DNA of 45,902 nucleotides from a virus (Duplodnaviria; Caudoviricetes), in the IMG/VR virus record IMGVR_UViG_3300041402_000369, positions 1 through 45,902 of that record; one strand, given 5' to 3'. Positions 1 through 45,902 of the stretch are shown piece by piece. The notes under the pieces are model-generated. The model was given only the letters and a program-made list of their open reading frames with translations, made no database searches and had not been told where the DNA came from. The position numbers and the translations under genes are program-made. Each line of letters starts with the position of its first letter. Position 1 is the first letter of the stretch.

Positions 1-200
1 GTTGTTTAGACTATGCCCTGTGTAAGGGTGGGGGCCGTCCACAGTACCTTAGCACCCCCTACCCCCATACGTTGCCCCGTTCTATGTGTTTGATTGATTG
101 GTAATGTCTAGGTATGATGTGATACTGAATCACGCTTACAATGCAATCTGATTCGTTCTTAGTTGAGTGACATTTATTTTAAGCTTTTTAAATATTTTAT

Positions 201-228
201 TTGACATGCTTGTTTAGCGTGGTATAGT
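201..228 (+). promoter_or_regulatory. sigma70-type promoter for ORF 274
   Basis: TTGACA (201-206), 16 bp, then TATAGT (223-228) with an extended-10 TG; AAGGAG SD before ATG 274. Confidence 0.7.
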
Positions 229-273
229 GGTGTTTAACAGATTAATTATTAATTAACACGAAGGAGAAATGTC

Positions 274-561
274 ATGCAAGAAGTTCAAATTTTTGTATCA
301 CGTAATAAAGATATTAGGGCTGCGATTATCGTGATGCTTGAGCAAAAGAGCGGAGTTAAGTATTCGCCAAGCCAAGATTGCAGCCATGGACGATGGCTCA
401 AGAATGACGGTGCTATCTTGTGGGTTGGCGATAAGGTTAGCCATAGAGATGAAATCACTATTGCCCAACTTGAATCTATGCCGGACCACCAGCCGACCAA
501 AGAAATGACCATCTCAGAGATCAGTAAAGAACTTGGCTACGATGTGAAAATAGTAAAATAA
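274..561 (+). CDS. hypothetical phage protein, independently transcribed
   Basis: 95-aa ORF with SD, own promoter and terminator; C-terminal KEMTISEISKELGYDVKIVK is a common phage small-protein ending. Confidence 0.75.
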   Translation: MQEVQIFVSRNKDIRAAIIVMLEQKSGVKYSPSQDCSHGRWLKNDGAILWVGDKVSHRDEITIAQLESMPDHQPTKEMTISEISKELGYDVKIVK

Positions 562-573
562 TTACCACCAACG

Positions 574-595
574 GCCCCGGCTACCACAGCGGGGC
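574..595. terminator. hairpin between convergent genes
   Basis: GCCCCG-GCTACCACAG-CGGGGC inverted repeat between the stops at 561 and 595. Confidence 0.6.
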
Positions 596-1341
596 TACTT
601 CCGACGCTTCAAGATAAAATCAACTTCCTTTTTCCATATCTTCATAAGGTTTCTCTGGCTGGCAACTTCATCAACAGCCTTGGTCATCCACTTGATCCGC
701 TTGGTGCGCTTGGCGTTTCTATCCTGAAATGGATTGACTAATTCAAGGCGCTTCTTGTTCCCCAATCGCCATACACCAGGGGGCATGTTACCCATTGGCC
801 CAGACTTAATGCCACGAGGTATGATAAATGGCTGACGACCAATAGCTCCAGACTTAACCATACGCAGCATAGCAGCTACCCTGGCACGTTTAGTCTTTAA
901 GCCCTTACCACGCACCATGCGATGCCTGAACATCTTGCCCAGCTTATCCATACGGACCGGACCAGCTACTTGCCTTGATTCATTGCCACCACGAGAGGCC
1001 ATAGTAGGCACACGTCTCTTTTTAGTCCTCTTGCCTGTCTCAAGCTCTTTAAATCCTGTTGACCTGCCTTGACGTGAAATATCAATACTTCCCATCTCTG
1101 CGACTATAGCGTTGAGCGGCCTGCCGTGTTTGGCTTTATCGACCCGCATGGATCGTTTGACGAATGATTTATTCCGGGTATGGGTATTTTTCTCGATGTT
1201 CTTGATCGCTTGGAGTCTAGATTTAAACGCCGTGGTGTTGATCACGTTGGTCGCAGCTCTAACGAATTCTTTAGGAGCGCGCTTGTACCACTTGCCGAGG
1301 TTCACTAGGTCTGGGCTGCTGAATTGGAATATATCTGCCAT
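595..1341 (-). CDS. lambda gpZ-like tail completion / minor tail protein
   Basis: basic 248-aa ORF with the N-terminal pattern 'P..F.RA....IN.TAF' typical of gpZ-like proteins. Confidence 0.55.
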   Translation of the reverse strand: MADIFQFSSPDLVNLGKWYKRAPKEFVRAATNVINTTAFKSRLQAIKNIEKNTHTRNKSFVKRSMRVDKAKHGRPLNAIVAEMGSIDISRQGRSTGFKELETGKRTKKRRVPTMASRGGNESRQVAGPVRMDKLGKMFRHRMVRGKGLKTKRARVAAMLRMVKSGAIGRQPFIIPRGIKSGPMGNMPPGVWRLGNKKRLELVNPFQDRNAKRTKRIKWMTKAVDEVASQRNLMKIWKKEVDFILKRRK

Positions 1342-1347
1342 GTGGGG

Positions 1348-1376
1348 ATTATAGCGTTGTTGGGCGATAATGTAAA
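1348..1376 (-). promoter_or_regulatory. sigma70 promoter, probably giving a leaderless gpZ-like mRNA
   Basis: minus strand TTTACA-17 bp-TATAAT, then 6 nt to ATG 1341; no SD. Confidence 0.7.
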
Positions 1377-1489
1377 TATAGCCTTGCTGTTAGGCAAGAT
1401 ATGTAACAATATCAACGCTTTACGCCATAAATTATTTTTCTGAAACGTGACATAAGCACAAAAATAAGCAAAAAAAGTCAATGAAACCA

Positions 1490-1543
1490 ACTACCTATAC
1501 TACTACTACTACTACTAATTATTAATTATTATTATTATTATTA
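1490..1543. repeat. (TAC)n then (TTA)n microsatellite in an AT-rich noncoding region
   Basis: tactactactactactactaattattaattattattattattattag seen directly. Confidence 0.9.
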
Positions 1544-1748
1544 GAGCACTAACCTTTATCGTATTACTTATTTATTTATATAACATGTTTTCTTTTTAGG
1601 CCTCTTGTGTCTGGCGGGAAAACATAATTTTAATAATTTCTGTGTTTTAATTCACAATAACAATAAGATATTCAATTATATGGGCCATAATTAGTGATAA
1701 TTAACCCCCTGATTTGATAAGCAATCAAGAATTTTATTTAAATAAGTG

Positions 1749-1777
1749 TTGACTTGGCTTACTTATTTATTTATTGT
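1749..1777 (+). promoter_or_regulatory. early-operon sigma70 promoter
   Basis: TTGACT-17 bp-TATTGT, AT-rich upstream, ahead of the ORF at 1825. Confidence 0.55.
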
Positions 1778-1824
1778 GTTGGTATTGGTTTATTTAAATA
1801 ACTTTCAACTTGAGGGTAATCGAA

Positions 1825-2016
1825 ATGGCAAAGATTTTAACAGTTTCATTAAATGAGGAAGCGGAGAAGCTTTGGACTAAGGTGAAAAAGACCGGAATTG
1901 GTCCAAGCAGGTTCATGCGTGAGGCTTTGGGTTTTTACGTTGAAAAGGGCACATTTAATCTTGATGAAAACGGGAAGCCGGTAGTGGTTGAAGAGAATAA
2001 GAACCCGGTTATTTGA
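1825..2016 (+). CDS. ribbon-helix-helix (CopG/Arc-like) regulator
   Basis: ILTVSL strand, helix, then G..PSRFMREAL helix; ATG 1825 with GAGGG SD. Confidence 0.6.
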   Translation: MAKILTVSLNEEAEKLWTKVKKTGIGPSRFMREALGFYVEKGTFNLDENGKPVVVEENKNPVI

Positions 2017-2032
2017 TTGAAGGAGATCAGTT

Positions 2033-2377
2033 ATGAAACCAATGAGAATTGCCACTTTATATCTCGGCACTGGCGACAATGGATTTAAAACCAATATCGG
2101 CGCTATTGGTGAAACAGATAAGGAAACAATGGGTCTGTTTGAATCTGCTAAGAAAATATCTGTATCAGTTGAGACAGCCGTATTCTTGATGGATCTGTAC
2201 AACAACGACGGATTTATAGTTGATACTATAGGTCTGACCGGAGAAGGATACACAAGAATAACCGGAGAGAAGGTGCTGTCCGAATCTGAATATCGCGAGA
2301 TAGATAAAAATTATTGGCAACAAGCCAAGGATTTAGCCGCTGGAATCAGGAATGGTTCTATTTCTCTAGACCACTAA
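2033..2377 (+). CDS. hypothetical protein
   Basis: 114-aa ORF, AAGGAG SD. Confidence 0.7.
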   Translation: MKPMRIATLYLGTGDNGFKTNIGAIGETDKETMGLFESAKKISVSVETAVFLMDLYNNDGFIVDTIGLTGEGYTRITGEKVLSESEYREIDKNYWQQAKDLAAGIRNGSISLDH

Positions 2378-2401
2378 TCACCCCCACAGGGAGAGCATGA
2401 T

Positions 2402-2773
2402 ATGAGTAAGCATAAGTTTACGACGGGGCCGTGGAAAACGTGCCATAATGGGAAATGCAGGTGTAAGCAGATATGGTCGGAAACGGCAGACCACCCCGTC
2501 GCCACGATTGAAGCCGGAGAATGGGGCGACACATACCCGGCCATTAGTAAAGAGGGTAAGGCTGTTATTGAGTCAATACCATACGGTGAAATATCTGAAG
2601 AAACAGCCGAAGCCAACGCCAACCTAATAGCCGCCGCGCCTGAATTACTGGAGGCGTTAGAGAGATGTGAGGTGTTGGTCCGCTTAAGAATTGAAAACGA
2701 CATCGACGACGAAACTACCGCCGGGCATATGGCTCGCGCCGCAATCGCCAAAGCCAAAGGTGAAGTAAAATGA
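2402..2773 (+). CDS. conserved phage hypothetical (T.GPW...EANA.LIAAAPELLEAL family)
   Basis: characteristic N- and C-terminal motifs. Confidence 0.75.
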   Translation: MSKHKFTTGPWKTCHNGKCRCKQIWSETADHPVATIEAGEWGDTYPAISKEGKAVIESIPYGEISEETAEANANLIAAAPELLEALERCEVLVRLRIENDIDDETTAGHMARAAIAKAKGEVK

Positions 2774-3099
2774 AAAAACCAGACCTGATATGGCTAGAGA
2801 ATAAGAGGCCAAGTTTCGCATCACCGACCGGCTGTGAATTCTACACGTCAACAAACAAGAAGCTGTCAGATAATGACACCGAATACATCCGAGCCTCACT
2901 ATTAAAAGATGATAAATGGCTGGCTGATAATGGGTTGATGCGGGTTAAGCCCGTTAAATATGGTTGCTACTGTGATGGATCTGACAGTGATTATACATAT
3001 AATGACTGTGTGATAGATTCCGGTGACTACGAGCAATGCGTTTATGCCCGCACGGAAATGGCAAAAGAAGACTGCGAACATTGGCGTGAATTACCATGA
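2770..3099 (+). CDS. Cys-rich hypothetical protein
   Basis: 109-aa ORF coupled to both neighbours. Confidence 0.65.
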   Translation: MKKPDLIWLENKRPSFASPTGCEFYTSTNKKLSDNDTEYIRASLLKDDKWLADNGLMRVKPVKYGCYCDGSDSDYTYNDCVIDSGDYEQCVYARTEMAKEDCEHWRELP

Positions 3100-3232
3100 C
3101 CTGCCACTGCGCCACCTATAAAAAATTCATCCAAGCAATGGCCGCTGAGTTCGCCAAATACGGCCAGAATAAAACCGCTACATATTATAAACAGCAGTGC
3201 GATAAGGTGCTGGAGGAGACGGAGGAGAAATA

Positions 3233-3571
3233 ATGTCCGAACGAGATAAGTTTTTAAACGAGGCTATGGGTGAATGCTGGCATGTGGCAGGGCACCCGCT
3301 GTATGTTTGTAAATGTATGAAAGGCTGTGGTACGATACTTAACTCGCCAGCTTCAAAGCCTGTAAATCTTGAACTCTCAACGTGGCAAGGATTCGGGAAA
3401 CTCTGGGAATGGGCGATTGATCAGGAATGGTGGTGTGAGTTTGAATTCTCAAGGCCTGTAAATCCAGACCAATCTGATATTTTCGGCGGCACATTACAAG
3501 AAATACTACAGTCGTTAATCAACCCAGACCGATTCGCAACCGCAGTCTACGAATATCTCAAGGAGAAATAA
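3233..3571 (+). CDS. hypothetical protein
   Basis: 112-aa ORF with GGAG SD; preceded by a 45-aa ORF at 3096-3233. Confidence 0.65.
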   Translation: MSERDKFLNEAMGECWHVAGHPLYVCKCMKGCGTILNSPASKPVNLELSTWQGFGKLWEWAIDQEWWCEFEFSRPVNPDQSDIFGGTLQEILQSLINPDRFATAVYEYLKEK

Positions 3572-3573
3572 AA

Positions 3574-3765
3574 ATGTGTGATAAAGCCACAAGAGGATTT
3601 ACCATCAATATTGACAGCGACCCAGAATTAAGGGCAATGGATTTTCTGTCTCAAGTTATGGATGATCTGATCACCAACCACACTAACATGGGTATTGATG
3701 GCGATGTCGAGGATTCGTTTAACCGTATAACCAAATGGTTTGCGGATAAATACCACCGCGATTAA
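3574..3765 (+). CDS. hypothetical protein
   Basis: 63-aa ORF, AAGGAG SD. Confidence 0.6.
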   Translation: MCDKATRGFTINIDSDPELRAMDFLSQVMDDLITNHTNMGIDGDVEDSFNRITKWFADKYHRD

Positions 3766-3852
3766 TTAAAATAAACAAATCTATTGACAGCTAAACAATC
3801 ACCCTGTAACCTGACCAACGTACCTTGAAATTTAACCCCACAGGTGAATAAA

Positions 3853-4215
3853 ATGACTGAGTATATCGAGACAAGGCCGGAAGCAATCGAGGCGATTCAT
3901 AAGAGCATTTCCCACTGGAATGATATTTGTGCCGGGTGCGAGAGTGACTATAGCGCCAGCGGCTGTTATCTCTGCCTTGAATATTTGGAAGTACCCCTGA
4001 GCTGGCTGCCAGAATCATTATTCAGGTGCTTCGGCTGTCCAGTCAAGAAGTCGGGGAACAATTGTTATAATAAAAAATCTACTTGGGCAAAGTATCGAAA
4101 CGTGGCCTCGTATCATGGATATTGCGAGCATAGTTCAGCCAACGAAGCAGAAGCCATGCTAGAAGCCCTGGTAATGCTTCTCCCAGAATCAGAACGCGTT
4201 GTCTACGGTGGATAA
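3853..4215 (+). CDS. Cys-rich hypothetical protein
   Basis: ATG 3853 after AGGTGA SD; TTGACA-17 bp-TAACCT promoter at 3784-3812. Confidence 0.65.
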   Translation: MTEYIETRPEAIEAIHKSISHWNDICAGCESDYSASGCYLCLEYLEVPLSWLPESLFRCFGCPVKKSGNNCYNKKSTWAKYRNVASYHGYCEHSSANEAEAMLEALVMLLPESERVVYGG

Positions 4216-4216
4216 C

Positions 4217-4543
4217 ATGCCAACCAAATCAATGAACATGATCAATCACCGCCCAACCTTTAATCTTCTGGCCGCTATAATCAACTCAGCCGTCAAAGAC
4301 TTTAACGTGGGCGGTAAGCCACAGAGACAATCGGCGGCGGCATTTTTCAGGTCAGAGCGTTGCGCCTGGATGCTAAAAGCTGTCAATGCCACAGTGAGCG
4401 ATTTAGTTGAAAACCGGCTTAATGGTAATCCGTTTGATCTGGATTCACTGAAATCCAAAAAGCATAAAATGAAAGCCTATAAGCCGGGGAAAAATATTAA
4501 ATGGGATGGCCGAGAGATGACCGTCGCGGAATGGGCCGGGTAG
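4217..4543 (+). CDS. phage protein with a C-terminal HTH-like motif interrupted by TAG (frame stays open to 4618)
   Basis: LLAAIINSAVKD...AAAFFRS phage motif, then IKWDGREMTVAEWAG*IGIELGAFKERL. Confidence 0.6.
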   Translation: MPTKSMNMINHRPTFNLLAAIINSAVKDFNVGGKPQRQSAAAFFRSERCAWMLKAVNATVSDLVENRLNGNPFDLDSLKSKKHKMKAYKPGKNIKWDGREMTVAEWAG

Positions 4544-4625
4544 ATCGGTATTGAATTAGGTGCGTTTAAAGAGCGTTTAGCCAAGAAAGGCGTTTGCGCT
4601 GAGATATTTGAGGTTTAGAGTGTAT

Positions 4626-4752
4626 GGAGATGGTGGTGGAATTGGTAGACACAGCCGTAGGGAATCCAGTTTTAATCTGGAGCTAATTCTTTTGGCAGGG
4701 GGCGAACGAAAGATATCGTCATCCCGTGCGGGTTCGAGTCCCGCCCATCTCC
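4626..4752 (+). tRNA. atypical tRNA-like RNA (Leu-type D arm, elongated anticodon arm, UUA in the loop)
   Basis: acceptor GGAGATGG/CCATCTCC; D arm GTG-GAATTGGTAGA-CAC; T arm GCGGG-TTCGAGT-CCCGC; about 74 nt between D and T arms; no encoded CCA. Confidence 0.75.
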
Positions 4753-4784
4753 TCACAATTTAATTAACACAGGAGGATTAAAAA

Positions 4785-5039
4785 ATGAAGTACAAAAATG
4801 TAACGGTAATTGAATATTTTTTTGTTAGCTTGTGGGGAATGGTCGGAATATTAAACGGCGCAACAGGCAACAGCGTGGCTGCTGTTTTCGTAATAGTAAT
4901 TCTAGTTCAATGCCTTAAAGAGCAATCGTCAGAAGACCTCATGGGGGCGCAACGCAACTATATTAAAACCCTTGAAAAACATATTGAGTTAACTAAACAG
5001 GAGGCCGACCAGCCATGCCAAGAAAACGAAGAGAAGTAA
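4785..5039 (+). CDS. small membrane protein
   Basis: two hydrophobic segments, AGGAGG SD. Confidence 0.65.
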   Translation: MKYKNVTVIEYFFVSLWGMVGILNGATGNSVAAVFVIVILVQCLKEQSSEDLMGAQRNYIKTLEKHIELTKQEADQPCQENEEK

Positions 5040-5191
5040 TCAACGTATCAATCCACCCGGATAATTTTGATCAGGTCCACGACGTACTGGATGAGATTAA
5101 AGAACGACTGTTGCCAATTTCCGGTACGGTCTGCCGCCTGCTGCTTGAATTTGAAAAGCGCGGTTTTAAGTTTGAGAGTGAGGTGGAGTGA
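5015..5191 (+). CDS. possible RHH-type small DNA-binding protein (58 aa, not in ORF track)
   Basis: MPRKRREVINVSIHPDNFDQV...ISGTVCRLLLEF; AGGAGG SD. Confidence 0.5.
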   Translation: MPRKRREVINVSIHPDNFDQVHDVLDEIKERLLPISGTVCRLLLEFEKRGFKFESEVE

Positions 5192-5249
5192 GCAGGTTGC
5201 ATAGAATAGCTATGCTTATTTGTAATTTTGTAAACTAGGAGGTGGCATT

Positions 5250-5444
5250 ATGGGAACCGAAAAAGATTATCCGCTGACTATTGAGATTCTTTCTGATAAT
5301 CCATGTGGTGCCATGCTGGATAAAGGGCAGATTTGCAAGGCTAGATACTGGTCAGAATCCAACAGTGACTTCCTCGTTTTTGACGATGACACACCTAATG
5401 CTCCGTGGTCAATCTGCAACGAAGAAGCAAAGCTGGTGAAATAA
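5250..5444 (+). CDS. hypothetical protein
   Basis: 64-aa ORF, AGGAGGT SD. Confidence 0.65.
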   Translation: MGTEKDYPLTIEILSDNPCGAMLDKGQICKARYWSESNSDFLVFDDDTPNAPWSICNEEAKLVK

Positions 5445-5445
5445 A

Positions 5446-6450
5446 ATGCCAATCCCCACAGGAATAAGCGGCTCCCGCGCGGCAGCAATACTGGGCCTCA
5501 GTAAATACGCCACGCCTTTCTCGGTATGGCAAGACCTCATGGAGCAACGCCACGGCGAAGGATGGAACGCCAAGCAAGGTTATGCCTATGAGCCATTTGA
5601 GGGTAACACGGCTACCGAGTTCGGCCATGCGTTTGAGGATTCGATAATCAACCTCACGGAGAAAAAGCTTGATCATGTTATTCTCGACCGGGAGGCTGTC
5701 TTCACTGACGGGGGATTTACCACCTGTCACATCGACGGAATAATCAACCGTGACAAATTGTTCGAGGGCAAACACTGTAATTTCCGTGTCTTCGGACTTG
5801 ATTGGGGGGAGCCTGGAACTGACCGGGTACCGACCGCGATACAATGTCAAGTGCAGCACAACTTAATGCTGACCGGTCTGGAATCTGCCGTGGTGTCTGT
5901 CCTGGTAATACCGAAAACAGTTCAGGATTTCGAGGCTGAAGGCTGGCAAGCCCACTACGACACCCTCAACGGCGTTCACTTCCTGAAAAATCACGAGACA
6001 GACCAGATCATCGACCCCCTGACATGGGCCAAGACGTTCGCAGAAATCGGAAATTTTCATGTTTACAAGATCGAGGCAAGGCCGGATACCCAGAAATTAT
6101 TAAAAGAAATGTATTCAGATTTTTGGAGTCGGTATATTATCGGCGACGAGGTGCCTGATGCTGTTGATTATGACGATATTAAAAGTCAGTTTACCGCTCC
6201 GAAGGGGGAATTAGTAGTCACGGATAGCATTAAAGAAATGATTTCTGAATATTCTGGAATCGGTAAGGAAATAGGGGCCAGCGGACATTTAAAGAAACGC
6301 CAGAATTTTCTCAAAACTCAGATATTGAAATACGCCAAAGACGAAACAACAATCATTGACGATGACAGCCAAGAAAGAATAATATTTCTTGATAATTCAG
6401 GTAAACGGCTTGGCACATTTAATGGCGCAACCTTCCGTGCCAGAAAATAA
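5446..6450 (+). CDS. YqaJ-like viral recombinase exonuclease
   Basis: GISGS.AAAILGLS.Y.TP, GH.FE, HIDG, EGK and QVQH motifs; RecT downstream. Confidence 0.9.
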   Translation: MPIPTGISGSRAAAILGLSKYATPFSVWQDLMEQRHGEGWNAKQGYAYEPFEGNTATEFGHAFEDSIINLTEKKLDHVILDREAVFTDGGFTTCHIDGIINRDKLFEGKHCNFRVFGLDWGEPGTDRVPTAIQCQVQHNLMLTGLESAVVSVLVIPKTVQDFEAEGWQAHYDTLNGVHFLKNHETDQIIDPLTWAKTFAEIGNFHVYKIEARPDTQKLLKEMYSDFWSRYIIGDEVPDAVDYDDIKSQFTAPKGELVVTDSIKEMISEYSGIGKEIGASGHLKKRQNFLKTQILKYAKDETTIIDDDSQERIIFLDNSGKRLGTFNGATFRARK

Positions 6451-6454
6451 ACAT

Positions 6455-6483
6455 TTGACATTATAATGTCATTCAATTAAGGT
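6455..6483 (+). promoter_or_regulatory. promoter overlapped by a 16-bp palindromic operator
   Basis: TTGACA (6455)-17 bp-TAAGGT; perfect palindrome TGACATTATAATGTCA at 6456-6471. Confidence 0.65.
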
Positions 6484-6491
6484 ATAGATTA

Positions 6492-6656
6492 ATGGTTAGA
6501 ACACAGATTTACATCACAGAAGAACAACACAGGGAATTAAAAAGGATTTATGCCGAAACAGGGCAAAGAATTACCGAGAGTATCCGTCAAGCAGTTGCCG
6601 CTTATCTGGCTGGCCGGGAAGAAATGCTCAAAGTGCAAAAAGACAAAACCCTCTAA
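6492..6656 (+). CDS. CopG/RHH family regulator (54 aa, not in ORF track)
   Basis: MVRTQIYITEEQHRELKRIYAETGQRITESIRQAVAAYL is a classic RHH signature. Confidence 0.75.
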   Translation: MVRTQIYITEEQHRELKRIYAETGQRITESIRQAVAAYLAGREEMLKVQKDKTL

Positions 6657-7347
6657 TGATTTCCATCGCAACAAAACGACCAAAACCGGACTGCATTCGC
6701 AGTGCAAAGAATGTACATCAAAAGCCACAAAAGTATATCGCGGCAAGCATGTGGAGAGAATCAAGAAGGCAAGGGACGAAAACAGATGGAAGTACGCCGG
6801 AAGATATAAGGAAACAATAAAGAAGTGGAGAAAGAAAAACAAGAAGGAACTGGCCGAGAAGAAAAAAATATACTTTCAGGAAAACAAAGAAATTCTCGGA
6901 GAAAAACATAAGATTTATGTCAGAAAAAACAGGGAAGTAATCGCAGAAAAGCAGAAGGAATGGTCAGAAAAAAACCGAGACAAATTAAACGAATGGAACA
7001 GGAAATATGTTAAGGAAAGAGTTAAATCTGACCCAAACTTTAAAGTTTCAAAGAGAATAAGGTCAAGAATTTCAAATTCAATAAAAAGACAGAAGTCAAC
7101 AAAAACAACAATTGCCACTGAATTATTAGGTTGTTCTATGGATGAATGCAGACACCATCTCGAAAAACAATTTACCGCAGGCATGACATGGGATAACCAC
7201 GGCAAACACGGCTGGCACATTGACCACATAAAACCTTGCGCTTCGTTTGACTTGACTGATATAGAGCAACAAAAACAATGCTTCCACTACACCAATTTGC
7301 AGCCGTTATGGGCTGAAGATAACTTGAAGAAAGGTTGTAATTATTAA
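6550..7347 (+). CDS. HNH homing-type endonuclease with N-terminal Zn finger
   Basis: CSKC...CKEC, Lys-rich repeats, GMTWDNHG..WHIDHIKP...HYTNLQPLWAEDN. Confidence 0.85.
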   Translation: MPKQGKELPRVSVKQLPLIWLAGKKCSKCKKTKPSNDFHRNKTTKTGLHSQCKECTSKATKVYRGKHVERIKKARDENRWKYAGRYKETIKKWRKKNKKELAEKKKIYFQENKEILGEKHKIYVRKNREVIAEKQKEWSEKNRDKLNEWNRKYVKERVKSDPNFKVSKRIRSRISNSIKRQKSTKTTIATELLGCSMDECRHHLEKQFTAGMTWDNHGKHGWHIDHIKPCASFDLTDIEQQKQCFHYTNLQPLWAEDNLKKGCNY

Positions 7348-7369
7348 CCCCCCACAGGGAGAATTAAAA

Positions 7370-7546
7370 ATGGCTAAAGGTATTGCAATATTTTTTGGAT
7401 TCATCATCGCTTATGTGATCGGTATTCTTGTAATGATCCACGGGTGGGGATTGGAACCTCAAAGTTGGTGGATCATTATCGGTGGCGGTGTTTTTATAAA
7501 ACTGATTGTCGAAACAATGACCGCTATTGCCAAGGAAAGCAAATAA
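7370..7546 (+). CDS. small two-TM membrane protein (58 aa, not in ORF track)
   Basis: MAKGIAIFFGFIIAYVIGILVMIHGWGLEPQSWWIIIGGG...; GGGAG SD. Confidence 0.65.
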   Translation: MAKGIAIFFGFIIAYVIGILVMIHGWGLEPQSWWIIIGGGVFIKLIVETMTAIAKESK

Positions 7547-7572
7547 ACCACCAACCCACAGGGAGAAAAACC

Positions 7573-7767
7573 ATGACCCCAACAGAACAGCAGATTCGTA
7601 ATGTCAGGGAGAGGGAGAGACTTAATAAACATATTGTATGTTTATGGCTTCAGATTTCGGAAAAATCTGTTGAGTTTTTGACAGATTCGGACGCCGCAGT
7701 CTTTCAGGTGATCTCTGCCCACCCAGCAATTCAGAGCAAACTTAATACCGAGGAAACCAAACCATGA
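7573..7767 (+). CDS. hypothetical protein
   Basis: ATG 7573 after GGGAG SD; 3' part of track ORF 7444. Confidence 0.6.
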   Translation: MTPTEQQIRNVRERERLNKHIVCLWLQISEKSVEFLTDSDAAVFQVISAHPAIQSKLNTEETKP

Positions 7768-8624
7768 CACAGAAATCACTCGCAGTAATAGAAAAATCAG
7801 CAGCCGACTTTTTAACCGGCCTCAAGGCAACTCTGCCGACATATGCAATCAGGGAATATCGGCCTGAGACTTTCGTAAAATCGGCCATGATCGCCATTGT
7901 CAGTAACGACAAACTGCAAGAGTGCCTAACTAGCAATGAAGGTAAGGCCAGCCTGATTAACGCTATGAGGATGGCGGCGGGCAACGGCTTGAGCTTGAAC
8001 CCCCAAGAGGGTAAAGCGGCACTGATCCCGTACAGTAAGAAAGTCGGCCAGAATAAATGGGTACAGACGGCGCAATATCAAGTGATGAAGAACGGCCTGA
8101 TCGAGTTGGCCCTTGAATCCGGTAAAGTCGAATTTATCACCGCCGATACCGTCCGGGCTGGCGATAATTTCACCTTAACCAAAACCATGAACGGCGATGA
8201 ATACTTTTTCAGTCCTGCCCGTGTTGACCGTGGCGAGATTGACGGATTCTTTGCAGCCGTGAAGATGAAAGACGGCACTTGTCACACGGTTTACATGGCA
8301 AACGATCAGTCCTTGGAGCATAGAGAAAGGTTCAGCAAGAAAACAGCCATGCCGGTCGAGGGTTATGGCCAGAAGACGGCACTGAAACGGTTACTGAATA
8401 ACCTGCATATCAGCCCTGAATTGTCACAGGCGGTTGGGTCAGATAATATCCAAGAGGCTGAATTGCTTGATTATCCTGCCGAGAGTGGAACCGGAGCCGA
8501 AGACCTCGAAGCGGCGTTGAATGATCAGAAAGAATCCGGTCAGGCTGAAGAAGAAGCCCCGCCAGCGGAAGACAAGACCACCAGCCAGCCCGCCAAGACT
8601 GAAAATAAAGACTCGGTGATATGA
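7764..8624 (+). CDS. recT: RecT-family single-strand annealing protein
   Basis: L.ECL...SL..A...A..GLSLNP..G.A.LIPY, AQYQ...GLIELA..SG, KTALKRLL, acidic tail. Confidence 0.9.
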   Translation: MTQKSLAVIEKSAADFLTGLKATLPTYAIREYRPETFVKSAMIAIVSNDKLQECLTSNEGKASLINAMRMAAGNGLSLNPQEGKAALIPYSKKVGQNKWVQTAQYQVMKNGLIELALESGKVEFITADTVRAGDNFTLTKTMNGDEYFFSPARVDRGEIDGFFAAVKMKDGTCHTVYMANDQSLEHRERFSKKTAMPVEGYGQKTALKRLLNNLHISPELSQAVGSDNIQEAELLDYPAESGTGAEDLEAALNDQKESGQAEEEAPPAEDKTTSQPAKTENKDSVI

Positions 8625-9503
8625 TCATGAAAGAATATTATGTGGTTGGTGAGTACATCGAAAAGACAAAGGCTGGCGGTGTGTCATGGGAGATTGCTGG
8701 GGTATTCGACAACCAAGACGGTGCGGAGGCCGCTTGCATTAATGATAATTATTTTGTCGGACCTGTCCCTTTAAATAAGCCACTACCAACAGAGAGAACT
8801 ATCTGGCCCGGCGTTTATTACCCTAATCTTCAGGAGCGGCCATGATCACAATAATATCATTCATAGCAGGCTTCCTCCTGGCAACCGTGCTTTTCTGGTA
8901 TATCAACCACAAACAACGCCAAGCATGGCAATCTGAATACCGGCGGCTGATGGGTGGGATAAAAAAGGCGAAAACAGACGTTCTTAATATAAACGTCACG
9001 CGGGCAGTAATTTCTAACCGGCTGAGCAAGATTTACTTCAATGAACCAAACTGGCCGAGGTCATAACCATGTCAGGTAAATCAGAAAAAAAATTAAGAAG
9101 AGCCGTCCGTAAAGAAGCCGCGCCGATCAAAGTCCAGGCATTACAGGAATTTTTCGATTATGCCACGGGCCAGCGGTTTCGTAAGCGGGTAGCGTTCTGT
9201 TTTAAAATTATTTTTAAGAGGTTGTGAGATATGAAGCGCGACCATGAAGTAAAATACGAATATGGGGTATTTAGCCATTGCGGCCTTACATGGCAGCAAT
9301 GCTGTAAATGTAAAAAGGATTTCAGGTGGGAAAAAGGTTTCAGTTTTTTAGCTGGCCCTTTTCATGGTGGTATTGGCAAATGGTATTATTTGTGTAGCAA
9401 TTGCGCTCCAAACCTAAAGACTGCTAACTATTTGGCCGTTAATAAGTGTTACATTCCAGAAAGGCCACCGGCTCCACCGCCACCGCCACCGAAGAAAAAA
9501 TAA
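8621..9503 (+). CDS. four small hypothetical ORFs (8621-8845, 8842-9066, 9069-9227, 9231-9503)
   Basis: coupled ORFs; the last has CxxC pairs and a poly-Pro tail. Confidence 0.55.
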
Positions 9504-9570
9504 TTAATTTCTGTTACCCTGTTTTTTCACCGCCGATTTTTAACCCCGCTCTCAACAGGACACCTACGCC

Positions 9571-12192
9571 TTGATCAACGCAGACGACATAAAAAACGCG
9601 GTCGATATTGTAGATATTATAGGCAAATTCGTCGAGCTTAAACAGGAGGGCAGCGGATTTAAAGGCTGCTGCCCGTTCCATGACGAAAAAACAGGCTCAT
9701 TTAATGTCATGCCAGACCGGCAGCGTTATTTCTGCCACGGTTGCCAAGAGCAGGGCGACGTTATAGCGTTTATCATGCTACATAAATCCCTTGACTTCAC
9801 AGCCGCTTGTGAATTTCTCGGCGGCGATATTAAACCGGATCAGCCACCGCCACCCAGACCCAAGGCGAAGAAGAAAAAACACGCCAAGCCGGTGCCGCTC
9901 AGTTATGAAGATGCAAAGAACCACTATACAAAAGACATCATGCAGGATCGGGCTGACTTCATCTTTAAAGACACCCCCAAACAATTCAAACAGGCATGGG
10001 CATACAAAAACGCCGACGGCATGGTGGAGCTTGTTGACGTTCGTTTCGAGGATGAAAAAGGCAAAAAACAAGTGTTGTCGATGTACTGGAACGGCAACAC
10101 CATTAAGCTGGCCGGTTATCCGATCCTGTTGTTCAACCGTGACCTGCTGGCCGCGCACCCAGAAAAACCTGTATTAATTGTCGAGGGTGCTAAGACCGCA
10201 GAGGCCGGGGCCGCATTAACTGAATTTGTGGTAGTGACTTGGAACGGTGGCGGGGCAAAGGCAAAGGACGTTGACTGGTCTGTATTGAAAAATCGTGAAG
10301 TATTCATATTCCCTGACGACGATCAGAAAAAATACGTCGATAGCCACCCCCGCGCCGGTCAGTTGTTGCCGAACATTGAGCAGCCTGGAATTAAAACAGC
10401 CGCCTCGATTAAGAAGAAGCTACCACATGCCAAGATTGTCAAGCCGGTGGTTGATGCCCGGAAGGTTAAACCGTCCGGGGCCGATCTGGTTGAGGTTTTG
10501 GAGGTATTAACGCCGGAGCAGACCACGGCCCATATTCTTGACACGAAAGGCGATAAACCCGCACCAACTTCTAGTGATTCAACCACATCAACCTCTAGTG
10601 ATCCAACTCCACCCCCCCCGTCAGCATGGCCCTTCCAAGTTCTTGGCGTGGCAGACGACGCCAAGGCTTACTTCATCGGCCAAAACGACCGCCTCTATGC
10701 CCTCAATCCCCTATCATTCACGAAAGCCCAACTTTACAACCTGACCAATATAGAATGGTGGCGCGAGGCTTACGGCTACACCGGCAAGGACTGGGAAACC
10801 GCCATGAGCGATCTGGTCCAGTCCTCAAATATAGCCGACTTCGATCCAGAACGAATGCGAGGCCGTGGCGCATGGCGTGAACCAGACGGGAGAATCTGCT
10901 ACCACGACGGCAAGACCACGACAGGGGAGTGGGACAAGGATAGAATATTTGTCAGAAGGCCGTTTAAGAAAATGGGTCTTGCCTCTCCACCGGCTACATA
11001 TAAGCAAAGGGAAACGATAAGAAAGGCTGCGAAGGATTTAAACTTTGAAACGTTGACAGATATGGTCAGGGTTTTGGGCTGGGCCGTTCTTGCTCCCTTC
11101 GCCGGAGCGTTGCCATGGCGACCGTCTATCCTGCTTACCGCTGCCTCTGGGTCTGGCAAATCTGCCATTGTTAATGTTCTAATTAATAAAATTTCCCGAT
11201 CCCTAATGGCATCAGGAGAGATCTCTACTCCAGTCGGGGTCAGGCAACATGTAGGCATTGACAGCATGTCGGTGATAATCGAAGAGGCAGAAGATAACAG
11301 GGATGAATACTTCGCATTAATGAGGCAGTCAACGACAGACGACACGCCTGATGCTCTAAAGGGGACGATGGACGGCAAGGGTGTGAAGTTTAAGCTCAGA
11401 AGTATGTTTATGTTCGTTTCGATAGATCCCACCATAAACAAAGAAGGTGACGAAAACCGCATATTCATGGTGGGATTAGTCAAAGGAAAGCACAACGCTA
11501 AACAGTGGGCAGTGGTAGAAAAAAACATGATTGATGCCATGCCTGAAAAAGTCTGTAACGGAGTCAGGAGCTTTGTCTGGAAAAACCTCAAGGCCATACT
11601 TAGTTTAGCCGAAAAGTTAAATTTTACGGTGCAAATAGCCGCCAAGACAGATACACGAACAGCTTATGCCGATTCACTTATCATAGCCGCCTATTTAGTG
11701 GTTTTTAGAGATGAGTTGAACCCGTCAGATAAGTACATGGGAAAATTCCTTTCTGAATATTACGGGGAAAGTCCTGCTGGGCCACGCCGCAACGAGAACG
11801 AGGAGATGCTTGACATTCTACTTGATTCCATAGTCAAGGGTGACAGCGGCCACAATTACACGATCCGCGAGGTGCTGGGGGCCATTGAGACAGGGAAAGT
11901 GTGGAGCAATGAGGATGATATGGAGGCCACAGACCGCGAAGAACACGAGATGCCGACCACATACGCCCGTCGCTTGGCAGGGATGTACGGCATGGGATTA
12001 TCACCAGACGGCGATATCGCAATAGCTAAAAATCATCAGGAGGTTATGAAAATGCTTGGTAAGGGCAAAGGGTATCAGTTGCAGCTAATGAGGCACCCGC
12101 GATTGGTTGAGCGTGGCAAGAATGTTAATCTTGGTAGTGCTTGCGGTGTTAAAAATTGTGTTGTTATTGGGTGGGAACGTGATCAAGATTAA
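9571..12192 (+). CDS. primase-helicase (CHC2 Zn finger, TOPRIM, P-loop domain)
   Basis: CPFHDEKT...CHGC...GDVI; VLIVEG.K and FPDDD TOPRIM; Walker A AASGSGKS and IIEEAE. Confidence 0.88.
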   Translation: MINADDIKNAVDIVDIIGKFVELKQEGSGFKGCCPFHDEKTGSFNVMPDRQRYFCHGCQEQGDVIAFIMLHKSLDFTAACEFLGGDIKPDQPPPPRPKAKKKKHAKPVPLSYEDAKNHYTKDIMQDRADFIFKDTPKQFKQAWAYKNADGMVELVDVRFEDEKGKKQVLSMYWNGNTIKLAGYPILLFNRDLLAAHPEKPVLIVEGAKTAEAGAALTEFVVVTWNGGGAKAKDVDWSVLKNREVFIFPDDDQKKYVDSHPRAGQLLPNIEQPGIKTAASIKKKLPHAKIVKPVVDARKVKPSGADLVEVLEVLTPEQTTAHILDTKGDKPAPTSSDSTTSTSSDPTPPPPSAWPFQVLGVADDAKAYFIGQNDRLYALNPLSFTKAQLYNLTNIEWWREAYGYTGKDWETAMSDLVQSSNIADFDPERMRGRGAWREPDGRICYHDGKTTTGEWDKDRIFVRRPFKKMGLASPPATYKQRETIRKAAKDLNFETLTDMVRVLGWAVLAPFAGALPWRPSILLTAASGSGKSAIVNVLINKISRSLMASGEISTPVGVRQHVGIDSMSVIIEEAEDNRDEYFALMRQSTTDDTPDALKGTMDGKGVKFKLRSMFMFVSIDPTINKEGDENRIFMVGLVKGKHNAKQWAVVEKNMIDAMPEKVCNGVRSFVWKNLKAILSLAEKLNFTVQIAAKTDTRTAYADSLIIAAYLVVFRDELNPSDKYMGKFLSEYYGESPAGPRRNENEEMLDILLDSIVKGDSGHNYTIREVLGAIETGKVWSNEDDMEATDREEHEMPTTYARRLAGMYGMGLSPDGDIAIAKNHQEVMKMLGKGKGYQLQLMRHPRLVERGKNVNLGSACGVKNCVVIGWERDQD
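10565..10612 (+). repeat. 24-bp imperfect tandem repeat in the primase linker
   Basis: caacttctagtgattcaaccacat / caacctctagtgatccaactccac. Confidence 0.8.
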
Positions 12193-13114
12193 CACCGTCC
12201 ACCACATGGACAACAGGGAAGGGATGGCCGCATTGCCTGAAAAGTGCGCCAGCCTGATAATTGCAGATCCTCCATATTTTGAGGTAAAGGGGGAATTTGA
12301 TTTTGTCTGGAAATCCTTTGATGAATACCTAGAATTTATGGAAGAACAGGCCAAGGCATACAAGAGGATACTTGCCGAGAATGGAACTCTTTATGTTTAC
12401 GGAGCGAGTAAGAGAATTGCCTATGTGCAAGTTATTTTTGATAAGTATTTTGGGCTTGTGAACAGTTTAGTTTGGGAAAAGGCAGAACGTGACGGGCTAT
12501 TTGGATCAACTGGCAGTGAACAGCTAAGAAGTTTCCCAAATAGCACTGAGCGGCTATTAATGTACCATCGACAAACTGACACCGAAACACCTATAGGGCA
12601 TTATATTGAGGGTATAAGGGAGCGGGCTTGTTTGACTAGAAATGATATCGACGTTGCGTTGGGGTATGTGCGGACTAAAAACCCCAAAAGAGGAACAGAA
12701 CTTTGCAGAAGATGGGAAGAGGGTTCAAGTATTCCGACAGAAAAAGACTTTGTGTCAGTAGTTGAATTATGCGGCGGTGGAAACGCTAACCTTGGGGAGT
12801 TACGGCGGGAATACGAAGGGTTAAGGCGACCGTTCAAAAATTACACAAAAAGCACCGAGGTCTTGAAATTTAGGTTTGTACCATCCGACCACGACCACGA
12901 CACGGTAAAGCCTGATTCAATTAGCAACTGCCTTGTAATAACCAGCAGCCGCAAGGGTGACTTGGTGGTGGTTCCTTTCGCCGGTAGCGGCTCGGAGTGC
13001 GTAGCAGCCAAGAAGAAAGGCCGTGATTTTATCGGCTTTGAAACTACGCTAAAATATGTAGAAATGGCAAACGAGCGAGTAAGGAAAGAAACAGCACAAA
13101 GGGAACTATTCTAA
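12179..13114 (+). CDS. beta-class N6-adenine/N4-cytosine DNA methyltransferase
   Basis: DPPY precedes H.TVKP and PFAGSGS; probable GTG start at 12179. Confidence 0.9.
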   Translation: MIKINTVHHMDNREGMAALPEKCASLIIADPPYFEVKGEFDFVWKSFDEYLEFMEEQAKAYKRILAENGTLYVYGASKRIAYVQVIFDKYFGLVNSLVWEKAERDGLFGSTGSEQLRSFPNSTERLLMYHRQTDTETPIGHYIEGIRERACLTRNDIDVALGYVRTKNPKRGTELCRRWEEGSSIPTEKDFVSVVELCGGGNANLGELRREYEGLRRPFKNYTKSTEVLKFRFVPSDHDHDTVKPDSISNCLVITSSRKGDLVVVPFAGSGSECVAAKKKGRDFIGFETTLKYVEMANERVRKETAQRELF

Positions 13115-13362
13115 TGGCACAAAACACAGAAATACACGTCAAAAGCAGCCATATTTATATAACAATTACAATCTTGATTTTACTATTGGCCGCATCGTTC
13201 AGCCTCGGAGTAGCTTGGGGAAAAATAAACTCAAGATTCCAGTACCACGAGTTGCCGCTTAAATCAGGTGGGATCGCATTAATAGTGCCGGATAAATGGC
13301 AGGTAGTGACTGAATGGGATAAGCACGGACGGCCTTATATCAAGCCTACTGATATGTACTAG
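13114..13362 (+). CDS. membrane-anchored hypothetical protein
   Basis: N-terminal TM segment; TAATG coupling. Confidence 0.6.
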   Translation: MAQNTEIHVKSSHIYITITILILLLAASFSLGVAWGKINSRFQYHELPLKSGGIALIVPDKWQVVTEWDKHGRPYIKPTDMY

Positions 13363-13372
13363 GCCGTCCGTG
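13324..13372. terminator. 12-bp perfect inverted repeat at convergent gene ends
   Basis: CACGGACGGCCT-25 nt-AGGCCGTCCGTG. Confidence 0.55.
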
Positions 13373-13377
13373 GGTTG

Positions 13378-13647
13378 TTAATAAGGAACATCAAAGCCAC
13401 TAGGGTCGCACTCCATGCACATTCTAGCCATGCCAATAGCGCCAACAGTTTTCTTACAACCACCGCAGACATAACCGAACTTGCCTTCCTTCCCGCTTCT
13501 CTCCATGCCTATCTCACGGTACGCATTAACAATCGCCGCCGGGTGGTCCTCCAAAATCTTATAATAAATATCGGTGATCAGCCCCCGATTGCCCCGGCAT
13601 GATCTGGTTATTGCAATCGCTTTTTTGTGGTTTGTTGTGTCGCTCAT
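13378..13647 (-). CDS. hypothetical protein with two CxxC
   Basis: CGGC...CMEC; GGGGAG SD before MSDTT. Confidence 0.6.
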   Translation of the reverse strand: MSDTTNHKKAIAITRSCRGNRGLITDIYYKILEDHPAAIVNAYREIGMERSGKEGKFGYVCGGCKKTVGAIGMARMCMECDPSGFDVPY

Positions 13648-13648
13648 T

Positions 13649-13873
13649 TTATGGTCTCCCCCAGACATCAATACATTTATTGAGAAAATCCCTTAATTGC
13701 TCGGCTTCCTCACGGTTAATGCACCCGCCATACCTTTTGCCGTCCTGATACCATACAGTGCATATCTCTACGCCTGATTCCTCCATGTCTCCGGTCATCC
13801 AACCTTCTGAAAATTTAATTGGCTCACTCCCTCGGACATCAAACTCGATAGATAATTTTTCTGTGTCGCTCAT
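13649..13873 (-). CDS. hypothetical protein
   Basis: AAGGAGG SD. Confidence 0.65.
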   Translation of the reverse strand: MSDTEKLSIEFDVRGSEPIKFSEGWMTGDMEESGVEICTVWYQDGKRYGGCINREEAEQLRDFLNKCIDVWGRP

Positions 13874-14139
13874 AACTTCCTCCTTAAATTAGTTAATCGG
13901 AACTTGACAGGCCCAAGCCATGAGAAGCAAAACATAAAGACACCCGAAAATAGCTAGCACGCACAGGCCGGTAATGATGTTCTCCCTTTTCTCTTCTTTC
14001 TTCGTCATGGCAAAACCCCTTGTCGTCATATTTAAAAACCAAATTGTTAAAAATAGCATATACATTAAAAAAAGGTTTGTAAATGTTTTTTTGTGTGGTA
14101 GTGTTTATTTAACATTAAAAAATAATGAGGAGAAAAGCC

Positions 14140-14379
14140 ATGAGCAACGAACAGAAGATTAGGGAAATTATTGCCGATACATTGTGTGTCGATTTAGAGG
14201 AGGTTATCGCCTCAGCCAATCTTGTCGATGACCTCGGGGCCGATTCTCTTGATCTGGTCGAATTGATTATGGGCTTTGAAGAGGCTTTCGACATCGAGAT
14301 TGCCGATGAAGTTGCCGAGAAAATCACCAATGTCGCCGAGATTGTCAATCACATCAACGAACTCACGGAGAATATTTAA
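14140..14379 (+). CDS. acpP: acyl carrier protein
   Basis: 79 aa, acidic, DDLGADSLDLVELIM.FEE.FDIEI.DE.AEKI with intact phosphopantetheine Ser; GAGGAG SD. Confidence 0.95.
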   Translation: MSNEQKIREIIADTLCVDLEEVIASANLVDDLGADSLDLVELIMGFEEAFDIEIADEVAEKITNVAEIVNHINELTENI

Positions 14380-14380
14380 C

Positions 14381-14539
14381 ATGCCAAACAAACCAGGGTT
14401 AGAACAAAGGTCAATCGGTCTGGCCGATGCAACGTGGAAATGGCTTGAAAAGACTGCCAAAGAGGAAACAAGGTCGGTTGTCCAGCAGATCAGGCACTTG
14501 CTTGAAAAAATCAGGCGTGAAACGGAGGGGAAGAAATGA
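14381..14539 (+). CDS. Arc-like RHH regulator
   Basis: RSIGL...W.WL...A.EE.RS..QQIRHLL. Confidence 0.65.
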   Translation: MPNKPGLEQRSIGLADATWKWLEKTAKEETRSVVQQIRHLLEKIRRETEGKK

Positions 14540-14817
14540 AAGATGACGAATATGAAATCGCAATAGACGCAAGTTGGCGGGATTATAGTTCAGACCCCTT
14601 GGATGATATCGCGGCAATGGCTGAAACGGTAAGGCAAGAAAGCGGGATTATGCCAGATACAATTTTATGCAACCTGAAGACCTATGCCTATTTGGTGCTA
14701 GGTCGTTTTCTCGTGGAGATACAATGCGGCTTGATTGCTGTGTATAGATACCAACTCCCCCGCTCAACCTTCAAGCAACACTGGAACGACTGTTTCGGGT
14801 GGGCGGTATGCTGGTAA
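14536..14817 (+). CDS. small protein resembling a segment of gpE-type major capsid protein
   Basis: SW....SDPLDDI..M...V....GI.PD.I.C aligns by eye with MCP TSWS...DALGDL..M...I...G..TPN.C.M. Confidence 0.5.
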   Translation: MKDDEYEIAIDASWRDYSSDPLDDIAAMAETVRQESGIMPDTILCNLKTYAYLVLGRFLVEIQCGLIAVYRYQLPRSTFKQHWNDCFGWAVCW

Positions 14818-15224
14818 TAGCAATAAAACTGACAGCCATATCACTGGCAGTCTGGGCCATTACTGTCTATCTAATAAAAAAATTCTTCTGAGGATCTGCC
14901 AATGTCCGATCAAGACAGAATCAAACGCCTTGAAGCTGAAAACGAACGCCTACGAATAGGAATAAAAACAGCAACTTCTGCCCTCTGGTCGTGGATATAT
15001 TCAAGGAAACAACGCCATATAGCCGATATTTACGACGACCTCAAGGCTCTGCTCTATACCGGTGGCTGTGATGGCTGAAAAATATACCGCTGATTATTCA
15101 TTATTAAGGGAATGCTGGTGCGTGTTTGAGAGGATTACCGCATCAATAAGGGTTGTCTTTCAACAATGCCCATACAAGAAAGCTGCCGAAAAATTAGCTG
15201 AGAGGCTGAACCGCGAGGTTGAGA

Positions 15225-15551
15225 ATGAATAGCCGCGCCCACATCAACACCAAAAAAATCAAGGGCATAATCGCCGCCAATATCCACCAGGGCGAACAGG
15301 TCTGCGCCGATAAAATAAACCAAGGCGGTTTTTCACCTCCAGGATACGCCAGGGAATGGGGGCCGGAACATATCAAGCCGATGATGGCCGGAGAAATATC
15401 ATTAAAGCGACCGCCCAAGATTGAAAAGATTGTGATTTCAGCGGCGATACTGCGCGATGTTTACGATATTATTTTCCGTAATTCTGTGACCAATTCCGAG
15501 TTTGTCAGGACCGCGATAATGGAGAAAATTGAGAGGGAGGGGTTAAGATGA
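15225..15551 (+). CDS. hypothetical protein with C-terminal RHH-like motif
   Basis: IVISAAI..DVYDII......NSEFVRTAIMEKIERE. Confidence 0.55.
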   Translation: MNSRAHINTKKIKGIIAANIHQGEQVCADKINQGGFSPPGYAREWGPEHIKPMMAGEISLKRPPKIEKIVISAAILRDVYDIIFRNSVTNSEFVRTAIMEKIEREGLR

Positions 15552-16455
15552 AAAATAAATGCAACTGCGGAAAATCAGGAGGATACCACGATGTATCTTG
15601 TGAAATCCATAAGGGGTTCGTGCCTGACGAGGGGAAGTGCCAGAATGAATTGATTGAGTGGAGAGAAAGCAAGGGACATGACACTTCTTGGGGATATGTT
15701 GCTGACAGGTGCGTTTTCACTATCACCAAGCCCTACACTTACGCAGATAACCACAATATTTATTGGGGGTTGGGTAATCCTGGGCACAATCAAGAATCAA
15801 CTGTTTATTCATCCCTTGAAGCCGCCAAAACCAAAGCTGGGCAACTTTTCACCGAGTGGCTAGCTAAAGCAAAGCTGACACCGGAGCCGGTGCATTGTCC
15901 AGATTGCCAAGACAGTGGCGAAATATGGGTAAAGGATTGCACGGTTGAAGACGGGAGTAATATGCGATTTGACGGGGACTGCCCATGCACCAAAAATCCA
16001 GCATCATTTTACTCACTAAAACAACGTATGGTGAGGCTAAAATGATAACCACCCCAGGAAAATACAAGATTAAATTATGCGAAGGAGCCAAGCCAGTGAC
16101 CGCCAACGTGATTGATCAAGACGGCCAGCTGGGTATCTGGTTCAGCATATCAAGAATATTCACGCCCTTGACTGATTTTAAGGGGTTAACGGTTGTTGAG
16201 AAATTGGAGGGATAGGAGATGGCAGATAAATTTGAGATACGTTTCATGGTAGACGAGGACATCAATACAATTGAAGACATGGCATTATTAAAATCTGCGA
16301 TGGACAAAGCGACTGATGCTTGTGATTGCGGGGCCAAAGGAGTTGTAATTTGCCAGATATTTACAAATGAATATGGGATGGCTTGCGTTGAAGGCAAGTT
16401 TGTGAACCACGATATTGCTAGTAAAATTGTTAAACTAACTAAGGCGGCTAAATAA
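15548..16455 (+). CDS. three hypothetical ORFs (15548-16045 Cys-rich, 16042-16215, 16219-16455)
   Basis: translationally coupled ORFs with SD sites. Confidence 0.6.
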
Positions 16456-18000
16456 ATGCCCCTAAGAGAATACCAATCAAACCTACTGCAAGCCGTCAGG
16501 GAATTACTCGTTAAATTCGACGCGGTAATGATGCAGCTCGCGACCGGCGGCGGCAAGACATGGATTTTCTCGGTTATGACCGCTCTTGCCTTGGAGAAAA
16601 ATAACCCTGTCTGGATCGTGGTCCCGAGGAATGAGCTATTAATGCAGTCCAGCGATCAACTGCGGTCAGTGGGAGTCCCGCACGGCATTATCTCCGCCAA
16701 GTCGAACGAATCACGGGCTTTTAATGTCCACGTCGTCAGTAAAGACACGCTAATGCGCCGCATCAAGGCCGGGAAGATAAAGAATTTTCCCAAACTCATT
16801 ATCATCGACGAGGCCCACCTTGCCCTTGACCAGCAGTTATTCATCAAGGAAAACGCGCCGGACGGCACAAAGTTTATCGGGGTCACGGCCACACCCGAAA
16901 AATTAGACGGTCGCGGATTATCTGAGATGTATCAAGGCATATCTTACGGCCCATCTCCCCGCGAATTAGTTGAGTTGGGGTACCTGACAGACGTTCGTTA
17001 TTTCTGCCCCCCTGGATTCGATTTTAAGCAGCTATCGTCAAAAGATTTCTCCGGCACCGAGGTTAAAAATGACGTGCTTGACCAGATCCTCAAGGCTAGA
17101 CAGATTTACGGCAACGCGATTTCGCATTACACGCAATACGGCCAAGGAAAATCAACGATAGTTTTCTGTAGGTCGGTTAAGGCAGCAGAGGAAACGGCCC
17201 AAAGGTTCAGGGATTCAGGATATAATTTTGAATCAATCGACGGGAAAATGACGGACAAGACCAGAAAGGCGTTAATTGAAGGTTTAAAGACCGGACGTGT
17301 TCAGGGGTTAACGTCTTGTGAATTGATTTGCTATGGCCTCGACGCGCCCCGTGTTGAGTGTATTATCATGCTACGGCCAACACTGTCACGTACTTTATTT
17401 TTTCAGATGGTGGGCAGGGGCTTGCGTCCGTATCTATTCCCAGATGGATCAGTTAAGGAACATTGCGTTATTTTAGATCACGTTTGCAACCTAAAACAGC
17501 ATGGCCATCCGTTCGAGCCATACCAGTGGAAATTCCATGGTAAAGATAAACGAGGCCGCGAGAAGGGTGAGGCGGTTGCAAGTCTGAAAATTTGCCCGGA
17601 GTGCTTCATGTATTATATGGGTTCGGTTTGCACCAATTGTGGCACTGAGCGCGGCGCCAAGCCAACGAAACGCTACGAAGAAATAGACGGTAGGCTAATC
17701 GAAGTAAAAGGCCCGATTAAATTTTTCGACCGTGAGGCAAGTGAAAAACGCCAGATTCAAGAGAAAATCGACGGGCTGATATCAAAATTAAGAATTGAAA
17801 TGACAGACTCAGGGCTGGCAGAATTATTAAAACAGGCAGAGGAGCGGGGTTGGAACGCCATGAAGATATACTGGGAATTATCAGCCGGTATGATGGCGGT
17901 TAATGTTCCGTTGCTTCACGCGATACGCCGGATCAGGGAATATAAAAAGGGTTGGGTCTGGATGCAGACTAATACTATTGAGAAACGGTTAGGGAGGTAG
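16456..18000 (+). CDS. SF2 DEAD/DEAH-box helicase with C-terminal Zn finger
   Basis: LREYQ, ATGGGKT, DEAH, TATP, QMVGRGLR, CPEC...CTNC. Confidence 0.93.
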   Translation: MPLREYQSNLLQAVRELLVKFDAVMMQLATGGGKTWIFSVMTALALEKNNPVWIVVPRNELLMQSSDQLRSVGVPHGIISAKSNESRAFNVHVVSKDTLMRRIKAGKIKNFPKLIIIDEAHLALDQQLFIKENAPDGTKFIGVTATPEKLDGRGLSEMYQGISYGPSPRELVELGYLTDVRYFCPPGFDFKQLSSKDFSGTEVKNDVLDQILKARQIYGNAISHYTQYGQGKSTIVFCRSVKAAEETAQRFRDSGYNFESIDGKMTDKTRKALIEGLKTGRVQGLTSCELICYGLDAPRVECIIMLRPTLSRTLFFQMVGRGLRPYLFPDGSVKEHCVILDHVCNLKQHGHPFEPYQWKFHGKDKRGREKGEAVASLKICPECFMYYMGSVCTNCGTERGAKPTKRYEEIDGRLIEVKGPIKFFDREASEKRQIQEKIDGLISKLRIEMTDSGLAELLKQAEERGWNAMKIYWELSAGMMAVNVPLLHAIRRIREYKKGWVWMQTNTIEKRLGR

Positions 18001-18181
18001 ATGCGATGGAAACAAAATTTATTGATGGCAAGGTTCTGAGGTGTTTTGAGGTTAGCGACGAACCTATCACGAACGAAGAATATTTTAAACATGATTTCGA
18101 GCAGATCATTAGGCACTATGCAATGATACTTGATGTTGAGGAAATGAAAGAATTTTCTGAAACTGTGATTAATTCACATTT

Positions 18182-18532
18182 TTAACCCCTAATAACCCGA
18201 AAAACCCCACCCATTTTCTCAAATAAAGCCTTCATCTTCTTCTGCGCTGGCCTCAAGGTATCTTTCCCGGCCTTGACTTCTTCCATGCAGAAAACGGGGA
18301 TTTTCTGGCCCACCATGTCGGCGGTGATGGTGACTGTCTCCCAACCGCACAGATCGGGCCATCCAGGGGGGGCCATAAATACAGGCTGCGGGTTTTTAAG
18401 AATAAGCATGTCTCCGGTATGCTTAACCACCTGACCCTGCCAGCCACGACCGGCATTGATTTTAAACAGCCGTTTATTCGGTGGCAGATTGGAAAGGATA
18501 CGATTTTCTATTTCTCTGGCTGCTTTACCCAT
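18182..18532 (-). CDS. VRR-NUC domain nuclease
   Basis: LFKIN.G, GWPDL.G, EEVK, LRPAQ, GG motif set. Confidence 0.85.
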   Translation of the reverse strand: MGKAAREIENRILSNLPPNKRLFKINAGRGWQGQVVKHTGDMLILKNPQPVFMAPPGWPDLCGWETVTITADMVGQKIPVFCMEEVKAGKDTLRPAQKKMKALFEKMGGVFRVIRG

Positions 18533-18565
18533 TTCGGGATTGTAACACAAACAAGGAGAATTATC

Positions 18566-18769
18566 ATGACCGAGACTATTTTTTGGATTTTTATGGCACT
18601 GCTACTCCCTTCAATATGGATAATTTGCCACGTTATACGCTATTTTGGATGGAGGGGACACGACAGAGAGTTTGACACCGAATATAGATTTAATATGGGG
18701 CATGAAGGGCAGGGGTGGATTTGGCAAAAACCGAATTGGCTGATATTTTTATTGAAGCTGATTGATTAA
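18566..18769 (+). CDS. small membrane protein
   Basis: AAGGAG SD before MTETIFWIF; hydrophobic N-terminus. Confidence 0.55.
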   Translation: MTETIFWIFMALLLPSIWIICHVIRYFGWRGHDREFDTEYRFNMGHEGQGWIWQKPNWLIFLLKLID

Positions 18770-18860
18770 AATTAATTAAAATATAAGTTGACTTTTGTTT
18801 ATCGTTGTGTAATTATTGAGGTGTAATTTAAATACTAACCACCGCAGGGAGGAATTGAGG

Positions 18861-19352
18861 ATGAAAATCAGCGAAAAAGATATTGATAGATTCAAGGAGA
18901 TAATTGGCCCAGTGTGCAAAAAGCTTGACATTAACCAAGAAGAAATAAACGCGCTGGCTCTGGTCTTGAAAGAGAGTTTAGTCGGCAACCCCCAAAAAAT
19001 CCAAGGCTACACCGCCGAGCAATGGCAGGAGATTATTGATGGTGGGTACTTGTGTGAGTTTTCTATGGTCCCGCTTGGTATTGGTGGTCATACAAGAATA
19101 GGGGAGTTGTGTGTCCTCCACCATGCTGATGGTAAATTATGGTGGGCCAGCAAGAGAGATTCGAACCAGTGGTCACACTGCCGCCCAGCCCAATTAAAAG
19201 GCGTTATGCGGCCTATTTTTGTGGAGCCGGTTGATAAGGAGACTGCGCATTGCATGTTTTTCAATAAAGAAAGTTCGGTATTCAATCAAGCATGGGTATG
19301 GTGGAGAGAAAGAGAGGAATATCAACTAGCAACCAAATACATCGAGGTATAA
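18861..19352 (+). CDS. hypothetical protein
   Basis: GGAGG SD; TTGACT promoter-like element at 18788. Confidence 0.65.
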   Translation: MKISEKDIDRFKEIIGPVCKKLDINQEEINALALVLKESLVGNPQKIQGYTAEQWQEIIDGGYLCEFSMVPLGIGGHTRIGELCVLHHADGKLWWASKRDSNQWSHCRPAQLKGVMRPIFVEPVDKETAHCMFFNKESSVFNQAWVWWREREEYQLATKYIEV

Positions 19353-19356
19353 AACC

Positions 19357-20445
19357 ATGAAAACCGCACTCAACATCTTTCTCATCATCGCACTATTTTT
19401 ATTCACGGCCTGCGGAGGAGGCGGATCAACCGTAATATTACCACCAACCGCGCCACCACCAGAACCGGACCCAACCCCGGAAACCAGCCGGACAATTTTC
19501 GTCTATGATAACCAAGCCCCTGAAATCGGCACCTCAGACGGAGAATTTTACTATGAACTCGCTCAAGAGAAAGCAGCAAACGCCCGGAGCGGGTTTATCT
19601 CAATCGGAGATATTCTCCACGGCATTGACGACACAGGCGAATCAATTATCAGCCAACGCCTGCCGACAGCACCAAATAAAATAGCCATCTCAGGCCAAGA
19701 TATATGGTGTTTCAAAAATATTCACGATGCCATGTCGGGCCGTGATTATACCGAAATATGGCTCAATAATTCACAGTATGGCAACTGGACGGACAACCGA
19801 TACACCGTGGCCGAGGCGATTGTGACAGATTCAGGCGACATTATCGTGCTTGATACCGGCGGTAAATACCGGAACATCCTTGAACCGGCGATGGTGGTTA
19901 ATTATGCGGGGCATGGTGGGATATTGATCCACTCGATCGACGTTGCAACCCACAGGGCTAATATCGACGACACCCGCGTAGCATTTTCAACTAATTATTT
20001 TTTCGGTGCCAAGCAATGGGTTGAAGCTGACGGGGTTTACTACTCATGGAATGGCTACACATGGGATGGCACCACGTTAACCGAACGTGCCACGATCATG
20101 CACGAATTTGTCACTTCATGGTGGGCAGACCGGCCCGTGCTGGTTCCGGTTGGTTCAAGAATTGAGCATGGCGAGGCCGTCACGTATTGGATTGAGTGTA
20201 ACACCGGCTGGATGTACCGCCATACTCCTTCTATTGATAGCCTTGAGGTGGTCGCCAGGTTGTATCAAGGTAGTGGTGACCGGTCGGACGGATTGGCCGC
20301 TAGGGGTGAAATAAAGCCTGTGCTGGTTAGCGGATATGATGGTGATAATTTGTATTTCGGCTGGGACGGCACGATCTGGAAGTATAATTTTAATGATGCG
20401 CTGGTGAGTAGTTTCGCGGCTGGCGTTGAGATTTGGAAATTGTAG
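19357..20445 (+). CDS. lipoprotein with Pro-rich linker and beta-rich domain
   Basis: signal peptide with FTAC-GGGG lipobox, then PPTAPPPEPDPTP. Confidence 0.75.
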   Translation: MKTALNIFLIIALFLFTACGGGGSTVILPPTAPPPEPDPTPETSRTIFVYDNQAPEIGTSDGEFYYELAQEKAANARSGFISIGDILHGIDDTGESIISQRLPTAPNKIAISGQDIWCFKNIHDAMSGRDYTEIWLNNSQYGNWTDNRYTVAEAIVTDSGDIIVLDTGGKYRNILEPAMVVNYAGHGGILIHSIDVATHRANIDDTRVAFSTNYFFGAKQWVEADGVYYSWNGYTWDGTTLTERATIMHEFVTSWWADRPVLVPVGSRIEHGEAVTYWIECNTGWMYRHTPSIDSLEVVARLYQGSGDRSDGLAARGEIKPVLVSGYDGDNLYFGWDGTIWKYNFNDALVSSFAAGVEIWKL

Positions 20446-20454
20446 GGCATGTCA

Positions 20455-20484
20455 AGCCCCCGAACCAATCAAGGCAAGGGGGCT
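20455..20484. terminator. hairpin between the early and late arms
   Basis: AGCCCCC...GGGGGCT between convergent stops. Confidence 0.55.
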
Positions 20485-20490
20485 ATTTAA

Positions 20491-20922
20491 TTAAATCCCT
20501 TCCACATCAATAATCGCCTTAAGCCCAACCTCATCACTGCAAGCGTCAATAGCAACCTGGATGTCGTCATATTTGCCACGAATAACCGCTCTGGCAGTCT
20601 CAGCGGCGGCATTATCGGCACCGGGTATCTGCCTCATAATAACATCGTCATGCGGGGCAAACTCAAGGCCACGAGCAACACGTCTGCGGTCATGTGTAAT
20701 TTCTTTGCACTTTGTTATATCAAATCCGATCTTTTTTACCTTGTCGAATTTCCAGCCGTTGCGAAATGTCCGATCAGCCGGTATCTTATTAACCGAGACA
20801 ATCTCAGCCGTCAATCCCTTCGGCACGTCTTTTTTCACAACATCTTCGATTGAAATCTCACCGGTTGGGATAATGATCCCGATGCTGCCGTCTGTATTTT
20901 TTACAATTATTCTTTGGTTCAT
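20491..20922 (-). CDS. tail-fibre-associated (assembly) protein
   Basis: KDVP.G...IPADRTFRN.W family typically found after fibres. Confidence 0.65.
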   Translation of the reverse strand: MNQRIIVKNTDGSIGIIIPTGEISIEDVVKKDVPKGLTAEIVSVNKIPADRTFRNGWKFDKVKKIGFDITKCKEITHDRRRVARGLEFAPHDDVIMRQIPGADNAAAETARAVIRGKYDDIQVAIDACSDEVGLKAIIDVEGI

Positions 20923-20932
20923 GGTTTCTCCC

Positions 20933-21949
20933 TTATCTAAATATTGCAGAGTAGCACCCGGTTAAATCGGTTGCGGTTGTGTTGAGAACGTATCTTACCC
21001 TGTAGTCGCTGTCCGATACGGATATAACCTCGATGGTGGTATTTTGCAGGGTTGCCCCGAAATTACCCCCGGCCACCACACACCCTGACCCGTCAACCAT
21101 GCTTTCTGTTAAATTAACAGTGTAATCACCGGTGTCATTGTCTGTAATGCTTGACACATTGAAAGAACCATTGATAGACGGGGTGCCTGTTCCGTCAAAA
21201 CTAATCCATGCTTTCGCCGTATTAATCGCATTCTTAGGCCCGATATCAACATTGCCACCCATGCCCTGAATAGTGCTTGGATTTGTTGCCCACGCTCCGG
21301 CAGTCGCCTGCGTTGACTCAATAAATCCGACAACCTTAAACGGCACATTTGTTCTAACTGTGGTGGAATAAATTACATTGGCTGCATCAGCAGCACCGGC
21401 CCCGCCCTCGGCAACGGTTGTGATTCTGGTCGTTTCATCAAGGTTATTGCCGCCAGCGAGATTTACAACTGCAAGCTCTACTGTCCCGGCATTATCAATG
21501 GCAAGAACGGCTATGCGGCTCTGGATACCGTTGACAGTCCCAAGCGTTGACCCTGAAGATACGACCACGTTAATAGCGGCAGTCAATATCCTGTTGTTAA
21601 CGTCACCACTGCCGAGAGTAGCCGACCTGAAATCCAGATAAGTAGGATTAAGAGTGACGGTCATGGCGTTTGCGGCAAGAGAGGCATCAATGGGTTGAAT
21701 TTTCTCGCCACCGATTAATCTTTTCAACCCTATCACTATATCGCTAAGACCAGGACCCGCCAACTCGGTGCTTCCGCTAGGGGTTACGCCTGTTTCGTCA
21801 AGGAGGGCTTGCATCCACCCCAACTCTTCATTGATGCCCTCTGCGATGTATTCAAATCCGTCCGTCGCGCTCGGCCCAGAAGCATCGACTGCTAACGTAT
21901 CAGGGAAAACCCCCGACGTATTTACATGTGAATTTTCAAATTTTTTCAT
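20933..21949 (-). CDS. tail fibre protein
   Basis: follows baseplate genes; AKAW..FDG....I..SFNVSSITD..TGDYTVN C-terminal domain. Confidence 0.8.
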   Translation of the reverse strand: MKKFENSHVNTSGVFPDTLAVDASGPSATDGFEYIAEGINEELGWMQALLDETGVTPSGSTELAGPGLSDIVIGLKRLIGGEKIQPIDASLAANAMTVTLNPTYLDFRSATLGSGDVNNRILTAAINVVVSSGSTLGTVNGIQSRIAVLAIDNAGTVELAVVNLAGGNNLDETTRITTVAEGGAGAADAANVIYSTTVRTNVPFKVVGFIESTQATAGAWATNPSTIQGMGGNVDIGPKNAINTAKAWISFDGTGTPSINGSFNVSSITDNDTGDYTVNLTESMVDGSGCVVAGGNFGATLQNTTIEVISVSDSDYRVRYVLNTTATDLTGCYSAIFR

Positions 21950-21980
21950 CGTTGCACCTCGTTTTATTTCTTACCATGAA

Positions 21981-22766
21981 TTATACAAAATTAATTATCA
22001 ACCCAGCCCATGAGTGAATGGGCTTATATTTTAAAATTATACGCTTAAATGCTTGCTCCTGAATCAACGGTACATCGGCCAGCTGTATTTCCGTTAGCGC
22101 CCCTGATCCATCACGGGTAGCATCGCCACCAACAAAAAACACAAGAGGCCAATCGCCTGGATCAGTCGGGATATTGTATGTTATTTCAGTTCTTTCAAGG
22201 TCTTCATATTCACCGGCCCCGTGACTGGCTCCGGCATACAGATTGCCTGCCACCGAGGTAACTATTTTTCTGGTCGTGAAAATCTCACCATTTACCAGTA
22301 GTTCTCCTCCAACCTTACCGGCAAACGCATCTGACCGACCAGCATATGAATTAAAGCCAGCTGCCACCATCTGGAAATCTTGATCAAGAAAAATAGCGGG
22401 GTCAACGGCGGGGCTATTTGAATGAACTTGAACATCGAAGCCTGCGACATCAAGAGCGTTTTGCAGATTGTCAAGCCCGCCATTACTCGACCGATTATAA
22501 ACAACTGGCGTCAACTGGTCACGCCTCTGCTGTTCCGTAAGGTCTGGATTGGTGAAAACCCCGAACTCTTTTTCAAGGTCGGCAAGAAAAGGCGTAGTGG
22601 CCGGGTTGCGAATCTCAGACAATTCCTTGAGATAAAGCCTGATTATCTCCCAATTTTCGGCTGACCCGTCAAGTAATTTATCGAGGTCTTCGGCTGGTGC
22701 TGGATTCCACGCACTACCACGAGGCCAGATCGTATCTATGACTGAGCGCATTAAATCAGACATCAA
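21981..22766 (-). CDS. baseplate wedge protein (Mu gp48/YmfQ-like)
   Basis: P.GSAW, NPATT..L.D.E..FG, KP.HS; synteny. Confidence 0.75.
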   Translation of the reverse strand: MMSDLMRSVIDTIWPRGSAWNPAPAEDLDKLLDGSAENWEIIRLYLKELSEIRNPATTPFLADLEKEFGVFTNPDLTEQQRRDQLTPVVYNRSSNGGLDNLQNALDVAGFDVQVHSNSPAVDPAIFLDQDFQMVAAGFNSYAGRSDAFAGKVGGELLVNGEIFTTRKIVTSVAGNLYAGASHGAGEYEDLERTEITYNIPTDPGDWPLVFFVGGDATRDGSGALTEIQLADVPLIQEQAFKRIILKYKPIHSWAGLIINFV

Positions 22767-22946
22767 TTAAACCTCATGTCAAGATCGTGCGCCCTTTGCC
22801 TCAATGGCATTATTCTTTTCATTTCTTCACGCCATGTGGTTTTTCCTTTCAGAATACGCTTAATATTCATGTTTAGGCGTGGATGAAATTCGTTTCTACG
22901 AATAATCAGATTAAACCAACACCAATCACAAGCATTTCTCCACAAT

Positions 22947-24122
22947 TTAAGCATAAACAATCCCACCGACAGCAGCGTTTTTAGCAGTCTCGCCCTGCCC
23001 CAGCTGATACTCAGGAATTGACCCACCAGAAACAATATCAAAGGCCACGGACTGAGCCGATCCACCATTAGCCTTTAAAACATCCTGCACCACGTCTGAA
23101 ACAGTCAGGTCAGTAATCAGGTCGTTTCTCTCAATCGGAGCGTCAATGCCGTCAACAAATGGCCTCAATCCCCTGAAATAAGATACTATCTGCGTATCAA
23201 TTTCATCCTTGACGGCGGTTTCGATTGAGGCATCAACGGTCAGACCGGTAATCCTTACAAAAAACTCTGTGCGAGTGATTGGCTCGACAAATAAAGTATC
23301 ATCGGTCAGGCCCAGCGGTTGACGTGACAGGCCGGTATCAGGATCGGTTGTGATTGAATCACGGACATCATCAAGCAAGCTCTGCGGCGGTATTCCATCA
23401 GGGTCGATTGCCACGGTAGATTCAACGTAAACAGTGCGCTCCGGCGGCGAACCTGAACCGGCAGGATCACCGGCATACGGATAAGCCCTTGCAACCCCTG
23501 CAACTTCTTGGCTCCAGTTACGATAATCAGCGGCATTACCACCACCACCGGGAGCGCGGATAACATCAAGGATACGTGTTCGCCAATCCTCAAGGTTTTC
23601 TTGATCGGCTCCGGTTGTCTGTGTTGCCGTGACGGTTGCGACTGTCTCTGCCCCTGCAACTTGGGTGTCAATCGTCAGCGTGTCTTGTGCCGGAATCAGG
23701 TCGCCAGTCGTCCCGGCATCTTGCGCGGTGAGTGATAATGTGGCAATGCCGCCGGTTGTCGTTGCGGATGAATCGAGGCTATATCTGACCCCGTTTGAAT
23801 CACCTACAAAGGTTCGCGTGGCTGGAATAACGGTTGGGTCAGTGCCGGGAAGCTCTGCGGTTAGAACAGCGGCAACGGCTGATTTACGGGGTACACCGTA
23901 TTCATTGCCAAGATCGGTTAAGCCTTCTTCGTCTGCGGTGGTGGCTAGATTCTGTTTTGCTTTGAAGATGCCATATTTATAGAGTGATGTGAACAGAATG
24001 GCCTCTTCGGCTGACACGACCTTGAGGAAGGCTTTATCGTTAAGCGGTGAGGTCTGATTAAGCTGGGCCTCGAAACGGGCTAGATTCTGCTCAAATATGT
24101 CTATTGTTGGAGGTATGTTCAT
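22947..24122 (-). CDS. baseplate J-like protein (Mu gp47)
   Basis: TADEE.L, GAD.E....R.RI, GG...DY..W..EV.GV.RAY. Confidence 0.9.
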   Translation of the reverse strand: MNIPPTIDIFEQNLARFEAQLNQTSPLNDKAFLKVVSAEEAILFTSLYKYGIFKAKQNLATTADEEGLTDLGNEYGVPRKSAVAAVLTAELPGTDPTVIPATRTFVGDSNGVRYSLDSSATTTGGIATLSLTAQDAGTTGDLIPAQDTLTIDTQVAGAETVATVTATQTTGADQENLEDWRTRILDVIRAPGGGGNAADYRNWSQEVAGVARAYPYAGDPAGSGSPPERTVYVESTVAIDPDGIPPQSLLDDVRDSITTDPDTGLSRQPLGLTDDTLFVEPITRTEFFVRITGLTVDASIETAVKDEIDTQIVSYFRGLRPFVDGIDAPIERNDLITDLTVSDVVQDVLKANGGSAQSVAFDIVSGGSIPEYQLGQGETAKNAAVGGIVYA

Positions 24123-24218
24123 TTAATTATTCCTTGATAAAGACTATGGCACACCCAACAATGAGCAGCACCCAGAAAATACATCCTGTCCAGTAAAATA
24201 TATCGTGGATTATCGCCA

Positions 24219-24653
24219 TCAACTCAACCTCTCGCTTGCCGGATCAACAGCCTGACTAATCCAGTTCTGCCCGTTACTTATCAGCAATATCTCTACTTCA
24301 CTGCCTCCGGGCGGTTCGATTAAAATTCTAACCTCAGTTCGCCATGATTCAGGATTACTCGCCACGGCGGTTACGGTTCCGAAAATGTCAGCTTTTAAAG
24401 CGGCCACGGCGGTCTGTTCGATTCTGGATAAACTTGATAGCGTAATCGGCCCACGGGCTAATTTTTCAAAGTCTGAGCCGATTTGTGACTGTGGTTTTAA
24501 TAGATGATTCCCCGGCCAGCCTTTCTCTGTGAATAGGGAAATCAGGGCTTGATTGTGTACGCCTGCATCCATAGCAGGCTGGCCCCCTGTAAATACGAGG
24601 GTCGCGCCATTCTCAGTTATTTTTATGGCTGGGTCGCCTTGGAAGATGTCCAT
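24219..24653 (-). CDS. baseplate protein (Mu gp46-like)
   Basis: D.G.....ISLFT..GWPGN.....IGS motif; synteny. Confidence 0.8.
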   Translation of the reverse strand: MDIFQGDPAIKITENGATLVFTGGQPAMDAGVHNQALISLFTEKGWPGNHLLKPQSQIGSDFEKLARGPITLSSLSRIEQTAVAALKADIFGTVTAVASNPESWRTEVRILIEPPGGSEVEILLISNGQNWISQAVDPASERLS

Positions 24654-24810
24654 TAATTAAACGCCTCATAGTCCCACGCATAATGCAAGGCTTTAGTCAT
24701 GTCATCATCGGTATGCGAATCTATTTCCTTCCGTAAATCTTCAACAGAAAGCGCATTTAGTTCTTGAAATACCTTCTCAATGGCTTCATTTAATCTGGTC
24801 TTATAATCAC

Positions 24811-25323
24811 TCATGGCAACAACACCGTATCAACTTTAGCCCCGGAAATATCCAAACCCAACGGAGCATTAGAAGGCGTTCCGGTGCTACCGGAAACCGG
24901 ATCAGGGTGAGTGTGAGCGTCATATTTGCTATTCAAACTTGTCACCATGCTCTCCAAATTCGTAAACCTCACAGCAAAATCAGCATTCCCATTCAACTCC
25001 AAATTCCCACCAGCCAGAAAATTAATAAATGCAGCAATCGCCCCAGCACTGTCACGGCTGTAAAGTTTCTTCTCACCGGCACCCATTGAAGCGGCGTTGT
25101 CCTGATCCTCGACAGCAACAGCAAATTTAAACGCTGGCCCGATTGAAAATATCTGGACCAAATCGCCGTTGATCGGTGCTGAATCTTCACCAGCCGCGCC
25201 CATATATTGAACGGTCTGAATATCTGACTCATTGGAAATCTGAACCTGTAGCAGCCTGGCAGCGATTGAGCCGTCACGGTTGGTTTTGATTTCCTGGCCT
25301 GTTATGGTTCCGATTTGTGGCAT
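24811..25323 (-). CDS. baseplate spike (Mu gp45-like)
   Basis: GEKKLYS; C-terminal HTH(P) metal-binding tip; synteny. Confidence 0.8.
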   Translation of the reverse strand: MPQIGTITGQEIKTNRDGSIAARLLQVQISNESDIQTVQYMGAAGEDSAPINGDLVQIFSIGPAFKFAVAVEDQDNAASMGAGEKKLYSRDSAGAIAAFINFLAGGNLELNGNADFAVRFTNLESMVTSLNSKYDAHTHPDPVSGSTGTPSNAPLGLDISGAKVDTVLLP

Positions 25324-25575
25324 TTATTGTTCCGGTGACAGCACTTGCTTTGACTGTATCTTAACGTCCAACCTGTTTGTTATTGTGGAGAGAGTGTAGT
25401 CTGATATTGAATACTTGAATGAATTAAGCCTGCCGCACCCCTTACATGTGTAATCAAACTCAATATTGTCAACATTATTTTCGTCTGTTATTAAAACAGT
25501 TGTTCCGCATGTGCAATTGACAAGATTTCTGTATCCTTTAATTTCTATTTGGTCACCATCGAATTTTATTACCAC
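25324..25575 (-). CDS. small Zn-ribbon protein, Com-like
   Basis: VNCTCG...YTCKGCGRLNSF. Confidence 0.45.
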   Translation of the reverse strand: MVIKFDGDQIEIKGYRNLVNCTCGTTVLITDENNVDNIEFDYTCKGCGRLNSFKYSISDYTLSTITNRLDVKIQSKQVLSPEQ

Positions 25576-26804
25576 GGCTCAACAATCTCCCCTTGAGTAT
25601 AAACAGTTGGCGGCACGAAACTCAGCACACTTGACCGCCCGTTAGGCCCTAAAACATACTCTACCCTATTTATTAAAAAATCAAAACCCTGCGGTAAAAA
25701 CATTGACTTACTAATAACCGTCACAATCTCATTCTCTGCCCACGGTTCGCCATTGTCCTTATACCAGCCTTCGACGGTTAACTGGAACGATAACGCATCA
25801 GCCAGAGTCTTATTCCTTGCCCACTCAGCAGCGGCCTTTAAATTACCTGATTGCGATTCGTTGGCGGTTATGTCCTTGAAGCGGGTACGGGGTACTTTCT
25901 GGTCGGTCGCTAATCCTTCTGAATTTCCCAATGGAGACTGTGACGTGGCACGGTAGACGTTAAACCGCTGCCTACCGTCGAACGCTGAACCCCAACCGGT
26001 AACGCCGAGGGTAACGCCTTCCTCAAGTGTTGCGACGGGTACGCCGTCTGTATTGGCTTGGGTGACGACTAAATCGGTGCCGGTATTGCAGGACAGTAAA
26101 ACTGATCGTTGACGGGCTAATCCTGACAGGAAAGCAAATATCCCTTGCCCTTTGGTGGCAACTACCCTGTCGAATTCCCCGCCGGTATCAGCCTCGAATA
26201 TCACGTTAAATCCAAGCGGCTTGACTATCTCTATTATCAGGTCTTTTAATGTCTTGCTATTGTGTTCATAGGGCGGCTTCCATGTCGAATCGACCAGATC
26301 AGCGGTTGCTGTTGCGCCGGACAGATTTAAAACAGTGCCTTGAGATATAACAGGTTCAGTCCCGTACAAAATGCCGGTGACTATCGGGGTGCTACCTATT
26401 GAGGCGATTGCTGGCGTGTAGGAATAAGGGGCAACAAGGTCGTCCAGACCGGTATCAATCCCAGGTTCCCACGGTATCGTACACTGAAACCCATTTGCCA
26501 CCAAGTCCATCGACCTGATTAAACGTGCCGCCATGGGCCTGATTATGCGCCCGTCAAGGTTTAAAAATATGCCGTTTTGGTCTTGGTTCCCGGCTGGTGA
26601 TGGGGGTAATTGTCGCTCCGGCAGAACGGGGATTAAAATTGTTTCGCCGGGGAATATTAAATCGGGGTTGCCACTGCGGAGAATAGTTTGGTTGGCGTTC
26701 CAGATACGAATCCAGAAAGTCGCGTCACCATAGGCGCGTTGGGCCACCTGTGACAGCGTGTTTTCATCTTGGATTGTGTATTGTTTGCCGGGGGTTGGTT
26801 GCAT
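25569..26804 (-). CDS. baseplate hub (Mu gp44-like) with N-terminal LysM
   Basis: YTI...TLS.VA..AYGD...W.RIW.AN......NPDLIFPG; true start likely ATG 26804. Confidence 0.85.
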   Translation of the reverse strand: MQPTPGKQYTIQDENTLSQVAQRAYGDATFWIRIWNANQTILRSGNPDLIFPGETILIPVLPERQLPPSPAGNQDQNGIFLNLDGRIIRPMAARLIRSMDLVANGFQCTIPWEPGIDTGLDDLVAPYSYTPAIASIGSTPIVTGILYGTEPVISQGTVLNLSGATATADLVDSTWKPPYEHNSKTLKDLIIEIVKPLGFNVIFEADTGGEFDRVVATKGQGIFAFLSGLARQRSVLLSCNTGTDLVVTQANTDGVPVATLEEGVTLGVTGWGSAFDGRQRFNVYRATSQSPLGNSEGLATDQKVPRTRFKDITANESQSGNLKAAAEWARNKTLADALSFQLTVEGWYKDNGEPWAENEIVTVISKSMFLPQGFDFLINRVEYVLGPNGRSSVLSFVPPTVYTQGEIVEPW

Positions 26805-26813
26805 TATCTGGGA

Positions 26814-26878
26814 ATTATAAATTATTTTTGGGAAAATGTAAAATAATGGTTGACTGGTTGTGTATCGTTGTGTAGTGT
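26814..26878. promoter_or_regulatory. back-to-back sigma70 promoters
   Basis: minus: TTTACA-17-TATAAT (26842-26814); plus: TTGACT-17-TAGTGT (26850-26878). Confidence 0.7.
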
Positions 26879-26920
26879 GTGGGTAATGAAGCAACAATTA
26901 ACCCCACAGGAGGAAGTAAG

Positions 26921-27247
26921 ATGTATAACGAATGGATTTCAGGCGGCAAAGTAGAATCTCATCCCAACGCTAACTATGTTACCTTTCACATGCGGCATGA
27001 GATCACAGGCCAGAGGGGTTATTATAGCACTGAATATGCAGTAGATGATAAACACCTTGGGCCGAGGGAAGTTCCATATTTAACCATGGTAACCATTAAA
27101 GCTATCCAGAGCATACCCGGTGTGCGAAAGGTTTTGGTTTCCCCATATAAAATAAGTGTAGTAAAGGCTGATGCTTTCACATGGGGAGAACTTTACCCCG
27201 CAATTAAACTTGGAATGTCAAAATACCTGCCTGCTCGGTATCACTGA
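26921..27247 (+). CDS. stand-alone NifU/Nfu N-terminal-like domain protein (moron)
   Basis: HPNAN..TF...I..IPGV..V......I.V.K.....W.EL.P.I pattern; AGGAGG SD. Confidence 0.65.
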   Translation: MYNEWISGGKVESHPNANYVTFHMRHEITGQRGYYSTEYAVDDKHLGPREVPYLTMVTIKAIQSIPGVRKVLVSPYKISVVKADAFTWGELYPAIKLGMSKYLPARYH

Positions 27248-27254
27248 CACCGCA

Positions 27255-27276
27255 CCCCCGGCTCACACAGCGGGGG
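27255..27276. terminator. hairpin closing the moron
   Basis: CCCCCG-GCTCACACAG-CGGGGG. Confidence 0.6.
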
Positions 27277-27279
27277 CAA

Positions 27280-28542
27280 TCACAAATAAACCACAACCTC
27301 TTTACCAACCGGCAACAAATAATTTTCATCACCGGTCAGCTTATTACTCGAATAAAACAAACTAATATTAAAATCATCCTCACCCGGCCCGCCATACTCC
27401 TGCATGGCAAGCATCACCGGATTAGCAGCCTCAGTCAAAATAATCCGCTTCTCAACCGACAAATCGAACACAGACTTAATCAGGTACGCCACGGTTAATC
27501 CGACCATCTGAGCCGCATCTGGATAGCTGTCTGACTGACTAAAATACGACCGGCTGAGCAATTCATCCGAATAAATCTCCTGAATCACATCCAACCCATT
27601 CGTAATCGTGTCAAATAACGCTAAATTGCTCTCGATGCTGTCAATAACCGCCTGCCTTGACGATAACGCCGAAGATACAGAAGCCACGCCAACAGCCCCC
27701 AAGGCAGCGGTCAGCCCCATTTCCTGAACAGCGGCGGTGTTAATACCTGCCGGTGAAGCCGCTTCCGGTGATATTCCTAAAATCAGATCGGCGAACCGGC
27801 TATAAGTCTCAATCTTGGCATTTATATCATTCACAACCAGATTAGGCAATGCAACCAACGCTTGAATTTGCCCCGCTATGGACAAAACGTCTATAGGTGA
27901 ATCAGCCAGCACCACATCAATGCCGCGCTTGATACTGTCGGCCTGTGCCTGTACCTCGGCCACCGTGTCGGTAATATTCGCCAGCGTGAGGTCGAACGCC
28001 GTGACGGTATTCTCAACCGCTGTTTTAAATTTCCCGGCTTTGTCGGCGGTGTCCAGTGACGTGACGTTAAATATTTGATCGGTTCCGGTGGATTGTAGGG
28101 CAATATCCTGCGCTTTGGCGAGTCCTGATAACTGCGCTGCTGATACCTCGCCTGAATCGCCGGTTACTTCAAGCCATTCGGTGGTGATTGTCGTGATATT
28201 CCCAGACGTGACCGGCTGCACTGCCTCGGAATATGATACCAATTGCAGGGTTTTCTCGCCTTTGAGTGGGTGAATTACTTGCCATGATCCGCGCTCGGCC
28301 AATGCCACCACGAATTTCTCAGAATCAAGATCGTTGTCCGGGCCGTCAAAATAGATTGTCAGGGGGTATGTGGTCGCGCCTAATTCTAAATCCTGAATTT
28401 TAACGCCTTTAACGCCTGGGGTCTTGAATATGCCGAGGTCTTTTTCTTGGCTGCGGGGGTTGCCGATCCATTTGGCCGTGAAGACAAGGCCAGACGGTGA
28501 GGTTAGCGTTATTTGTGGCTGTAGGCGGTCTTGGTAGCTCAT
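27280..28542 (-). CDS. tail/DNA circularization protein (Mu gp43-like)
   Basis: MSY.DRL N-terminus, QDL.LG motif, helical middle; synteny. Confidence 0.75.
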   Translation of the reverse strand: MSYQDRLQPQITLTSPSGLVFTAKWIGNPRSQEKDLGIFKTPGVKGVKIQDLELGATTYPLTIYFDGPDNDLDSEKFVVALAERGSWQVIHPLKGEKTLQLVSYSEAVQPVTSGNITTITTEWLEVTGDSGEVSAAQLSGLAKAQDIALQSTGTDQIFNVTSLDTADKAGKFKTAVENTVTAFDLTLANITDTVAEVQAQADSIKRGIDVVLADSPIDVLSIAGQIQALVALPNLVVNDINAKIETYSRFADLILGISPEAASPAGINTAAVQEMGLTAALGAVGVASVSSALSSRQAVIDSIESNLALFDTITNGLDVIQEIYSDELLSRSYFSQSDSYPDAAQMVGLTVAYLIKSVFDLSVEKRIILTEAANPVMLAMQEYGGPGEDDFNISLFYSSNKLTGDENYLLPVGKEVVVYL

Positions 28543-28543
28543 A

Positions 28544-29095
28544 TTATGGCCACTCCATTGGCGGCAATTCGCTGATAATTATCTCAAGAGTTGGCTCTGG
28601 CCTTTTGCCTGCTAAAAAATCATCTTGAATTTGAAACACGAGAGGCCAGATTGATGCTTTCCATTTACCAAACGCCTCGGCTTCGGCCCTAAACGGATTG
28701 TCATACCCGGCATAAGCCAGACAAGCCTCAGTTGGCGACATGTGCACAGTGCCATATTTTTTGGTTTTCGCTACATCATCAATAAACTGGTCAAGGCCAT
28801 CTTCGATTGCTTGAACTTTTTCGGTAAAAATATCTTCTGGATCTTTATCAACAACCAGATATGTCCATGTGGTGTCAGAAATTACAACCTTGCCTTGATT
28901 CTGTGTGGTGTGGTCAATAACCGGCGCAACATATAAAACCCATCCTGCTAAAATATATTGTTCATGTGTTGGGTTGATTACAGGCCCATCAATGCCGGGA
29001 ACATTAAGCCATTTATTCGAATCGGCCCGGCGTTCTTCGACAATTTCTGTTCTGTCCGCGCTTGGTAATCCGCATTTGTTCATATCATGCCCCAT
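28544..29095 (-). CDS. tail-associated protein
   Basis: D.VA....Y......YAGYDNPFRAEA.AF..W...PT......ELP...WP motif. Confidence 0.55.
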   Translation of the reverse strand: MGHDMNKCGLPSADRTEIVEERRADSNKWLNVPGIDGPVINPTHEQYILAGWVLYVAPVIDHTTQNQGKVVISDTTWTYLVVDKDPEDIFTEKVQAIEDGLDQFIDDVAKTKKYGTVHMSPTEACLAYAGYDNPFRAEAEAFGKWKASIWPLVFQIQDDFLAGKRPEPTLEIIISELPPMEWP

Positions 29096-29891
29096 ACTTA
29101 TCAGCGTAAAAAGATTCGACTCCAGCTCTCTCAGTAGGTGTCAGTAACTTATCAAAAATACATATCTCTGCTGCATCGGCATCCAGATCAAGGCCAGCCC
29201 CCAAGACATATCGGCCGATTAGTAAGCCAAAACTACTACTCCCCACACCCGCCGGAGCGTTTAAGGTTTCAGCACTGCCTACACTTGCCCCGTTTACTAT
29301 TATCTCTCCATCATCCCCAGCCCGGTTGTATCCATAGATAGCGGTCATTATCTGAACAGCTTGTGTGGTAATGCCACCTTCTGCAATGAGAGAAACAACC
29401 GCATTACCAGCAGACCCTCTGAAAATCCCTAAGAAAGCAGCATCGTCTAAGGGCGCACCGGTATCACGATAATAAAGGGAATAGCCACGACTAGACGAAC
29501 TAATACCGGCTGAATCTAAAATAGCTTGGTTATTACCCGGATGTTCGAGTCTTATTTTGAATACGACAAAAACAGTTGATTCTGCGGGTGAGAGGAATAA
29601 GAAATCCCATGTAGCTACCGCTTCCGCCGTTGTAAAAAATCCTGTGCTTCCATCGAATCTTACTACAGCCTCCCCGTTGAATTCGTTAGTCTCAAACGTA
29701 ACGCCACCAGTTGGATTAAAGGTGTGACCATTGCCGCTTGAGTCAGGCCACGCTGTATTGATAGTGTCACCATCATTAAAGCCTGTTATATTCCCGGCGA
29801 TAAGTTGGCAGAAGGGACTAAGGGTTGCCGGGTCTATGCCGCCGCCGCCGCCAGCACCGGCAGCCGCTAATAATGCAGTATTGTGGCCCAT
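29085..29891 (-). CDS. LamG/concanavalin-like virion protein
   Basis: W.DSSGNG, FDG, AEI.IFD..L...ER..VE.....KYG. Confidence 0.7.
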   Translation of the reverse strand: MGHNTALLAAAGAGGGGGIDPATLSPFCQLIAGNITGFNDGDTINTAWPDSSGNGHTFNPTGGVTFETNEFNGEAVVRFDGSTGFFTTAEAVATWDFLFLSPAESTVFVVFKIRLEHPGNNQAILDSAGISSSSRGYSLYYRDTGAPLDDAAFLGIFRGSAGNAVVSLIAEGGITTQAVQIMTAIYGYNRAGDDGEIIVNGASVGSAETLNAPAGVGSSSFGLLIGRYVLGAGLDLDADAAEICIFDKLLTPTERAGVESFYADKYGA

Positions 29892-30514
29892 TACCCCATA
29901 TCCCCCGGCAGGTTATAAAATTCTATCTCACCACTTGGGCCTTCATGCCCCTCTACTGCAAGACGATCTTTGCCACCACCAGAGGTAAATGATAGTCCGG
30001 CACTACCGGGAGTAACCGAACCGGCAGGCATTGTTACAGTAACGCCATCCCAGTCAATAGCATAGATAGTTATGCTCCATTCTAGGCCGCTTGCCGGGAT
30101 TCCAATTATCACCAAGGTAAAAGATGACCCGCTTGGCGTTATCGTGTAGCTGTACCCAAGCGATTGATCTATAGTGACAGTATCGCCGGTTCCCGGTGTA
30201 AAGTCTATATGCTTTGTCTGTAAATTTAATACCGTAATCAGCAGCCCTGCGATTGTGCTTTGAATATTGCTAATTTTCAGAAACACAGACAGCACAGAAT
30301 CAATTATCTGCTGCCATGTTGATTTTTTATTTGTGAATGAGTCGGCAGAATCACCGGTAATTGTCAGGTCTGCGGCAACCACCACGGCTTTTAAATCAAG
30401 GGTATCTAGGGACGATATTGTCCCAGCTGGCCCCCTCCCGCTAAAACGAAACCAGTTAAATGTTTTCTCAATACGGGTAAGGTTGCTATCTTTTGACAGT
30501 CTGACTATTTTCAT
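29891..30514 (-). CDS. putative virion accessory protein
   Basis: beta-rich, Gly/Thr-rich ORF in the tail operon. Confidence 0.5.
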   Translation of the reverse strand: MKIVRLSKDSNLTRIEKTFNWFRFSGRGPAGTISSLDTLDLKAVVVAADLTITGDSADSFTNKKSTWQQIIDSVLSVFLKISNIQSTIAGLLITVLNLQTKHIDFTPGTGDTVTIDQSLGYSYTITPSGSSFTLVIIGIPASGLEWSITIYAIDWDGVTVTMPAGSVTPGSAGLSFTSGGGKDRLAVEGHEGPSGEIEFYNLPGDMG

Positions 30515-30885
30515 TTTGTCGGGTCCGTTATGTTTCCTGGGATAGTGATTTTACCTGTGAAATTCTTAGCAGATTTACCGTCTGAAAATTCCTGGAACTG
30601 ATCCCATCTGGCCTCCGAAACCGTGAGTTCATTAATTACATCCTGATCCATGAAGCGATCATAAACCCAGATTAATTCGCCAAGCACTGTGGCCTGATAA
30701 ATCGTAAATTCAAATTCAGCCAACAGCGGTTCGCCGGGTGCAATTCTCACCTCTGCCCGGAAAGTGTCGCCAGAAATATCGGTAGGGTTGCCGTTGTCAT
30801 CTTCTATGAATTCAGTCTCAAGATAATCAGCACCCTTCTCAAGCACTTCATTTGATTCTACGGCTGATCCTGTATCGTTCGACAT
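30511..30885 (-). CDS. putative Ig-like fibre/baseplate adaptor
   Basis: GAD......D..G.P.DISG..F...VR...GKITI...IT pattern. Confidence 0.55.
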   Translation of the reverse strand: MSNDTGSAVESNEVLEKGADYLETEFIEDDNGNPTDISGDTFRAEVRIAPGEPLLAEFEFTIYQATVLGELIWVYDRFMDQDVINELTVSEARWDQFQEFSDGKSAKNFTGKITIPGNITDPTK

Positions 30886-30893
30886 ATTAACCT

Positions 30894-32453
30894 CTAATTT
30901 TGACCGAGTAACTGGGTGTTAAATCCGACCGGCCCCGTTGATTCTGCCGTTGTTCCGGCTGGGCCGTTTACATTTATTTCCCCACCAACATTTACATTGA
31001 CCTGTTGCGCTCTGGCGGCGGCTTCTTTTGCGTTGGGTGCTTCAACGTCAAGACCGGTGCCAAATTCATCGGTTGATTCAAGGCCGACACCAGCACTGCG
31101 GGCTTTTAGGGTTTCCCCGATAAATCCAATTGACGTGCCAATGGCTGTACCAATACCAGTTAACATGTTAAAAGCAAAACCAGCCACCTTGCCGATAATA
31201 ACCAGAGCGTCAATAATTATTGTCAAACCATCAACCATAGGCTTAACGTCAAAACCCCTGATTGCTTCGGTGAGGGAGTCAATGCCTTTTTTCCCATTAA
31301 CTTCAAAGGCGTTTAATATTTTAAAACCAGCCTCAGTTGCAGACGAACCAAGGGTTTTTAGCTTGGCGTCAATGCTTGTTCGCATAATTTCAGCAGTTAA
31401 TTCTGAGGTCTTACCAGCCCCTTTCAGCATCTTTTCAAAATCGCGCAATTCAGAAATGCTATCAGCGAGATTAGTCGCCCCGGCAATCGCCCGTTTCCCG
31501 AAAAGCTCATTGAATATTTTGGCGGTTTGAAGAGTTCCGAGTCCCTTGGTCGCAGCACCAACATCGGCGATAATATCGGTAAACTTCCGCATGTTGCCGG
31601 TGCCGTCGTCAATCTCAACATTGATATCCTTGAGCATTTTAACCGTCTTGGGGGTCGCAGCTGACAGGCGCAAGAATGAGTTTTTAAGGGCTGTCCCTGC
31701 TTCAGTTCCCTTGATACCTGAACTACCGAGTAACGCCGTGAGTGCTGCCACCTCTTCAAGTTCGATACCAAGAATACGGCCAATCGGGGCGGCTGTTTTC
31801 ATTGTGTCAAACATTGATTCGATAGTGACGTTTGCTGAGTTGGCAGATTTTACCAGAACATCATTGAGGCGGTTAAGATTGGCAATTTTCTGGGACGTAT
31901 CTTTGACATTAAGGCCAAACGCGCCAAGTAAATCGGATGATATGTCTGCTACCCTTGCGAAATCTTCCCCGCTGGCCGTGGCCAAGTCAATCATTGATTT
32001 GAGGCTACCCATTGCCTCGGTTGATGTGAAACCGGCACGGGCAAGGAAATCAAGGGCTTCGGCAGATTGCGCCGCCGTGAACTCAGTTGTAGCGCCCATA
32101 TCACGGGCGGACTTCTCAACTAATTTAAGTTGATCGTTGAAATTGGCCGCAGCCGGGCCGATATCCTTAAACCGGACAGTGGCACCGAGAGCGGCCTTGT
32201 CGAATGCGATAAATTGAGTGACTACAGAACCGACGCCTTGAGAAACAAGGGCGAGTCCACGGCTGATGCCAAGACCGGCGACAACGCCTTTTGTGACTGA
32301 ACTGAAACGAGAAGCACCACGGCTGGCTTTACGGAAACTTTTATCGGCACTGCGACCAAAACGGGCGGCGGCTCTCTCCATAAGAGAAAACCGCTTTGTT
32401 ACCCCGTCTTTCGCGGTAAATTTGGTGCCGACTTTTTTGTCACCGATTGCCAT
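30894..32453 (-). CDS. tape measure protein (TP901 family)
   Basis: ARDMGATTEFTA.Q.AEAL.FLA.AG, G.KG..AGT.L. Confidence 0.92.
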   Translation of the reverse strand: MAIGDKKVGTKFTAKDGVTKRFSLMERAAARFGRSADKSFRKASRGASRFSSVTKGVVAGLGISRGLALVSQGVGSVVTQFIAFDKAALGATVRFKDIGPAAANFNDQLKLVEKSARDMGATTEFTAAQSAEALDFLARAGFTSTEAMGSLKSMIDLATASGEDFARVADISSDLLGAFGLNVKDTSQKIANLNRLNDVLVKSANSANVTIESMFDTMKTAAPIGRILGIELEEVAALTALLGSSGIKGTEAGTALKNSFLRLSAATPKTVKMLKDINVEIDDGTGNMRKFTDIIADVGAATKGLGTLQTAKIFNELFGKRAIAGATNLADSISELRDFEKMLKGAGKTSELTAEIMRTSIDAKLKTLGSSATEAGFKILNAFEVNGKKGIDSLTEAIRGFDVKPMVDGLTIIIDALVIIGKVAGFAFNMLTGIGTAIGTSIGFIGETLKARSAGVGLESTDEFGTGLDVEAPNAKEAAARAQQVNVNVGGEINVNGPAGTTAESTGPVGFNTQLLGQN

Positions 32454-32631
32454 TTTTCGCCCGCGCTCCGTTTAACTCATTAACAACCGTTCTTTGTTTG
32501 ATAAAGTACCAATCGGCCCAGTATTTTAACTCTGGGAAATCCATTGACTTTATTTCGCTCGGCATAATCCCATCATCACGGCAAGCGGCCATGAGGTAGT
32601 CAACTTTAGGGATTATACCATTCCGAAAATC
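32440..32631 (-). CDS. -1-frame extension of the tail assembly chaperone (gpE+E'/GT-like)
   Basis: -1 frame reads ...YLMAACRDDGIMPSEIKSMDFPELKYW..., filling the gap to the TMP. Confidence 0.7.
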   Translation of the reverse strand, partial: DFRNGIIPKVDYLMAACRDDGIMPSEIKSMDFPELKYWADWYFIKQRTVVNELNGARAKNGNR

Positions 32632-33050
32632 GTGCTGACCCTCCTCATTACCGTAAGATCGGCACCATCAAGGGCAGTCAGGTCTTTGATCTCAACCCCT
32701 GACATCGTGGCCATGAATTGCATGGTCCGGGTCTGATCGTCTCCACCACCTTTTTCCATCGCAATCCTTGACAGCGTGATTTTCTGCCCAACATAAGAAA
32801 TATCCTTAATATTCCCGACCGGATGCACGAGATGTTGGGTCACGGTTGCCGTGCCATCGACATTGATTTCAAGCTCGGCCCGCATGATGGCCCGGACAAG
32901 GGTGTTGACAAATGTTTGTGCGGCGGCCTCACCCTGATCGGTTTCGATGTCGGAGAAGTCAAGGCCATAAAAATCAAGCCATGAGTTAATCTGAGCCTTT
33001 GCGGACTCCTTTGAAATCTTGCGTTTTTTCGGTTCTGCTTGGGTGGTCAT
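32613..33050 (-). CDS. tail assembly chaperone
   Basis: between tube and TMP; C-terminal L..LDGADL. Confidence 0.75.
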   Translation of the reverse strand: MTTQAEPKKRKISKESAKAQINSWLDFYGLDFSDIETDQGEAAAQTFVNTLVRAIMRAELEINVDGTATVTQHLVHPVGNIKDISYVGQKITLSRIAMEKGGGDDQTRTMQFMATMSGVEIKDLTALDGADLTVMRRVSTIFGMV

Positions 33051-33058
33051 TTCATTAT

Positions 33059-33132
33059 CTCCCTGTGGGGGTTTTAAAAATAGCGGGCTTCGTCTGCATC
33101 ATCCCCACAGGAATTAGCAGACAGCCACCCGC
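33059..33132 (-). promoter_or_regulatory. hairpin/pseudoknot overlapping the chaperone RBS
   Basis: GCGGGT/GCCCGC and TGTCTGC/GCAGACG stems; loop CCTGTGGGG complementary to the downstream CCCCACAGG(GAG). Confidence 0.65.
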
Positions 33133-33208
33133 CAAACTTTGGTTAAAGAGAGCTACCCTTTCCAAGAGCAACTGCAAAACTTAAAGCCTTTTTCATAACA
33201 TCCTCCTT

Positions 33209-33583
33209 TTAACTGGCCGCGAAAATATCCCAAACGCCAGTGCTGGTTAAAAATTCAACCTCGGCGAAACTGTCCTGTGTAGAATACGGACCGAGATTGA
33301 CCTCTCCAACAGTTTTAAAGCTGGAACCGTCTGCCATTTCATAACTCAGGGGAATATCGCCAGACGCTTCCGCCTGCGCCCTGAGAACATCGTATTCAGA
33401 CGGGGTCAAAGTAAATTTTACCGCCTCGGCGTGACCGGATTCAATGGTCCGCTTCTGCATGTTCCCGCCTGAATGGGGGATTGATTCTTTCGTAATCCTG
33501 GGATTCAGGCTGATATCAGCATCGCCGGTTACAACGTAAGGGACACCGTTAACCTTGGCTCCTCGTGGGCTACCTGCACTCAT
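33209..33583 (-). CDS. tail tube protein
   Basis: 124 aa directly after the sheath. Confidence 0.75.
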   Translation of the reverse strand: MSAGSPRGAKVNGVPYVVTGDADISLNPRITKESIPHSGGNMQKRTIESGHAEAVKFTLTPSEYDVLRAQAEASGDIPLSYEMADGSSFKTVGEVNLGPYSTQDSFAEVEFLTSTGVWDIFAAS

Positions 33584-33594
33584 AGTGTGCCTCC

Positions 33595-35151
33595 TTAATT
33601 ATTGAGAACGGCGAACGATATATCAAATTCCACAACGGAGTCGATAATATTGCCGATACCCGAATAAAGAACCGGGATTTTGATATTAAACCCATCGCTA
33701 TTAGTACGGATTGTTACCAGAGATGAATCAGATTTCAGCCTGTCAATGGTGAAGCTGGCATTATATAGCCACCCTATGCCAGCCCATTGATTGACCAGCA
33801 GGATGATGTCGTCAAGGACGCTATTAACGTCCCTTGCTCTTGCCTTAGCTGTTACATTTGTCACCTTGGCAACATCTTGAACGATATCAAAATCCTGCCA
33901 TTTCTCACGGGTGAAAAATGCTTTCTGGCTTGCGAGAATATTCTGAGTCACCGAAATATTACGCATTTCACGGTAGCCATTACTTGAAACAGGAACCGAG
34001 GCGGGGCGGTAATAACTGACCACGTTTTGAAGCTGAACATTGCCAGCGACGACTCTGGTCGGTGAAACCCCGGCGCGGACGGCGGTGTCTCTGTCGTCAT
34101 AATCAGAAGTCCAGCGGTTGGCAGTTGCTCCGGGCTGCACTCCTATTAACGTAATGCCGTTATATGATGCGGTGGCGGCTACATTGTTTTTCCGCGCCAT
34201 ATGTCCCATTGCCTGCGCGGCAATCTCTGACGGGGCAGACTGTGAATCAGGTACAGAAACAACGCCTTGAGAACGGTCATCAAGGCGGGCATCAGATATT
34301 ACAATCTGTGCGGCAAGACCGGCGGCTTCGGCTACGGTATCGCCTTCGACAAATCTGATTGGCCTCGCTACTGTTTTTTGATACAGACCGGTAAAATCGT
34401 TACCAGATCCGACATACGCCTCAATGGCATCAAGTACAGCCGCCACCTGCCCGTATCCATGCGAACCATCAGTAAAACCCGCCTCGTTGGCATCGTCGCC
34501 AGTTCCGAGTCCGTCAAGTGCGTCACCTATATCCGGGGTGCCTGCGCCGCCGGTCATGGCGGTAATTGCAGCGGTTATACCTGTTGGGGTCGTATCGGTT
34601 GACAGCAGATCAAGGCTGACGTCGTAAAAATCACCCTCAAGACCCTTGGTTTTCGCTTCCAGTTCCACCTCAAAAGTAACGGCGGTCTTAGCTGCAATTA
34701 CTGGTGTGTCCAGATCGGCATTGATGGCAGCCACAACAGCGTCGGCAATTTCCTCAACAGTCATGGCAGCGGTTATCGTTACAGGGATGCGGTCGCCAGC
34801 GATGTAAACCGCCAACGTACCGGCAAGCACTCCGGTAGATCCGGTGAAGTCAATCTCACCAGCAGATTCGGTCCCGGTTTCAGTTTGGGGTTGAATCCAT
34901 GTTTCAATGCCCTGCGCCCCTAGTGCAGATTTAAGGTGTAATCTGTGGACCGGGGTGCCGAAGCCGAACACACTACCTGTGTTGGCAGGGCTGGTTGACA
35001 ATACTGGTACTTCGTCAACCACGGCTGTCTTGGCCGCGTCATAAACGCCGATAATTAAAATTTTACGCGGCAGAACCTCGGCAACCGGCGAAAACGTGAC
35101 GTTATTAACGCCCGAACCGACACCAGAGGCAAGTCCTGGAAAAGTTGTCAT
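33595..35151 (-). CDS. contractile tail sheath (Mu gpL-like)
   Basis: KILIIG, FG.G, GTLAVYIAG, AMTGGAGTPDI..AL, GVSP. Confidence 0.9.
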   Translation of the reverse strand: MTTFPGLASGVGSGVNNVTFSPVAEVLPRKILIIGVYDAAKTAVVDEVPVLSTSPANTGSVFGFGTPVHRLHLKSALGAQGIETWIQPQTETGTESAGEIDFTGSTGVLAGTLAVYIAGDRIPVTITAAMTVEEIADAVVAAINADLDTPVIAAKTAVTFEVELEAKTKGLEGDFYDVSLDLLSTDTTPTGITAAITAMTGGAGTPDIGDALDGLGTGDDANEAGFTDGSHGYGQVAAVLDAIEAYVGSGNDFTGLYQKTVARPIRFVEGDTVAEAAGLAAQIVISDARLDDRSQGVVSVPDSQSAPSEIAAQAMGHMARKNNVAATASYNGITLIGVQPGATANRWTSDYDDRDTAVRAGVSPTRVVAGNVQLQNVVSYYRPASVPVSSNGYREMRNISVTQNILASQKAFFTREKWQDFDIVQDVAKVTNVTAKARARDVNSVLDDIILLVNQWAGIGWLYNASFTIDRLKSDSSLVTIRTNSDGFNIKIPVLYSGIGNIIDSVVEFDISFAVLNN

Positions 35152-35172
35152 ACTATCCTCCTCATCCGGCTA

Positions 35173-35823
35173 TCATGCCGGGTCTTGTCCGGTTAAGGAA
35201 CCGGTGTTATTACTTCCATTTTCGTTAACGTCGTCAGTGATGTCAAAAGCTGGTTGCGTGGCTGCCGTCCCGGTGTCACCCGGAACTTGCTCGGTCAACT
35301 GGCAACTAAAACGGACTGAGCCGGTCAGTTCAACAAATTCGCCTTGAGGTACGGGATTATCCTTGCTGAACCCTTCAATCCACCGATCTTTTACGACAAA
35401 AGGCGGGCCTTCCGATCCTACATCAATGTTGCGACCATCCATGAGAATCTGGTAAACGATCTCAAAAAGTTCATCAAGCGAATCGTCGGCCAGTTTTGAG
35501 CTACTTTTAAAACATTTGAGCGCGGCGGCTCGTTGCGCTTCGGTGGCATCGGCATCATTTAAAACAGCCAGATTTACCTCTGTTGCCGCCGAAACCCCCA
35601 ACTCAATGCGGTATGTTGCTTCGTGCTGGGTCGGGCCGGTTAGACCAGCCTTGCCTTTCGGGAAATCGCCTTCACCATAAAAAACCTGAACACGGCGCTT
35701 GCCACCTAAAATCTCGGTTGAGTCAATAACCTGGACTTGATGGTCAACGACACGAAATCGACCCTTGGCGGCATTGCCAAGAATCCTCACCAAGTCCTGT
35801 TTTGTCTTCCGAAATTGCATCAT
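35173..35823 (-). CDS. putative tail terminator/neck protein
   Basis: synteny just upstream of the sheath. Confidence 0.5.
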   Translation of the reverse strand: MMQFRKTKQDLVRILGNAAKGRFRVVDHQVQVIDSTEILGGKRRVQVFYGEGDFPKGKAGLTGPTQHEATYRIELGVSAATEVNLAVLNDADATEAQRAAALKCFKSSSKLADDSLDELFEIVYQILMDGRNIDVGSEGPPFVVKDRWIEGFSKDNPVPQGEFVELTGSVRFSCQLTEQVPGDTGTAATQPAFDITDDVNENGSNNTGSLTGQDPA

Positions 35824-35850
35824 GCTAAGCGCCTTTCTCTCCGGATTGCA

Positions 35851-36249
35851 TCACGACTGGACCGCCTTTTTCAGATACAATTTAATGAAGCCAATCGACG
35901 CCCCGCCTTCCGGTGGCTGATCGGTGTCAATTAAGAAATCAACCTTTTCAGCGGTAAGGCTTGGCGTTATCGGTATTCTGACGTGCCAAGTTTCACCGGC
36001 CAGCGGTATCCTGACAAGACTGGAACGCCGGAGCGAGACAATGGGGTTATTGACCACCATCTGCCCCAGCGTTGCCGGATCTACGCGAACCTGATCGTAT
36101 AAGATTTGGCCCATGAGAAGGTCGGTGCTGCCCGTTTTCGTCGTATATATGACTCCATCAGGGTCAGTTAATTCGACCGGTAACCCAAAATCGCCCTCAA
36201 GCGTTGTGGCTAAATCAGATTCGGCTTGTTCGCGCAGATTTACCATCAA
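35851..36249 (-). CDS. putative head-tail joining protein (gpFII-like)
   Basis: size and position after the capsid genes. Confidence 0.5.
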   Translation of the reverse strand: MMVNLREQAESDLATTLEGDFGLPVELTDPDGVIYTTKTGSTDLLMGQILYDQVRVDPATLGQMVVNNPIVSLRRSSLVRIPLAGETWHVRIPITPSLTAEKVDFLIDTDQPPEGGASIGFIKLYLKKAVQS

Positions 36250-36379
36250 CCAGCCTTTTTAGCTGGCGTCTTGGTCTTGGCTGGCAGATACTTATCCGGG
36301 CAAATATCGTGGGGAATCTGGCCGGACCAACATTTGCCGCCGACATAAACCTTGATGCCTTTCGGCAATTTTACAAGGG

Positions 36380-36685
36380 TCATTTTTTACCGTCCTTCTT
36401 TTCGGTTTTCTTGGCAGACTTAGCCTCATCCTTGAGCCGTTCAACTTCAGAATTAAGCTCGACAATCAGCACGTCCTTGGCCTGGATGGTGTTTTTATGG
36501 CTGACACACTCAGCGCATTCAACATCGACCGGCGCAATCTTCACACCGATACGACCATCTTTTTCCATTTTCTTCAGGTCGGCAGGGTCAAGCTTATCGA
36601 CGGGCAGGGGCATTTCTGCCCCGTACTCCTTCCCGTCGATCATAATGACGCCAACACCGAGCCAAAATTTACTATCCTTAGCCAC
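36380..36685 (-). CDS. hypothetical head-region protein
   Basis: AAGGAGG SD, coiled coil, Lys-rich tail; followed by a 45-aa ORF at 36246-36383. Confidence 0.55.
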   Translation of the reverse strand: MAKDSKFWLGVGVIMIDGKEYGAEMPLPVDKLDPADLKKMEKDGRIGVKIAPVDVECAECVSHKNTIQAKDVLIVELNSEVERLKDEAKSAKKTEKKDGKK

Positions 36686-36696
36686 GGTTAGCCTCC

Positions 36697-37896
36697 TTAG
36701 ATGATTGTATCAATCAGACCGAAAGCGTCTGTATGAGTGGTTGCGAAGATCGGGGCCGACTGGGTGAAGATGGTAACTTTCTTTCGGTCGGTTTTCTCTG
36801 CGTCGCAGTAGAACATATTCGGGTCAATAACCCCGCCAGCAGACCTAACAAGCGGCATTGGCGGCGCGTCCTGATTGAATCCGAAATACTCAGCATAGAA
36901 AGCACGGGAAACGCTATCAATCGGCAGATTCTCAGGCGGGCCAAAGTAACGATCACAGCGGGCCTTGCTTGAACCGATCAGGACTTTATCGTCGGCGAGA
37001 TACTTGGTAAAGGTACCGGACGAGTTGTCATAGCCATCGGTCATTGTGAAAATCCAGAGAGTGAAGCCCTTCGGGGTTTTAATGCGTCCGCGAGGGATCA
37101 TGCCGCCTTCCACGAAGCGATTAAACTCTGGAGGCACTGGATTATTCGTAGTGACATCAATCAACTCAAACCGGCGATTGTCTGCAAGGGTCTGCACTGC
37201 GGTATTCTTGATAAAATTATCAATCGCAGTGTCGCCCATGACACACATATTAGGGGTAATCCGACCGTTTGCGCGGATTTTCTTACACATCGCGTCGAGA
37301 TCACCAAGTGCATCGGCGGTAATGGTAGACCAAGAAGTGCCGACGGTTACGGTATGGGTGCTATTTCTGCGGAAATCATACTGTAAGTCTGTGTTGCTGG
37401 TCCCGATTATAGCGTCCTGCTTGCCGGTAGTGACCGACTGCCATGCCAGAACCTCGAACATGCGGACGGTGCGCCGGATGGACTCAAGGTGAATATTCAG
37501 GGCATGATACCGCATACGGTTAAAGCGGGTCATAGTGGCGAATGCCTGCTCACCGGGGATTCGATTAAGAATCATATCTCCGGTAATGTTCCCTGACTCC
37601 TCAGAGAGCGGGTACTTGCGAGAAAAGGCGGTCATTTTGCCGTTCTGCATATCGCTCTGTTTGTCGCCGAGGGTGCGGGAAATTGCGCCACGGGGGATTA
37701 GGGCGGCAATTTTTTCATTACCGCGAACAATGTCGATATCAACGACATTCGCATCAGGCGAGAAAATAGTGCGTCCGCCTGCTGCTGGGTTTCCAAAAAA
37801 AGCCTGTCCGGCAGTAGTTACGGCGATCATCTCTCTATCGTCGAACTGTTTTGCCATGAAGCGGGTGAAGCCATCTTGGGCTGCTGGGGTGGTCAT
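36697..37896 (-). CDS. major capsid protein (lambda gpE family)
   Basis: VDIDI.RG...IA, R..E..A.Q....GK, YDF.R...H, QSAP; synteny. Confidence 0.88.
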   Translation of the reverse strand: MTTPAAQDGFTRFMAKQFDDREMIAVTTAGQAFFGNPAAGGRTIFSPDANVVDIDIVRGNEKIAALIPRGAISRTLGDKQSDMQNGKMTAFSRKYPLSEESGNITGDMILNRIPGEQAFATMTRFNRMRYHALNIHLESIRRTVRMFEVLAWQSVTTGKQDAIIGTSNTDLQYDFRRNSTHTVTVGTSWSTITADALGDLDAMCKKIRANGRITPNMCVMGDTAIDNFIKNTAVQTLADNRRFELIDVTTNNPVPPEFNRFVEGGMIPRGRIKTPKGFTLWIFTMTDGYDNSSGTFTKYLADDKVLIGSSKARCDRYFGPPENLPIDSVSRAFYAEYFGFNQDAPPMPLVRSAGGVIDPNMFYCDAEKTDRKKVTIFTQSAPIFATTHTDAFGLIDTII

Positions 37897-37910
37897 GTCT
37901 GAATCCCTCC

Positions 37911-38648
37911 TTATGTCTCGAATGAGGCGATATCAACGGTCTGTTCCGTAAATATGCCGATTTTTGCCAGTGCGTCTGAAACGGTGTCGCCGTTCAGAAG
38001 TACGGTTGCCAGGGTGCTTGATCCGTCGTCGAATACAATCATGTCAGAGGCAACGGTAACACAGCCACCAATCAACATGGTCTGATCGGTAATGTCAGCG
38101 GCTACCAGTGCGGCGGCGGTGACGCTATCAATCATCAAGATACCGGCAGGAACTTCAACACCACCAACGCCATCAACTTCCCACGGAACCCAGTTGCCAT
38201 CTGCGACAACGGTGATGGTGAAGACATAACCGAGAGAGAAATCGGTTGTGCCATCGGTGACAGTGAAGGTCATACCGCCAGCCTTGAAAATAGTGGCTAG
38301 ACCTGCGCCTTCGTTCATTGTAAGTTGGGTCGCTACAACATTACCAAGCGGATCGGTAAGGCTCCAGATGCTGCCGTGGGTAACGGCCAAGGTGCTGGTC
38401 AACAGCCAAGCTCCTGCAATCGGAGTACCGCCAGCAATCGCGGCGACTGCGGTGCAAGTACCGTTACCGGTTCCAACTCCAACGCCGGTAGTAGGTACGG
38501 TTGCGGGGACTTTCGCCATGAGGGTGAATTCCGCCAGAACTGCTGAACGGCCTGCATCCTGCGAAAGTGTCAACCCATTTCTGACATATGAAGGGCCAGA
38601 AAGGAGAAACGGATTATTATTAAGGTCTTGCTCTGCCTGTTGTGCCAT
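37911..38648 (-). CDS. head decoration protein (gpD-like, with insertion)
   Basis: between protease and MCP; DG..G...P.GIL. Confidence 0.7.
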   Translation of the reverse strand: MAQQAEQDLNNNPFLLSGPSYVRNGLTLSQDAGRSAVLAEFTLMAKVPATVPTTGVGVGTGNGTCTAVAAIAGGTPIAGAWLLTSTLAVTHGSIWSLTDPLGNVVATQLTMNEGAGLATIFKAGGMTFTVTDGTTDFSLGYVFTITVVADGNWVPWEVDGVGGVEVPAGILMIDSVTAAALVAADITDQTMLIGGCVTVASDMIVFDDGSSTLATVLLNGDTVSDALAKIGIFTEQTVDIASFET

Positions 38649-39799
38649 TACTTGTCACCTCCGATACCAAATTCTTTCTTGAACTGGGCAGACGCGGCAT
38701 CAAGATCGGCGGCGTTGTTAATCATGCCGTCTTCTGAAATCTTGGTGTCGTCATGCTGGCCGGGGGTTTCTTCGCCTTCTTCCTCGGTAGCAGTGGCGGT
38801 CGCCGTGTTTTCCAGATTCATGTCATGCATTGCCACGAAGTCGGCAAGACCTTCGGTGTCGCCTGCCATTGCCTTGGCGGTTACTCGCTCCTTGACGGTG
38901 TCCGGGTAACTGTCACTGGACAAAATCGGGAGCGCGGCGGTGAATGCAGTTTTCATCTGCTCAATGCCTTTCTTGGTTCCTGCCGTTTCCCCCTCTGCGC
39001 GGGCCGTGTCTGCGGCGGCTGTGATAGCGCCCTCATACTCGGTTTTTGCTTCGGGATTCGCGGCCAACAGTTCCTTCAAATTCATAATACTGGCCTCCTT
39101 GTTGGGTTTTCCCGCTGCGGCGGGGGGTATAATATCCGAAGTTGCCTCCGGGGTATTCACTTTTAAATCGGTAGCAGACAGGTATGCTGCGGCTCGTTTC
39201 CAATCTTCCTTAAGAGCCGATTCGTTTTCTTTCATCTTGGCGTTGATACTGGCTACTTCTTCCATTGCCAAAATAACGGCGGTATCTTTGTCGTCGCCAT
39301 CGTCCGAAACTTCAATTACTGAATCAGCGAAACCAGCCTCGACAATTTCATCACCATAATAAAAGGTTTCATCGTCCATTAATGCCTGGACATCTGAGAG
39401 AGACTTGCCTGTTTTATTGACGTATGCCTTCGCCAGAACGTCCCGCAATCCTTCAATATGCTTTGCGGCTTTGGCGAGGTCGCGGAAATCGCCCCACGCG
39501 AAAGTTGACACGTTATGGACCATGAAAACGGCGTTATCCTCGACAATCATCTCGTCAGCCATCATCGGTATATAAGAGGCCATCGAAGCGGAAAGACCGG
39601 TTACACGGGCAACGACGCGGCCTGAATAATTCCTGATCATGTTTGCCATTTCAAGGCCAGCGAACACAAGACCGCCACCAGATGCAATTTCAAGCGCAAT
39701 CTCGCCGCCATTGGCAGATTGCAATTCTTTCTCGAGAAATTCCGGGGTCGCGTTATCATCAAAACCGATAAAACCGCGTATCGTTATTTTTTTAGGCAT
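38648..39799 (-). CDS. ClpP-type prohead protease fused to scaffold
   Basis: I.S.GG.VF.G, GLSASMASYI, FMVHN, LMD.ET, GFAD; Ala/Glu-rich C-terminus. Confidence 0.9.
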   Translation of the reverse strand: MPKKITIRGFIGFDDNATPEFLEKELQSANGGEIALEIASGGGLVFAGLEMANMIRNYSGRVVARVTGLSASMASYIPMMADEMIVEDNAVFMVHNVSTFAWGDFRDLAKAAKHIEGLRDVLAKAYVNKTGKSLSDVQALMDDETFYYGDEIVEAGFADSVIEVSDDGDDKDTAVILAMEEVASINAKMKENESALKEDWKRAAAYLSATDLKVNTPEATSDIIPPAAAGKPNKEASIMNLKELLAANPEAKTEYEGAITAAADTARAEGETAGTKKGIEQMKTAFTAALPILSSDSYPDTVKERVTAKAMAGDTEGLADFVAMHDMNLENTATATATEEEGEETPGQHDDTKISEDGMINNAADLDAASAQFKKEFGIGGDK

Positions 39800-39819
39800 A
39801 ATTCCCTCATGTTCAACGC

Positions 39820-39878
39820 ATTTTTACCTATTTACAGATAAATGTCAAATATTAACCTAATTACACAACGTTAGACAA
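39820..39878 (-). promoter_or_regulatory. head-gene promoter with upstream conserved box
   Basis: TTGACA at 39848-39843, weak -10; TTGTCTAACGTTG at 39878-39866. Confidence 0.5.
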
Positions 39879-39886
39879 TGGCGTGG

Positions 39887-40402
39887 TTACCCCATCATCA
39901 TTTTATTTGTTTTATCCTTGCTGCCCTTCGAGGAACCGAAATAGTAATTATATACCTGCTGAACCAGTCCGACGACGTAACCGATAATCATTCCAAGCAG
40001 TGTTTTGTCCATACCGTCTGGCGTTCCCTTGATTAACAGGAACCCAATGAAAACGAAAAATCCTATGACCGTGGCAACAGCCATAATTTTCAGCGTGGTA
40101 TCACCGCCAAGTGCTATTTCTCGCTTTCTGGCTGAATCCCTATCTTGGGCATGCAGATCGTCTTCCTTGATGCCCAACTCTTTCATTTTAACTAAAAAGT
40201 TGTTGTCAGCTTCCTTGAGGGCTAACAACTGGTCCGGTGTGGCGTTTTTAACCGCTTCTACCATCTGCTTGTCGGTGGCGTTTTCTGGTGTCCCGAGGAT
40301 TGCCGAGATAGCCGAACTTGCCAAGCCACCGAACGGCCCACCTATCGCGGTTCCGATCATCGGGGCAACTGCCTTTATTGTTTTCTTCCAATCGAACCCC
40401 AT
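39887..40402 (-). CDS. holin-like membrane protein
   Basis: DRDSARKRE, two TMs, YYFGSSKGS. Confidence 0.75.
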   Translation of the reverse strand: MGFDWKKTIKAVAPMIGTAIGGPFGGLASSAISAILGTPENATDKQMVEAVKNATPDQLLALKEADNNFLVKMKELGIKEDDLHAQDRDSARKREIALGGDTTLKIMAVATVIGFFVFIGFLLIKGTPDGMDKTLLGMIIGYVVGLVQQVYNYYFGSSKGSKDKTNKMMMG

Positions 40403-40583
40403 TACTTAACCCTCCGGTCAATTATCACAGCACCGACCATTATTGCGGCAGTAGATACCAGAAAATAGGCGGGGCCATAATGAGCGGCCATTGCGGATAG
40501 CGTCATGCCGAAAATATAGGCAGTTGCGGAAAAAACAGTTTTCTTGTTGATGTATTTTTTAATGTCCATGATTTACCTCACTC

Positions 40584-40952
40584 CTATTTATAAGACCAAA
40601 TCCAAGGCCGAGGGGAATCCTCGAACTCATCTTCCTGTAAAGTGTCTATGTGAACAAATCTCCCGGACCCGTGCTGTTTAACCCCGATGCCGGTAAACCC
40701 CAGAGAGACGGCCAACCCTAAAATCTCCCGTGCGTCGCCACCCATGACCGCGATGTCTACGGCCCTCCCGGCTTCATGCGCCGGTCGCCCGCCTTCCTTG
40801 CGGTTGTGAGCGGGGCAGCGGTATGCAGAACTTAGGTATATCGGCTTGCCAAAATTATTCCTAAGCAAGTTCAACTTAGTCATAAACTCACTGTCCATGT
40901 CAGCAACACCACAACACGAGCACGCCAATTCTTTTTCAGAAAAGAAACTCAC
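40584..40952 (-). CDS. endolysin, peptidase M15A family
   Basis: SAYRCPAHN, H..GRAVD, FVHID. Confidence 0.9.
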   Translation of the reverse strand: MSFFSEKELACSCCGVADMDSEFMTKLNLLRNNFGKPIYLSSAYRCPAHNRKEGGRPAHEAGRAVDIAVMGGDAREILGLAVSLGFTGIGVKQHGSGRFVHIDTLQEDEFEDSPRPWIWSYK

Positions 40953-41148
40953 TAGTCACACTCCCGCATATCCATGGCCCCGTCAGTGCAAGCCATCAAT
41001 GCTTCTGTTATTCCCTCCCAGTTTACATTGGGATTATATGGGTTTAGCATTAGTTTCCCACGCTTCCTTATTTCTGCCCTCAAACCAGGCATTGACACCT
41101 CGCAACATTCGCAACCGGTGCAAGTGTGGTTGATTGTCATTTCGAGCA

Positions 41149-41487
41149 TTAAATTTTATCCGCGAAGAAATAAACAAGCCCCCCGGCCACGAAGGCACGG
41201 ATCACCCATGTTTCAATCATGTTCTGGATTTTAAGGGCTTTTTCACCGGGCTTTTTCTCAATCACCAACACTCTTTTTTCTAGCCGCTCAACAACTTCAA
41301 ATAGCCGCTTGACTGCCTCTTGGGTGTGAGCCATACCGACCAATGTTTCACCCATTCTCACTAGTAAATCTTGGGTCTTGGCCTGTCCGTCTTTGAGTTC
41401 GGCGAGTGCTTGTTTCATAAAACCCTCCCCAGCCAACAGTTGGGCGATTGATTCGCCTTTGTCGCACTGATGATCGTTGTCGCCCAT
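41149..41487 (-). CDS. coiled-coil protein with C-terminal TM (lysis-associated)
   Basis: heptad pattern and C-terminal hydrophobic segment next to the endolysin. Confidence 0.5.
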   Translation of the reverse strand: MGDNDHQCDKGESIAQLLAGEGFMKQALAELKDGQAKTQDLLVRMGETLVGMAHTQEAVKRLFEVVERLEKRVLVIEKKPGEKALKIQNMIETWVIRAFVAGGLVYFFADKI

Positions 41488-41658
41488 TATTTACCCCTTG
41501 AGGATAATGATTAAATCGTAAGCCTTCCAAGCACCAAACGGAATAAGCCAAGACAGCCAGAAACAAACGTAGAGAAATTGTTTTATGATGCCTTCTGTTA
41601 CTACCGTATAATGCTGCGGCCTGACAACTCTCAATTTTGGTATTTTGATATTCATATT

Positions 41659-43344
41659 TTACGCTCCAAATATTCGTCCTTGGGCTTTCATCTGAAAACT
41701 TGCTTGACTTGATAAAACATCTTGAACATAAATAGCTAAGTAATCATTCGTACTACCATCAAGCTCAACTACGAATTCAGCTTTGGTGAAAGTCCACCTT
41801 CCACGCAACCCATTATCCCCACCAGGCGCTCTGTCGGTGTAGGTTAGGTCAAATTGGTCAAGGGCCATGTCGCCGTTATTCTTCCAAACTGTTCCAGTCC
41901 GAAACACACCGTTGCGGTTTGCTCTTAGTATTGCACCGTTTGGAAGTTCGACTCTACTGCCAAACCTTCCGTCATCCATAGAAGATGCGCTTGTCAATGA
42001 AGTGATAATTCTTGTTATTTGCCATATCTCAGGAGGGTCGTTTGGTGGTGCTATTATAAAAACTTCAGGGGCCGCTAATGTCCCATCGACATTCATGGCA
42101 GTTGTTATTTCTTTAATTGTTGTCCCTATGGCATGAGCAGAATCTAGTCTGCGATCAATAGTTAATACAGTTCCAGCGATATTTGTTATGTGAAAATGAT
42201 AAAGCTCACCGTTAATTATTAATTGTGTGCCTGGTGCGACATCAGTCCAACTCACATCAACCGCAGCTACTTCAATGGTAAAATCATCAACAATAGAAGC
42301 AACCGCCAAGGTCGTGTCGCCAACACCTGTCAACTGCCTGAATAATTCATTTACTCCAGCCCTGTGAACCAGGGCGTTATCAACCTGTAATGCTCTCCTG
42401 AATGTGGATACGTTCTCTGGTTCGCCGTCGATTTCGCTGAAACCTGCTATGCCAGCTTTTACTGCTTCTGCATCATCATTTGACTTTAATACGCCCCCCA
42501 TCGGGTGACTGCTGGGCTTAATATAAACCGGTTTAAACATTACCTGTAAGTCAAATTCTGTTTGGGCTATTGCTCCGTTTGTGACTGTGACACGAATGAA
42601 CTGTCTTACTCCCTGAAATGACCACGCCTTATCTTCACCTGCGGCTACCGGATATGTGTCTATTTCACGCCATGTACTTGTTGGCGTTGACCGCCCTTCA
42701 ATTAAAAAAGTACATGCCTGATCTGAAAACAAGGCGACCTGTAGTGCTCCGTAATCTCGTGAGTTTTCAGCCTCACCCTGGAAAACCCCGCCTATTCCTA
42801 GAGGTGTTAGACTGGAATTCTTTGCAGAAATAAACCCATCAATGGCGCTGATCGCCCGTGATTGAACTTTAGGGACATACATCCCGCTAATAGTTACGGT
42901 GTCGGCTGTGTGAAACTCGATTGATATTTCGATGAATACATTTGTGGTAAATGAGTAGACATTGCTGGAGTGCTTTGTGTCGCTCGCGCTATCGTCAATA
43001 ACTGTTCTGACTGTCCCGGCTAGGTCTTTCAGGCTTATTTTTACATTGCTAAAATCACCAGTCTTACTACCGATGCCGATCTGGTTAGATTTTACCGGCC
43101 TGACCAGGTGGATAATTAATATCTTCGGATTATTTGCCGTTGAATCTACTATCTCAGTTTCGTAATCATTAAAAAGGGTAAGTATGTCGCCAGAAAAATC
43201 ACCGACATCAGACAGCGCACTATTGATATCCTTTGAATAAATCGAATCGCCATCAACCTGCAAAGGGAAATTAGCGGATATCGGATTTCCGTCCGTATCC
43301 TCCAGCGCAGTTTGAGCGCTGTTATTTCCGGTGATCTCTGTCAT
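41659..43344 (-). CDS. large beta-rich putative virion protein
   Basis: 561-aa acidic, beta-rich ORF after the portal; no family recognised. Confidence 0.55.
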   Translation of the reverse strand: MTEITGNNSAQTALEDTDGNPISANFPLQVDGDSIYSKDINSALSDVGDFSGDILTLFNDYETEIVDSTANNPKILIIHLVRPVKSNQIGIGSKTGDFSNVKISLKDLAGTVRTVIDDSASDTKHSSNVYSFTTNVFIEISIEFHTADTVTISGMYVPKVQSRAISAIDGFISAKNSSLTPLGIGGVFQGEAENSRDYGALQVALFSDQACTFLIEGRSTPTSTWREIDTYPVAAGEDKAWSFQGVRQFIRVTVTNGAIAQTEFDLQVMFKPVYIKPSSHPMGGVLKSNDDAEAVKAGIAGFSEIDGEPENVSTFRRALQVDNALVHRAGVNELFRQLTGVGDTTLAVASIVDDFTIEVAAVDVSWTDVAPGTQLIINGELYHFHITNIAGTVLTIDRRLDSAHAIGTTIKEITTAMNVDGTLAAPEVFIIAPPNDPPEIWQITRIITSLTSASSMDDGRFGSRVELPNGAILRANRNGVFRTGTVWKNNGDMALDQFDLTYTDRAPGGDNGLRGRWTFTKAEFVVELDGSTNDYLAIYVQDVLSSQASFQMKAQGRIFGA

Positions 43345-43617
43345 TTACAAATCGACCCTTACTGATCCGGCAACACCGACCGCCTTGACGTAAACATCAA
43401 TTTCAACGCTATGTGAAATCACATGCTGGTTGCTTTCTCCAAACAACAACGCTGCATCTGAGTCATCGGTGGGCGCTCCAGTCCCAGTTAAGCGATATGT
43501 CCGCTTGTAAACATTTGGGCTTAACGACAACTTGTCTATAGTGCCAATCTTGGTGTTTGTGGCCACCTTCACCCATGTATTCGCCGTGCATGCAACTACT
43601 ACTGGATCAGCTGCCAT
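43345..43617 (-). CDS. small putative virion protein
   Basis: GGAGG SD; beta-rich 90 aa. Confidence 0.55.
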   Translation of the reverse strand: MAADPVVVACTANTWVKVATNTKIGTIDKLSLSPNVYKRTYRLTGTGAPTDDSDAALLFGESNQHVISHSVEIDVYVKAVGVAGSVRVDL

Positions 43618-43619
43618 GA

Positions 43620-45236
43620 TTAATCCTCCTCTTTCTCTTCAATTGCTTCGGCCTGGATTGCGCCTTGCGTAAATGGTAAGATTTTATAGTTTTCAAAAAT
43701 TCTGTTGTTGATCTCAATATTGTCAACTGCGCTCATGCCGGTATGCAGCTGAGATTCGCGCTCAATATTCGTTTTACCTATTTCTAGATTATCCCTTGTT
43801 GCCTTGGCAAGTTTGCCAGGGTCAATGTCCGGTACAGGTGCGCCGCGCCATGTCGATTTGAGCCATGCGGCCCGGAGGCGAGGGTCTGACCAACCGGGAG
43901 CGGAGACACGACCGGCAGCTATTTCACCGGCGAGCCACATTTCCTCAACTGGGTTGTGATATTCTGCGTCATTGTCGGCCCGGTCAACTTCAATTACCCG
44001 GTAAGCAAGCAGCAAAGTAGCCCGGCTGGCTGAAAAACTGTTGCCGAATTTCATAAACACCATTTCAAGAGGCATCCCAGAGACTACCGACATGGCAGAC
44101 AGGAAAGCGTCTTGGAATTTATCGTAGCCGGTGCCGGGGGAGTTGGGATTGGCCAGCTTGATTTTTGCGCCCTTGGTGAGCGATTGAATAAATAGACTGC
44201 CGGGAACATTAAAAGAGGCTTCAGGAAGAGAATAACACGCCACGTCTGACACCAAAGAAGCGTCATCGTCTGCGGTGGCTTCGTTGCTGAAATTTGATCC
44301 TGCTGGGCCGACTCCTGCGGTGGTCAGATTGTTATCGAAAATCGGGATCGTGTCTTCGTCTGCGCTCGGCTCAATCCAGCCGACCGGCATAGCCTGATTA
44401 ATTGCCTGCTTGATGTGGGCAAGGGAGAAGTCGGTAAAATTCTCAAGGTCTTGGAGTATCGGAGCCAGCTTGGTATACCCGCGCCCCTGACCGGCGTATT
44501 CTGGACGGAAGCCATGAAGCATGAAGACGCGGCCTGATTTTGGGCCTTTTGCCTTGACTTCCACATCTTTATATGTGCCGTCTTTCTGCTTAACCCATAT
44601 TTTAAAGCCTGTTTCCCGGCCCCGTTCGTCACGGATGATCCCGTCTTGATTGGCTTGGAATCCGTAACTGGTCGTATAGGCATAACCCCGGACCTGATCG
44701 GCGTCAATGAATTCAAATTGCAGGGGGTTTTGCAGTGATTTATCAGGGGAATAATACAGCCTGACAAATACGTCGTTGTCGCGTTCCTTGCTCCATGCGT
44801 AGAATCGTTGGGACTGGTAGAAATTCATTATCTCGGAGCGGTGCTGCCGTTTGTCCATTGCCCAGAGGTGAAAACGGGCCGATACATCCTTGGCCCATGC
44901 GGCGGCGGCGTCTTGAGTAATTCCTAGAACTGAAATGTCTGGGGTTGGTTCAAGTTTAATGCCGGTCCCGGCGATGGCGTCAACCTTTCGCTCTACAATG
45001 GCCCGGCCTTGAGGGCTTTCCTGCATTGCCACCCGTGCGCCTTGTCTTAGTGCGTAGTGGGACAGAAATAAACCTGATCCGGGATTAGATATGGAGTTGG
45101 GCCATTTCCCGCCACTTGAGAACGAGCCGCCGAAATAGCGATCTGCCGTGCTGCCGCCGTGGAATGCTTGGGGTTGATTGTCGGCCTGTGAAGTGGGCTT
45201 GAGCCAGTTTATGATTCTATCTATAATACCGGCCAT
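43620..45236 (-). CDS. portal protein, lambda family
   Basis: LR..AR, G.GIKL, GI..D..GR, GQ.RG, SFSASRA, IDP.K. Confidence 0.92.
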   Translation of the reverse strand: MAGIIDRIINWLKPTSQADNQPQAFHGGSTADRYFGGSFSSGGKWPNSISNPGSGLFLSHYALRQGARVAMQESPQGRAIVERKVDAIAGTGIKLEPTPDISVLGITQDAAAAWAKDVSARFHLWAMDKRQHRSEIMNFYQSQRFYAWSKERDNDVFVRLYYSPDKSLQNPLQFEFIDADQVRGYAYTTSYGFQANQDGIIRDERGRETGFKIWVKQKDGTYKDVEVKAKGPKSGRVFMLHGFRPEYAGQGRGYTKLAPILQDLENFTDFSLAHIKQAINQAMPVGWIEPSADEDTIPIFDNNLTTAGVGPAGSNFSNEATADDDASLVSDVACYSLPEASFNVPGSLFIQSLTKGAKIKLANPNSPGTGYDKFQDAFLSAMSVVSGMPLEMVFMKFGNSFSASRATLLLAYRVIEVDRADNDAEYHNPVEEMWLAGEIAAGRVSAPGWSDPRLRAAWLKSTWRGAPVPDIDPGKLAKATRDNLEIGKTNIERESQLHTGMSAVDNIEINNRIFENYKILPFTQGAIQAEAIEEKEED

Positions 45237-45525
45237 TAAACTCGCCTCCGCGCCTTCGTAAATTCATATTGACATTGCTCGTGCCGTTTAACTCACGACT
45301 TAATCTGGCACGGCTTGATTTTAAGGCTTCGATTTCTTTCCTGATGGTTGCCGGGTTGCGCCGGTCTGCTCTCTGGCTACCATCTCCAGAATCGAAACGG
45401 TAGGTCTCAATCTCTGCATTACCTAGAGAGGACAGATAGGCAGCTTGGGCCGCTGTAATCTGCTCATCCAGAATAGATATTTCGGCCTTGATACCGGCTA
45501 TTTGTGAAGGTGATAAACATCCCAT
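45217..45525 (-). CDS. gpW-like head completion protein
   Basis: A.AAY...L......Y..DSG.G.Q..R; immediately upstream of the portal. Confidence 0.7.
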   Translation of the reverse strand: MGCLSPSQIAGIKAEISILDEQITAAQAAYLSSLGNAEIETYRFDSGDGSQRADRRNPATIRKEIEALKSSRARLSRELNGTSNVNMNLRRRGGEFNGRYYR

Positions 45526-45533
45526 GATTATTT

Positions 45534-45607
45534 TTATTACCCTGTTTAAAAAAAAATGTCAAAAAAATGAAAAATAATGTTGACATGCCTGTGTATTGTT
45601 GTATATT
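45534..45607. promoter_or_regulatory. back-to-back sigma70 promoters
   Basis: minus TTGACA (45562-45557)-17-TAATAA; plus TTGACA (45580)-16-TATATT. Confidence 0.65.
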
Positions 45608-45648
45608 AGTAAACAAGAGAGGGCGATACAGCCAAGGAGATTAAGACG

Positions 45649-45867
45649 ATGAAAACTTTTTATGCTGAAGCAATGGGCCGCATCTTTAAAATAAAAACAG
45701 CAACCGACTGCGCCGCAAGTGATATGGGAATGGCGATTAGGTCTATATGGGGTAATGGTGTCAAGCCGCTGAACACCAAGACACGTCCACATGGGGCCGC
45801 ATTTGTTCCTGTACCTGGGTGTATTGATGGTATGGGGAAACCGTGGGCGTGGATGGCCGAAGCATGA
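45649..45867 (+). CDS. hypothetical moron protein
   Basis: AAGGAG SD, own promoter and hairpin. Confidence 0.65.
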   Translation: MKTFYAEAMGRIFKIKTATDCAASDMGMAIRSIWGNGVKPLNTKTRPHGAAFVPVPGCIDGMGKPWAWMAEA

Positions 45868-45877
45868 TAGGCGGCGT

Positions 45878-45902
45878 GACCCCCGGTTGTTAGCCGGGGG
45901 TC
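45878..45902. terminator. GC hairpin at the window end
   Basis: GACCCCCGGTT-GTT-AGCCGGGGGTC. Confidence 0.65.

What the first reader, a model, noticed from the sequence alone, without database searches (positions are those of the whole stretch)
2382..33111. Shared 9-mer CCCCACAGG at many translation starts, with an antisense copy in a hairpin loop: candidate RNA-based translational regulon
Seen: CCCCACAGG occurs on the coding strand at 2382, 3836, 7350, 26902 and 33070-33062 (minus), each fused to the SD. It also occurs at 5454, in the first codons of yqaJ. Near copies lie at 7555 (CCCACAGG), 4768 (CACAGGAGG) and ~18840 (CACCGCAGG). Under equal base frequencies a 9-mer is expected ~0.35 times over both strands. 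Part of the motif is SD-like, but CCCCAC is not. The only antisense copy I found on a transcribed strand (CCTGTGGGG, 33111-33103) lies in a hairpin loop of the late tail transcript. Inference: either a protein-binding box (ACAGG(G)A resembles CsrA/RsmA sites) or targets of a late RNA loop that could silence early RBSs in trans, conceptually like P1 C4 or P4 CI RNA.
Basis: partly seen in the sequence, partly recalled or inferred. Interest (0 to 1): 0.8.

Follow-up and report, generated by a model that had tools for sequence, protein, structure and literature searches.

The report
Phage tail hairpin guides ribosome-site silencing
In an uncultured marine phage, an RNA hairpin in the tail operon matches the ribosome-binding site of the next gene and changes with it across related phages, and the same match recurs at several early genes, so one late RNA likely turns down its neighbour and may also switch off early genes.

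Summary
In detail: 7 exact CCCCACAGG copies against 0.26 expected; five sit 8-11 nt before a start codon, one in yqaJ codons 3-6, one is antisense. Nine variants of this hairpin occur in related phages. Both stems and the loop-to-RBS helix stay fully paired through four different loop sequences, with G-U pairs, so cis RNA pairing is well supported (about 0.9). The trans idea gains real but thinner support. In all 3 near-complete genomes with the hairpin, that genome's own box recurs at early-gene starts (5, 1 and 2 extra), while 1,529 starts in 24 other records carry these boxes twice. Against: only two independent loop types could be tested, leader copying is common in this family, the yqaJ match is partly forced by protein sequence, a U-tract that would free the hairpin is not conserved, and nothing shows expression. 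CsrA or host RBS context does not explain boxes that change with the loop. No Rfam match. It works like C4 antisense RNA but is not a member.

The parts
33082..33133 (-). Conserved hairpin: 6-bp lower stem (33133-33128 with 33087-33082), purine-rich internal loop, 6-bp upper stem (33122-33117 with 33097-33092), 19-nt loop
   Evidence: Fold z -3.7 for the 66-nt stretch; identical in L001 and L098; nine variants fully paired
33098..33116 (-). Guide loop: 5' C/U part complementary to the Shine-Dalgarno, variable middle, G-run; holds the antisense 9-mer 33111-33103
33071..33081 (-). A/U linker with a 5-U run after the stem; possible weak termination or cleavage site (inferred)
   Evidence: U-run 5, 5, 4 in three variants, 0-3 in six; no terminator called here by the consensus scan
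33059..33070 (-). Cis target: box plus Shine-Dalgarno of the tail-chaperone-like gene; 11 contiguous pairs with the loop
   Evidence: Duplex -22.2 kcal/mol; covaries with the loop
32613..33050 (-). Tail assembly chaperone-like gene (145 aa), upstream of the tape measure gene
   Evidence: Position between sheath/tube and tape measure; weak Phage_TAC_7 hit, E 0.006, below cutoff
33209..33583 (-). Tail tube-like gene (124 aa), named by position only
   Evidence: Follows the sheath gene; no PHROG or Pfam hit; 48 database hits
33143..33196 (-). 17-codon mini-ORF with strong SD, stop 9 nt before the hairpin; optional insert
   Evidence: Absent in L001; a contig skips it; same last six residues in a mini-ORF of L049
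2382..2390 (+). Box before ORF 2402-2773 (phrog_1273, unknown function)
   Evidence: duplex -24.9
3836..3844 (+). Box before ORF 3853-4215 (no family)
   Evidence: duplex -19.7
5452..5465 (+). 14-nt perfect loop complement in codons 3-7 of the YqaJ/RecE-like exonuclease gene (5446-6450)
   Evidence: Best duplex of all 80 starts, -26.6; residues conserved in homologs
7350..7358 (+). Box before ORF 7370-7546 (no family)
   Evidence: duplex -22.2
7555..7562 (+). 8-mer box before ORF 7573-7767, whose stop overlaps the start of the RecT-like gene 7764-8624
   Evidence: duplex -19.1
26902..26910 (+). Box before the lone inverted gene 26921-27247 inside the tail region
   Evidence: duplex -22.7
18840..18848 (+). 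Weak near copy before ORF 18861-19352
   Evidence: Duplex -17.6, equal to the mid-gene copy at 19948: not distinguishable from background
4768..4776 (+). Weak near copy before ORF 4785-5039; mostly ordinary SD
   Evidence: Duplex -13.4

Best explanation
The repeated 9-mer is the target box of a conserved hairpin in the phage tail operon, whose loop likely pairs with the chaperone gene's ribosome-binding site just downstream to hold its translation down, and likely also pairs with the matching sites of early genes late in infection. Shown: the hairpin, its fixed place between tube and chaperone-like genes, loop-box covariation, and genome-specific extra boxes at early starts. Inferred mechanism: the variable apical bases (UGUG here) seed on the box, the box's C-run displaces the loop's own weak apical stem, and the freed UCC segment covers the Shine-Dalgarno. 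In read-through transcripts this happens in cis (a pseudoknot or a refolded form). Where the abundant sheath-tube message ends or is cut in the A/U linker, the hairpin has no cis target and would be free to bind early messages, here those for the YqaJ exonuclease and, by coupling, RecT. Cis pairing about 0.9; repression rather than activation about 0.75; trans action about 0.5.
For: Cis: nine variants, upper stem 54 of 54 cells paired, inner lower stem 36 of 36, loop-box helix 72 of 72, with four loop types and two G-U pairs (segment borders set by me). Cognate loop-RBS duplex mean -24.7 against -16.0 for 42 cross-type pairs. The 5' loop segment can pair with the SD in all nine and follows its changes. 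L098 keeps the element identical while tube and chaperone are 49% and 44% identical to the window. Trans: the seven strongest loop duplexes among 80 window starts are the seven box sites. G001 has its own box CCCCACCAC before one early gene and a partial one before the first early gene; G010 before two; neither has the window's box at a start, nor the window theirs. In G001 and G010 the box heads the overlapping gene chain that ends in DNA polymerase, before genes with no shared family hit. 2 of 1,529 starts in 24 other records carry CCCACAGG and 0 carry CCCACCAC. The chaperone leader ranks in the top 3%, 6% and 3% for a word shared with another leader in the three near-complete hairpin genomes, against 14-100% in 20 without. 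Given the yqaJ residues, the codons giving the 9-mer have probability 0.013 and the 14-mer 0.002 under the window's codon use (post hoc).
Against: G001 and G010 share a loop type and early module, so trans support comes from two independent cases; both are 58-60% GC, above most controls. Four partial hairpin records (G002, G003, G011, G012; mostly late genes) show no extra 8-mer box at a start. The types in L048 and L116 could not be tested on early genes. Flanks do not separate pairing from copying: 5' side 16 loop-like against 11 chaperone-like of 44, 3' side 13 against 23 of 48; two copies share 14-15 nt with the chaperone leader, including a non-pairing C. Leader duplications of 19-40+ nt occur in relatives with and without the hairpin. 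The yqaJ residues PTGI are shared by 16 of 63 homologs inspected. The U-run is at most 1 in L115, L181 and L200, so release of a free hairpin is unexplained in G001 and G010, and the cis target should win in intact mRNA. An 11-15 bp helix inside a closed loop is topologically hard (own knowledge). The element is in only 13 of 83 tube-chaperone intervals, so it is dispensable in the family.
Confidence: 0.5

Rival explanations
1. The hairpin acts only in cis. The extra boxes are copies of the chaperone leader spread by short-homology recombination (the phage encodes YqaJ and RecT), with the hairpin making that leader a frequent donor.
For: 14-15 nt identity between the chaperone leader and two early leaders; long leader duplications in G005, G006, G008, G011, G020. 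In L164/L165 an inserted gene took over the RBS and a similar SD word precedes the chaperone. L098 is mosaic around an identical element.
Against: Copies keep exactly the loop-paired core while 5' flanks differ, unlike the 19-40+ nt duplications. The chaperone leader is the shared one in 3 of 3 hairpin genomes and 0 of 20 others. The yqaJ copy follows the loop, not the leader, on its 3' side (5 against 1 of 7). G010 site 41885 pairs slightly better than the cis site.
Confidence: 0.3
2. The loop-box helix is an activating pseudoknot, as for IncI plasmid repZ: a ribosome stopping just upstream lets it form, only the box pairs, and the SD is exposed. Extra boxes are incidental or copied.
For: A stop codon lies 6-13 nt before the stem in all 10 loci, and 9 nt in the window thanks to the mini-ORF. 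The 5' loop C-run could be kept by the apical stem rather than by the SD. RepZ precedent: PMC8053102, passages.
Against: The 5' loop segment tracks SD changes and can pair with it in all nine variants; in the window the box helix itself includes SD bases. Most relatives translate the chaperone from a bare RBS. It does not explain early boxes.
Confidence: 0.1
3. The boxes are binding sites for a protein (CsrA-like, or a phage factor) or a host RBS preference, as proposed for start-associated sequences.
For: Fixed register to the start codon, before mostly small non-structural genes, like SAS (PMC3203893, passages). GGA follows the box in most copies.
Against: The box differs between related phages in step with the loop. 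The 3836 copy has no GGA. No CsrA or RNA-binding family among 44 poorly annotated ORFs or 78 ORFs. The host is unknown, so a host factor was not tested.
Confidence: 0.07
4. A DNA-level inverted repeat bound by a dimeric protein.
For: The two copies near 33062-33111 are inverted.
Against: Spacing varies, G-U pairs are tolerated, and both enclosing stems covary.
Confidence: 0.03

Closest known systems
C4 antisense RNA of phages P1/P7 (described in PMC5320573, passages); P4 CI RNA (recalled)
   Same: Phage RNA cut from a longer transcript; one segment gives specificity just upstream of the RBS while another occludes it; specificity segment varies between phages.
   Different: C4 has three stem-loops with two separate loops, is cut by RNase P and serves immunity. 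Here both segments share one loop of one hairpin, inside the tail operon, with a cis target 33 nt away. No Rfam C4 match.
Start-associated sequences (SAS) of cluster K mycobacteriophages and cluster EF Microbacterium phages (PMC3203893, PMC7302621, passages)
   Same: Over-conserved word fused to the SD before several non-structural genes, function unknown; four cluster K genomes also have one antisense copy.
   Different: SAS are 13 bp in 10-19 copies with an upstream extended element. In five cluster K genomes SAS stay fixed (13-15 copies) while the antisense loop drifts; here boxes change with the loop.
IncI/IncB plasmid repZ pseudoknot (PMC8053102, passages)
   Same: Hairpin loop pairs with sequence just 5' of a downstream SD; an upstream stop codon is close by.
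   Different: That knot activates translation and is blocked by a separate antisense RNA; here the loop can cover the SD and the box recurs elsewhere in the genome.
Phage T4 gene 32 translational operator pseudoknot; C-rich-loop anti-SD sRNAs such as RsaE (both recalled)
   Same: Structured RNA next to or against an RBS controlling initiation.
   Different: Gene 32 control needs the protein; RsaE-type loops use a fixed generic motif, not a phage-specific variable box.

Membership tests
C4 antisense RNA | Match to the Rfam C4 models / three-stem structure with a' and b' loops | tested here: not met
   No match at gathering score in the window or at E<=5 around the element; fold is one hairpin
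C4 antisense RNA | Specificity segment pairs upstream of the RBS and covaries with its target | tested here: met
   cis; distant sites, two loop types
C4 antisense RNA | Released as a discrete processed RNA acting in trans | not testable with these tools
   Needs infection RNA
Start-associated sequences | Asymmetric word at the RBS position of several non-structural genes, more conserved than SD pairing needs | tested here: met
Start-associated sequences | 13-bp word in 10-19 copies, fixed across the phage group | tested here: not met
   9 nt, 5-6 copies, differs between relatives
Start-associated sequences | Extended upstream inverted repeat (ESAS) | tested here: inconclusive
   None seen in the 30-nt upstream contexts or the top repeat families; not searched specifically
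IncI/IncB rep pseudoknot | Loop pairs just upstream of the SD | tested here: met
IncI/IncB rep pseudoknot | SD left free, translation activated, coupled to a leader peptide | tested here: inconclusive
   Loop can also pair with the SD; stop codon 6-13 nt upstream; direction of effect needs an assay
CsrA/RsmA sites | GGA core conserved, independent of an antisense partner | tested here: not met
   3836 lacks GGA; the conserved part is the C-rich box and it tracks the loop
Intrinsic terminator | GC stem followed by a conserved U-tract | tested here: not met
   U-run of 4 or more in 3 of 9 variants; not called by the scan

The most novel reading that the evidence does not exclude
A re-programmable one-hairpin guide built into the tail operon: it gates the chaperone gene in cis and, once freed from the abundant sheath-tube message, shuts off recombination and replication modules in trans, each phage lineage rewriting guide and target boxes together. 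This would be a late-to-early translational switch in a lytic-type phage and a mechanism for one class of start-associated repeats.
Probability: 0.45. Interest if true: 0.8.

Novelty: new variant of a known kind. Interest (0 to 1): 0.62.

Why it matters
The cis element alone is an uncatalogued phage RNA motif with clear covariation, pointing to translational control of the tail chaperone at initiation rather than only by the known frameshift. If the trans part holds, a structural operon would carry its own off-switch for early genes, with natural guide swaps that make the test easy. It would also give a testable RNA partner for repeated RBS words, whose role is stated to be unknown in the SAS papers. 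A 50-nt hairpin with a swappable guide is also a compact synthetic-biology part.

Tried and rejected
Rfam: no match in the window or in L115, L181, L141 at gathering score; only an E 0.25 snoRNA hit near the element. Cluster K test: the lone antisense SAS of Anaya lies in a hairpin loop of an element found in 178 records (fold z only -0.4 and -1.1), but the loop changes in other genera while SAS do not; rejected as support for a general SAS-antisense rule. Pattern scan for the two inverted 9-mers gave 40 stretches, of which 2 were true relatives and the rest mostly plain hairpins. Scaffold scan gave 42 stretches, 3 true. Covariance model from six GUGG-type variants found only those (7 matches in 100 sources; 0 of 33 records) and missed the window, L048 and L116, so it is too narrow to show absence. 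Metagenome and genome scans gave 3 loci each, the genome ones spurious. No close YqaJ relative in viral contigs, best 43%, so synonymous conservation of the yqaJ box was not testable; contigs laid on it were inconclusive. No RNA holder listed. No cultured relative: best sheath hit 28%. Promoter scan near the element gave 6 weak sites against 2.3 expected, not taken as evidence. Literature searches listed nothing describing this element; in PMC10690425 five motif strings gave no hit in 6 supplementary files, but files 1, 2 and 4 were not searched, so the motif may be among its candidates. No earlier scan note on this genome or look-alike stretch.
Full report
Setting. The window is a 45,902-nt virus record, 93% complete, held almost entirely by one marine-sediment DNA run that may be its source. 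Early-type genes lie on + (RecE/YqaJ exonuclease, HNH, RecT, primase, methyltransferase, acyl carrier protein, helicase) and head and contractile-tail genes on -. No cultured relative was found; the host is unknown.

Observation. CCCCACAGG occurs 7 times, 0.26 expected. Five exact copies and the 8-mer at 7555 end 8-11 nt before an ATG; one lies in yqaJ codons 3-6; one is antisense on the late strand. Among 79 non-chaperone starts from my own simple gene caller, 5 carry CCCACAGG upstream, against 0.043 on average for 419 same-composition words. One 8-mer lies mid-gene at 19949. The near copies at 4768 and 18840 pair no better than that mid-gene copy and I do not count them.

What the antisense copy is. 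It sits in the 158-nt interval between the tube-like gene and the chaperone-like gene, in a hairpin of lower stem, purine-rich internal loop, 6-bp upper stem and 19-nt loop. The loop can close a weak apical stem that leaves four bases exposed. 33 nt downstream lies the sense copy fused to the chaperone SD; 11 contiguous pairs are possible. Sheath and capsid searches gave relatives, and tube-chaperone intervals were extracted for 83 of 105 sequences. Thirteen of the 83 rows carry this architecture, picked by eye and partly confirmed by a descriptor scan of 1,844 starts (which missed G001 and G003); they reduce to nine distinct variants. With segment borders that I set, the upper stem is paired in 54 of 54 cells with several pair types per column, the inner lower stem in 36 of 36, and an 8-bp loop-box helix in 72 of 72; arms crossed between phages pair 65%, 75% and 85% of the time. 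Four loop types occur (window; L048; L116; six GUGG-type), with G-U pairs in L117 and L164. Cognate duplexes average -24.7 kcal/mol, 42 cross-type ones -16.0, with some overlap. The 5' part of the loop can pair with the SD in all nine, often across a 1-4 nt bulge. This is RNA pairing in cis, about 0.9. Most relatives have a short bare RBS instead, so the element is optional.

Do the distant boxes belong to it? In the window the seven best duplexes of the loop among 80 starts are the seven box sites. I fetched whole records to test whether boxes follow the loop. G001 (100% complete) carries its own box before gene 11794 and an 8-nt partial match before the first early gene; G010 (81%) carries it before genes 38736 and 41905. 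Other genome-wide copies in these GC-rich records are not at starts (4 in G001 and 9 in G010 in all). Neither has the window's box at a start and the window has none of theirs. In G001 plus G010 the 9-mer scores 3 against at most 1 for the other same-composition words listed. Sixteen records without the hairpin have 2 CCCACAGG and 0 CCCACCAC in 1,069 leaders, eight more have none in 460 (four of these show no tube or chaperone, so their hairpin status is unknown). A motif-free test agrees: the chaperone leader is in the top 3%, 6% and 3% for a word shared with another leader in the three near-complete hairpin genomes, and at 14-100% in 20 records with a chaperone and no such hairpin; four partial hairpin records rank 33-90% (G001 start corrected by hand). 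In G001 and G010 one box heads the overlapping chain that leads to DNA polymerase; in the window one is in yqaJ and one heads the ORF overlapping recT.

Limits. G001 and G010 are one loop type and may have inherited their boxes. Flanks do not decide between pairing and copying, and long leader duplications exist in the family. YqaJ homologs share PTGI in 16 of 63 cases, so only the codon choice (0.013 for the 9-mer, 0.002 for the 14-mer, post hoc) is informative, and no close DNA relative could test it. A free hairpin needs termination or cleavage; the U-run is 5, 5, 4 in three variants and 0-3 in six. Opening costs of about 6 kcal/mol for the loop and 3-7 for targets leave the predicted duplexes favourable, but these ignore loop topology.

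Mechanism. I take the apical bases as seed, displacement of the apical stem by the C-run, and cover of the SD by the freed UCC as the likely steps (inferred). In cis this would lower chaperone and coupled downstream output relative to sheath and tube. A stop codon 6-13 nt before the stem in all 10 loci, kept at 9 nt in the window by an inserted mini-ORF, hints at coupling to upstream translation, but such spacing is also usual for any intergenic hairpin. In trans, hairpin-ended late RNA would damp early recombination and replication genes during packaging (inference; about 0.5).

Comparison. No Rfam family matches. The logic is that of C4 antisense RNA, a specificity segment plus an RBS-covering segment (PMC5320573, passages), without its structure. 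The repeat pattern is that of start-associated sequences (PMC3203893 and PMC7302621, passages). I tested whether the lone antisense SAS is the same device: it lies in a hairpin loop in Anaya within an element shared by 178 records, but the loop drifts in other genera while 13-15 SAS copies stay fixed, so that parallel fails. The geometry recalls the activating repZ pseudoknot (PMC8053102, passages). A phage sRNA acting on host genes appeared only as a search listing (10.1101/2024.10.31.621285). Ten-thousand-candidate catalogue PMC10690425: no hit in 6 supplementary files, three files not searched. Earlier scan notes describe similar anti-RBS hairpins in other phages; they are unchecked and not counted as support.

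Verdict. A real, uncatalogued cis-pairing RNA element with a swappable guide, and a credible but unproven trans regulon. New variant of a known kind; interest 0.62.

Noticed in passing
window 4627-4752 +: tRNA-like sequence of 126 nt with two long inserts in the anticodon and variable region; missed by ARAGORN and the fast Rfam scan but 33.1 bits against tRNA with permissive filters.
   Followed up: partly
window 33143-33196 -; L049 2621 onward: Optional mini-ORFs after the tube gene end in the same six residues with four synonymous codon differences; possible stalling or signalling peptide.
   Followed up: partly
window 26833-27275 +: Self-contained inverted cassette in the tail region: promoter-like stretch similar to 45564-45605, terminator similar to 575-594, gene with a weak Nfu_N hit below cutoff. 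Contigs in run X1 skip or replace it.
   Followed up: partly
L049, L052, L099 tube-chaperone intervals: A second hairpin class with a short loop that can pair 4-6 bp just before the SD across an A/U linker; other anti-SD-like loops in L104, L105/L106, L170. Seen by eye only.
   Followed up: no
L256 34760-34990 (Anaya 59759-59989): Unannotated intergenic element with a conserved promoter-like start and several stems, shared by 178 cluster K records; loop is anti-SD-like but varies. Candidate non-coding RNA.
   Followed up: partly
G003 8458, G011 9698, G001 36074: Partial boxes upstream of the gene after the major capsid gene in three GUGG-type phages; absent there in the window.
   Followed up: no
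G063 (L040): Unrelated 64-kb record with 13 CCCCACAGG copies; those inspected are not RBS-like.
   Followed up: no
L153, L177, L193, L197, L201, L203, L205, L212, L214-L216: An inserted gene of about 260-280 codons sits between tube and chaperone in many relatives.
   Followed up: no
window 14140-14379 +: Phage-borne acyl carrier protein gene.
   Followed up: no
G011 2693-2762 and 26508-26577: About 70-nt exact duplication of a promoter-plus-RBS leader before two different genes.
   Followed up: no
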